Below, piece by piece: positions 1 to 64,000 of a stretch of DNA of 64,000 nucleotides. The notes under the pieces are model-generated. The model was given only the letters and a program-made list of their open reading frames with translations. It did not search any database and was not told the origin of the DNA. The first letter of the stretch is position 1. Every line of letters begins with the position of its first letter. The translations under genes and the position numbers were made by a program. The DNA lies in contig JANJGN010000034.1 in the NCBI GenBank assembly GCA_026770705.1, positions 6,820,001 to 6,884,000 on the forward strand, in the 5' to 3' direction. The DNA comes from Isurus oxyrinchus (lineage: Eukaryota).

Positions 1-329
1 TTCCCCAGTGCAGCGAGGCAGCCAAAATTTCATTCATTTCGGAAGCACCAGTAAATCCCCATGAAGGTGTTGTGGGTGGCTGTGCAGTGCTGCATGCGCA
101 CACACTGAGATCTTTGAAAGGGAGGTTCTGGTTTTCTTTGTTCCTCTAACTTTGTAGGAACCACAATATACAACCAAGATAGGGTGCCAAATGATTTAGT
201 AGGGCAGTTGTAGGTGGTGATCATAATCTGAATTAGCACAAAAAATCAATAATTCGGAGCCTGTTGCGCCGTTTGGTAGAAAATGGTTGACATGACTGTG
301 CCCTCACCTGTACTTACCCTGGCTCCCTT

Positions 330-1240
330 CTCGATCAAAAATTGCCCTAATTCAACCTTGAATAGATTTGAAGACTCAGCTTGCACTGCTGCCTGGGAAA
401 GATAATTTCAGAGGCTAGCCACACTCTGAAAATAAATTCAAATTATTTTCATCATCTCCATCGCAAATGCAAGGGATATAACTATGAAACTGTTTCCCCA
501 CTTATTGGAGTAAAAAATAAGGGGAAGGATATCTTCATAGCACCGCCCAATCAAGTACACTAAGGATCTTAGATGGTTGAAAATAATCACCTCTCAACCT
601 TGTAAATTCTAATTGGGTATAGGCTAAACCTGTCCAACCTTTCCTTTCAACACAACATAGCAATCTCATGAATAATTCAACTGAAGCGATTATGAACTGC
701 ATCTAACACAACAGTTCCCTTCCTTTAGTAATTCGACGAAAAGTGCACAATTATAAATACAATTTTGAATTAAGACCTCACGAAGCTACAACTGTATTTC
801 CCCTTTTTGATATTCAATTCGCCTTGCAATAAATGCCCATAAATTACTTGCAACATGAATAAATTTCTGCATCTAAATACTGATTTGTTTTGTGATTCGT
901 CTACCGGGCCACCCAGTTTCCTTTTCAATTTACAGTCCTGTAGTGCCAATCCTTTCAAATCATTTACTGCCTTTCTATTCTTCATACCAACGTGGACAAG
1001 CTCACGTCTCCCATTTTATAGTCCATAAACAATATCGTCCCCAATTACGCAACATATCCAAATGGCTTTTCAGACTCCTCATATTCTCAAGACAACTCAC
1101 ATTCAGATATTTTTTTCAGTCACCAACAATTTTACGGAGCATAACTTGGTCCTTCATCCAGGTAATTTATCCAGATTGCAAATAGTTGATAATCGAGTAC
1201 AGGTCCCTCTGACCATCCACTGGTAACCCCTGGGCAGCAC
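330..1240 (-). mobile_element. CR1-type LINE fragment (RT 3' part), left half of an element interrupted by the Copia insertion
   Basis: Decayed resemblance to the reverse strand of shark CR1 RT/3' region; the CR1 sequence resumes at ~7170 (…caccatcag…aacctctgatgttgcaccttatgaaat). Confidence 0.6.
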
Positions 1241-1246
1241 ACAAGT

Positions 1247-1460
1247 TGTTAATTACATTAGGTCTTACTATTCAAGCAGGTGTATTCTAATGGCAGCTCT
1301 TCAGTGCTTTATGCTTACTTCAATCCATTTGACACAACAGTGTTCCGGCTGCATCCATATATAATGTTGTGATGGGTTAGCCAATGCATTGCCTACTTAA
1401 ACTAGCAATTGCACTTAAAAGGGCAGTTAATGTGCCATGTATTTACAGATAGATTGAGAT
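1247..1460 (-). repeat. Putative 3' LTR of the Copia element
   Basis: Starts TGTTA like the copy at 6950; shares ttcaagc(a/t)ggtgtatt, ttcagtg…cttactt and gtg(t/c)tcc(g/a)gctg blocks with 6950-7165. Confidence 0.55.
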
Positions 1461-1514
1461 AATCACCTTTTTTATATAAAAAGTAAAGATTATTAAAAAT
1501 GTTTTTGAAACAAA

Positions 1515-2690
1515 TGTGAGGGGGGTTGTGGGTGGATCAGTCATTGGCCCAGTAAGGGGGATGGCGGTCCATCGGAGGACAGGGTAGTGGGTGTCAGAAG
1601 GCAGCGGAGTGCTGTCTATCGGGTATTAGTGGCAGGTGGTGATTTTCGCAGGACAGAGGGGGCTTTCGGTGCTGGTGGGGGTGGAAGGAGCATCGGGGGT
1701 TGCAGGAGTTGGGGCTCGGGGATTGTCGATGTTATAGAGGAGTTTCATATCAGAGGTCGGTGGAGTGTGGAAAGATGTGATGTAGGAGGGAGGGCAGTCC
1801 GAATTACAGGGTCTCTCTGAAATCAGGGTGGGGCCGAGAGCTAGGGTGGGGGGGGGCGAATTCCGGGGGCGACCAACGTTAGAATTTTTCTTGGGGTGGG
1901 TCCGAGTTCGGGTGTGATAGGTGGGGGGCAAGGTCATGGTAAATCTGAGGTTGCAGGGTCTGAATTTGAGGATCGAGGTCATTTTAATGTCCGGGGTTGG
2001 GGGTGTGGCAGTGGTAAAGAGGGTGTCCAAGATCTATTGGGTTCTTGGATTGGGTGGGGGTTTCTGTGATGCGGAGTGTGGCAGGTGGTAGTACGAGTTC
2101 CAAGCGTCCTGGAGATGAGGCAGTTGGAATTGATTGGTGTCCGAAGGCGGGGGGAGTGCTTCACTGGTCGGGTTGGGGATTGTTCCAATATTGGGGGTGA
2201 AGGTCGATCGCAGGTCCTGGTTGGTGGGGGAAGGGGTGCAGTTACGGATGGCTCATGGGGCTTCCGATGTCTGGGGGTTCTGAGCTCGTTTGTGGCTCTT
2301 GGGGAAGGGGTCAAACATCCAGAGGTGGTAGGTGTGATCAGATGTCCAGGGACTTCGGATCATGGAGGCGCGGACTTCTCTGGTCTCCCACGGGATGTGT
2401 CGGGTGTGTTGGGGAGTCTCGTGAGGTCGAAATGGGTCTTTACAATAGTCACTCAAGATTTAAAAGAGGTTGTTATTTTTCCAATTTTTTCTGAGCAACA
2501 CTTGGTATAAACCAAACGGAACCAAATAAAATGTCCAAATTAACGGTATTTTTGGATGTATCCCAGCGCAGCACAATTGTCCAGAGGACGTGTGAAATTC
2601 TGGGCAATTGCAGTGCAACACCTTAGCTAGGAAATATGCAGGTCAATTCCCAACAGCATCTTTGGAGTCCCTTATGCCCGCACCGCCAGC
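1515..2690. repeat. G-rich, strand-skewed low-complexity repeat inserted between RNase H and the 3' LTR
   Basis: Many G-runs and degenerate gggg-tc/gat units; generates spurious Pro/Gly-rich ORFs. Confidence 0.5.
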
Positions 2691-5600
2691 TCTTTGGAGC
2701 TTCAGACATACAAGCCACTGTCAAGTATTGGAACATTAATAGATCCCAGATTTCCTTTACTAAATCGACCTATAAAAAATTATGAAGCCAAAAAGAATGG
2801 ATTTCCGATGTTTTATTTCGTTCTTATAACGAAAACTGCTCCTCTTCCAATGCAATTAGAAATTTTTTCGAGCAGGCATTTAGTTTCCTAAAACAGCCTT
2901 TGAGTTTGTGACTTGTGTCAACCCATAGTATTTTAGAGAACTCTCTTTTCTCTAACATTCCTTATATACTAGCTATGTCTGTTAGTCATTTTACAGTGAC
3001 ACTTTACATCGATTAAGCGGTATCCCAAAGAGGCTAATTGACAGCATAACACTCTGTGGCAAAAATTTTCTCGCCTTCAATGACCTTCATACAGTGGGCG
3101 ATATTCATCATTCATTCCTCTCAAGAATAGGATATTGTGCTAGAACACCCAAATGGAATATTGGCGAGTGAAATACCTCTAAGCATGACCAACCTGATAT
3201 GTTCTGGATCACACAAGGCAGGCAAGTTGAGCGTGCAGCTTTTTGAATGTAATTTATTTAAATCTGTGTTTGCTATCAAAACTTCTTCAAAAATAGCATA
3301 TTTCATCACAGTTCTGAGCTCCAACACATCACTACACGGGGCAGGTCTAGTCTGAGTGCAGAAACAACTTAACTGCTCAATCAAAGTTTTCATTTGCTCT
3401 GTTTCTTCCGTGGAAGCAGGATTATATTTTTGCGAGGACCTAACCCAATTTATAGTGATGTAATTAACATTTTCAAGCTAAGATTGTTGAATCAATTTCA
3501 TTCCTGGTTTGCTCGGCTTAGTTTCTAAACTTATGTATTTAAAGGCCCCTGAAGTTTGACTGCCAAACTGGAATTTCTTCTTTAGCTTCTTGATTACCCA
3601 TTGCTCAAATTCTACAGTGCCTCCCCACAGGAAATCATCAACATGCACTGTACTGATTCCAGCTTTTTTCTCCTTGTGGTGCGAGTAATAAATCGCAGGG
3701 ACTGCACTTCTCTGAATGCAACGCGTTTTCAACAGAGCAGACCGAGGGAAAAACAGTATACTCTTGAAGCATCAATCCATCCATAAACAAGCTCAATTTT
3801 CACGGCTTTCCTTCTACATTGCCAGCTAACCAGGTGGCTTCAAAAATACTTCTCTTTCAAACTTCGACCCCCAAACAAACCTTTACATCAATTGATTTGC
3901 ACTTATAGGAATATGATGTTATGAGAGCAAATACAAGTCTTTGAAACAGCTTTCCTGCAGTAGACAAGTCCACCCAGCCTCCCCGAAGCCAGAATCTTTC
4001 TTCAAATCCTTGAGCTGCTAATCTCTCTTCAGCCTTGCATGTGCCATCTGGAAGTATATGATCTGTACAGATCCATCTGTTGGATGAGGCCGACTGTTCC
4101 CTGCTAGGTATTTCAGTATGTACCCTAGTTTGCTTCCAAATGTCCATCTGTTTCTGTTTGACTGCCTTTATCAGCTAAATGTCCAATTTATTAAAGCCTC
4201 TCAGTTAAAGGGCGTTTACTTCTAATGGCATTCCGAGCATCTTCTCTAGACCTAGCTCTGGTAAATCTACGACAACAACAAACATTCCTCTTTCTTCCTG
4301 GACTGCTAGAGTATGATCGTTCTCCCATGCGAGCAGGATCCCGCTCTCCAGTCCATGATTTTTATATTTCTGGGGTCAGCACCACTTTCAGCATCACTGT
4401 CAGAACTCGTACTGTGATCACTGGGTTTCCAGAACTTTTACTCATTTTGGCATTCGACGGGTCTTATTTCTTGCCCTTCATCTTGCAAGGTTAGACAATG
4501 CTTGTATTTACCAGTGGTGTTTAATGCTGTCACAACGTTGGTGGCATCCCTCCGCACACTGGTCCCTTCTGGTCATCGCTATCTTTCTGCATTCCTATTT
4601 TGTAATATAGGTGTCTCCTTGTCTACGCTTTATTGTCGTTGGCGTTATGCATTGCCATAGGGCACGCAGAATCTTTGCTGAATACATAGTGTTAATGAAA
4701 GCTTACCTGTGTGCATGCAACACATTCAGATGAGCAAGGAAAGTGGGGCTCATGCGAGTGCCTTCGAGATCACGGGGAGCATCTGATAACACCAAAAACA
4801 ATTTCAGATTTCTTCCATTCATCTGTGGTACGGACTGTACCCCACCAACCATTTACAAAGATCTATTTGCTTGCACTGTCCATGCTTGCGGCGTTAGCAA
4901 TTTGCAATCTATTAGATCAGCCAAATTATTATTAACATATAATCAATCTATCATCGCATGGTTTCGTTCACAGAGACCATAACCAAACGAGCTCTGAGCT
5001 GTACTGTGCATAAGTATGATGTTCAAATTTGCACGCATACCTCAAACTTTCTCATTGGCAAATACCCCACCAATACCTGTCAGTAATTTTGTTCGTGTTC
5101 CTCATCATCTTCCTACCAATTGCTCCAAGATCTTATGGACAATGGTCGTTTGCCCATTTTATGTAAAACAATATTTCAAGCTAAGCCTGATTGCCATGTA
5201 TATGAAGTGTAGTAAAAAAAAACATCCTTGTCCCAAATTTTGAAAGCCTTTGCCACTGCGTAGTTAAATTCTGTGGTTAGTGGCAAGCTCACAACAGGAC
5301 GTGGTGGTGCCTTGCGATATTTAATACAAATTTCATACTGAGCTGTGATTTGCTGAGTAATCTCATCGTCAGGTGTATTTTGTGGAGATGGATTTGCAAA
5401 CTGACTGTGTAACAGCCAAACAATATACTTTTAGTCCACCAAACTATTATTCCTGAATGTTAACAATACTTCTGGAATTTTTTGATGATGAATATCTGGC
5501 TCCCTTACTGGCAGGCAATAATGGCCTCAGGAAGTAAAATGTAGATCAATTTTTTTTGTTTCCGAGCACAACCAGTCTGCCTATCAAGCTTCGTTCCTGG

Positions 5601-6949
5601 AGTCAGCTGGAAGTTTTTCATCGCAGATGTGATAACAGTAGCGCTGCCTCGCTAGAAACCAAATTAGCACTGATAAGTAGACTGAACCCTGCTATCCGGT
5701 AAAGGAAGATCATCTTTTTAATAATTTGATAAGTTGTTATAACCTCCAAACGTGAAACATGTAGAGTTTAACCATCTCCAAGTCTGCCCCATTGAGAGAG
5801 GCCATGCAAATGTTAAGCCAATCCTTCCCACATACTGTGGAATTGCAACTACTGCCAAGAACTGCGGAGTTGAAGGAATCCACCATCAATATATTCATCG
5901 AAGAATTGAAAGTTTCAGTGAGCAACACAATTTCACCATGGCAATAACTATCATCAATTTCAGCCTCAGAAAAATCTGTCCCTTTAGGTACTTCAAAAAC
6001 ACCATTCTTTTGTTGTACGCAATTTATTGCCAAATCATATTGAGTACTATACCCACAACATCGATTAACCATTCCCTTTGCATTTGTCGGGTTCAAACAC
6101 CTACGGTCAAAGTCTCAGGCCAGCGTTTTTGTATGTACCCTCAAAATTACAGACCACGTATCAGTAACCCTGTCCTTTCACTGGAATCTTGGGATAACAT
6201 TTTGTCGATCTCACAATTCGGTCGCTACAGAATCTTCCATCAATTTCTTCAAGGGATAGTTGCTCGTATTTGCTAAGAAAGTGCCTGGGGAGGACTATTT
6301 TCACAGAATTTTAGCGCAGCAGCATTTGGTCTAGGAGAGTATTTAACCACAATTGAATGCCGGTGAATGCTAAAAGTCTACCAGCGTCAGGGATGCGTGC
6401 AGAATAAGTAACTTAAATGCATATACAGATTCCTGGATTTCATGATGAAGTCCCTTCAATCTCTTGCAACATGTATCAAAAACGAAAACTTTATGCTGGC
6501 ACAGACTGATCATCTGTTTTCTTAAATTTATCAAAGGTTGTCCATGCTTCCAAAAACTCGACAATTTAGTGAAGATTTTACGAAAAATCTAACAGAAGGT
6601 CCCAACCTTCCTCATGACGCAAATCATACACCTTCCATTTTAAATATACTTTGCTCCTAATATTGTTTTTTTCTTGTAATATTAACGCCAAATCCATACT
6701 TTGCCTATATCTGTATATGCAGTGGTTCCGGGTCTGCGTCTCAATTTTAGCATTCCATTGCTGATATGCGTCAGACGCAGAACAAAAAATGAGAGATAGT
6801 CAGTGCTTGAGGTTTTGCATCCTGCTTCCGCCATTACGTCGCTTAAGTTGTCAGCAGAAGTACTCTTCTTTCCCTTCAGTGGATTGAGACAAAATGCCTC
6901 CTCTACAGCAGCCATTCATCCAAAACTCTTAATTCATCCATTGCTGCCG

Positions 6950-7165
6950 TGTTACTCAAATAAGTTTTTGTCGTGGAAGAATGAGTCTAAAGCTCATCTT
7001 TACTTCAAGCTGGTGTATTATTAAGTCAGGTTTTCAGTGATACAGACTTACTTCTTTTCTTTCCAGACAAGGGTGCTCCAGCTGTATCTATTTATACTGA
7101 TTTCATGGGCATTTCAATATAATGCAATATAATTACTAAGACATTGACACAAATTACATATTTAT
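6950..7165 (-). repeat. Putative 5' LTR of the Copia element with adjacent degenerate PBS
   Basis: Diverged direct repeat of 1247-1460. The preceding ttgctgccg resembles the reverse complement of the tRNA-Met PBS TGGTAGCAGAG typical of GalEa elements. Confidence 0.55.
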
Positions 7166-7169
7166 AATG

Positions 7170-8420
7170 ACTCGTTATTTGATATTTTCTAACTTACCCT
7201 TTTTTTAATGTTACTTTGTCGCCACCAACACCATCAGTTATTAATCTGTGTATTAACCTCTGATGTTGCACCTTATGAAATTTGTTTATGTATCACTTTG
7301 CTTAACTTGTGTGTTCCTGCCTAAAATAACTCTAATAAATCATTCAAACGTGATTTCCCTTTCTCAAAACTATTTTTATAATGGCAGCTGTACGATGATT
7401 TTATTAACTTCCAAACATTAGATCTGTAGTAATGGATTTGAGCATTTTGCATGTACAATTTTAGGCTAAGTGGTCTATAGTCTCCTGTGCTATAGCTATC
7501 TCTCATAATCTAATGTATCCCTGATCATGTGTTGGTTTTCTAATATCACAGAATCTGAACGGCATATAAAGAGTTCATTCGGCCCATCATGTTCATGCCG
7601 GCTCTCCAGATGAGCATTATGACCTACTGTCATTGTCCTGCCATATCCCCGCAGCCGTGCACATTGTTTCTCTTCAATATTTACCTAATGTCCTCTTGAA
7701 TGCTTCGATTGAGCTTGCCTCCTTCAAGCATTCGGGCAGTGTTGTTCAGTCTTTGGGCCTACCACTAATCATTGCAGTATTGTACATTTTTGCTTTCAAT
7801 ATGATATGTTCTTAGTTTTCTTATTATGATGCATTAATCTCACCCATCTCATCTCTTAGTGGGGTTGAATGCATTTTTACTGAGTGTAAGGAAAAATCTC
7901 CGTATATGCTTGTCCCTGCTTTTCGATTAAACTAGACTTCAAAGTAGTTTGGAAGTTCACTTCAGCCAACTCTGTTGCAATACCCATGGATTTGCCTTCA
8001 TTTAGGTTCGAAAGCTGTAGCGTTGGACTCACACTTCTCACCCTCAAACTGAAAGTGACATTAAAATTTGTTATGATCGTTGTTGCCAATTTGATCCTTT
8101 ATAATGAGAACATTAATTAGTCATGCTTTATTGCACCACACCTTTCGAAGAAGCACTGTAACTGGCATGGCACAAGAATGGGCTGTTCTAAAAAAAATGC
8201 ATTGAATGCAATCTATGACTACCCTTCCAGTTCTACCTTTGCCAGTCAGTTTCGTACAATCCAACGAAATATGGAAATGAATATAACGTTTATCATAAAG
8301 TTATGATAAATATTACAATCTTCCCCGAGGGTTGTGGGAATTGTCCTACAAGTCTCTATTGTTCATTCTTTAAATGTCTGCCCTACAGCGTAGCAATTAG
8401 TGGGGTGGTGCGGTTTGTGT
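7170..8420 (-). mobile_element. CR1-type LINE fragments (continuation of 330-1240, plus nested pieces)
   Basis: Reverse-strand RT region (KVPH-like, YRPLSL motif in ORF 7321..7506). Confidence 0.55.
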
Positions 8421-8599
8421 GCAGGGGGGCAGTGCTGGGGAGTGGCGACGGGTGCTGTAATCTCCTGCAAGTGGGTTATTAATATTGGAAATTCTTATGT
8501 TTACCCAATACCGATTCTATGCCATGAACTTCTGAACTAAGCTCCTCTGTCACCAAAAATAAAAAAGATAAACGGGCCTTAATCACTCTGCAGGCCGAG

Positions 8600-9480
8600 G
8601 AGATTTACTGGAGAGAAACCAGTAATGATTCAGGTCTAGACCAACTCCTTTCAGAATTCATAAAAGATAGAATTGTAGGCGTTTTAAGGTCAGTGGAAGG
8701 AAGATTGGGGAGGAAGAAGGGCAGTTAAGTTGATTTAAATAAAAATGTCATGATGCAAAATCCTTAAGCTAGTCGTAAAGCGTGGACAGCAGAAACAAAA
8801 GTGGCTTCAAATGAGGCGTGAGTGGCTACCTAGTGGTAATCTGAATACAACATGAAGGGATTGAAACAAGCTAAGCAGCACCAACCCAGCAAACTGAAAA
8901 AAAAAGCTTTAAAAAGTGAGTTAGCAAATAAATCATAGAACAGGATATGGGCAGACATTTTAATCTACGGTTTTTGAACGGGATATTCAGTTTGAAAGGA
9001 TGTAGAATGCCGAGTCGAATGACAAGATGATATTCCTCGATCTCACTTGGAATTGGACTGGGAGAGTTTAGCAAGCCATAAACAGCAATAACAGTGTAGT
9101 CGTGAGGTGGAAAACTTATGTGACAAGAAATGGAAAGATCGGGGCCATGTTTGCATACTGAATGGTAATATTGTTAGAAGTGATCACACAATTTATATTT
9201 AGTCTACCCAATGTAGAAAAAACGCAACAAGAGCAAACAATGCTAAATTGAAATATGTGGCAATAAACCAGTGTTTCAGTCGCAAGGGGCTTTCCGGGAT
9301 TGGGCAGTGGGAAAGGACGAGAAAGCATTGTTTCTACAGAAAAGTTCCACCGACGGGATAGTTCTGACTTTGGCATGGACTATGGTGTTGCAGACAGAAC
9401 GGTCACTTCAAACAACCTGCCTTACAAACGCAGTGCAAGAGCGACTACCTCCGAAGATGAAGTAGAGTATCTTCAATAGG
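8600..9480 (-). mobile_element. Penelope-like element relic (GIY-YIG endonuclease region)
   Basis: Reverse strand ~9250-9180 resembles the decayed VYCIRCxxCGLLYIGETKR motif; flanked by the purine-rich repeat that accompanies it in shark genomes. Confidence 0.5.
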
Positions 9481-11141
9481 AAGGCAAGATTCAGGGGTTT
9501 GATCCTGAATCTTACTTTTCCCTTCTGATGGGTTTATAGGCGGGGAGAGCTAGGGTGTGGTGCTAGTGTACAGTTCTTTGAATATGATTCCCATAGGTTT
9601 CTCGTCTGATCCAGGTTCCCTACAATTTTATGCTCAGAAGGCCAGGCTGGGGAAAGGCTGCAGGCCCCTAATTCATTTGAAGTCCTTAAGTGGGCAATCA
9701 CTTACCATTTAAGGACAATTTCCCTCCCAACCTCAAATTTAACTTTGCAGAAAGATTTCTTGGTAGGTGGTAAGCCCGAACATAATCGGGCTCAGGCTCC
9801 ATCAGGAAACAGATGGCAAATTCTTCAGAAACCCCTATTAACTTCGGAATAACCACTTAATTTTTGGTAATCAGAAGGCTTTTCTCACCCATCCACGACC
9901 ACCCCGTCTCTCCCCCGATACTGCAGTCGCCAATACCCGCTACCCCAGGCCTCTACGGTCCCCAAAACCTACTTTTTTTCCCCCCGAATGCCGAGGCTTC
10001 AGCTCCGGGGACCGCACTCTTGTCCACTGCGTCTTCTGGCGCTGCAATGGACCAGTGAGCTGCCGAACTAATTGGCGTAATAACGGCGTTGAACATTGAA
10101 ATCACTGTAACCTCTTACATGAAACGGATCGTTTGCAAATTACATTAAAACTGTACCCATTGATGAGTGATTCCTCTGCCAGTACAAAGAGTTGCTACCT
10201 CTCAAAAGGGAAAAAAATTATGACTTCTGTCAATTTCCCCTTTATCGTCCTCACAATAACGAGGGCAATTGCACTTGATCAACGCTGTACAAACAACTGA
10301 AGGCCCACTTCCGATATATCCTACAATGCCCTCTGCTCCAGCATTAAAAAAATGACATTATTCCACGAATGCACTGTGCAAAATTAGTAACATAATTCTA
10401 GTTGCATCGTCACCATCTTTTAAAAGGCCTCACATCTCTTCCTCCCTATTGCAGTGTGTCACTCAGCATAATGCCAAGATTTGTCTATCATTCTAAAAAA
10501 GTTATCAGGTGCTCTTGCCTGCTTTAAATCCGTGTGCATCTCCATCTCCAACTTCTTCTATGGATATTGCATTATTGGAAAATATCCATTAGCTTTATAT
10601 TTCATTTCCTGTATTTTTTTTTTGCAGCAGCAGCATGCTTTTTGGCGTATTCCAATCTAGGGCTACTATCAATGAATGCATTTAACATAAACTGAACTCT
10701 TACTTTATTAGGTGCAACATTCGTAATAGTGAACAAGTCAATATGCTGATTGCATTCGGAAACGGTCAATCATGAGAGTCAGGTGCAGCTGTACAAAGGG
10801 CGTTTGTAGAACTTATTATTTATTAATAAGCCATCAGTAAATAAGAAGACATTTTGAATAAATGCTCACATGTAGCTCTTTGGCCTGAGGCAGAAATAGC
10901 AGTTCTGAATGTAATAACATTCAGTAAAAGAATGCAAGCTGTATTGTTGTTTAAATGTTAAACAAACCCCAGAATTGAAGAGCGATTCACTTTAAAGTGA
11001 AATAGAAAACATTGGCAAAAAGTTTTCGAATTACCAGCCAAGCCTAAAGAAAGAAGAAATGCTGAAAACCCTCCCTTAGAATCAATATAATAATTCAATG
11101 ACAATGCCATATTGTTGAATCTAATAATGTATTTATTTCAG

Positions 11142-11168
11142 GAGGTGAACTGAATCAATGCAAGAAAG
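11142..11168 (+). CDS. 27-nt phase-1 micro-exon A of coiled-coil gene (xGELNQCKK)
   Basis: ctaat branch-like motif, atttatttcag acceptor, exon GAGGTGAACTGAATCAATGCAAGAAAG, donor gtaaat; paralogous to the exon at 16931. Confidence 0.7.
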
Positions 11169-11229
11169 GTAAATTAAAGCTAAAAAAAATCGAAGCCACA
11201 ACAATATAAGCTGAAGGTCGAGTCTTCTG

Positions 11230-12170
11230 CATAATTAAAAAAAGTTGTTCCACATCAACTTCAGTTCCCCCACTCTCGTAATAATCTTTATCCCCTTAGC
11301 ATTGGAAATCTATCAACCTCTGCCTTCAACATACTCAGAAAATCAAGTTGCAAGGCCGTCTACCATCGAGGGTTTAGAGGAGTCATACAGCAGGGAATGG
11401 TAAATGCCTTCCCATTTCTCACCAAAATGGTCATCCCCTTATTCTGACACTGTGGTCCATTGTTCCGGTTTGTCCAGCTAGGGTACTCATTTTCTCAGGA
11501 GCTTTACTATGTATTTCCTGCGAAATTGGTATGTGCCAATTAGATTATAAGTCATGTTTTTAATTCCCGTGATATGTAGAACCGTTCTGCTTAATCTTTC
11601 CTCATAGTGCTACCGCCATTGCCAGATGATCCTGTATATTGAGCATATGTAGCACTTCCTCAGATGCACTATGTGCTTCTGAGGAAAGATGACGAAAAAC
11701 AGCGCTTACTACTCCAGATGTGTTCTCACCAGAAGTCTGTATATGTCTGCTGCAAAGCTTACTTAATCAATTTCAAATATGCTTGTAACAGTAGCAAATA
11801 TTTAATATCAGTTCTAATTGCTTGCTGCATTTCGATGCTTACTCCCTGTGCACGTCCAGGTCCAGTTGAAAGCAAACAGTTGCCCATCCCTCCGCATTTC
11901 CCAAATCATTGTTTTATGTACGTCCTCCAAAAGTGGATAACTTCAGCCTTTAGCACGTGGAAATCTATGTCATGTTATTGCCTGCTTACCCAAGCTGACT
12001 CCCCATCCCTGCAGCATTTTTGCGTCAATGCCACTGAAATTAGTATCGTCAGCAAACATGATAGTTTACACATGGCCCTTTCATCCAAATTATGAATATA
12101 GACTGCAGATACCTGAGGTACCAGTGCTGCTACTTGTCATCGCCAGTTTGTTATAAACTGCCCATACAAT
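11230..12170 (-). mobile_element. CR1-type LINE 3' fragment
   Basis: Resembles reverse-strand CR1 3' end/RT (aatctatcaacctctgccttcaacatactc…; tcgtcagcaaacatg). Confidence 0.55.
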
Positions 12171-12689
12171 CCCCAGCACATTGTGCATGTGACTAGTGTA
12201 TTTTCCGAAAGTTATATCATTGCTCACTGTAGAGTTTAACTAAAAAAAAATAAAATGGTACTTGCAGCTCGGAGTCACGCTTGTGAACTGAAAGAGCTTC
12301 TGTGCAGCATTTTCTTCCCACCCATGTTTGGCCTCCCCGATGTAGGGAAACAGGTTGTTACCAGCAAATTAAGTATAATGAATTGAAAGATGAACAAACA
12401 TTCAGCTGTTCAATTGGAACGTATTTTGGTGTTTTTTCTTAAATGGAAAGGGAAGGGTTAAAAATAACCATTGGTGCAGCAGCTCCTGTGCTGGATTTAC
12501 AACTTGCCATACAAAGGTGGGGCGGCTTTAGCGGTGGACTCTGTGGTGAACCTGGGCGCCATAGAGTTAATGTCCCATTGTGAATGTTGAACAAGCAGAT
12601 AATGAGATGATATGCATGGTGATCGCATCCGACTGTATTTGGCAGACACCGCAGGTGATGACTATTTCATTATTGAGGCGTTTACGCCT

Positions 12690-14530
12690 CCTACCTATTG
12701 ATTAAGACCTCAGCTGTAGTAATGCGCAGTTCTTGTCGCTGCAATTTCGGAAGGATGTAAAGGTTTTGTTGACAATGCCAGGGACATTACAGGAAGCTTT
12801 CCAGGAACGAGATACTTCAGTAATTAAGATAGATTGGATAGGTTTGAGCTCTTTTTGTAGGATAAAAGAATGTTGTACGGAGTTTTGAAAGGAGGTTTCA
12901 AAATCATGATGGTCATGAACAGAATAGCTAGGTAGAAACTATTACCTGTGCCCACTGGCAGAAGGATTGGTAATCAGAAGGTACACAGTTAAGTTAATTG
13001 GTTAAAAAAAAAAACAAAAGCGATATAAGGGAGACATAATAAACGCTTTCTTGTAGAAATCAGGAGAATTCCATCAGGTGAAGTGTTCATTCCAAGGACG
13101 TGTGCAGGCGCTATGGACCAAATAACCTCATGTTGCGCTGTAACATGTTGGTGATTCTGTGGTTCTGTGAATGTGGCATGGAAAATGAGGAAAATGGAAA
13201 TCATATCGTAGGTTTTGGAGGGATCATATTGTTTTTTGATCGCCTATCGACATAAATTATGATAGAAAAGTCGAGACATGCAAGGGGAGCTTCAGAGATA
13301 AACCATGTGAATTTGAAAGAGGTGAAGGTAAAAGCAAAACAATGACATTTTTCACTTCAACTCGAGGAGCGGAGAGAGCAATGATCATATCATCAATACG
13401 ACAGATAGGAAACAAACAGGGTGAGTGTGAGAGTGTGAATAGCGGTAACAAAAAAAAAAACATGTTTCACATTTCATGTTAAAATGAGAAGCATTGCTAT
13501 GATTCATGGAGATAACCAGAGCAACAGTGTATACCTCGAGAAGGTTAGGATAATTAAAACTGCAGGCATTAAATGCAAGGATAGTTTGCACGACGTGAAT
13601 GAAGATTGCTCTGAATGGGGATTGGTTTGGCCTGCACTCAACAAAGCAATGCAGAGCTCTGAAGTCATCTGTATGATAGGATGTAAATATTGGTTGTGAC
13701 TAATGAAAAGGAGACGGTGATGGTTAGGAAACATGACACTGCAAATTGTTGATTGAAATGAGGAGATATGGATAAAAGCAGAAATTCATTTTGGAAGGAC
13801 GGGAAAAATCACCTGTGATCGGAAAGTGAATGCTCAGTGCAGCAGGAACTGACAGTTAGTGTGGTTTTAATGGGTGACACAGTTGAAACCATCCTTTTGT
13901 CGATACACAGCAAGAATAGCATATACTTGACATTCACAGCAAAATGGAACAATGCAAAATTATCATAAGACTGTAATAAAAAGGAGTAGAACCGTCCATT
14001 TGTCCACTCGAGCTATTCTTGTCCACCCAGTAATATGGTGGCCGATCTAGTGCTAACTTTCCTGCTAGTTCCCCTTAACTTCCATCAATCAAGCATTGGA
14101 CCTACTCAGCTTTGAGTATTTTCAATGACCCTTGGGAAAGAGAATTACAAATGCGAACAACCCTCTAAAAGAAGGCAATCCTGATCATCTCCAAATTACA
14201 TAGGACGCCCTTTATTTAGAAACGGTGCCCCCGAGAAATAGAATCTCCCATGATAAAAAAAAATTCTCTCGGCATCCCACTAAAAGACCCCTCAGAATCG
14301 TATAGTGTTCTATAAGAGCATATCTCATTGCTCAAAGCTCCATTGAGTATGAATCTATCCAGCTCAATTTTACCTCATATATCAACTTGTCCAACCAAAA
14401 AATCATCCTAATGTGTCTTCGCTGAAAAGTGTTCAATGCAAGTAGTGTGCCTCCTTAAACATGTTGACTAAAACAGTATATAGTACTCTACATGTGGTCC
14501 CATCTATTCCCTGCACAGTTGTTGCATGCC
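12690..14530. mobile_element. Mixed CR1 fragments (+ 12690-13050; - 13960-14530) and other decayed repeats
   Basis: CR1 C-terminal-like RPxLEYCxQFWSP relic at ~12705; CR1 3' end on the reverse strand from ~13960. Confidence 0.45.
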
Positions 14531-14617
14531 CAGGGCTACATTATGCGGACATGAGTGGCTGAAATTCCTGTTTCTGTGCTGTATGATTCTATGACTCTAT
14601 TAACATTTTTTTTCCAG

Positions 14618-14653
14618 AACTGGAAGTTGCAAAAGCAAGTTTAAAAGAAACGA
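14618..14653 (+). CDS. 36-nt phase-1 micro-exon B (ELEVAKASLKET)
   Basis: ttaac + T8 ccag acceptor; exon AACTGGAAGTTGCAAAAGCAAGTTTAAAAGAAACGA; donor gtgagg; in frame with A and C; same class as 20804 and 29261. Confidence 0.7.
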
Positions 14654-14681
14654 GTGAGGGAAAAATGTATAGATTTAAATG

Positions 14682-14812
14682 CTGTGTTTGCGCATTTGTG
14701 TATATGTACGCACGTGTGCGTGCCTTTGGGTCGGTCCGTATATTGGTGTGTGTTTGCCTTTACGCTTGAGAGTGTGTATGGGAGAGTGGAGAAAGGGAGA
14801 GAGAGAGAGAGG
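14682..14812. repeat. Degenerate (TG)n followed by (GA)n microsatellite
   Basis: Directly visible dinucleotide runs. Confidence 0.7.
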
Positions 14813-15159
14813 GCACAGAGAGTCCTATTCCGCTTATTTGCTCATATCCTCGAAATAATTTTACAGTATAAAAGGCTGGCCAAAGGACTCACAACATTTG
14901 CAAGCATTTGCAAAATCACATAATCCGTTACGGGGCCACAAGGAGCAATTGAACCGTCTCTTTGTAGGAGCTGGCGAATTAGGACAACGGCCATTCCATT
15001 TTTAAAGTGTTGTTGAATCATCCTCCTTTGGCCTCACAGAAAGTTCATCCAGCAAACCTCATTCCCGCTTATATATTTATCCCACATGATGCAAATTAAT
15101 TTTCCATGCTGGGAGACGTTAGCTTCCTGATAATTTCATTACACGAAGAATCAAGAGAC

Positions 15160-15497
15160 CAAGGTTAATGCTCCAGAGAAGCATTTCATCTTCCATCATG
15201 GTAGAATTTAAATTCAATTCGAATCTCATCAATGGTGATCATGAATCGAGCAGCGATTGTTATGAACATATATTATTCACCAGTGCCCTCTAGGAGAGGA
15301 GACCTACCCTCCTTCTCTGGTGTGGGCTGCATGTGACCATGGGCGCACAGTCATGTGGTCGGCAATTAATTACTCACTGAATCGCCTAACATAAAAATCA
15401 GCTGCAATGAAGATACGAATAGCTAAGAAATACGGGCCTTTCAAAAGGCACCTATTTAATTAATAACAATAAATAATGATAATAATAATAATAATAT
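15160..15497 (+). mobile_element. tRNA-derived SINE fragment ending in an (AAT)n tail
   Basis: Similar to copies at 30045-30450 and 38415-38790; (AAT)n run at ~15460-15497. Confidence 0.55.
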
Positions 15498-16930
15498 AGA
15501 AGCTACTTTTCATTTGCCGATTATGCTACAAATATGCATTTTAAGAATAATTTAGTCAGTGTACCCCGCTTTATGTCATTTACCCTACCAAAATTTTTTA
15601 TCAGCTCTCAGCTGCTCATGGAAGCTCGATTACCACTGTCAGAAAAGCTGATTAAGTCAAATCCCTGTGAGCCGGATAGTGATTTTCTAAGTTATGCGCA
15701 GCATTTTCAATTATTGCTTATTATCTCTCTAGGTAAACGTAACAGCATAACAAATCGACTTTACTCCCACTGCCCCAGAATCTGACTTCAGTGAACTCAA
15801 GCCTTTGCAAAATTACCCTCGCCAAAGTTGCTTCACCGCTCTTTAAGTTGCCTCAGAAAATGTTCAGGGGAAAAAAGGAACTGAACACAAAACCTTCAAA
15901 AGTAGTCAAATTAAAATAATAGTTTATTTACCAAAGAAATCACGTTTATGGTAATTAAATGCTTATTAAAAATTATGTCAATGAGGAGCGGCCATTGGGC
16001 CAATATTCCACTTGTGGGGCTTCAGAAAGCGCAACGTAATTAGTTCCACGCCGCGAAAAGATTCCTGCAGCCTTCCTTTGATTTTCATGATCCAAGTTTC
16101 ATTTTTTGAAAAAAAAGAAAAGAAATTGATAGATTATCGCTTGTCATCAAAATGTCAGGCAGTGTGTCATAGCAACTTTATATAACAGAAATGTGTCTGC
16201 ATCTGCCCTGGCTATATTTTGCCAGTCAAATTAAATCAGAAGTGTTTTACGACAGATAAAACTGTTAGTGTAAGCCATCCTTTTTCCCTATTTTCACAAT
16301 CAAAGTTAATTCAGACATTTAACATCTCTCAAAATTTAATTTCCTCTTAATATCTGCTGCATTCAGTAGAAAACTTACAAACTCTCTGCTCACACCACAT
16401 AATTAAAATGTTCATCCGTGTACCATTCTCATCAAAATCACCATCAAAAACCTCGCCAAAGCTTTTATATTTTGTTATAGTGTTGTGCCAATAATTGTAC
16501 ACAGCACTGTGGACGAGGTTCTTTTAAAAAATCTGCAGCAGAATTTCCATAATTCTGCAACTTGTGCCTTTATTTATAATCCTAGAAATTTGTACGCCTT
16601 AATTACCAATTATTTCTTTTCCTGATCCCGCAGAGTGATGGAAACTTGTACTTCGAAAACAGTGTTACACTATATTGTTCCAAAGTCATACCAATTTGGT
16701 TCCTTATTAATTGCTTTTTGAGAAAGTACCTGAAGCTGGATGAAACTCGGGGCGAATATTGTTAAGCAGTATATTTTGGGGTTGTAAGCAATTTCCACAT
16801 CCCATAAATAATGTAAATTTCAAACGACTCCCGGACATAAATTTCAAATCATTTGCTTGAGATGCATTTTGGATTCTTAGCAAAAACGTAACTGCTAATT
16901 ACTATTACTAATTATGAATTTTCGTTTCAG

Positions 16931-16957
16931 GCGATCAGCTGGATGTATGCCAGAAAG
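16931..16957 (+). CDS. 27-nt phase-1 micro-exon C (SDQLDVCQK)
   Basis: ctaat…ttttcgtttcag acceptor; exon GCGATCAGCTGGATGTATGCCAGAAAG; donor gtatgc; Leu and Cys positions conserved with exon A. Confidence 0.72.
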
Positions 16958-18089
16958 GTATGCTTTCTGATTTCTGGACGATTTTTTCCTGATTTTCTGC
17001 ATTACATTTTGCAGGAGAGAACATTGAACCTCCAGTATTGAAAGAGTTTATATGCATCAAAGAATGTTCCTCTCACTTAAACCTGATAGAATAAAAGTCA
17101 ATGTCAGTATGTTCAATTAATTGCACCTGTCAAATTCGACTCAAACACCCCTAGAGCTAATAAGTTCAAAATTGCAAGTGGTGATTGGTACAAAAGATCC
17201 GCATCAATTTCTGCCCCATCTGTAACTGATTGTGTTTTATTTCTGGTTCACTGTTTTGAACTCTCCAATTTAGCCTCTTGTTATCACTACTCGCAGTACA
17301 ATCTCATCTATAATGGAGACTGCAAAATCAGAACGGATGACTAGTTTGCAGAATACCACCACTAAGCACAGAAGAAAGATAAATAACTCATGATTTAATG
17401 CCATTGTAATATACTACCTTGTTCTCAGACTTGTATTTCGGGCCTCGGCATGCTGTTCCGGTGAAGTTCAACACAGGCTGGAGGAAGAGATCTCCATCTT
17501 CCCATTAGGTATTCAGCAGATTACTGGGCGATAAATTAAGTTCTACATCTTCAAGTCATAAACTATACACTGTACGTTGACTACTATTTTCAGACGACAG
17601 TTGGGATCTTATTCTCATGGTGTCGCTTTCAAACAGAGTTGTTCGCTAATCTGCAATTAACACTGCTCTCTGGATCAATGCTTTGTTTCCTTACAAAATC
17701 TATTTCCAGTGCATCTTTTGTTTGTTCCATGGCACCTTTGACATTTAAACTCTTCCGCCCCCTAACCTGCCTAAGATGATGTTCTATGCCATCATTTTGC
17801 TTTCAGCAGCATTGAAACGTCCACATTTCTGTCTTCCTTCAGGTCCAAAAGACAGTTCTATTCTAGTTCAATTGTCATCTCTCCTCCTTTCTCCACAATG
17901 CTGGCGTTATTTTCCTTTTCTTTAAATTCAGTTTTCCAGAATCCACTGCACTATACTTGTGCTTGCGAATTTCTCTGGCTGCATCGTTAACACTAATGGC
18001 TTGTGTACAATCAGAAAGTTAAGAAGGAATGGAACTGGATGCATCACCCATTATTGAAAAAGTCACCGGATACGATAATGGCAAACTCA

Positions 18090-20200
18090 ATCGAGTCAAC
18101 ACTTCAAGATCCTCCTTTCTAACATCTGAGGCCGAAAGCAAATCTTGAGAGACCTTTCTCGCAGACTGGTTAAGCAACGGCCTGACATAGTTGCACTCGC
18201 AGCATCGTACACAGGAGACAATCTCCCAGGCACCAACATCACCATCCGTGGGCATGCCCTGTGCCACCGTCCGGACGGACTGAGCAGAGGTGAGCACCGT
18301 AATATACAGTTTTTAGGCAATTGCCTAGGGGGCCCTCAACACCCACTCCAGACCACCTGAATTTGCACACTGTCAGGTTAAATATTGGCAAGGAAATCGC
18401 CCGCTGATAACCACGTTATGCCCTCCCTTTCATACTAAACCATCACTTTTCCATCTTGAACATGACATGGAGGAAACAACGAGGCTGGCAGTGACACGGA
18501 ATGAGCTCTGGATTGTTGACTTCAATGCCTATCAGCAATAGAGACTCGGTAACACTGCTGCAGACTGAGCAGGTGGAGTCCCAAAGAATATATCTGCAAG
18601 AGTTGTCTGTGGCAGGTGGTGAGGGAACCAAGAAAGGGGAAAAAGTCCAATTTGACAAGATATTCAGCAGCCTGCCAGCCGCAGATACAACTGTCCATGA
18701 AAATGTCGGTAGGAGTGACCATCACGCAGTTATTGGGGAGAGGAAGCCCCATCTTCACATTGGGGATATGGTGCATCGCGTCGTGTGGCACCAGCACCGA
18801 TGTTAAATGGGATTTATTTATAACTTACCTATCAACTAAAAACCGGGAGAACAGGAGGCTCATGGGACGTCAGCAGTAGCAGATTTGTGTTGAGCCACCA
18901 TTTGTAAACTCATGGCCCGACATATGTAGAACTCCCCCATTAATGCCATGGCAGATGATCAACCCTGTTTAAATGAAGACTGAAAGAGGGTCTGTCTGGA
19001 GATGCATCAGGCATACTTAAAAAGGAGGCATCCAATTGCTCAAACTACAACAGAAGGCTACTTTCCTCCCAAACAGCATACAAATCAATACGTCGACATT
19101 ATTAAGCAATTCAATGACATACAGATCAAATTTACCCTCTACAGTACGGCCAGATCAATTCGTCAATGCTGGTGGACAATTGAGGAACTTACAGGAGGGA
19201 GAGTCTCCATGAGTCACTCAGCTCCCGACCTCATCACAGCTTCTCTTTCAAAATAGGCAAAAGAGATGAACTCAATGATGTGAGAGTGACTGCTCTTGAT
19301 GTCGTCAGTGCTTGGCCGAGTGCAACATCAAGAATCCCTAACAAAATTGGACCAATGAGAATCGGTGGTCGGGGGTGGGGGGGGAGGTGGGGGACCTCCA
19401 CTCTTTGTAGCAATACCTGTCAGAAAAGGAAGATGGCTGTAGTTGCTGGAAATTAATAACTTCAACAGCAGGACATCACGAAAAGTGATCCTCGGGTTAG
19501 TACCCCAGGACCAACCATTTTCCGTTGCTTCATCAATGCTCTTCCTTCCATCATAAGGTTAGAAATGGCGACCTTCGCTTACAATTGCACGCATATCAGC
19601 AGTGTTTGGATCTCCTCAAAGATTGACGTTGTCCAGGTTGAAATGCAGCACGAAATGGAAATTATCAATGCTTGGAGTAACCAGTGGAAAGTAATGTTCT
19701 TGCCACGCATGTGCCGGGCAATGACCATCTCCAGCAAGACAGAATCTAACCATCTCCGCTTGAATTTCATAGGCATTGCTATTGGTATGTCCACCACAAT
19801 CAACATCCTGGGGCTACCATAGGCCAATAACTGAATGGGACTAGCCATATCAATACTCCAAGATCAGGTCAGTGTGTAGAAACCCTGAGGTGGGTAATTC
19901 ACCTCTTGTCTCCCAAAGTCTGTCCAACATCTACAAGATACAATTAGGTGCCTGATGGAATAGTCTCCATTTGCCTCGATAAGTGTAGCTCCAACTGTGC
20001 TAAAAGAAGCTGGAGGCCATCCAGGGCAAAGCTGCCTGCTTGATTGCCACCTCATCCAGCAGCATATACTCCCTCCACCACCGACGCTCAGTTGCAGCAG
20101 CGAATACCAATGCAAGACGCACTGCAAGAACCCCCAAGCCTCCTTGAACAGCATCTTGCAAACCCACGAACATTACCATCTAGAAGAGCAAGGGCCGCAG
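18090..20200 (+). mobile_element. Decayed non-LTR retrotransposon (APE endonuclease + RT; AFDRVWH-type, CR1/Jockey group)
   Basis: KQRPDIVALAASY…ITIRGHALCHRPD (APE N-terminus), VGRSDHHAV (APE SDH), VTALD… at ~19286 and GxVPxGPTIFxCFIN RT relic at ~19495. Confidence 0.75.
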
Positions 20201-20803
20201 AGGATGGTTCTGTTGCAAATGCGAAATTGTTTGGCACTATTTTGGAACAGAATAAGCCATTAAATCCCAAAAATGTTCAGCTTTTTCCACGAGGTCATGA
20301 ATGGTCTGTGTCCTTAACAATAGTTAAGAATATGTGACCATGCATGTTATCTTTAGATAACAAAACCTTTCATTTTAAATGTTTTTCAAGTTAATTTAAA
20401 ACAAACCAGACAATTGCTTATGCAAGACGTTTCACCATTGTGCTGATGATAAAATTAGAATGATATGATTGTGTTGATGAAAGAATAGGCAATGAAAATT
20501 ACTGTGGCTTTCCAAAATATCAGTGAAAAGAGCGATATCGATAAATTGTGATGGGAATTGTTATGGCGATGTTAGGCATGTTAATGAATAGAATGATGAG
20601 CATTTTCGTTATCCGTATCTTCATAATTCTATTCACAATAACAAAACTTTGCTTTATTTAATTGACAAAGAAAATGTTCTAATACAGAAAATCATTTAAC
20701 ATTCAGCCTCAGATGTAATTGCAAACCTGGGTGCGGGAAATGAGCTGTTCCTGTGATCAGAATATCTGGGTTGTATTAATGGTTTCGTTCTGTCTCATTT
20801 CAG

Positions 20804-20839
20804 AGCTGGATAATGCCAAGAAAGCTTCAGATGGCTCAG
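20804..20839 (+). CDS. 36-nt phase-1 micro-exon D (ELDNAKKASDGS)
   Basis: tgtctcatttcag acceptor; exon AGCTGGATAATGCCAAGAAAGCTTCAGATGGCTCAG; donor gttatc (weak); near-identical peptide to exon F. Confidence 0.72.
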
Positions 20840-21379
20840 GTTATCATGCATTAAATGTTAATGGAAAGGAAAATAGCCTTGTCCAATGTTGCTCAATCTG
20901 AATTATAACTGGGTTAACATTCATAAGTTTTTGTTGATGCCGATGCAAATTACTTTTGGGCTGGGCATATAAATTATCCCCTTTACTCTCTTGCCCAAAG
21001 ATAAACCTTGTCACATTTATCCATAATGTATGGAGTACACCATTGGCTAATGTTGGATGATTTAAATGTGCGTAGAATTTTGGATAGAAGAATAAGACTG
21101 AGTATTAGGATTATCTTAAGCCTAGTAAATACTTGATAATTTTTTTTAACAGGCTAAAATATGTAAAAACATATTGCAAGAAAATCTTTAGTGTATTGAA
21201 AGAAAAATAATAGGTCAAGTAAACGTTGGTCCTTTGAGGCAGAGACAGACAAAGGGATATGGACAAAGCGAAATGGCAACTGTGTCTGGACAGTATGTTA
21301 TGTGTGTCTCCATTGTAAAATATATAAGCCCCATGCCAGAAGCTAAAGTTTTACTGCTGGCAATATGCAATTTAGTCAT

Positions 21380-22930
21380 GGAATAACGAAAATTAATGTC
21401 AACAGTGATAAATGTATTTGAGAAGCTTAAGGGTCCAAAAATCAACTCACCCCTTGTCCTAATGGCTTGCAGTTCATAAGGAGATCGCTGCAGAGTTATT
21501 CTACCTGTTGATCTGATTTTCTAAATTTCCATAGACGATAGAACTCATTGACCAGATTGAAATAGGAAATGTTATACTGCTGTTCAAGAATGGATGGAGG
21601 GAATAAACACATAATTAACATCCAGTGAGCCTCAACACAGTTCTTGGTAAAAGGTTGCTATTGATCATGAAGTAAGCCTGAAAAATGCAGGTCGAAAGTT
21701 ACAGCATGAGTAGAACAGGCTGGCAGGGTTTACAAAATGGTCACATTTGACAAATTTATGGGTTTTTTTAAACATCACCAACTTGATGGAATAAAAGGGA
21801 CGTGATGTGATATATCTGGATATCTGAAAGGCAGTCGATGCCGTGCCAAACAGAAGGTTAGTATGCAAGACAAGGGCCCAGTGTGTGGGAGGCTAGCATT
21901 TAACCATTGAAGGGTGATTGGTTAATGGTCACGAGCAACAGGGTGAGCATAAATGGGGTTTGTTTATTTGCCAAACTGCAAACATTAGAATGCCATTTGG
22001 GTGAAGGTTTTGGTGTTAAACATTAACAATCAATATTAATAACACATATGGAGCGAGAGAGTGCAATATTTCTGAGATATTTTATGTGATCAAGCTAGGT
22101 GGAATTCTGGGTTGTAGAGAAGTCACAGAGAGCTTGCGCAGAGATAAAGCTGCTAACTAATAGGAAACAAGATGGCAGATGGATTTGCTTGTGGAGAGTG
22201 TGAAGCTGTACACTTTTTTCAAAAGAATGAAACAGAGTAATACACGCAAACGAGTGAACCGTGTAAAAGCTGATATTCAGAGAGACGTGTGTGTGCTCGT
22301 AAAATGAATGCAGAACTATAACATGCAGTTACAGCTGCCAATTCGGAAATAATGTGGCGTGTTGGGCTTCATTGCACGGAGATTAGAGAACATTGGTGAT
22401 GGCTCGGACCTCGGACATGTTCTGGCAAGCCTCTGAGTTCCAGGGCAATTAGGTTTCGGCAACACATTCTGGCCTTGCCACAGATGACAACATCCCATTA
22501 AAGATTAAATAGTATGGAAGGACGGATCAAGTTAACTTGAAGCTGGTACAGAGAAACATAACTGGATTTTTCCCTGTGATGAGAAGTTGCCTTTTATGAG
22601 TTGCTGAGTAAATTCGGTATATATTCTCTAGAAAGAAAGGAGGGGATCACTTTGAAACATACGAAATCGGGAGGTGTTTGTTCGAGGGGGCGCAGTTGGG
22701 TTTGTTTTCCACTGTCCTGGGAGTCCGAAACACTGGGATGCATCCTCTAGATAAGGAAGAGATCTCTTAGGGCAGACACACTAAGATTGAGGCGAGTCTT
22801 TGGAATTTTCATCAAAGACGGCTTTGGCTGGACCCGTTTTGAAAATACCTAAGGCTGAGATTGACATAAGCTCACCCTTTCATTGAAACAAGTGGTATGG
22901 AGCGCCCAGGCAAAAGCAGTGTAAGCTCAA
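21380..22930 (+). mobile_element. CR1 LINE RT fragment (unit 1 copy) with nested SINE tail
   Basis: aggcagtcgatgccgtgccaaacagaaggttag ~ KAFDKVPHKRL relic; SINE tail at ~22440-22510. Confidence 0.7.
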
Positions 22931-23074
22931 AGGTCTGCATTTCCATTTGTGATTCTATTCTTTGTGCGTTCTTGTATACTTATGAATTAGCATCATAAGT
23001 TACAAATCTGAATAATTGCCTGCTGTAACTAAATGGCTACAAATCATGGACATTATAAAAGCGAATCACGATTT

Positions 23075-23705
23075 AGGCCTGGATGTTTCTGATGGCAGTG
23101 CTTCCCTTCCTGTCGAATGAAGAGTTGCTGTGAAACACATGCCTACCATTTCTGCTTAACTCGCAGCCGTTTAACGCTCAGCAAATGTTATTCACTTCGG
23201 TGGAGACTTCTTGTTTTCATTGTAGTGGAAATTCGGCCTAAGAGAGCTGCGGGTCAATCCCATAGGCGAGATGCTTTTTTTCAGTTCTAACCGTGCTAGA
23301 GGCTGCATTGGGCATAACTATGTCTACAAGCAGACACCCGAGATATGTCCCTGACGTCCAGGAATATGTAGGTTCTGGTGGTATCAAGGAGTGAGGCTTG
23401 AGGAGTGGTAGAAAAAAGTATTTCGATACCGGCAGAGACGGCGGGACTGAGGATCTCCCTCAGGGATCAAAATATTACAGATTGGCTCCTGGTGTTAAAC
23501 CAAGGATGCTTGATGAATGTGACCGCTCGCCAATACTCTGTTTCTGCAAATCAACTCACCACACACTCCCCCACAAGACCAACCACCAAAACCACACCCC
23601 TTCCCCCACCCCCCACATCTCCGCCCATCCCACTCCCACCTTATGTGATCAGAGCATGTCATTGTGTTTCTCTGAAAGAGCAGCAAATAGTCGGAAATTT
23701 TCACA
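23075..23705. mobile_element. Non-autonomous DNA-transposon-like repeat (copies ~31005-31780 and ~39380-40085)
   Basis: Present in all three units; ends resemble the gggc..aatttt / aaatt..gccc termini common in shark non-autonomous elements. Confidence 0.4.
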
Positions 23706-24329
23706 TGAGTAAAAGGACAAGGAAAATACAGACGTGTGCAAGAGTTAACATTTTTATAACGGGCGGCCACTTATCTAATATAGAATGAACAGCCATCTTA
23801 GAAGAAAGCTAAAGCCCAGGAACAAACGGGCAATCGGAGCATGGATAGAAATTGCCTCATTTAACGAAGCAGGGAGTTGTGGTGAAAATTTTACAGGCCA
23901 CCAGTTCAAGAATAAAATGCAGATGACACAAAGCTTCCAGGTGCTGAAAACTGGGAGCTGCACTACCATGCTCTTGAAGAGGGCGTGAGAATGGAGGAAT
24001 CGGCTGGGAACTGCAAGTGAAATTTAATGCAGAGTTGTGATTTATTTTCCATTTCTGCCAGAAAAGCGAATGGAAGAATTTGAAAATAACATCTACTTTT
24101 CGAAACGGGACGAATGAGCCGGGGGATCAGTGGGCATTTGTGGACACAATTAGAAAGTGAAAGGCCGTCTGTAAAAGTTCTTCAGAAAACAAACAGAATT
24201 CATAGTTTATAAATGTTGGAAGCTATTTGCCGCTTTAGATGTTGATTGGGAGCCCGTGTGGAATGTTGAAGTGGGTTTAAACTTTTCACAGGCATTCATT
24301 TTTAAGAGCAACTGTTGTGTGTGTACCGA

Positions 24330-25030
24330 TTCACCTGTCAACGTAATTACCCTCAATCTCACAAGCTCTGTTTGCTTTACATTCATATGCAGCAACACAA
24401 CTCAGGGAAACAGGGATTATGGACCAGCTTGGCTATGCCAAGGCGATCTTGAACCTTCTGCAAGCCCCTTCACTAAAACACGTGATCATAATTAGTGGCC
24501 ATATCAAATTACTGAAGGGAGGCTGAAAAATCGCATTATGTTTCAACACATCCTGGTTTCAAATCCATCTATAATCTCGTCCCCCCCACCCAACCCCCCG
24601 CCCCCACTCACCCCACACCCTCCAATCCCCCGCCCCCCCCCCCCCCCCCCAAACCGTCGCGGATTGCAGCAGGTGATTCTCCAACATGACAGCCTTACAA
24701 TATATTGGCTCTCCTCCAATTCTGACCACATTTGTATCATAATTCGCCGCTGCACAACAGCTGATGCATTACAGCCACCTGCTTAGTCTCTGGACATTTC
24801 TGATCCTTCCTTGAACATTTATCCCTCCAGAATTATCCCCTCTATATAAAAATACGTCGATAAAGTCTGTGCCTTCACAAATTATTTGGTCACATATCAC
24901 ATTATACCGTTCAGTGCCTCGGTGTCAATTTGTTCTGCTGGGATGCCTGTGGGCATGTTTGGCTGAGATTTGTATTCTGTTGCAACGAAGTTTTATCCAG
25001 AATGAGTCACATAAATGCCAGTTAATATTG
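24330..25030 (+). mobile_element. L2 LINE 3' end (copies ~32480-33080 and ~41330-41960)
   Basis: ctcctccaattctg…tggtcac…gcctcggtgtcaatttgtt matches the shark L2 3' terminus. Confidence 0.6.
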
Positions 25031-25049
25031 ATTTAATAAAAGTAAAACA

Positions 25050-26300
25050 CTGCATTTACTGTAAAAGAGAAAATGAGACACAGATTGAAACATAAAAACT
25101 CAGCCATCCGGCAGCATCTGGGTGTTTCGAATGAGGGTTAGGGTTTCGAATGGAACATGATTATTCGGAAGTGAAGATGACTTAAAATGCAATAGATTTG
25201 ATGTTGTTGTGATGAGATGGAGAAAGTAGAACAAATGAAAAACTGTGGGATATATTGGAGAGCAGCACAGATTAATCAAGAATAATGGCATTGGACAATA
25301 GACAAAGGGAGCCTTAACGTATCCAGTGAAAATAAACCAAAACAATAAGCCAGATTGAGTGTGAGCAGCTAAAAATAGAATGCTCCCCCAGTGTTTCAGA
25401 AATTTAACGATTTCATCAGGTTACTTCTGATTCAAAAGCGATGGTGAACATTCTGAAGGCTGATATGGCACGGCAAATTGGCACAATCATGTTTGGCAAT
25501 GATGCTTTGTGCACCTCAACAAATGATATAACTTGAAGTGATTCGGACAAGAATGGGCAGTTTAAAAATACTTTTGGCTTCTGGTTTCCACCACAATAAT
25601 TATCACTGCTCAATATATGATGGAAATGGGTTGAAGTTGCGAAAGCATTAAGCAACATGAAACTCCGAGGTGGACATTGCATCCATCATCTCAACCATAT
25701 GGTGGAAGATAGACGTTCCTCAAAAGCAACTAGCACATGATGAGTGGAAGTTAAGAGTGATATGTAGAACTACTGTTAGCAAGCGAAGTGGAGGAAGTGA
25801 TTTTGCGATAAATTTCAGAAGGTCTGGATTATGTGCATCCATAATCAACTTCAATGGCCAGCAAAAATAGACGTAAATAATTTCATTTCGATTTTTGAAA
25901 CATTGCTGTGTGCAAATTTTGTGCCCTGATTCCAACATGTCAATAGGGAGTGTACGTCGGAATCAATTCATTGACTGTTATTCGTTTTTGGACGATCTGT
26001 ATTTGAGAAAGAGGGTTTATAAACGGAAGTTGAATCATTCTGAAATATGTCTTTAGAACAATGGAGAACATTTTTTCTGCAGTCGTGGAGGGAGTCTGGT
26101 GAAAAATCGTGAAGTTCTGCCGATATAAAATTGTTGCATTTTCGGTCTTGCAGAACTCAAAGAATGCAAAGATTCTTTAAAACTCTTAGGTAAAAAATAC
26201 ATCATTTTTCTGTATAAACTTCTACATGGAAAATGCCAAAATGGAACTAGCAGAAAATAGTGACTCAGTGTTCGTGTCCAGCAAAAGAACAGCAACACAC
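25050..26300. mobile_element. Penelope-associated shark repeat plus unidentified decayed sequence (copies ~33100-34350 and ~41965-43110)
   Basis: actcagccatccggcagcatctg head motif, shared with 47770 and 56820. Confidence 0.5.
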
Positions 26301-26897
26301 AAAGTTGTATGAGCTGTAAGAAACATAAGAAGATACGAGAGGAACTACGCCAATCAGGCCATCGAATCTGCTGACCGATTCAAGTGAACATAACTGATCA
26401 ACTATCTTAGAAGTATTTTCCAGCTCTTTTCCCGCACCCATTGATTGCATTAGTGTTCTCAGATCTTTCAATCCCTGTCATGACCATCGTCTATAACGGA
26501 GATTGCACAGGCTCTGTGGTAGAGAATGCATAGGTTCCCTGACATTTGAGTGGGGAAAGTTATTCTCCTCTCAGTTCTAATTGGTTTCCACTTATTCTCA
26601 GACTATGTTCGGTAATTCTAGGTCAAAGCTTCTCTATGTGCTCCATTTAAAATGTTATAAGTTTTAATGAGATTACCTCTACTTCTTTGAAATTCAGGAT
26701 AATGCAGGCCCAGCCACCCCAATCCCTCCTCATATGAGATTTCCACAATTCGTGTTGCGTGGTGATGTGGGGGTGGGGGGGGGGGGGGGGGTGGTGGTGG
26801 GGGTGAGTTGTTGCTTCGGGGTTAAAGGCAGATTAATTTGTTCCTTCATGGTAGACTTTCATTCATTCATCAATTCTCTTTTCTTCCTTTTTTACAG

Positions 26898-26924
26898 AAG
26901 ATAAATTGAATCGCTGCCTGGATG
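26898..26924 (+). CDS. 27-nt phase-1 micro-exon E (EDKLNRCLD)
   Basis: Long pyrimidine tract + tttacag; exon AAGATAAATTGAATCGCTGCCTGGATG; donor gtaaaa; L..C pattern conserved. Confidence 0.75.
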
Positions 26925-27544
26925 GTAAAATATTCCTTGTTTTCTAACATAACTTGATAAATCAACAGCAGAGCTAAAAGGCAGAAGGAGATCATTGGAC
27001 AGGGAACATCTACTCTTGCACATTGACATAACAAACCAAAACGAATTACAAGGCCCCACCATCACTTTGCCTTGATATTGCAATACTTTCAAATTTCCCC
27101 TACATTTAAGTTGTATTGCAGTCAAGTTTTCTGCATAAATCCAACTGTCAAAGCATTTTAAGTTTCTACTATACAATAATACTTCGGAACTTTTACATCT
27201 GTTGCTGTCAGGGAATTCAGAGAGCAAAGTCCAGTCATGGAACTTGTTCTCATATTCTAGCGCATTTGATGAAGGCATTGAACTAGCATATGACTTTTTT
27301 CACACTTTTCTTTAAAGTTAATAACAGTAACCTAATGCTTCTGGAAGATGGGTTGTTGCATATATAAAGTGGATAAAGTCTTCTAATTATTTAGAACCAT
27401 GAGACATGCAGGGATCTTGCTTTGACAACGACCTGCTTTAAAATAGAGTATGGACTTGGTCCACCCTGCTTGTACATCGTCCTCCACCAAACAAATTCTA
27501 CACTAGTTGGCAGCTTTCTTTGCTTTATGGCTTGGGGCAGGTGT

Positions 27545-28440
27545 GAGGAAAGTATAATAATTTGCCGTTTTTTTGGTTTAAAACGAAATTAGTTTATGGG
27601 GGTAAGGAGAAGTTGGTCGGTGCTTTACATATTATAATTGGAGTCAAGAGGATGACAAATGGAAATCATTAAAATAAGCTGGGTGCTTGTCACGCTAATG
27701 AGTGAATATGGATGTTGGCTTAGCATGTAATGCATGAAGGGGATTTGCATTCTTTATGTAAGTGAAGAGATTTGGATTTTAAAGGGGCCTTAGTCTGTTT
27801 TCAACTTGCCACATAAGGAAGGCTAAGGAATGTTCTTATTTTTTCCCAAAGATTACTAACAATATATTGGAGGAATAGCAGTTTTCTTTTTATATACATA
27901 CTGAGGAAGATACAGTTTCAAAGACATATGAAGCTATGTCATTTTGATACTAAAACGAGAGAAACATATATAAAGGAGAAGGAAAGGCTATTTTCAGAAG
28001 GCCATGTAAAGACCAACTGGAGAGTGCGAAGCAGCCTTAAGGAATCCTCCAGCATTACTGCATAGGACTGTTATATGCCGAAACTGAAGTTGGGGAATAT
28101 GTATTTGGAATTCCACTTTCCAGGGGCTATTGTGTTAACTGGCTGGTCCTATTTCAAGTGCAAAACCTACTCTGCATTGTTGCCTGAAAGGGAACGTAAG
28201 TGGGAGCCAGGTTATGTAGGGATTTTTGGAGTTATTATAGTGGTGAGGAATTCAGGTTTTATGCACGATTGTAATATTTTATTTTCTTCGTGGATATTTG
28301 ACTTTTAACATTAAATTTTATTTTCGTGGTATTATTACTGTACTCAGTGTAGACATAAAACAATGACGAACTCCCCATAGTGCATGTGTTGCGCTTGGCC
28401 CATTTCATCAACCATCAACCAAGTCATAACACAGGCACCT
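27545..28440 (+). mobile_element. Sequence specific to unit 1, possibly an L1-like 3' fragment
   Basis: Absent at the equivalent position of unit 2 (~36817); LLHR…P.LKL and W…GFW-like relics resemble the L1 ORF2 C-terminus. Confidence 0.35.
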
Positions 28441-29260
28441 TGTTGCCATCTCTTAATCACTGTTCCGCACGCCTCCAGGTCCTGTTTTTTTTTTTAATTA
28501 CTGGCAAATTATAGACCTAGTTATAATCTACGGGTAGCAGGGTGGTTTGGCAGCTATGGCATCAGTAACACTTCTGGAAACTGTTTTTTTTTATTTCCTC
28601 CACTTCTTTCAATGGTTCAGCATCTGAGGGGAAATTGCACGGAAATATTTTGAAATTTTGGAACAGAATCAGCCATTAAATTCCTAAAAAATATTCAGTT
28701 TTTCCAATGAGTTCATGAGTTACCTGTGTCCTTAATTCTAATTGCCAGGACCTGATCATATTTGTTAACTTCTTTAGTTAAAAACCATGGCATTTTCTGT
28801 GTTGTTTTTTTTTTTCAAAAAATTTATTTAACCCGCAAGAGACAATTACCAATGCAAGGCGTTTTCACCATTCTGCTGATGATAGAATTATAATGATAAT
28901 TTCATGATGATGAATACATAGGCCATGAAAATTACTGTGGTTTTCCGAAATATCAATGAAGAGAGCTAAGTACATAAATTGTGACAGTGATGGCAATTGT
29001 TAAGGCGATATTAGGGATTTTGATGAAGACAGTGACGAGCACTTTCGTTATCAATATCTTCACAATTTCACTTAGAAAGCCAATGCCGTGTTTTTTTAAT
29101 TAAAAAAGCACAATGCTCTAATCCAATACAAAAGGTTATTATTGAAAACAATTGAACATTCAGCCATGAATGTAGTAGTGAAACTGGGTTCGGGACATGC
29201 TCTGTTGCTTAAATCGGAATGTCTGGGTTGTTTGAAGGGTTTTGTTCTTTCTCGTTTCAG

Positions 29261-29296
29261 AACTTGATAATGCCAAGAAAGCTTCAGGTGGTTCAG
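29261..29296 (+). CDS. 36-nt phase-1 micro-exon F (ELDNAKKASGGS)
   Basis: ttctttctcgtttcag acceptor; exon AACTTGATAATGCCAAGAAAGCTTCAGGTGGTTCAG; donor gtagtc. Of the 4 differences from exon D, 3 are synonymous. Confidence 0.75.
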
Positions 29297-30044
29297 GTAG
29301 TCATACAATAAATATTTATGAAAACGAAAATAGTCTTGCCCATTGTTGTTCATTCTGAATTGATAACATGGATGTCAATTATATGTTTTCGTCGATATCA
29401 ATGCAAATTACTATTTGGCTGGACATATAAATGACCCCAGTTCCTATGTTTCCCAAAGGTATTCGCTATCGCCATTCTCCAGAATGTTTCAGAGTATATT
29501 CTTGGATGGTATGGATTATTAAGATTTGATTTCAACGTTGCACAGAACTGTAAGATTGAGAATGTGGAGTGCCTTAAAAATAAATTAAAATTTATAACAT
29601 TATATAAAAGCTATAAATATATAAAAACACATGGTAAGGAGACATTTAAGCATAGGGAAAGTAACGGCATTGGTCAAGTAAAAGTTTGTACTTTGAAGCA
29701 GAGGTAGAAGAAATGATATGGACATTCAGGAAAAGACAACTGCGTTTGACCGGTTATTTTACTTGTGTCTTCATTGTAAAACATACAAGCTCCATGCCAG
29801 AAGATAAAGTTTTACCGATGGCAAAAGAAAACTTAATGATGGCTTCAGAAAATTAATGTCAACAGCGATAAATGTACTTGAGAAGCTTAAGGGTCCAATA
29901 TTCAATGCATCCCTTGTCCTGATGGTTTAAAGATCTAAAGGAAATCTCTCCATAGTTACTGAATCTGCTGGATATGATTTTCTAAAGTTCCATAGATCCT
30001 GGAACTGATGTATCAAACTGAATATTTGATCAAAGCAATTTTTG

Positions 30045-30450
30045 AGGTGGTGATGGCATAGTGGTGTTGTCACAATATTAATAATCCAGACCGAAACATG
30101 GCAGCTGGAAGAATTGGAGCTCAATTAATAATATGCGTGTAGCTATAGTCTCACAATTGGTGGCCGCAAAACTGACATCAATTGTCGTAAAAACTCTTCT
30201 GGCTTCATTTTTATGGAAAAAATTTTCAAACCTTATCTGGGCTGATCTACATGTGACACCATACTACAACATTTTACGAGCGTACCTGGGCTGTCCTACA
30301 TGTGACGCCAGACCCACGGCAATAACATTGGCTAGTGGCTGCGCTTGGACATTTTCTAGCAATACTATCAGTTCCAGGGCAATTGGGAACGAGCAACACA
30401 TTCTAGCCTTGCCACAGGCGGCAACATTCCATGAAAGATTAAATAATATT
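30045..30450 (+). mobile_element. tRNA-derived SINE nested in CR1 (also ~38415-38790)
   Basis: tggcatagtggt A-box-like head; gggcaattggg…ctagccttgcca…cattccatgaa tail shared with the LINE 3' end at ~49600. Confidence 0.65.
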
Positions 30451-33400
30451 GATGGAAGAATAAGCTTACATAGCAGGTGCTACAGCCAGCCATAACTGTT
30501 TGGTCCCTGTGACGAGATGCTGCCTTATTATTAGTTGCTGTTTAAATTTGTTGTATATTATCTCGAAAAGACAGGATCATACTAAATCTGAAAGGGCTTG
30601 TTTGAGGCGACGATTTTTTTTTAGCTGTCCTGGTAAACAATTACAATGGGGTACATCCTGATGATAAGGAACTAATCTCTTAGTGCTGGTATGTGATGAC
30701 ATTAATGCACTAAAACTGCGGCTAATCTTTGAACTTTTCACCAAAGACGGCTTTGACTGGTCCCTTTTTGAAAATGCAAAAGGCTGAGATTGAAATAATT
30801 TCACCCTTTCATGGAACCAAGTGTCAAGGGGAGCTGGCGTACAAGTAGAGTAAGCTCAAAGGTCTGCACCTTCCATTGCTGATGTCTTATTTGTATGCTT
30901 TTGAGTTAGCTTCCAAAATTGCTAATCTAACTAAGTGCCTGCTGTAATTACTTGGCCACATATCATGCTGGATGTATACAAAAAGAGCGAATAGTGACTG
31001 TGGTTAGTGTTCTTCGGATTGTGTTTCTTCCCTTCCTGCCACCTGAACAGTCCATGGAGAACAAATGTCGACCAATTCTACCTGAGCCACAGGCGTTCAA
31101 TGCTCAGCTGAAGTTATTTGCATTCGGGTGCAACTTCTAGACTTAATTCGGGAGCAATTCGAGCTCTGAAAGCATGCCGGTCAATCTCTTAGGAGAGGTG
31201 ATTTTTTGTTTTCATTTACAGTGGCACCAGAAGTTACAGTCGACATAACTGAGGTTTGAAGCAGTCCTCCGAGATAAGTCCCAGTAGTCCAGGCTGATTT
31301 AGGTTTTGGTGGTGTAAAGGTGTGAGGCCTGAGGAGTGGTAATAAAAGGCTTTTCAATGCCAGTGTAAAGGGCGGGGCCGAGGAACTTCTCAGGGATCAG
31401 AATATACCAGTGTGGCGCCCTGTGTAAATCTCAGGTTGCTTGATGGGTATGACTGTCCACCGACACGCTGCTCCAGCAAACCAACTCCCCATTCCATTCC
31501 CACAAGGCCCACCAAGGCACCCCACCACCACCACGACTCACAATCCCCCTTCCCCCCCAATCCCTTCATCCACCACAATCCCAACCGAAGCATGGAAAGT
31601 GATCATTTTTGTTCTCCTTCATTGCTGGAGCAATAAGGGAGTCCTGGTTGAAAAATAGGATCAATGGGCTCCCAGGCTTCACTTGATTTAACGCGGTCAC
31701 GAAAGAACGGGAGGAAGTACAGAAGGGTTAGCAGTATTGACCACTAAATCACTGCAGGCGTCAAGCGAGATTCTGCCCATAGGGGAAAAGGATTGAATCG
31801 GATTTGTTACTGCTAAAAAAAAATCAGTGATAGGAATGTATATTTGCATTTCTACAAAAGAGCACCAACAACGGGAAAGATATCACTGAAAAAATGGACA
31901 AGGACAATACAGAGTCGTGCAAGGTTTATATATTTTTCAAACGGGTGACACTTATTTTGAAATGAACTTTAACAGCCTTCTTAGAAGAAATGTTAAAAAC
32001 CTGGGAATAAACGGGCAATTGCAGCATTGGTAGAAATGGTCTCAGTTAGTGGAGCAGGGAGATGTGTCGAATGGTTTACAGGAAGAGTGTGGAGAAAAAA
32101 AATTGCAGATGACACAAAGCTTTTAGCTGCTGAAAAATGGCAGCTGCATAGCGATGCTCTTGAAGAGGGCTTGGGAATGGAGGAATCGGTGGACAAGCTG
32201 CAGATGAAATTTAAGGCAGAAAAGTGATTGTTTTTTGCCACAAAAAGAAAGGGAATCAATAGGAAAAAACATCTACACTTTTTTGAAACAGGGCGCAAGA
32301 GCCCGGGCGTCACTGCACCTGTGTGCACAAAATGTGAAAGTGGAAGGCCGCCCTAAAAGTTCTTCAGAAATCAAACACTATTCACAGTTTATAAACAGTG
32401 GAAGATATTACTTTTGTCACATTCGATATTGAAATGTGACGCATGCTGTATGGCAAATTGGGTTTAAACCATTCACAGAAATTATCCTCCTGTCATCATT
32501 AATGACCTAACTGCTTTTTTTTATAGTCAATTGCATCTATGCAGGTCAGAAAGGCCATTTTGACCAGCTGGACTATGGCAAGACTTTGCGTTAACCCCCC
32601 GCAAGCCCCTTCTGTAAAGCACGTGATCATAATTAGTGGCCATGCCAAATCACTGAAGGGAGGCAGAACAATGTAATTATGTTTAAAGCGGTCCTAGTTT
32701 CACATTTGTCTATCATCTCTCAACCACTCTCCCCCACCCCCACCCCCCCATCTCTATTGCAGCGGATCATTTTCCAACATGACAACTGTACAAAATATTT
32801 GCGATCCTCCAATTATGACCACATTTGTATCAAATCTGCTGCCACTTAACACCATCAACGCCATCTGCTTAGTGTCTGAAAAATTTTAATACTTCCTAGA
32901 ACATTTACCCCTCCAGATTAATCTCCTCTATATTAAAGATCTGTCCTTCACAAATTATGTGGTCACACATCAGAAAGTACCTGTTGATGCCTCACTGTCA
33001 ATTTGTTCCGCTTGCTTTTATTTGCATTATGTTGCATCCAGTTTTTATACAGAATGTGTCATCTAAACACAAGTTACTGTTGATTGAATAAAAGCAACAT
33101 ACTGCTTTTGCTGCAAATTATAAAGTAAAACAGAGATTTTTGAACTAAGAACTCAGCCATCGGGCAGCATCTGGAGAGTTCGAAAGAGACTTAGGGTTTC
33201 GAATGGAACATGACTCTTCTTCGAAATTAAAGGGACTTGAAAATGTGAAGGCTTTGATGTTGTTGTAATGAGAAGGGGGAAGTAGAACAAACGAAATATT
33301 GTGGGGTTTACTGGAGAGCAGCAGTGATTAAACAACAAGCATGTCATTGAACAAAAGCCACAGGGAATGTTATCGTATCTAGTGAAAAATTGGAACATTA

Positions 33401-34354
33401 ACCCAGAGTGAATGCGAGCAGATAAAAATAAAATACTTTCCCAATGCTTGTGATTCAAATGCGATGGATAACATTGGGAAGTCTTTCGTGGACATGGAAA
33501 AATGGCGCAATCATTTTTGGCAATGATATTTGTGCACCATATTAGATGGTATAAGCAGAAATGAATGCGACAACAAATGCCAATGAGAAAGTTCTTCCAG
33601 CTTAGAATCTCCGTCAAATAAATTTCAGTGCCCAAAATCTGAGGGAAATTGGATGAAGCTGCGCAAGCTTTAAGCAGCATTAAACACCGGGGTGGGCATT
33701 GCATCCAGGTATCTCAACCGTTTGATGGAAGATACACATTCCTCTAAAGAATCTGACACATTATGAAATAAAGTTATGGGTGACGTGTAGTATTACAGTC
33801 AAACAGCTGAAGTGGAGTAAGAGACTTTGCGATAAATTTCACAAGATGAGAAGAGGCATTCTGATGTCTTCGGTGATGTTTATCCGTAATCAACATCAAT
33901 GGTCAGCATAGATAGACGAGTATATAATTTCATTACCTTTTTTTGGCACATTGCTGAGTGGAAATTCTGTGCCCCAATTCCAACAATGCAATGGTGAGTG
34001 TACTTTGAATTCAATTCATTGACTGTTATTCAATTTCGGACGATCTGCATTGACAAAGAGGATACATAAACGCAAGTTGAATCATTCCGTAATAAGTTGT
34101 TAGTGAAATGGAGAACTTTCTTCCAGCCAACGTGGAGATAGTCATGCAAAAGTCGTGAAATTTTAGCAAAATAACATAGTTATTTTGTCTGTCTTGTAGA
34201 ACTCAAAGAATGCAAAGAATATTTTAAAAATTTACGTAAGAAAGGCACCCTTTTCTGTGTAAACTTCTAAAGGGCTAATCCCAAAATGGAACTTGTAGGA
34301 AATAGCGACTCAATGTCCCTGTGCAGCAAAAGAAAAGCAATAACAAAGTTGGAG

Positions 34355-35370
34355 GAGCTTTAAGGAAGATAAGAGATGGAATAGGCCAGTTGAGCAATTG
34401 AACCCACAGAGCGATTCAACTGAACACGGCTGATCGATTACCTCAAAGCCATTTTCCCGCTCAATCACCATATCCCCTGATCTCATTAATGTGATGTCTA
34501 GAAATCTATCAATCTCTGTGCAGACCATAGTCTATATTTGCAATTGCACCGCACCTGTGGTAGAGAATTCAAAGATTCTCGCACATCTGCGTTAACAATG
34601 TCATTCTCATTTGAACCCTAATTGGTTTCCCTTTATTCTCAGAATGTGTACACGTGTTTTATATCCAATCTTCACTCTCTAGTTCCTTAAACATGTTGTA
34701 CGTTTTAATGATATCACCTCTAATTCATTTAATGTCTGGAAAATGCTGGCCTAGCACCCGCAATTCCTCCTCATTGGACATTCCCACATTTGCAAGAATT
34801 AATCTGTTGAACCTCAGCAGCAATGCCTCTATGAAAAAAAGCTCCCTGAAATTGAAGTATTTCATGTTTCTCCTGCACTTAAATTATCTTGACATAATAG
34901 GCAAAAAACAACTTGAATTCATAAGTACGTGTGGATTCACATCTGTCTTCAGTGACATGCGATCAAGGACATCCAGGTCACATTGCGCAGCAACACTTCC
35001 AAATATGTCATCATTCAAAAACTGCTTTGCCCCCCCAGTTCCTCATACCAAAGTGGACAACATCACACTTACCCTCATTTTTATATTCCATTTGTTCTGT
35101 CCCCGGCTACTCACTAAGCCAGTCCAAATTCTCTGGATTCCTCTTTGTATCATGCTCACAAAATAATTCCCACGTAGTTTTCTCACAATTGCAAACCTGA
35201 AAATATTACATCGGGTTTCGATGTCCAACCCATTCATCTAGATTGCGAATAGTTGGGAGCAAAGTATGAATCATTCAGTACACCACTGCTCCCTATCATC
35301 CAACATGAGAATTTTCCATTTGTTCTTACTCTCTGCTTCTCTCAATTAACCAATGCATAATCTGTGATGG
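34355..35370 (-). mobile_element. CR1 LINE 3' fragment (homologues 26310-26750 and 43110-45300)
   Basis: Reverse-strand RT C-terminal relic, e.g. IQRGIQRIWTGLVS…W in ORF 35043..35237. Confidence 0.65.
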
Positions 35371-36178
35371 CGTATTAGCACCCCCCCCCCACCCCCACAC
35401 CCCCTCCCCCCAACCCCACCAACCTCCCCAACACCACCACAGAATATAAAAGGCGAACGGTTTACTTAATCGAGTTTGCAAGATGATCAGAGTTTATTTT
35501 TATTTGGGGTTTAAGCTAGGAGTAAGATTAGCAGAGCCAAGCCTGACATCCATTTAAATACGAGTGAGTTAGACTTGATAAAATTGAGATATTTAAGACG
35601 ATGAAAAATAAATTATGAACTGAATAGAAAATAACTAATACCTCCAGGAACAGGAAACGGAACAGAACAGAGAAACACGTGGGAAAAAAAAAACATTATT
35701 TTGAGATCTCGGTCTTTCAGTTGTCATTTAGGAAAGTTGATCTTCACACATTGCATGGTGCAGAATTGGAGGTCTGAACCATATCCACCCGCCATCTACC
35801 CGGAATGTCATTGTGATTAGCTAAATTGAACGTTTAATACAATGATGTTACCAATATGATCGCAAGGCTATTGGGGTGGGCTGGGGTTGTGGGATGGCGT
35901 GGCTGGGACGGGAAATGTGCAGATTGGAGTCGAGGTCCTTGTCACCCATGGCTGAATTGAATAGGAAACATTATCAAGAGTCTTACTGGCCGGGAATCAT
36001 AACTCGGCTCCTGAAACATTGAATAAAAGGAGGATGTGAGGGGTGGGTGCAGGGTGACTGGGTGGGGGCCTACGTGAAAAGGATGTGGTGGTTGTTAGGG
36101 AGGTGGAAGTGGGGATCAGTTTGTTCCCTCATGGCATATTTTCTTACATTCGACTTTTCTCTATTCCCTTTCCTGTAG

Positions 36179-36205
36179 AAGAAAAATTGAGTCTGTGCCT
36201 GGATG
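36179..36205 (+). pseudogene. Pseudo-exon G (EEKLSLCLD): duplicate of exon E with donor GT>TT
   Basis: Acceptor tttcctgtag intact; AAGAAAAATTGAGTCTGTGCCTGGATG followed by ttaaac instead of gtaaaa. Confidence 0.65.
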
Positions 36206-37019
36206 TTAAACTATTGCCTGTTTTCTATTTTAACTTGATGAACCAACAGTAGACGTAAAGGGCAGAAGGAGATCATTGGACTGGGGCATCAATTTTGGCT
36301 CCTTGAAATAACAAAGCAAACGAATGCAGTGGCTCCACACCCCAATTGCCTCTTTATTACCGTGGTTTCAAATTGTCAAGACTCATACTCCTTGTATTAA
36401 ATTAAACTTTCCTGCACGAATCCCACCGTCAAAATATTTAAATCTTACACTATGCACTGCTATTTTTCAAACTCTAGGGTTTGTGACTGTCGGGTAATGC
36501 AGGCCGCGATGCCCAGTCTTGTAACTTCATCTAATACTTTGCATCTGATGAAGATGTTGCACTGGCTGGTCACATTCTCCATTTTTTTCAAAGTTAATAG
36601 CAGTGTACTAATAATTTTCGAAGGTGACGTATTTCATATGTAAGGTCAAAATATAACTTCTAATTAATTAGAACCACGAAACGTACAAGAAAGTTTGTTT
36701 TGACAATGAACTCACTTTAAAATAGAACATGGATTTGCTCTTTCTCATCTGTACATCGTCCTCAACTAAAAGTGTTCCAGCTAGCAGCACTCTTATGCTT
36801 TTGGTTTGGTGGAGGTGTCTCATTTCCATTATCGATGTCTGTTCAGCATGTCCTCAGGTGAAATGTATTTTCTTTTATTATTGGACAGTTGTAAAGCTAT
36901 ACGTCACCCATGGGAATCAGCATGAAGTAGCAGCTATGGCATCACTAATAATTCTTGCATTCTGACTATCTTTTAAATATAAATTGCATAACTCCTGCAC
37001 AGTAGAATATATTCCACAC

Positions 37020-40000
37020 TGCTGCTGAGGGGAAGTTGGTCCACAGTGATGCTGGAGCAATGTAGACTATTTAATCGTGAAATCATGTTCAGCTTTTCCA
37101 ATGAGCTCGTCAAAGGCCTATGCCCATAACTCCACTTGCCAGAATTTTGTCATATATGTTCATTTCTACAGCTAACAAAATCTATCATTTTTAGCTTTAT
37201 TTTTTTAAAGTAAATTTAAAACGCAACTCGTGTGCGTCATCACTGTAAAAGCTAGAAAGTCCATCCCTGAAGTGAAGGGTTTACTGCGGGCAAAATAAAG
37301 CATTGTGATGAAGTTAAGATAAGTAATACCGACAGAAATAAACGTATCTGAGATGCTTAAAGGGCTAAAATTCAAAGCATACCTGTTTTTTATGGCTTAT
37401 AGTTCTAAAAGAGATAGCTGCAGCTTTACTAGATTTGCTAGCTCTGATTTCCCAATTTCTGTTGATTCAGGAACTTGTCCATCAGATTGGAAGTAACGAA
37501 TGCAATACTGCTGTTCTAAAATGGATGGAAGGAGAGTATATTTAATTACAGACCACTGAGACTAAGCACAGTTCGTAGGCAGAAAGTTGGTGTTTGTAAT
37601 GAAGTAAGGCTGACCAATGAATTTAGAAAAATGCGTTATCAATAGTACTAGCTAACATGGTTCACAAAAGGGAAATGTTTGACGAGTTTACGAGTTAACG
37701 TCAAAGGCATCACTAGCATTATAGAATAAAGGGGTACTGACGGATTTAATATACTTGGATTTCTTAGAGGCAGTCAATGACGCACCACACAAACGTTTAA
37801 CTGGCAAGATAAGGGCTAATTGAAATAGTGTCTAGCATATGAGCGTCGACAGAATAGTTAAGGGCCAGCAGAACACAGTGAGGATAAAAGGTACATTTTC
37901 AGTTTGAAAGGCTGCAACTTGTGCAGTACAGCAAGGGTGAAAGGTTTGGACTTATGCATTTACAATCAATATTAATTAGCTATATGGAGGCTCAGAGAAT
38001 AATATTTCTGAGAATTTTGTTGGAATGAAGCTACGTGGAATGATAGGCTTAGAAAGGACACAGAGAATTTGCGAAGATTATAGCTAACTTAAGTAATGGG
38101 CAATACGATGGAAGGTGGAATAAAACGTGGGGAAGGGTGAAGTTATTCACTTTTTTCGTAGGAATAGCAGATTGTTTGGTAAAGGCATGAACCTTGAAAA
38201 TGCTGATGCTCAGAGGGAAGGGCGTGTGGTCGAAAAATTATTATTGAACGTTGTCATGCATATATAGTTGCCTGTTCAGAAGGGTAGTGGCAGTTGGTCC
38301 TAACTGCAAGGAGAATAGAGCACACGAACACGTAATTTCTACTTCAATTCCACAGGGCTCTGATGAGGGCACGTCTGGAAGACTGTATGCTGTTTTAATC
38401 ACCGTGTTGATTAGGGAGGTAATGGCATAGTAATAATGTCACAGCGCCAATAATCATAGACAAGCAGCTTAATGTCCTGAGAGCAGTAGGTTCAGATCCG
38501 AACAACAGATGGAGGAATAGTAATGAAATTAATAAACCAAGAATTATTAATGGTCACCGTAAAACTGGAATCGGGCACCCCAAATAGCCTTCTTGCTCAC
38601 TTGTATTGAAGTAAGTCCGCCATCCTTACTTGGCCTGGCGTACTTGTAACCCTGACCGACAGCAGTGTGCTTGGCTCTAAGCTTCCCTCAGAAATGGCCA
38701 AGCAAGCCACTTAGTCGCACGGCAATAATGAATGAAAAACAAATTATGGCCTTGCTGCAGATGCTAATATCCCATTAAAGAATGGATAATATTTAACAAA
38801 GAATATGGTTACATTGGAGATGGTGCAGCCAACCTGAACTGGAATGGTCACTGGCATGAGCGGTTATCTCATTATGAGAATCTGAGCAACAACCCTATAT
38901 ATCCTCCACAAAAAAAAATATGAGAGGCTTACTTTGAAATTGAATAAAATGGAACCCGCTTGTTAGGGTAGATGCTGTGAGATTAGTTCCATTCTTCTGA
39001 TAGTCGGAAGCACGGGAGAAAACCCTTAGGATCATGAACTGATACTTTAGGATTGATATGCAATGAAATTAATTAACTGAAATGGTTGTGAATCTTTTGA
39101 AATTTCACCCAAAAACGGTTGCAAGTGGCCCGTTCTGAATGCACCTAAGCCTCAGGTAGACATACCTTCACTCGCTCAAGAAATCAAAGAGGCATGGAGA
39201 GCCTGCACTAAAGCAGTGTGAGCTCAAGAGCCGCAACATCCCTTCCTGTTTCTATTTTCCGTGTGTTTTTGCATTCTTTTGAGTTTGTATCCAAAATTAT
39301 AAATATCTAAGTGTACCTAAGTGTCCAATGTCATTCTATCACCAGAAGCTTTGACGGCTGGAAACAAGGCAATAGCTACTAAGGCCAGCATTTTACGGAT
39401 GGAGGGGCCTACCGTCCTGTCATCTGAAGAGTTGGTGGAGAACACATCCTCACCGATTCTGCCTAGCCCACAGCCACCTGAAGCTCCAACAAACGGTAAT
39501 TGGCTTTAGGCAGAATTCCACACTTCACCCGATAGGAAGTCCTTCCTCAGAGAGTTGCCGGTCAATCTCATTGACCAGCATATTCTTAGATCCTGCAGCA
39601 CCAGCAGCTGCAGTGGACATAACTGAGGCTGCATGCAGTCCTCAGATATAATTCCCAGGAGTCCAGGGAAATGTAAGTTTTGATGTTTTCAAGGTGCAGT
39701 GGGTGGTGGAGGCCCGAGGTTCGGGATACAGGCAACAGGGCGGGACCATTAGCTCCCTCAAATGCCAGATGTTTTTGGTGAGGTGCCCGATGTTAAACGG
39801 AGGCTGCTGATAGATCACACTGCCTGCCCACACGCCGCCACACCCCCACCCCCAACCCTGACTTTGCACGACCCTCTTCCCACCCGAGGCATGAACAGGA
39901 AAACGTTTCTGCCTCCCGTGTTTGTGGGGCGATAAGGGAGAAATGGTACCAACGAATAAGGCAAAGCGAGCTCACAAATATTACTGGATTGAACGTGGTC

Positions 40001-43000
40001 TCAAAAGATACTGGATGCAGTGCAGATGGGGTAGCAGTATTTACCAAGTAGAACACTGCAGTCCTCGAGCAATATGATAATGTCCAAAGTAGTTAAGGGT
40101 AGAATCTATTTGGTTATTGCTAAGAAACTATTTTGATAAGATCATTTTGCTGCCTGTCTTCTATAGATCAGCAATGAGCGAGAAAGTTATTGTGGAAAAA
40201 ATGGAAATGGGAACTAAATAGCTGTGCACAGATTACACGTTAGTTACAATGGGTGACCACTAATTTTGAAATAGACATGTATAGTAATAGTTCATAGAAG
40301 AGCATCAGATTCTCGAGCGTGTTCACTAAACTTTCCTGTATTAGCATGCTCGAGTCAAATGAAAAATGGTGCATTGCTGGATCTGGTTGTCGGGAATGAG
40401 GTGGGTTCAGTTAATCAAGTGTCATTAGGAGATCACAACACTGATAAGTATTGGGTTGTTTACCGAATAAAAACTTAAGGACCAATTCAGGGGAAATTAT
40501 TACGATGTACAGGGCCAATTTCTAAACTGTGAGAACGGATATTGGAAAATTTAAATCTATTGTTTGCAGATAAAACAGAAACAGAGCAATGGCTAGTTTT
40601 TTAATAGAATAAAGGGCAAAGTACATTCCCACATTGGAATATATTTGTGAATTAAGGACAAGTAACGCCACATTTTAGGATGCAATTCGTGTTTCCCCGT
40701 TCTGCTTGAATTTTATTTTTGTTCCGTAACGTACAACGTTCATGAGGGGAATAGTGTTGATGTAATGGAAATGCACTTCCAAAATGAATTTAATAACACG
40801 CCACTTAACAGCCATCTGAGAAATAAAGTTAGAGTGCATGAAACAAATTGGCTGTAGCCAGCATGACTAGAAATTGGCTGAGTGAATGAAGCAGGGAGTT
40901 GTGAACAGTTTATAGGCTACAACGTAAAAAAAAAAGCCGATGACCCAAACCTTTGAGCTGCTTGAAAACTATCAGGTGCATGATGATATCATTGGATCGC
41001 GTATATGGAAGCCTGGGGAAAGGGGAGAGAAGCTGCAGGTGAAATTTAATGCAGCGAAGAGGTTCACTTTTTTCAGAAGAAGTCGAAGAAATATAAAATA
41101 ACGGCTAATTTTCAAAACGGGATGCAAGACCGAAGGGGTCAGTGGGTGTATGTACACACAATATTGAATTTGAGAGGCATCCTGTAAAGTTTGTACAGAA
41201 AGCAAAGGGAATTCAACGTTTATAAGCACTGGAAAAGTCTAGCTTTGCCGCATTAGATGTGGCATGGCCACACAAGTTGCATGACGAACTGGTTTTAAAA
41301 TGTTCACATAACTTACCGCTTATTAGCAAGTGGTGGGCCTGCTCCGATTCTCCTGCCAACATTAACATCTGAACTCGCATACCCTCTGTTTATTTTACAT
41401 TGAAGTACATCAATGCCCCTTGGAAAAAAAAGCAGGCCAAATACCCCAACTGGACTGTCTTTGCTTTAAGTCGCAATAGCCCTTTTGCTGAAACATGTGA
41501 TCATGATTAGTAGTTTCTCATAAATCACTGAAAGGAAGCAGAGACACGCAATTATTTTAACTCATATCAGTGTTTCAAACCCCCCTGTCATCTCGGTCCA
41601 CAATTACAGCGGGACGTTCTTCATCATGAAAACTTCACAAAATATTTCCCCTCCTCCAATTCTGGCCAGTGTCAATATTTTCCGTCGCTTAATACTTGGC
41701 GGATTGCCTGCCTCTGCTGGGTCTCTGATCGCTTGTATTCCTTCCATTAACATCTATCCCTCCAGATTTCTCTCGTTAAATCAATCTCTCTTTAAAAAGC
41801 TACGTCTCTCACAGATTAATTGGTCACATAACACATGATTGCTTTGGTGCCTCGGTGTCAATTTGTTCCGCTCGGTTTCCAGTGTACTCGTTTGGCTGTG
41901 ATTTGTATTATGTAGCAGCGCATTTTTATGTAGATTGAGTCATATAAAAGCAAGTTAATGTTGCTTGAATAAAAGCAAAATACCGTATCTGCTGAAAATC
42001 CGAAATAAAAACCAGAGATTGCTGATACAAACCAAAACTCAGCAATCTTGTAGTATCTGTGGAGTTCGAATGGGAATGAAAGCTTCCAATACAACATGCT
42101 CCTTCGGAACTGAAGGGAGGTATAAATCTTGTGTCTATTATGCTGTTGTTAGCGGAAGAAGTAAGTAGAGCCAAAGATGTGTGCATTATGTTGGAGGGCG
42201 GGAATAGATCAACAACGAGCGGGCATGCAACAAAAGCGAAAGGGAGTGTAGAAACAAAACATTCAGCCCGAGTGGTTGTGCATAGTTAAATAATAAATAA
42301 ATCCCATAGTATTTCTAAAATTTAGGGATGAGTTACTATAAATTAAGGATCAGTTCTGAATCAACGGATAGAGGTGAAATTGGTGAAGGTTTGCAGCCAC
42401 ACGGCAATTGGCACAACTATTTATGGAAATAAGCCGTTGTGTACCTCATAAGATGATCTGAATGGAAAAGAATGGTGGGAAAATGGACGATCGGAAAAAG
42501 AAAACTTCCAGCATAGAATGACAGCCACATCAAAATTCAGTGGTGAATATCTCAGGGAAATGGGATAAAGTTGTGAAAGCAGCAAGCAGTTACAATCACC
42601 GAGGTGGACATTGCTTCCAGGTAATGCAACCGCATAATGGAAGATACGCCATGGATTATTATCCGTCCTGGTCAACATCAATTGTCAGCATAAATTGGTG
42701 CATAATTTCATTATGTTTTTGGAACATTGTTGTGCGTATATTGTGTGCCCAATTTTATCATTACAATAGTGAGTGAGATTCGAACTCAATTCATTAACTG
42801 TTAATTATTTTGAGAAACAGACTCTATAAATGTCAGTTAAACCATTCGACCTTAGAACAATGGAAAACACTTATTTTCGCAAAAGTGGAGAGAGTCATGT
42901 GAATTTCGTGAATTCTGTCGAAATAAAATAGTTGCTCTTTCGGTCTTGCAGAACACAATAAATGCCAAGAAACTTTGAAAGATTTAGGTAAGAAAAGCGT

Positions 43001-44200
43001 ACTTTTCAATACCAACCTCTTACAGAGCTAATCGCAAATTAGAGCCGCTAAAAATTAGTGACTAAATGTTCTTCTGTTGCAAATAGAACAGCAACATCCA
43101 AACTTTGTGTAGTGGTCAGGAACACAGGAACTTAAGAGAAGTAGCAGGCCATCCAAGCCATCGAGGCTGCTGTGCCTTCAAGTGAACATGGCGGATAGAC
43201 CAAGTCAAAGCCAGTTTGCCGCTCTATCCCCGTATCCCTTGATGCCATTAATGTCCAGAAATCAATCAATCTCTGTCCTAACCATACTACATGACTGAGC
43301 TTACACAACCCCTGTGGCAGAAAATTCAAAGATTCTCAAACTTATGAGTAAAGAAATATGTTCTCACCTCAATCCTAATTGGCTTTCTTTCTGACTCTCA
43401 AAACATGTCTACTGGCTCCAGATCGTATCTTATCTACCTAGTACCTTAAAAATCCTTTTTTATTAATTAAATCACCTCTCATTCGTTTCCACACTGCAAT
43501 ATCTCTCCTCATAGGACATTCCCGCCATTCCAAGAATTAATCTGGTGAACCTCGGCTGCACTATCTCAATGAGAAGTACATTTTCCCTTTGGAAAGGCGG
43601 CCAAAGCTGTGTACCTTATTGCAGGTGCAACTGAACAAACGTTCCATGCAATTGAAGTATAACATTCCCTTGAGATAAAGAACAACAAACTACTGGCTTT
43701 CCTAATTACACATCGAGCCTGCGTGTCAATTTTCAGTGACGTATGAACAGGGACATCCACAACACATTGGACATCAGCAGTTCCCAATATATCACGACTT
43801 AAAAAAATACTTTGCCCTTCCGTTCCTCGTAACAAAGTGGATAACCTCTCACAACTTCCCACATTATACTATATCTGCTCAATTCTTCCCCACTCACTAA
43901 GCCTGTCTAAATCCTCTGGAATCCTCTTTGTATCCTCCTCTCAACAAAATTCCCACCTAAGTTTATCTCAGCTGAAAATGTGAAAATATTGCAGCCCATA
44001 TCCACATACAGACCACTGATCTCGACTTTGAATAGTCGGGTCCCAAGCATGGATAATCTCAGTACCCCATTAGTCGCAACATCCAACATGAAAGTTACTC
44101 ATTTATTCTTTCTCTTTGTTTTCTGTCCGTTAATAAATCCATATTGCATGCAAAATTGTTACTCACCTATCTCTTGGTATCTGATTTTGCTTACTTTCCT
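37020..44200 (+). repeat. Tandem segmental duplication unit 3 (more diverged, lacks the micro-exons)
   Basis: Same order of CR1(+)/SINE, DNA element, L2, Penelope-associated repeat and CR1(-); junction at ~37225 skips the segment holding the 36-nt exon. Confidence 0.8.
37300..39230 (+). mobile_element. CR1 LINE RT fragment (unit 3 copy)
   Basis: atatacttggatttcttagaggcagtcaatgacgcaccacac ~ IYLDFxKAFDKVPH relic. Confidence 0.7.
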
Positions 44201-45479
44201 GGGTCGGGAATCTGAAAATCCAAAATTACCGCAGTCATGGTCTCCCGCCTTTAGAATAGAATATAATGCTTTATGTTTCACGGCAGAATACTGCCTTCGC
44301 TCTTTTCTCTCTCCCTCCCTTCTTAAATAGTGCACTTATATTTGCAACTTACCAAACTGAAGGAACTATTCCATAAATTAGACAATTTTAATTGATGATC
44401 AGGTAGGCATCCGATTTCTAGAAATCCACCTGTTTTAACGTTCAGTGATGTCGATCATCCATCAAGGGGGTATTTATAATCTTCCTCTCACATTGACTTC
44501 TACAGTGCTATTTTTTTTTCGAATGCTGACGTTTTTCACATCCTCATTCCCACATGTTTCTTGCCCTTCTGTTATTTCCAGAATGTTTTTTGCATCATCC
44601 TCCAGGAAGGCAGACACCAATAAATAATTTAGCTTCGCTGTCATTTCCCTATTCTTCCTTTTAAATTCTCCTCAGTCAACGTCTAAACTATACACATTTT
44701 TCGAGGAAGATCTTTATTTTTTTTTACATACCCCTAGAAGGTTTTGCTGTCCGTGTTTATCTTTCTTGCTCGTTAATATTCATATTGAATTCTAAAATTC
44801 TTTATCGGTTTCTTGGTCCCCCTTCTCGGTATTCTAAAATTCTCCCAAACCTCAGTTTTACTACATTTTTTGGAACATTTGTAAACACCCTCTTTTGACC
44901 TAATGCATTTTCGCATTCCATCGTGACAGCTGTTTAATCACTTTGACTGCTGCTTTTTTTGTGCCATAATGGAATTTAAATTTGTTCCAAAACAAAGAAT
45001 AGCCTCTCTACTGCCATATCTTTAAATGTATTTCCCAATCTAATAGTCATTCTCCCACCCCCACCCCCATAATTTCATTGCTTCATTTAAATAGATTTAA
45101 GACTCTAGCTTTCGATTTAATGTGCATCGTTTTCAAATGTAAGTTAAATGCCATCATGTTAATTTTATGTTTTCCTAAAGGGTCCTCGAAAACATATTTC
45201 AATTATTCATTTCTCGATGCATAATACTAGAGCTAAAAAAGTCTATACCTCCGGTGGCTCATCGAAAGTAAACCATCTCATGAGTATCCTAATATTCCAT
45301 TTCCAAAGCATAAGTGCTTATTAGATTCGTCAGTGCCAACTGTATTTATAAATTGGTTGCTGTCGAAACGGCAGTAGCTGGGCATCTGTTGTCTTCATGT
45401 ACAATTCTTTGGTTGAATACAACCGACAATCCATCATGGAGTCTGAAAAAGCCCATTCCATGAATTTTGATTCGCAGAC

Positions 45480-47650
45480 AAGTCTTTTATGTCCATGGTA
45501 ATAAAGCACAGGAATATCCAATGGGCACGACATTTCGCCTGAAGCTCGCTCCCAGATGACATGGTATTAACTGTAATTATTTGCATTCCATACAATCGTG
45601 GGTAGTAAATTTTATATAACATACTGGTCACAATTTTAAAATGGCAAAGATTGGCAAGGAAATTTCCTGCTGTCTACCATCTACTGGCAGTCCCACTCTA
45701 CCTCACCCGCCCTCCGCCACCGCCCAGTGACATCTGAGCTGAGGGCTCAGTGCTTTTCCATTATGAGCAGCAGTTGGAAGAAGCACGTGGAGAGGCAAAT
45801 GGACCAAAAGCTCTGCTGGGGAACTTTGTTGTCCGTCACCAATTATAGCATGATTGGAAGCATACTTCCTTAACTGGCTGACTCTTAAGATATGCTGCCA
45901 GACTGGGGATGTTGCAAATACTGAGACAAACAATAAAAGGGAAAACCCTATTTGACCTTGCCTTCACTGATCTGCATACTACAGATGCATCTGTCCCAGA
46001 TTTTCTAAAAGGGACCACGGTAGACAAAGTTGTTCCTTCCTTTTCAGGAAGCCCTCCATCGTATTTTGTGATACTACTTGCTGAATGGCATTGATTCACC
46101 AGATATTGCAACTCTAAGTTGCACATCCATGAGGTGTGATGGGCCATCCACAACAGGGAAATTGTGGACAATATCAACCTGTAGGCTTATGGACCCCTCT
46201 CTATCATTATTAACAAAACACGAGAGCAAGCCTGGTGCAATGAAGACATCAGGAACGAATACCAGGGTCATTGTAACTAAAATGACGTGTCATCCTGGTG
46301 AAACTGCAACATTGGACTGGCTGCAAAGCAGACTCAGAAAACAGGAAGCACTAGCCAGAGCTAAATGATTACACTGCCAAAGGATGAGGTCTAAGCCCAG
46401 CAACCATAACACATCCAGTCGTGAATGCTACTGGGAAATTTAACAATTCACTGGATTAGGATGTTCCACGAATATCGTCATCCTCAATGCTGAGGTGCCG
46501 ATCCCTTAAGAGCAGTGGATGAGTTTGAATAATTTGCAACAATCTTCAGCCAGAAGCACCGAGTAGATGATCCACTTTGGCCACCTCAAGAGTTCCCCAG
46601 CATTACAGGTGCCAGTCAGCAGCCAATTCGGTTCACTCCAAAAGATATCAAGAAGCAGCTGAAGATACATCATAAGTAAAATTGCTTTGGGGCCTCGCAA
46701 CATCCTGACAATATTTCTGAAGACTTGCTCTCCAGAAGTTCCCATGCCCCTAGCCAAGATGTCCAAATGCAGCTATAAGATTTATATTTACGTCACATTG
46801 TGGACAACTGTCCAGTTATGTCCTGGAGACAGAAACCAGGGAAAATCCAAACCGTTCCATCAGTCTACTCTCGATCGTCAGGAAAATGATGGAACCGTTC
46901 ATCAACAGTGTTAACAGGCGCCATTTGTTTAACAATCAGGTTCCCTTTAGAAGCTCAGCTTGCGTTCCGCCAGAACCTCTCAGCTCCTGGCCTCATTGCA
47001 GCTTTCGTTCATACATGGCCAAAGGAGCGGAATACCAGAGGTGAGGAGAGATTGACAGTAATTGACATCAAGGCAACATTTGACCAAGTGTAGCAGCACA
47101 GAGCCCTGGCAGACCGCAGTCAATTGAGATCAGGGTCAAATGTCTACATTGGTTGGGATCGCATCTAACACAGAATAAGATGGCTGGAGATCAATAATCA
47201 CAGTTGAATGACACCACTGCAAGAATTCCAGAGACTAGCGCTCTCGGTCCAATAATTTTTAGCTTCCATCATAACATCAGAGGTGCAGATGCTCACTGTT
47301 GTTTGCTCAACCTTCAGCATCATTCACGACTCCTCAGAAATTGAAGCAACAGATAACCAAAAGCACCAAGACTTGGATAATATCGAAGCTTGACCTGAAA
47401 GTAGCAATGTAATATCGTGCCACACAATTGTGAGGCACTGACCAGCAAGGACAAGCAATGGGCAATAAATGCTGGCAAAGCTAGCGAAATCCACATGCCT
47501 TGAATGAACAAAAAGTAACTACAACAACAAAGAATCTAATCCTCTCCACGAAGAATTGATTGACATGCCTATCCCTGAATCCCTCAATATCGAGATGCTG
47601 AGGATAACTGTTGGCCAGAACTTGACCTGGACTGGCCAAAAGTTATTCAC
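45480..47650 (+). mobile_element. Decayed LINE of the same family as 18090-20200
   Basis: GKTLFDLAFTD (APE C-terminal), LTVIDIKATFDQV (RT). Confidence 0.75.
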
Positions 47651-47761
47651 GGAAGCATCACTACATCCTCCTCAATCCTCATCCTCCCATGCAGCTTTGG
47701 GGTTCCAGCGATGCTAATTGCATTGAATGTAAAGGGACGAAGATTGGAATCTCTAACTCAA

Positions 47762-47858
47762 ACACACAATTACCTCGAAAAATTCATTAGGTCTGGCAGC
47801 ATCGGAGGAGAAGAAAAGAGTTGACGTTTTGAGTCCTCATGACCCTTCAACAGAACGG
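47762..47858 (+). repeat. Short, well-preserved shark Penelope-associated terminal repeat
   Basis: aggtctggcagcatcggaggagaagaaaagagttgacgttttgagtcctcatgacccttcaacagaac; longer copy at 56810-57180. Confidence 0.7.
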
Positions 47859-47861
47859 GAA

Positions 47862-48505
47862 TTGGAATCTCTGTTGTTTTGGTGGTCATTGTCTGGCACC
47901 TTTGTAGCATGTATGTTACTGCTCGCTTGTTATTCCAAGTCTGGAGATTGTTCAGGCATGGCTGGCAATATTTGGGCATGGACTGTGCGAGGAGTGGCCA
48001 ATGGTGCTGATTTATTGTGCAATAATCAGCGGCCATTCCCATGTCTGACATTATGATGGAAGGAAGGTCATTGATGAAGCAGCTGAAGATAGTTGGGTTT
48101 CGGGGCCTACTCTGCGGAAGTCATGGATGGATGTTCTGTAAGTGTGATGATTGTTTACAACAAGCATAACCATTATCCTTTGTGCCAGGTATGACACCAG
48201 CCAGAGGGGAGTTTCCACCTGATTCCCATTGACTCCAGCTTTGCTAGGGCTCCCTGATGCCACATTCGGTCAGGTGCTGCCTTCGTGTCAAGCTAAGTTA
48301 TGCTAACCTTACCTCTGAATTTCAGCTCGTTTGTCCAGGCTTGAACCAAGCTTGTCATGAGGTCAGGAACTGAGTATCCCTGGCAGAACGCAAACTGAGT
48401 ATCAATGAGCAGATTATTGCTAAACAAGTGTCAGTTGATAGCAATATTGTTCACACTATCCATCCCATTACTGATGACTGTGAGTGGACTGATTGGGCAG
48501 TAATT
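47862..48505 (-). mobile_element. LINE RT fragment, reverse orientation
   Basis: Reverse strand reads gacacgaaggcagcacctgaccgaatgtggcatcaggga ~ DIKAAFDRVWHQG. Confidence 0.75.
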
Positions 48506-48509
48506 GCCA

Positions 48510-49665
48510 ACAAGGCAACATTTTATGGATGTAGCATTAAGGAGCGGGAGCGAAACGTAACTCAGTGGGAAACGTGGTAAAGCTCTCCACTGGTTGTAGG
48601 TATTCCAAGCACAAAGGAAAATGGTTGTTGTTACTGGAGCTCCATTATCTCAGCCCCACTGCATCGCTGCAGGAATAACTCAGTGTAGTCTGTTAGGTCC
48701 AAAGATATTCAACTGCTGCATCAATGACTTTTGCTCCATCGTAAATTCAAAAGTGGGGATTTCCGATGATGATTGCACAACTTTAGAGACATTCTGCTGC
48801 CTCGCAGATGCTGGAGTACTACCTATCCATATCCAAAATGACAAGGACGATACTGAGACTTGATTTGTTAAGAGTCAAATAACTATCACGTCACACAAGT
48901 GCAAAGCAATGATGATCTCCTTTAGGAGGGAATCCAATCTTTTCCTTTTGATTGTTAATGGCATTAGGATCTCTGAATGTCCCATCATCAATATGCCGGG
49001 TTATAGATTTGGCACTGAAATAAACTGGACAAGCCATAAAATATGGTAGGTACTTGTCCAGGTGAGAGACTAGGAATTCTGTGGCGTGAAACCAACATAC
49101 TGACTTTCTAAAGCCTGACCATCATCTACAAGGCAGAAGCAATTACTGTTATGGTGGACTCGGCAATTGCCTGGGTGAGTGCAGATCCAACAACACTCAA
49201 GAATCTCAGCATCATCCACTACAAAACAGCCCACTTGACTGGCATCCTATTCACCCACAAACAACATTCACAACCTCTGTAGCTGATACACAGCGACAGC
49301 CGTACGCACCATCTACTGGATGCCCGGCAGCAACACACCAAGCCCTTTTCGACAGCACCTCCGAAATCCCCAAACTCTCCGACTTAGAAAAACAGGGACA
49401 ATAGATGCTTGGGGAAACAATCAGTTGCAAATTTCCCTCCATTTTACTTGCCATGCTGACTTGCAGCTATTCCACGGTTCCTTCATTGTTACCCTGTCCA
49501 AATATTGGATATGCCTTTCTAATAGCATTATAGTACAGTCATAGCTATACCTCATGGGCTATAATTGTTTTAGAGGTTGGATTACCACCCCGTTATCGAC
49601 GGCAATTACGGAAAGGCAAAAAATGCTGACTCAGCCAAAGATGGCCATATCATGCAAAATGAATA
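48510..49665 (+). mobile_element. LINE RT to 3' tail, same family
   Basis: AGITQCSLLGPKIFNCCINDF…GISDDDCT (GVPQGSVLGP…FADD relic); 3' tail at ~49600-49665. Confidence 0.8.
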
Positions 49666-49699
49666 TTAGTCGACATCGAAATTAATTTTGTGCAGATGG

Positions 49700-52600
49700 A
49701 AAGCAATTTACATTCATAACAGCATGTCATCCGCCCGTCCAGTGCCTAGCAGGAGATTGAGTCTTGCACGAAGCTTCCAGGTGTTTATTTGTATCCCCAT
49801 TGCACTTTCCCCACATTTGTTTCCAGTAGTCATTTTGCTCTCAGCTAATTCGGAACAGCTTTTCATTGTCTACCTTATCTGAATAATTTCTGATCACGTT
49901 CATCGCTGTCAATTCCCAGCATAATTTCGATCACTCCCTAGAGAACTGGTACACGATATCCAACCTAACAATTGACCAAAAATACCTCAGCATTTGAACC
50001 GATCCTATAAATTAGATTTGCATCCTCTCAAAGTCACTTCTGTCTTTCTGAAATCCTGGTGAGTAGATCTGGACGAAAACAGCCAGTTGTGCTATAATCA
50101 GAGATTTATACCGATTCAGCATAACGTTCCAATTTTTGCACTCAATAAATATGTTGAGGAATCTCAACATAGCATATGAATTGCACACTTGTTCTCAATT
50201 GTTCTTCCACTTCCAAAGTTCTACCCACAGTAACACCTCGGCATCTCTGTGAGGTGAACTTTTTGCAGAGTTTAATTTCGCTTCCTTACAGATCTCTCAC
50301 CCTATTTTATTTGTCAAAGCGCTTCACATCAGGCATCCCAACATTACATTATCCCTGCCACGTCTCTTCTCATTATGATAGCCTATCTATGTTCAGTTAT
50401 CAGTTTTTCGACACTAACCTCACATTTGACAACATAAATAGGTTTGAAACATTGGCGAATCTTAAAATTAGAAATTATATTGTTAGATTCTGCATAATTA
50501 TATATTACAGAAACTAACCCTAGCTTTGAAAGCAGAATGACACAATCACGAACCCTCCATTTGAAAAAAAAATACCTGTTGGTCCATCTCTCTGCATCCT
50601 AATGTTTAATGACATTTATAAAAACTGACAGTGGCCCTCCTATCTCAAAGGAATATGTTTGCACTAACCATCCTTTTATATGGTAATTAGGCAATTGTCT
50701 TCTTAATTTCTAAATAGACACCGTCTTTCTATTCAATTACGCTCTTTGCGATGCATAATCTGAAAGAAGCAGTACCAGGCTGATGCAAATTTCATCTGGC
50801 TCTCCTTAATTCACTCAAACCACGTCAAGTGCCTACAGAATTTTTTTTTTTTCTCTTTAGCGTATGTTAACTGTAGGTCACGGACGCCAAATTGAACAGG
50901 CTGTAGTTGCTGCACATGACGTTACAGACTCAAAGGGTGCCACATCTCCCTCTCTCCTTCCCTCTGGAATGTGTCTTACTTCTCGAGAGGACTGGGTGGT
51001 TATTACAAGCCATTCAATTTAATGCATTTGCACAACCAGACAGTATAAACCTGATGAAATATCAACTCTAAATATTTTTAGTTGATATTGCCCATTAATC
51101 CCCTCCTGCACTCCAGCTATTATCCCTGATATCTCCACTATATCCAGCAGTCTGTGTTCATCTTCTTACTTCACCAACACCGCTGCAAATTATTCAGCAG
51201 ACTCCCTGGCTTTGTCCTAAAAGAATCACCTTTATTCCACTTTTACGGGTAGTGTGACATGCACCTTGCACCATACCCTTTTTGGAAAATCTTGTTTTCT
51301 ATCTCCAACCTCAAGCAAAAGTCTCTGGCTTTATTTTTCTAGATTATGCATTGTTTCTTTATAGTGTTTTGGTGTCAATCTTTAGGACTTGTTTCAGTGA
51401 CGAAATCGCCTAATCCCTTAGAAATTAGCTCTTTTCCAACTTTAAAATTTAGTTTAGGTTACACGTGGCTCTCCTGTGTTGCAGTCCTTTGGAAGCACAA
51501 TGTAGCACTTTTTACTTGGTGCCTTCCCTCACGCAATTGGGGCAGATTTCTCAAAAATCCTGAATAAATCCCACTTGCAGCATGCCTCCAGCCACAGAAT
51601 GAACCTCCCTAACTTTCTGTTTATACTCTCAGTGTAGCTTGGCCTAGTGTATTCCTAGGATGTGTATTTTACGTCTTTTTCTCAGTCTGGAAGATGAGAC
51701 ACAAAGGGGCAGCCATTGCTATTCCAATTCCAGCAATGGTGGAGACTATTTTTAAACATTGTTACTATAATTTATTTTTTCTGAGCCAACTCCAATACGC
51801 TTTACCTGGCGGCTTTGGAAATTTATTCGTGTCCATCAATCCAATCAATGCATTTATTCCTCTTGAAAATCCCAGTATTATAACTGACTATCTTGTAACC
51901 GAAGTCGAATTAAAACCCTTATTTTGAAACCTTACAATTCATTCTTTTCAGGCTAGATACCATATGCAAACATAATAACTCACAAAAAAGAGGAGCACGA
52001 GAATATCCACAGCTCTTCTGTGCAGAGAATTCCAAAGTTTCATGACTTTTCGAGTGAAGTTATTTCTCCTCCTTGCATTGCGACATTTTCATCCCCATAT
52101 CCTGAGACCTTTCCACCGTGTTATAGATTTTCTTACCTGCCTAGCATGTAAAGAACGCTCAGCATTTTATAACTTTCGAATATACCTTTTCTCATTCTTC
52201 TAAATTACAGAAAGTATTGGCCTCAATAACTGAACCCTTCAACATGGGACATTGCCATCAAACGTGGAACCAGTTATATGAACCTTCCCTCTAAAAAGCT
52301 CATGTATCCTTCCCAAAGTGTGGAGATGCATACGAGAGGATGCATTCCAGATATAGCCTCAGCAATGATCTGTAAGATTTTAAAGAGACCCGTTTATCAT
52401 AGCACTTCCGTCCGCTTGCATTAAAAGACAATAAGCGATTTTTTTTTCGTAATTGTTTACTGTATGTGCATAACAACTTGTTGCATTCAGTGTTAACACG
52501 CCCATTTCCTTCTAAGTATCAACATTTACAATTATCACAAAATTTAAAAATAGGCTTTTAATTTTCAGTTCTTACAACAACAGTGAATATTTTGCAAGCA

Positions 52601-53420
52601 CCACATTATATTCCATCTACCACCTTGCTGCCGACACATTTAACCTTGCCATAGCTTTTTGGAAACATCTTTTGTCCACACCAATTACTTGTAATGTCCC
52701 TACATTTGTATCATAAGCATACTTGAGCACATTTATATCTTTCCATTAGCCTAATCATTAATATAGAACATAAATAGGTAAAGTCGCAGCCAATGTCTTT
52801 ATGGCATTCCCCCATCAAAGCCTGTCAGACTGAAAATACCCTGTTTTGCAATTCGATTCGTTCTGAAAGTAACCAATGCTCCATCCATACCAAGATTTTA
52901 TCTCCAACTCCATGAGTCCTTCCCTTTACTATTAACAATTTGCATATCCTTATGTTTGAATTGCTTTTGGCCATCCAGGTATACAATGTCAACTTGTTCC
53001 CCAATCAAGATTTTAAGTTTCCTGCTTTCTCTTTCACTTCTTTCTTGAAAAGCAGCGTTCATTTGCCAATTGTCTAATGAGACGCTCCAAAATTTAACTG
53101 CTTTTGGAAAATTATTGCAGTCTCTATCTCTGCAGCCATCACTTTTAACAATCCTAGAGTATAGATTAACTTGCCCCAGGTATGTGTCGTATTTTAGTCC
53201 TTAAATGTATTTATTGTTTCTCTCTTCTGATTTTAACTGCATTAATTGGATCACACTTGTTAGCACCGAGCTTTCCCTCGTTTACTGCTTTGCAATTTGT
53301 GTGATCTAACGTTGTAACAGAAACAAAACATTTAACTAATGCCTCTGCCATTTCCACATTGTGCATAATAATTTCCTCTGACTCTCTGCTGTTATTTTCA
53401 AGCTAATAATGATCTTCTTT
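49700..53420 (-). mobile_element. Decayed CR1-type LINE fragments
   Basis: Reverse-strand CR1 3' end and RT similarity (e.g. 52020-53400). Confidence 0.55.
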
Positions 53421-53789
53421 TCGTCCAATATAACCCTAAACTTCATGGGAATTCTTTTTTGGACATATGTGCCTTTGGGCAGCACCCTCTGTGACTGAGC
53501 AGCACTCGTCAGAATTCAATCTGCTAACTGAAATGTGGAGAGGTCAATATAAGGTTCCATGACAATAGATTTTGTCTGTTGCTTTGGGCTAGTGAGCCAT
53601 AGCTTTCGAAACCTCCATCTTTATGGTCCAAAAAAACCTTTAAAGTTTGAATTTAAAAACACTGAAAGTCAATATCGGGACTGGTAATCCGGAACGAGGA
53701 ACTGCATTGAAAACACATGACCTGTCATGAACCCAGACGGACATCACTCCCTCCAATCTAAACCGTTGCCTTGAGGCGTGCTAATGATG

Positions 53790-54530
53790 GAAGAAACAGT
53801 AGATAACACGTTATGCGTTGGAATGATGCAATGTGTGCCGTGACACAGTTATCAGTGCTGGGACCTCTACTGCTTCTAAATTATTTTAATGAGTTGGATG
53901 AAGGGAATGAAGGGATGGTTGCCATACTTGCTCGCCACTCAAACATAGGTAGGTAATAAGCCATGGAGAGTGGATAGGGCGCTGCAAACATATAAAAACA
54001 GAATAATTGAGTGGGCAAAGACCTTGCAGATAACGTGGGGAAATGTGAAATTGTCCGTTTTTGTTCGGAAAAATAAAAATCAAACATGTTGTCTCTCCGG
54101 TGTGAGATTGCAGAGCTCTGAGTTGTTAAGGGATCTGGGTATCGTAATGCATTAATTACAAAAGGCTGCAATGCAAGTACAGAAAGTAATTAGGAAAGCT
54201 AATAGGGTGTCAGCATTTATTGCGAGCGGAAATGAATACAAAAGTAAGGAGGTTACTTTTCCGTTGTGCAGGGCATTAGTGTGGCCACGTTAGGAATACC
54301 GTGTACAGTGCTGGTCACCTTATATAAGGAAGGACTAATAGCTGGAAAGGGTATGTTGTCTCACGAGGAAAAGCTGGGCAGATGTTGTTTGTCTCCGCTG
54401 GAGTTTAGCAAAGTAAGAAGCGAATTGATTGAATGATATAAGATCCTGAGGGGCCTTGACAGGGTGGAAGAGTAGAGGATGGTTCACCTTTTGGAAAAAT
54501 CTAGAACCCCGGTCTCCTGTATGCAAAAAA
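53790..54530 (+). mobile_element. CR1 LINE RT fragment
   Basis: tcagtgctgggacctctactg…aatgagttggatgaaggg ~ SVLGP…NDLDEG; EWAKTLQ and RDLGIVMH motifs. Confidence 0.8.
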
Positions 54531-55070
54531 GTTAACGGACCACGAAGGACAATGGTAATGTACAATTCGAAGGCGGCCACAGTAATTTTTTATTGCCCTG
54601 TGCATTCAGTTTCCAAGACTCCCCAGGCCTATTCCATTCTATGTACAGGACGCTCGGACTGTCCTTGAACGTAAAGGGCATTTTATAAAAATAGTGTTTA
54701 ACAGTGTCTCCAAAAGTGCAGTAACTGTTCGCTTTAGATGGCAGATAAGATACTCTCATCAGAGTTTCTGACAGATGTTATTCCCAATTCCCACCCAGAG
54801 TGATATCATTGCATTAACTTCTGAGGCCAGATCTTCCACGCCTCTTCTTTTTAAGTCATTGGGGTAGTGAACCTCTTTGAAGGCCATAAAATGCTAATTG
54901 TCGGGCGGTGTTCAAAACTGATTGCAGTACCCAAAGATCAGTTCCTAATCTAAGTATGCACTTTAAGTGTTCATTTACTCATTGAAACACAAGTTCTGTT
55001 GTATATTTCACTGCATTGCCAAATTTAAGGCTTGTGTATTCTAATAAATAAACATGTCACTCCTTTACAG

Positions 55071-55097
55071 AAAACAAGCTAAAATTGAAAGAGGATG
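55071..55097 (+). CDS. 27-nt-class micro-exon H (ENKLKLKED), last or penultimate coding exon
   Basis: ctaat…tcctttacag acceptor; AAAACAAGCTAAAATTGAAAGAGGATG then gtaatt; ExKL…D pattern of exons E/G. Read-through gives GN-stop (TGA at 55103-55105). Confidence 0.6.
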
Positions 55098-55129
55098 GTA
55101 ATTGACTAAAACGTTATTTTTATTTGCAG

Positions 55130-55143
55130 AATTGAAGATTTGA
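55130..55143 (+). CDS. Candidate terminal coding segment ELKI*
   Basis: ttatttttatttgcag acceptor, phase-1 AATTGAAGATTTGA; starts EL like the 36-nt class, but lies only 32 nt after the exon H donor. Confidence 0.35.
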
Positions 55144-56025
55144 TTGTATTTTCCTCAACCGTCCAATTTGGAAATTAGAATATGTCATCTGGGATGACAG
55201 ACATTTCATAAGTTTTTCTCAATATTCGGGGCTATGAATCAATTGCTGGCAGAATGCAATCCCAGCCTTTTTCTTTTTGCATTAATATCCACTCCACAGG
55301 CTTGCTTTTACATTATTGACTGGTATAACAGTGCAGTACTTAGGGCGCTGCATGGTCGGATGGGCATTTAGGAGGAGCCTGTATTGCACTTAAGAAGGAT
55401 CAGTACTGAGGTAGAGCCCCAGTGACCTATTGGTGCTGCACGTCAGAAGGTACAGAAGGATCAGCATCAGGCTGTGAATAATGTTTGTTAAATCCGATGG
55501 AAAATCGCTGCTGTTCCACGTGGTAAGAGGAGGAGGGGAGTTGCGACGATGGTACACCCAACATTGGTATTTCATTCAGCATCATGCTGAACTTACTATT
55601 TGATGATTTTATAGTGAATTTCACCGAAGTTAAAAGGGGAAATTGGAGGGATGAATTCGTGTTCGTTTTTCCCCGTTTTGGCTTCATTTTAATGTTTCAA
55701 ACTGCCGAAGTATTACATTGAGTCCTCTATTATTAGCTAATGTCAAAGACAAGAGCTGGAATTGTACTCTGTCTCTAATCCGAGGGTAGGTTTGCAGTTG
55801 CGCGGATCTAATATCAGCTGGCATGACAACCATGCATGCCTGTCTCTTGCACACCGCTGCTATGTTATCAGTGTGAAAACATGTCAAGTGGCGATATCTC
55901 CAGGTGTACTCTAATGGCATTGGAGCGGGTAATCGGGTGATGTGTCAGTGTCCATTGATGATCATTATTTAACTAGTTGCTTCCCAGTCACGCTGACGTC
56001 CCTGTTTTTTTCTTTACTGACGTGG

Positions 56026-56737
56026 GCAAGTTTCTATTTTCTCCATATTAATGTTTCACTTTCCCTTCGCAAGATTGCCTGCTTAATCATGAACTTGTCT
56101 GGCCTTGAAACCATTTTTTATTTCTCATGAGAAGCCATTTGTTTTCCTCTTAACAAACTTCATGCAATTTCCCTTCATAGGCGAATTGGTTGCGTGGTAG
56201 AGCAAAAAGGGCACTTGCTGGTTATATACCTCTCAGTGGATTCACTGTCGGGCACCAAGTGCTCTGGAATGTCCTCCCCGTCCCACTTGATCATTATCCC
56301 TCATTATGAATTCAACCCAGGGGGCCTGTCCATGGTGTGGACAAAAACAGCCCGGTTTTTTCAAACCTGCCTCATTACAGGTGAACGACATTTCTTCTGA
56401 GCATTTGAAAAGATTAAACACACATGATGGAACACAACCTATTCATAACGAGGGATAATGATCTGGTGGGATGGGGAGGACATTCCAGAACATTTGAATC
56501 AATGTTGGTGCCCGACAGTGAGTCCACTGAAAGGTATATAACCGGCGGGCGCCCTTTCTGCACTACCACGCAACCAATTAGTCTGTGAAGGGAAATTGCA
56601 CGAACGTGGTTAAGAGGAAAACAAATGGCTTCACATGAGAAACAAAAAAGCGGTTTCAAGGCCAGACACTTTCATGATTAAGCCCGCACCCTGCCAAGGG
56701 TAAGTGAAACATTAATATGGAGAAAATAGAAACTTGC
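56026..56737. repeat. Long inverted repeat / foldback (MITE-like)
   Basis: Arm 56026-56311 is the reverse complement, with mismatches and a small indel, of 56441-56737 (gcaagtttctattttctccatattaatgtttcactt vs aagtgaaacattaatatggagaaaatagaaacttgc). Confidence 0.92.
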
Positions 56738-56809
56738 GACTATATAGATTTCTTTTGACACTCACCAGGAGTATCAATCATCTTAAAAGCCAGGCAAGAT
56801 TTTTTGAAA

Positions 56810-57180
56810 CCAAAATAAAAATACCTGGAAAAGCTCAGCAGTTCTGGCAGCATCTGTGGAGAAGAATACAGTTAATGTTTGGAGCCCATATGCCACTTCA
56901 ACATAACTAAGCTAAAATAGAAAAGAAGTTAAATATAAACTAGTTTAAGGGGGTGTTGGGGTAACAAGTAGAGCTGGATAAGGAGCCAGTGTTAGGTGGA
57001 GAAAGCCAAAAGATGTCATAGACAAAAGGACAAACAGTTGTTGAAGGTGGTGATAGTATCGAAGGAATGTGCTAATTAAGGTTAGAAAGCAGGACAAGCA
57101 AGGTACAGATATCCCTAGTCGTGTGTGTGTGTGCTTGGGGGGGGGGGGGGGGTGAAGGGAAGGGATCGAAATAGGTTAAA
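56810..57180 (+). repeat. Shark Penelope-associated repeat
   Basis: atacctggaaaagctcagcagttctggcagcatctgtggagaagaatacagttaatgttt…. Confidence 0.7.
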
Positions 57181-57199
57181 TTTTTTGAAGCCTAACTAT

Positions 57200-57535
57200 T
57201 ATAATTCCGGGAAGACTGCTGATAATTCAAGCACAGCAATCTCCAAAAAGAGTTTTTTGATAATGACCAGGAATTCTAGCGTTTATGAGATGCCGATTGA
57301 GTGGAAATATGAGCCATGCATCCATGCAGCATCTCTTCTTCAAAGCGGGACGTGAGATCCTTTGCACCACCAAGCAAACACAAGACCCTTGTGGCTTTCA
57401 CTTCTCAGAAGCAGCGTGCACCTTCAGTATGGCACTGGGGCGTGAAACTTGTGTTTTGTGCTCAAGACTTCAATGCAAATTGAAGCTATAACATCTGACT
57501 CAAATGCAAGAGTGCTACCACTGAGCAGCAGCTGG
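57200..57535 (-). mobile_element. tRNA-derived Deu-domain SINE (SacSINE1-like) fragment
   Basis: Reverse strand begins gctcagtggtagcactcttgcatttgagtcaga…cttgagcacaaaa. Confidence 0.6.
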
Positions 57536-57879
57536 CTGTTGTATAACACAATTTTATAGCGATAGTAATCCCAAACGCTAAAATAAATATTCAGTCTTCA
57601 ATTGAAATTGCATTGTCACAATTGGTGCTTATTAATTCAAATAATAAGCCTGGAAATGAATGCAAGCAACATCAGTGAATATCATGAATGAGCAGATTGC
57701 CACAAACGTCCAGCAGGGGAGGAAATCATGCGTCAGGTGAAGCTTAAATGTGGCCTCAGAGGAAGGTTCACTTACGCGACTTAAAGCTGCACTGTTAAAT
57801 GGTCATGGAGCCATTCAGTTGACTCAAACTGCTGGAGAAGAGTCAAATATGAATAACAGAGGCAGACCATTAGTCCTGA

Positions 57880-59290
57880 ATGGGGCATCACAAACAAAAA
57901 AATCAGACTCTGCAAAATCCTCATAAGTAGCATCTGAGGATATTATCCAGAATTGGATGAGCTTACCCACAGACTAGGAACCAAGAACCATGCATTGCAA
58001 TTTTCATGCAATAATAACTTATACCCAGTGTCACAGAATGTCTTTTTTCATTGCTCAGTATATCGTTCTACAGATCCATCTGAGAACTCCAGTGGTGATA
58101 TGGACGAATAGTTGGGAGTAATTGGCTCTTGAAGATATTCCAATTCCCTCTGGGCCCCATGATATCACTTGTTATCAAGTCAAAAATTGACAACGAAATT
58201 TCTGACTGATTACCTCCAAACAGTCTCCTTCCACTGATGAGTCAACGCTCCCCCATTTTAAGCACCAGCAAGGCGCAACACTTAAGGGAGCAAAGGCAAC
58301 CAGTGCATTCAGCATTCGTGTTTTCAAATCCCATGACCAATAGTGGCTTGAAAGCACCTCAACTCACCGAATCTCCTGACTCCTGGAAAGCTCATCTGCA
58401 GCACTGTCCTAGCTGAAAGTGATGAGAGAGTCAGCACGAGGGGAAAAAGGCACTTGGACTTCCCTCATAGGCAGCTATCAGATGCGCATTGATGTATGAG
58501 AATATTGGAGGGGTAACCAGCATAGACTCCTTGTGGAGATAAAGCCCCGTTTTCACAATGAGGCCACTGTCCAACGTTTTGTGTAGTAGAAAATCAGTGC
58601 CCAATGTCCTTGATCCCAAACTAAACTCGTAGCTCAAAACTGGGCATCCATAAGACTAGATGTGGCATCCACAGTAGCACAATTATTTTAAGCACACCCT
58701 GTATTCACATCCATAGCCCTACTTACATAATTACCATCAAGCCAGGAGGCCAAAGTTGGCTTAACAATGAATCTGGTGATTAGGCCAAGAACACGATCAG
58801 GCGTTAGTATGAAAGTGGTGACAAACTGTTGAAACTGCAACACAGGAATGCAGTAATGATAAAAAGTGGAACTCATGCCATAAAGAGATAGACAGTAGAT
58901 CACATAACCAAACGGAATTTTTATAATCCCAGTATGAATACTGGTCGTTAAACAAACAATGATCTGGAGATAGAGGCACCAAAAACATTTTCACTGTCAA
59001 TATTGTGGGGAGCCTACCATGCCTGTGCCAACATTACGGCCGAATAATTTGAAACCATCTTCAGCCGGAAGTGGCGAGTGCTTGATCTAACTTGGTCAAC
59101 TCCTGAGGTCGCCATACGTAAAGATGCTGGTCTGAAGGCCTTGCACACAGAGGAAAAAAAACAACAACTTTGGGCCCTCACAACATCCCATGCTACTCCG
59201 GCTGAACTGCTGAGGGCCTGTGCTCCAGCGCAAATCTTAGCTGAACGCTTCCAGCAGAGGTAGAATTTTGAGACCTAATGGCTAATTTTG
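57880..59290 (+). mobile_element. Decayed LINE (APE to pre-RT region), same family as 18090-20200
   Basis: cccacagactaggaaccaagaaccatgcattgcaattttc ~ HRLVKQxPDIVIL; ccatcttcagccggaagtggcgagt shared with 46540. Confidence 0.65.
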
Positions 59291-60639
59291 TAAATGCAAT
59301 GAATTCATGTGCATCAGGCAATATCGGTCCTGAAGTTGTCCAAGGTTGCGCTTAATATTCATCCCTCAATCAACATGATATAAAATAGCTTGCCGGCTTA
59401 AGTAACGGCTCATTACATGAAATTCATGAGGAATGATACTCTTCAATCCATCTGTTATGTTAAACATTCCTAAACTATAATCAAAAGTGATGATTTAACA
59501 TCAATTACTTTGAAGGTAAAAAGGTCAGCTGCTGCTCAAATTTATCTGATATTCTAATCGTTCCATGCATTTCCATTTTGATATACCACTTCTTTTTTGT
59601 AATTTCCCGACCTCTCTGCACTCGTCAAAACTTAAGAGGCCCATGTGTGAAATAGATATCGCTGAAATGTTGTTGGCATTGCCTTCCCCTGTCTTCTCCT
59701 AAACAATGTTACCGAGACAGCCTTTGTATCAGAAATTCTAAAGTCGGATATTAGTTAAAGCCTACCTCTTGCAGCAATATTTGCAATAATTCCAAAGCGG
59801 TGTTTATTTACTCTTTTGTTAACATGTTTACTTGTCATGCATGCTCTGTGGGAGCTGATGCACGTTTTAATTGTTTGTTACTCTCTTATGTAAAGGACGA
59901 AATATTAATGCAAAATATTGCAGTATGACATTAACGTGCTAATAAACTTCCTTTCCGCAATTCCAGAACTCGTTGCATGCAACAAATCTTTGCAAGATTT
60001 TGGTACGAAAAGCTGCTTTCTGCTTTTACAAATCTTGAATTGCTATAGATCGTGCTCTTCAGTGCCATTGATTCACGTCGATCTAAACATCAAGGTGGTC
60101 CATACAATAAAGCATATTTCACTCTTTTGTTTATACAGGCACATGGCTGTATGTGGCAGCATTTTGCAAATATTTCAATTCAGCATCGTTCAATGTCGCA
60201 CAAAAATTTTCATTTGGAGAAATATGCATTATAGAACGGCGTTCTTGGCAACATAGGTTGTTTTCATCATAAGCCTTTTGTTAATTACAGAAGAGAAGAT
60301 GGTATCAAAAGATTGCGGTAATATATTTTGAAACTGAATATCCTGGATAACTGTATAAAAAGTAATTGGATCAGCACATGGCACGTCAGAACTTTCAAGG
60401 CTATGGGCTGATCCAGTGCTGATAAATTGGAATGGGTAGGTAGGTCAGGTGTTTCTCGCGTGTCGGTTCAGGCTCGATGGGCCAAAATGCCACTTCTGCA
60501 CTCTGTGATTCTGTGATTCACAAACATATTAAATTTGGAATTAATAAGAAGGTTGAATTAGGAGCAGCTACTTCAACCACACGGACCAGATTCCCCATAG
60601 GTACTTTTGGCCAGGTTTCCTTCAAATATGAAGCAAAGA

Positions 60640-61715
60640 ACGTTTTGCAGGACAAAAGTGAAGAAATCCAACAGAGTATTTTATTCACGATGGGGATAAT
60701 TAGTATGGTTAAAGTGATGATGATGGCAGATCTAATTATGAATAGTCATTCCTCTTGTTTCTGAGGATGGTGATTAAAGCGGGATGAAGTTTATTAAATT
60801 GCTGACGTTGATGATGTTTCTGATAGAACTAAAGGATGCTGAAAATGCTAGTGTTGTTGCAAATATATCTGATGACGAAAATAAAAATAACGGTGATGGT
60901 TATAACTATTTCAATGACAGGGGGAAAAAGATGAAGGAACATCCCCATTCTCAATGACGCCAGAGTTTGGACCATGAGGGAAAAACACAAGTCTGAAGAT
61001 TAGCCAGCTTAAAAAAGAATGAGCAGGGGAAGCCCCAAATCCTTTACTTCCCGAGGTCTCCACAGCCAAAGCTGCCATGCTTCAGAAATACAAACGCACT
61101 ACACGTGGTGACAAGGAGATGCATGTTAGCACTGGATGCAGAAAACACAAAGGGTCCCCCAAAATTTCGAGACTGCCTTCTTGAATGTTCTCCACAAGTA
61201 GATAACAATATAGCCAACATTTTCCAGTATAGATGAAACAGTGGCACCAACTTGACAAAGCAGAAAACTGGAAAAATATTGTTTGTCGACCGATAGCATG
61301 ACAGAACAAATTGAGCCAACTACACGCAATCAAATCTCAACTCATAATTTTCAGAATTACGGAAAATGCCTGAGACACTGCCAGCAGGTTTAACTTACTC
61401 AGCTCCTCACTGATATTTACTTTGGGTAACATTTGGCCGAATGGACTCAAATCCTCACACTACACCGACGGATCTTGAACAGAAGAACCGATTTTCGGAA
61501 AGAAGGGGCGAGTGAATGACTTTGACATCAAGGTGGTATTAGATAAATTGCATAGCTAATATTGAAATCAATGCGAATCAGACGACAATCTGCTCTAAAG
61601 TTTGGAGTTATGGGCAACGGAGAACAAGCTGCTGACGCTGTTAAATGACGACCAACTCAGGCCCGGAACATCACAACTAAAGTTGCAATGTCATTGCCCT
61701 AAGACCAGATTTTTT
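60640..61715 (+). mobile_element. Probable piggyBac-type transposase relic
   Basis: Acidic N-terminal stretch, then in order SIDETVAP (~61226), TDSMT, HNFQNYGK (~61343), IYFxxN (~61415), RW and CPK (~61695), matching piggyBac IDE/YNFxIYxGK/DNxF/PCP motifs; heavily disrupted. Confidence 0.5.
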
Positions 61716-64000
61716 TATTCATTGAATCATTAAATTCCAATGCAACATAAGAACATGTTTGGAAATAATTGAGAAATATTTTCCCTTCCCCGGATTATTG
61801 CATTCGCTTTCCTTTGTAACTATTTGAACCGCGTATCTGCTTCTGTCTGCAATAAGCAGAGGTTGAATGGCATTGAACTTTGGGATAGTAAGTGGAAATA
61901 AACAGCCAAAGCAGCCCCCTGACTCGGTATTCTAAGCGGAGAGCATTAAGATTTCCACTTAATATCAATTGATTCCTTATCACTAAATTAGAAATGATAA
62001 CAATTTGATGTTATCAATGGGCAGAAAATTACTTAGAGAGCAGAAACAATGCATGCACATAGAGTATTGAAAGTCAGAGCATTCTACAAAGAGAACACTA
62101 CAAGGTCTTCAAATAATGGTGGACATGCAGTGAAATGTCATCTCTCAGAGGGTCATTAAGTTTTCATTGAGAGCAATGGGGGCTGGGTCATTGAATACAT
62201 TCAAGACTGAGTTGGACGGATTTATGTTCGATAAGTTCGACTGATGGATGTCATGAGTTTCTGTCATGGGTGTTAATGCAATTGGAAGGGCGAATTATTG
62301 ACCCACAGACCTTTGCAGATATCGGGAAGGCTACAACACGAGGTCGTGGCATCCGGGTGAATATTATGCCCTGTCGCATATTTGTACTGGTAGGCTTCTT
62401 TCCGTGTTTTGAATTCGATGCAGCTTGATATAAAATGAACAGGGGTGTTCCAGAATATGATTTTTGAAATGCTAAATCTATTGTTTACATTCATTTCCTG
62501 CTCAGGACTGCAATGGTTAGTCAGTCCTGGTTCACGCGGGTTGGGACTTTATTCACTCACGTCCACACAGAACTGAGATTTCTACCTCCTCCATTCTGTT
62601 AATAAATGTCGAATTGTCTTAACCCACATTCATGACCTAAAGCAGTTCACAATGAAATCCATATCCGGATGAAGTTCTAAGAAAACAGTGCATCTGAAAA
62701 GGGGCTGTCAACACTAAACTTGAAAGAAAACTATTTTTTCTTTCGATATCTCTTTTTCTACTGTTTTGTATAAACAAATGAACATCTCTAATGCGGAACA
62801 AACAATGTTGAACACGTTAGAACCTGGGAACTTGTTTAGCGCTTCACTTCAACAGTTATTGGGAGCTGCAATTCTGCACCATGTACAATGTTACATTATG
62901 TTCAGACAAATACAATCTGGAAGAATCTGTTTATCTTGCAGAATCGGAAACAAATTAAAAGTTATTGATTCATATGGCCTCAAGCTACTCAATACCTGAC
63001 TTCCGCATCATGGAAGTTAATGATTGGGTGAAGCTCCTTTTCCTGTTAATAGTTTAATGCGAAACTTCACAGTACAGGTCTTAAACTCTTCTGTGTATCT
63101 GCTGTTCTTCATCATGCATGGACTTCAACCTTTAATTAAATAGGGGTTGATATTCTGGTTTGACATTATGGTTGAAGGAAGTATAGAGCGGTCTATTAAG
63201 TTACAGATTATGGTGGGAAATAATGTTCTGTTAATCATTTTGCACAACAACTTAGAGATGTATAGATTTGTGTTGCAGTTACCAAGAGTGGCATAGTGTT
63301 AGCGCTGCACAGCATAATGGAGATTTTGCTCAATTTTGATAAAAGCATCTTCATCAGCACAAGGGCTGTACTGTGGACAACGCTTCAAATAACCTCAAGA
63401 CACGAAACGCCTGCGACGAGTAGATTCATATTAGGTGACGGCGAGTTCATATAGCTTTTGAAGTCATGATTCATCTCTTCTAGTCGGCCTCCGGCCCATT
63501 CCGTGAGATGTGTCCTTTAGGACTCGCCCATTTCATCCACTATTGATGGAAGCAAAGAGATCCTGCTAATGAATCTTGAATTACATCATCCTCTGACTGT
63601 TCTGTATGCTTTGCCTATCTACCATGTGAGGGCAATCTGCACTACTATGGCTTTATCACGTGAGGGGAGACAGTCGGCTGCAAACAGCAGCAGGGTTCAT
63701 TGCCACTGATTCAACTGATACTGTGAGACGCCATTAGGTTTGCACTCAATGATCAAAATTGCCTTCTGAGTCCACGCCCCTGTGCCTCCTGCGTGTGTGT
63801 CTCTATCCTGCTGACTAGCCAGAAAATGTGCATAAATGTATTTTGAGATGGCTGAAATTCTTTGGATATGAGTATATTCTGATGTTTCGTCACGACTCTG
63901 TGGGAAAAATCTTTGAAATTCAGCATGAATCAGTTAACTAATCTGTAGGCTCTATGGGTTTTTGGAGGTTGAATCTTTCTAGTGCTTAAGTTGTTGTTGC

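Follow-up and report, generated by a model that had tools for sequence, protein, structure and literature searches.

A putative megabase-scale micro-exon gene of Isurus oxyrinchus predicted to encode a coiled-coil rod ending in a B30.2/SPRY domain

Introduction

Which described systems come closest to a gene in which micro-exons encode heptad repeats? The enterophilins of the guinea pig combine a long leucine zipper with a B30.2 domain, and they are not known to carry an Ig domain. An enterophilin-SNX1 interaction has been described (PMC13749957). Chicken BG genes carry Ig-V and TM exons together with about 27–38 heptad exons, and they lack a B30.2 domain (PMC5938342, PMC4046983). Butyrophilins carry heptad repeats and then a B30.2 domain (PMC4046983).

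Here we analyze a 64,000-nucleotide stretch of the cartilaginous fish Isurus oxyrinchus (contig JANJGN010000034.1, hereafter C34, forward-strand positions 6,820,001 to 6,884,000), which we call the window, together with the surrounding DNA. Like chicken BG and the "zipper protein", a soluble BG tail, the locus encodes a long coiled coil in many split-codon micro-exons (PMC5938342, PMC4046983). As in BG, 21-nt heptad exons are used, here at least 10 at the 5' end, and a tandem cluster has been reshaped by unequal crossing-over, with exon number varying among genes. Unlike BG, the shark locus spreads at least 168 exons across 1 Mb, most of them in a 27+36-nt (three-heptad) module with a core Cys; it ends in a B30.2 exon, and neither an Ig nor a convincing TM exon was found. 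In butyrophilins (BTN/BTNL), short heptad exons likewise precede a terminal B30.2 exon, but there are few heptads, their Ig and TM exons were not found here, and the shark B30.2 belongs to a separate cartilaginous-fish clade. TRIM E3 ligases differ in that no RING or B-box match lies upstream in the DNA searched. The likeness to the enterophilins is one of architecture, namely a predicted two-part protein with a long heptad rod and a B30.2 domain; an enterophilin has ~45 heptads, whereas roughly 380 are predicted for the shark gene.

Results

A preliminary description of this DNA had reported seven AG..GT-bounded micro-exons, and all seven are present on the + strand, 27 or 36 nt in size, in phase 1, and splicing without a stop to the peptide given there: A (27 nt, window positions 11142..11168), B (36 nt, 14618..14653), C (27 nt, 16931..16957), D (36 nt, 20804..20839), E (27 nt, 26898..26924), F (36 nt, 29261..29296) and H (27 nt, 55071..55097). 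Exon A is identical in a tandem paralog on C34, with both splice sites kept; the paralog copy of B is intact; C has 96% identity to the paralog vs 82% in its flank; and E, which is AG/GT-bounded, was also compared with the paralog. H lies in a stretch that is not alignable to it. D opens an internally duplicated unit of ~8.4 kb, and F is its duplicate, the two sequences differing, as first stated, at 4 nt, 3 of them synonymous. Absent from the preliminary description are 36-nt exons at 26154..26189 (paralog intact), 34200..34235 (acceptor lost at the aligned paralog site) and 42952..42987 (a profile match), and, past its end coordinate, a 36-nt exon at 59967..60002, placed by profile and paralog comparison, and a 27-nt exon at 60291..60317, whose donor the paralog has lost; all are on the + strand. 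An E-type 27-nt exon at 36179..36205 (+) is dead, its donor being TT here vs GT in the paralog. The window has 12 intact micro-exons in the size order 27,36,27,36,36,27,36,36,36,27,36,27. Strict alternation of 27 and 36 nt, as first claimed, fails here at the 36,36 runs and survives as a trend over a longer range; likewise, the extra exons mean that the proposed unbroken heptad register across the window would require exon skipping.

Much of the DNA at 20–44 kb, which had been taken for transposable-element debris, consists of three diverged tandem copies (20239..44143, + strand, 63–75% identity) of the ~8.4-kb unit, each carrying 36+36+27-nt exons and the third partly decayed, so that it is not transposable elements only. 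Window position 20688 was rejected as an exon, its acceptor being absent in the paralog. The stop-bearing 14-nt piece at 55130-55143 was rejected as a terminal exon; it follows H after a gap of only 32 nt, and the array goes on.

How far does the array extend? Of a 1.04-Mb span, 670 kb were read, and they hold 168 phase-1 exons of 21, 27 or 36 nt on the + strand vs 2 on the − strand, and extrapolation to the full span gives ~260. On the basis of exon profiles and a B30.2 exon, the inferred gene occupies the + strand of C34 from 6,459,146 (at least) to 7,496,962 and encloses the whole window (1..64000). The first 21-nt exon, at C34:6,459,146, is 361 kb before the window. At least 10 such heptad exons lie at 6.459–6.527 Mb, with nine of ten seeds scoring 22–38 in leave-one-out comparison vs a minus-strand best of 5.8, and they are followed by exons that mostly alternate between 27 and 36 nt. 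A 9+12-residue module had been proposed in place of the 21-nt exons of BG; this describes most of the gene, but the 5' part uses BG-like 21-nt heptad exons. The window lies in the middle of the putative gene, the array continuing for ~600 kb beyond it, and is not the C-terminal tail first envisaged.

A sliding identity-peak scan proved too noisy for defining exons. A self-trained profile, with which 3,236 AG..GT windows on the + strand and 2,984 on the − strand were scored in 464 kb around the window, gave 130 exons above the best minus-strand score, 65 per size. None of the 130 contains an in-frame stop, whereas 97 and 53 do when read in the two alternative frames. Exon size switches at 109 of 129 steps, where permutation gives a mean of 65 (p = 1e-4); at the 20 steps where alternation is broken, the heptad register stutters unless exons are skipped. 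The 130-exon splice has a single junction stop, from 6,775,808 to 6,779,334, because a weak 27-nt exon at 6,778,018 fell under the threshold.

The encoded pattern is that of a coiled coil. Among 44 alternating 21-residue units, positions 4, 11 and 18 are hydrophobic in 97%, 88% and 86%, respectively, and Cys is present in 61% at position 14 and in 27% at position 7. Leu fills one heptad core position and Cys the other, and a 28-exon alternating run has a periodicity peak of 3.5. The initial idea of a Cys-studded coiled coil, encoded by micro-exons in a 9+12-residue module in a cartilaginous fish, is borne out. The predicted rod has roughly 380 heptads; coiled coils rise ~0.15 nm per residue, and the full rod would measure roughly 400 nm. 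The protein is expected to dimerise.

Comparison of 47 aligned exon pairs between the window copy and its paralog shows purifying selection on the exons. Exon identity is 0.857 vs 0.803 in the flank (p = 5e-5), and exon dN/dS, which like every dN/dS against the paralog is an average over both branches, is 0.49 (p = 2e-5). The acceptor AG is kept in 42 of 47 pairs (background 66%) and the donor GT in 40 of 47 (background 59%); because both copies went into training the exon profile, these conservation tests are mildly inflated. A splice site has been lost at 9 of the 47 aligned paralog sites, and the window copy has at least one dead exon. Exons have been gained and lost through internal duplication and splice-site death. 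The paralog array was read continuously into its B30.2 exon, which is preceded by exons of 24, 30, 21 and 27 nt. At the 5' end the paralog carries 241 kb more than the window copy; ~8 kb sampled within or at the edges of this extra DNA held no micro-exon, and the 21-nt-exon pattern had no match in the 241 kb, at a sensitivity of 3 of ~11 such exons in the window copy.

The preliminary description saw no B30.2 exon downstream. This is correct inside the window, but an intact terminal B30.2/SPRY exon lies 612 kb past the window end, at C34:7,496,442-7,496,962, with its frame open, AATAAA signals after it, and before it the same 27-nt exon as in the paralog. Between the array and this exon there is no further B30.2 of the family. 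The paralog exon, 92% identical to that of the window copy, matches Pfam SPRY at 1.8e-13, and dN/dS between the two is 0.45. Five B30.2 exons of this type are clustered on C34. A midpoint-rooted tree built from 45 hand-picked B30.2 rows places 16 chondrichthyan rows in a clade of their own, split 100/100 from all BTN, ERMAP and TRIM rows; within this clade the branch of the window copy is 0.12 vs 0.024 for the paralog. Among solved structures, BTN3A1 B30.2 domains come closest (E = 3e-28). A 7-row alignment gave an AlphaFold model too poor for use (pLDDT 33).

The database members of the clade that were scanned with Pfam show coiled coil and SPRY only. In the elephant-shark (Callorhinchus) RefSeq model XP_042192744.1, of 1,697 aa and named "nuclear-pore anchor-like", a B30.2 of this type follows a long coiled coil in which the 36-nt exon profile is matched 7 times (shuffles: mean 0.55, maximum 3). 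The 27-nt profile is not enriched in it (9 matches, p = 0.12), and its N-terminal 230 residues have no match in the I. oxyrinchus genome. Similar coiled-coil plus SPRY models are XP_038668997.1 and XP_038672308.1 of Scyliorhinus ("TRIM39-like"), XP_069775385.1 of Narcine and XP_055510696.1 of Leucoraja. These models share the B30.2 clade and a similar pre-B30.2 segment, and those scanned with Pfam have no Ig or RING; unlike the shark gene, they are shorter, with misleading automatic names, and none has hundreds of 27/36-nt exons assembled. A search for longer homologous proteins at 1e-20 found none among 610 candidates. A profile search gave 88 matches, mostly generic TRIM/BTN, with XP_038668997.1 the sole close-clade member.

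What precedes the 21-nt exons? In the DNA searched, which included the whole 63 kb from the B30.2 of the previous gene to the first 21-nt exon, tblastn with 250 proteins, shark BTN and TRIM among them, gave no match to an Ig, RING or B-box exon. The Ig-V of a shark BTN, used as a query, has 44 genome matches, none at C34 2.7–7.5 Mb, and the BTN-like Ig exons of this genome are mainly on another contig, C21. An exon scan of 6.397–6.485 Mb yielded no convincing TM exon, only a signal-peptide-like first-exon candidate at C34:6421428-6421476, with an ATG, 16 hydrophobic codons and a phase-1 GTAAG donor, which lies 38 kb before the 21-nt exons begin. In both copies the first 21-nt exon itself contains an in-frame ATG. 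A 102-nt candidate at 6,453,948, a donor at ~6,455,522 inside an apparently decayed retroelement frame, and 6,460,332 as an exon were rejected, none being kept in the paralog. Upstream Ig-V and TM exons had been named as a check on the BG/butyrophilin assignment. That likeness was a useful lead, matched by 21-nt exons at the 5' end and a 27-nt exon plus B30.2 at the 3' end, but family membership is unsupported, because no Ig-V, Ig-C or convincing TM exon was found and the B30.2 stands apart from true butyrophilins, shark ones included.

Discussion

The exon anatomy, the frame symmetry, the heptad pattern and the intact B30.2 exon are plain in the DNA. We propose, as the probable explanation, that the locus is one ~1.04-Mb micro-exon gene for a two-stranded coiled-coil rod with a B30.2/SPRY domain, probably an intracellular spacer or tether. 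First, the run of phase-1 micro-exons would be spliced into a single transcript, of which the window exons would form the middle part; we infer that it includes all exons, 65% of the span having been read. Second, the predicted protein would be a two-stranded rod of up to ~2,700 residues with the B30.2/SPRY domain at its end. Third, the rod would space or tether a pair of B30.2 binding heads inside the cell. The Ig and membrane parts of butyrophilins are probably absent. The least certain elements are a cytosolic site, with the in-frame ATG in the first 21-nt exon perhaps serving as the start codon, and a cytoskeletal or membrane-trafficking role, suggested by analogy with the chicken zipper protein and enterophilin.

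Could a short hydrophobic first exon instead lead to secretion or membrane anchoring of the same rod and B30.2, whose core Cys would link the two chains by disulfides in a stiff extracellular fibre? We regard this as unlikely. Cys is concentrated at one core position, three RefSeq relatives begin with ~14–17 hydrophobic residues, and a duplicate of the 6421428 exon near 7.5107 Mb is still hydrophobic and retains both ATG and donor after 6 residue changes. However, local background identity is 84–86%, so the kept ATG and donor are unremarkable; the exon lies beyond the duplication junction (~6.4336 Mb), where its homologue is DNA downstream of the gene rather than the paralog 5' region; it is 1 of 8 ATG-plus-donor candidates in 62 kb; T-rich DNA by itself codes hydrophobic residues; and the RefSeq model starts may be artefacts.

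It is rather improbable that the window copy is a decaying duplicate that lost its first exons and is silent or makes short products, its exons having functioned in an ancestor. The 241-kb 5' difference, the dead exons and the longer B30.2 branch fit such decay, and a dN/dS averaged over both branches could conceal it. Against this, the B30.2 frame is intact at its dN/dS of 0.45, the 130 exons are free of stops, and at 9 of 47 sites the window copy retains an exon lost from the paralog; moreover, at background rates, ~20% neutral divergence would destroy ~1/3 of AG and ~2/5 of GT sites. Finally, a true butyrophilin/BG receptor (signal peptide, Ig-V, optionally Ig-C, TM) with a huge cytoplasmic tail, or a RING/B-box TRIM ligase, would suit the butyrophilin-like order of 21-nt heptad exons first and 27-nt exon plus B30.2 last, the BTN3A1 structural match and the mostly unread 241 kb of the paralog, but is very improbable given that tblastn yielded no Ig, RING or B-box match in the DNA searched, and given the absence of all 44 BTN Ig-V matches from this part of C34, the 100/100 separation of the B30.2 clade from BTN and TRIM, and the SPRY-only domain content of its database members.

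The proposed gene shows the BG/butyrophilin-tail design at extreme scale: a coiled coil of micro-exons, with B30.2, enlarged ~tenfold within a lineage-specific family common to sharks, rays and chimaeras. Hundreds of 21–36-nt exons make such a gene nearly invisible to standard annotation; in databases, its relatives appear as short fragments under the names "TRIM39-like" or "nuclear-pore anchor-like". Titin has 363 exons; if transcribed whole, the shark gene would near that count by micro-exons alone, and would offer a natural test case for spliceosomal recognition of tiny exons amid kilobase introns. We found no published description in targeted searches of the literature on shark micro-exons, coiled coils and butyrophilin/B30.2. 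A bolder and doubtful extension is an ancient, undescribed cartilaginous-fish family of giant B30.2-tipped rods, with ~260 or more exons of 21–36 nt over 1–1.6 Mb and with length set, ruler-like, by adding, killing or skipping three-heptad modules; were the hydrophobic first exon used, the product would be a secreted, disulfide-zippered ~400-nm fibre showing B30.2 outside the cell. If this family reading is true, its members are among the most exon-rich vertebrate genes.

The five-gene cluster, with its visible exon births and deaths, makes the evolution of rod length measurable. Rod length may be tuned by exon turnover together with cassette splicing, every exon being a multiple of 3 and in phase 1. 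In three relatives, the isoforms modelled by RefSeq are distinguished by internal 9-residue cassettes.

Extent and composition of the micro-exon array

How far does the micro-exon array extend? The seven exons given in the preliminary description are correctly placed, with AG and GT borders, phase 1 throughout and no stop when spliced, and an exon profile built from them found further exons straight away. The window (G000:C34:6,820,001-6,884,000, C34 being contig JANJGN010000034.1) holds 12 intact exons of, in order, 27, 36, 27, 36, 36, 27, 36, 36, 36, 27, 36 and 27 nt, and its 20.2-44.1 kb consist of an ~8.4-kb unit in three diverged copies, each with exons of 36, 36 and 27 nt. The strict 27/36 alternation and the C-terminal tail proposed earlier are therefore not right; the array continues beyond the window both ways, and the B30.2 exon comes later, at C34:7,496,442-7,496,962. 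One exon is dead (window 36179-36205), its donor being TT here and GT in the paralog, the tandem duplicate upstream on C34.

The 464 kb around the window contain 130 exons, split evenly between 27 and 36 nt (65 each; median spacing 2.3 kb), all of which outscore the best minus-strand candidate. They are free of in-frame stops, whereas 97 and 53 of them have stops in the other two frames. The final nucleotide is G in 122 of the 130, and the two lengths follow each other at 109 of the 129 steps, against a permutation mean of 65 (p 1e-4). In the 5′ direction the array changes to 21-nt exons, the first at C34:6,459,146; the ten exons counted by the 21-nt profile also served to train it, and on leave-one-out nine of the ten seeds score 22-38 versus 5.8 for the minus strand. 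In the 3′ direction, exons occur in every sample taken across C34 7.085-7.425 Mb. Reading covered 670 kb of the 1.038-Mb span (65%) and yielded 169 exons versus 2 on the minus strand; by extrapolation, the whole span would hold about 260 exons and encode about 2,700 residues.

At C34:7,014,000-7,064,000 a ~7-kb unit with four micro-exons occurs in about seven copies that share about 80% identity, all with intact exons. Window 20680-20740, 60-120 nt 5′ of exon D (window 20804-20839), is intronic yet near-identical in the paralog, and is possibly a micro-exon splicing enhancer; a candidate exon at window 20688 was rejected, reducing the array count from 169 to 168. Reading through the donor of exon H (window 55071-55097) meets a stop after two codons. 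A good acceptor lies 32 nt past this exon and opens onto four codons before a stop (window 55130-55143); the distance is too short for a normal next exon, and a short isoform could end here.

A predicted rod with terminal B30.2 heads

What protein does the array encode? The paralog reads gap-free through exons of 24, 30, 21 and 27 nt to a terminal exon of 172 codons, which is a SPRY domain (Pfam, 1.8e-13). The terminal exon of the present copy is 92% identical to it, with an open frame and the same 27-nt exon before it, and no further B30.2 exon of this type was found between the two. Across 44 units of 27+36 nt (21 residues each), positions 4, 11 and 18 are hydrophobic in 97%, 88% and 86%, mainly Leu. 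Of the remaining core positions, 7 is Lys or Cys, 14 is Cys in 61% and 21 is Leu or Ser, and Glu and Lys are enriched at flanking positions; an alternating run of 28 exons peaks at period 3.5. Such a heptad pattern is that of a parallel two-stranded coiled coil, and we infer that the protein dimerises. We propose, as the probable though far from certain reading, a cytosolic dimeric rod that would set a long, adjustable distance between two B30.2 heads, its length changing as exons are duplicated, die or are spliced as cassettes.

A secreted or anchored fibre, zippered by disulfides, is the foremost alternative and is unlikely. A signal-peptide-like exon candidate (C34:6421428-6421476; ATG, 16 hydrophobic codons and a phase-1 donor) lies 38 kb 5′ of the first 21-nt exon and is kept in the duplicate near C34 7.5107 Mb, both copies being 3′ of a B30.2 exon. 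This exon is no more than a lead, since it sits beyond the duplication junction in DNA of 84-86% identity, and it may belong to the micro-exon family or to a neighbouring gene. The first 21-nt exon itself contains, in both copies, an in-frame ATG that is a possible translation start.

Tandem duplication and selection

The paralog lies about 1.1 Mb upstream, in tandem segments of 1.1-1.6 Mb (C34:4,827,800-6,433,500 and 6,433,700-7,519,900) with about 80% identity, also in non-coding DNA; two TE copies flank the junction near C34 6.4336 Mb. The 3′ ends are closer (84-86% identity; B30.2 pS 0.09), perhaps through gene conversion at a later time. Could this copy be a decaying duplicate? We consider this quite improbable. 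An alignment to the paralog was obtained for 47 of the 63 exons compared, with one site there counted twice and the profile having been trained on both copies; on this basis, exons are 0.857 identical versus 0.803 for flanks (p 5e-5), exon dN/dS is 0.49 (Fisher p 2e-5), and acceptor AG and donor GT are preserved in 42/47 and 40/47 pairs versus backgrounds of 66% and 59%. The B30.2 exon has dN/dS of 0.45. The paralog splice site is broken in 9 of the 47 rows, with stops in two of those; individual modules therefore die while the array persists, as the symmetry of the exons permits.

The paralog is 241 kb longer just before the first 21-nt exon (C34:4,850,373-5,091,193, absent from this copy; about 8 kb sampled). 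Young repeat copies (94-96% identical) at C34 about 5.823-5.827 Mb and 6.954-6.961 Mb have insertion places that differ between the gene copies.

Family and relation to known systems

Five B30.2 exons of the same type cluster on C34, at 2.71 and 3.47 Mb (minus strand) and 4.82, 6.40 and 7.50 Mb (plus strand); more distant ones are on contig C21. Exon-motif matches are nearly confined to C34 3.7-7.3 Mb (36/37 for one pattern, 13/14 for a second), and neighbouring genes therefore share the array. A midpoint-rooted B30.2 tree was built from 45 hand-picked rows, namely 8 genomic exons and 37 of 250 proteins. In it, a clade of 7 genomic and 9 database rows separates at 100/100 from BTN (butyrophilin), ERMAP, TRIM and fish SPRY-only rows; scanned members carry SPRY as sole domain, and one C21 exon is near-identical to a basking-shark protein. 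Among named single-domain proteins in the databases, the best matches come from cartilaginous fishes. In Callorhinchus, a 1,697-aa model contains a long coiled coil with 7 matches to the 36-nt exon profile (shuffle mean 0.55, p 0.005) and no enrichment for the 27-nt profile, and internal 9-residue cassettes distinguish predicted RefSeq isoforms in chimaera, catshark and electric ray.

The preliminary description assigned the gene to the BG/BTN families or to an uncharacterised family, and neither Ig exons nor the phylogeny bore out the BG/BTN assignment: a tblastn search of the DNA read, which takes in all 63 kb from the previous gene's B30.2 to the first 21-nt exon, with 250 proteins as queries (shark BTNs and TRIMs among them) revealed no exon for an Ig, RING or B-box domain, and none of 44 genome matches to a BTN Ig-V query falls at C34 2.7-7.5 Mb. 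We consider it very improbable that the gene is a genuine BTN or TRIM whose 5′ exons went unseen.

In chicken BG genes, as described in PMC5938342, the Ig-V and TM exons are followed by a tail of about 27-38 exons, each of 21 nt, and a soluble form of such a tail displaces tropomyosin; according to PMC4046983, butyrophilins have a few heptads plus B30.2, and BG clusters evolve by unequal crossing-over. The predicted shark gene resembles their tail standing alone, about tenfold larger. Enterophilin combines a long leucine zipper with B30.2. Its link to SNX1 is described in PMC13749957. The accessible part of PMC12841164, on shark butyrophilins, contains nothing on a micro-exon/B30.2 family, and targeted literature searches found no paper on such a shark gene.

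An Ig-V-like exon cluster occurs on C34 at 13.1 Mb and 15.7-17.6 Mb, 5-10 Mb from the micro-exon genes. A large TRIM/BTN cluster occupies C21:82-118 Mb, where B30.2 exons number well over 100 and are accompanied by a group of BTN-like Ig-V exons; it includes two divergent-clade members, at 89.7 and 91.3 Mb.
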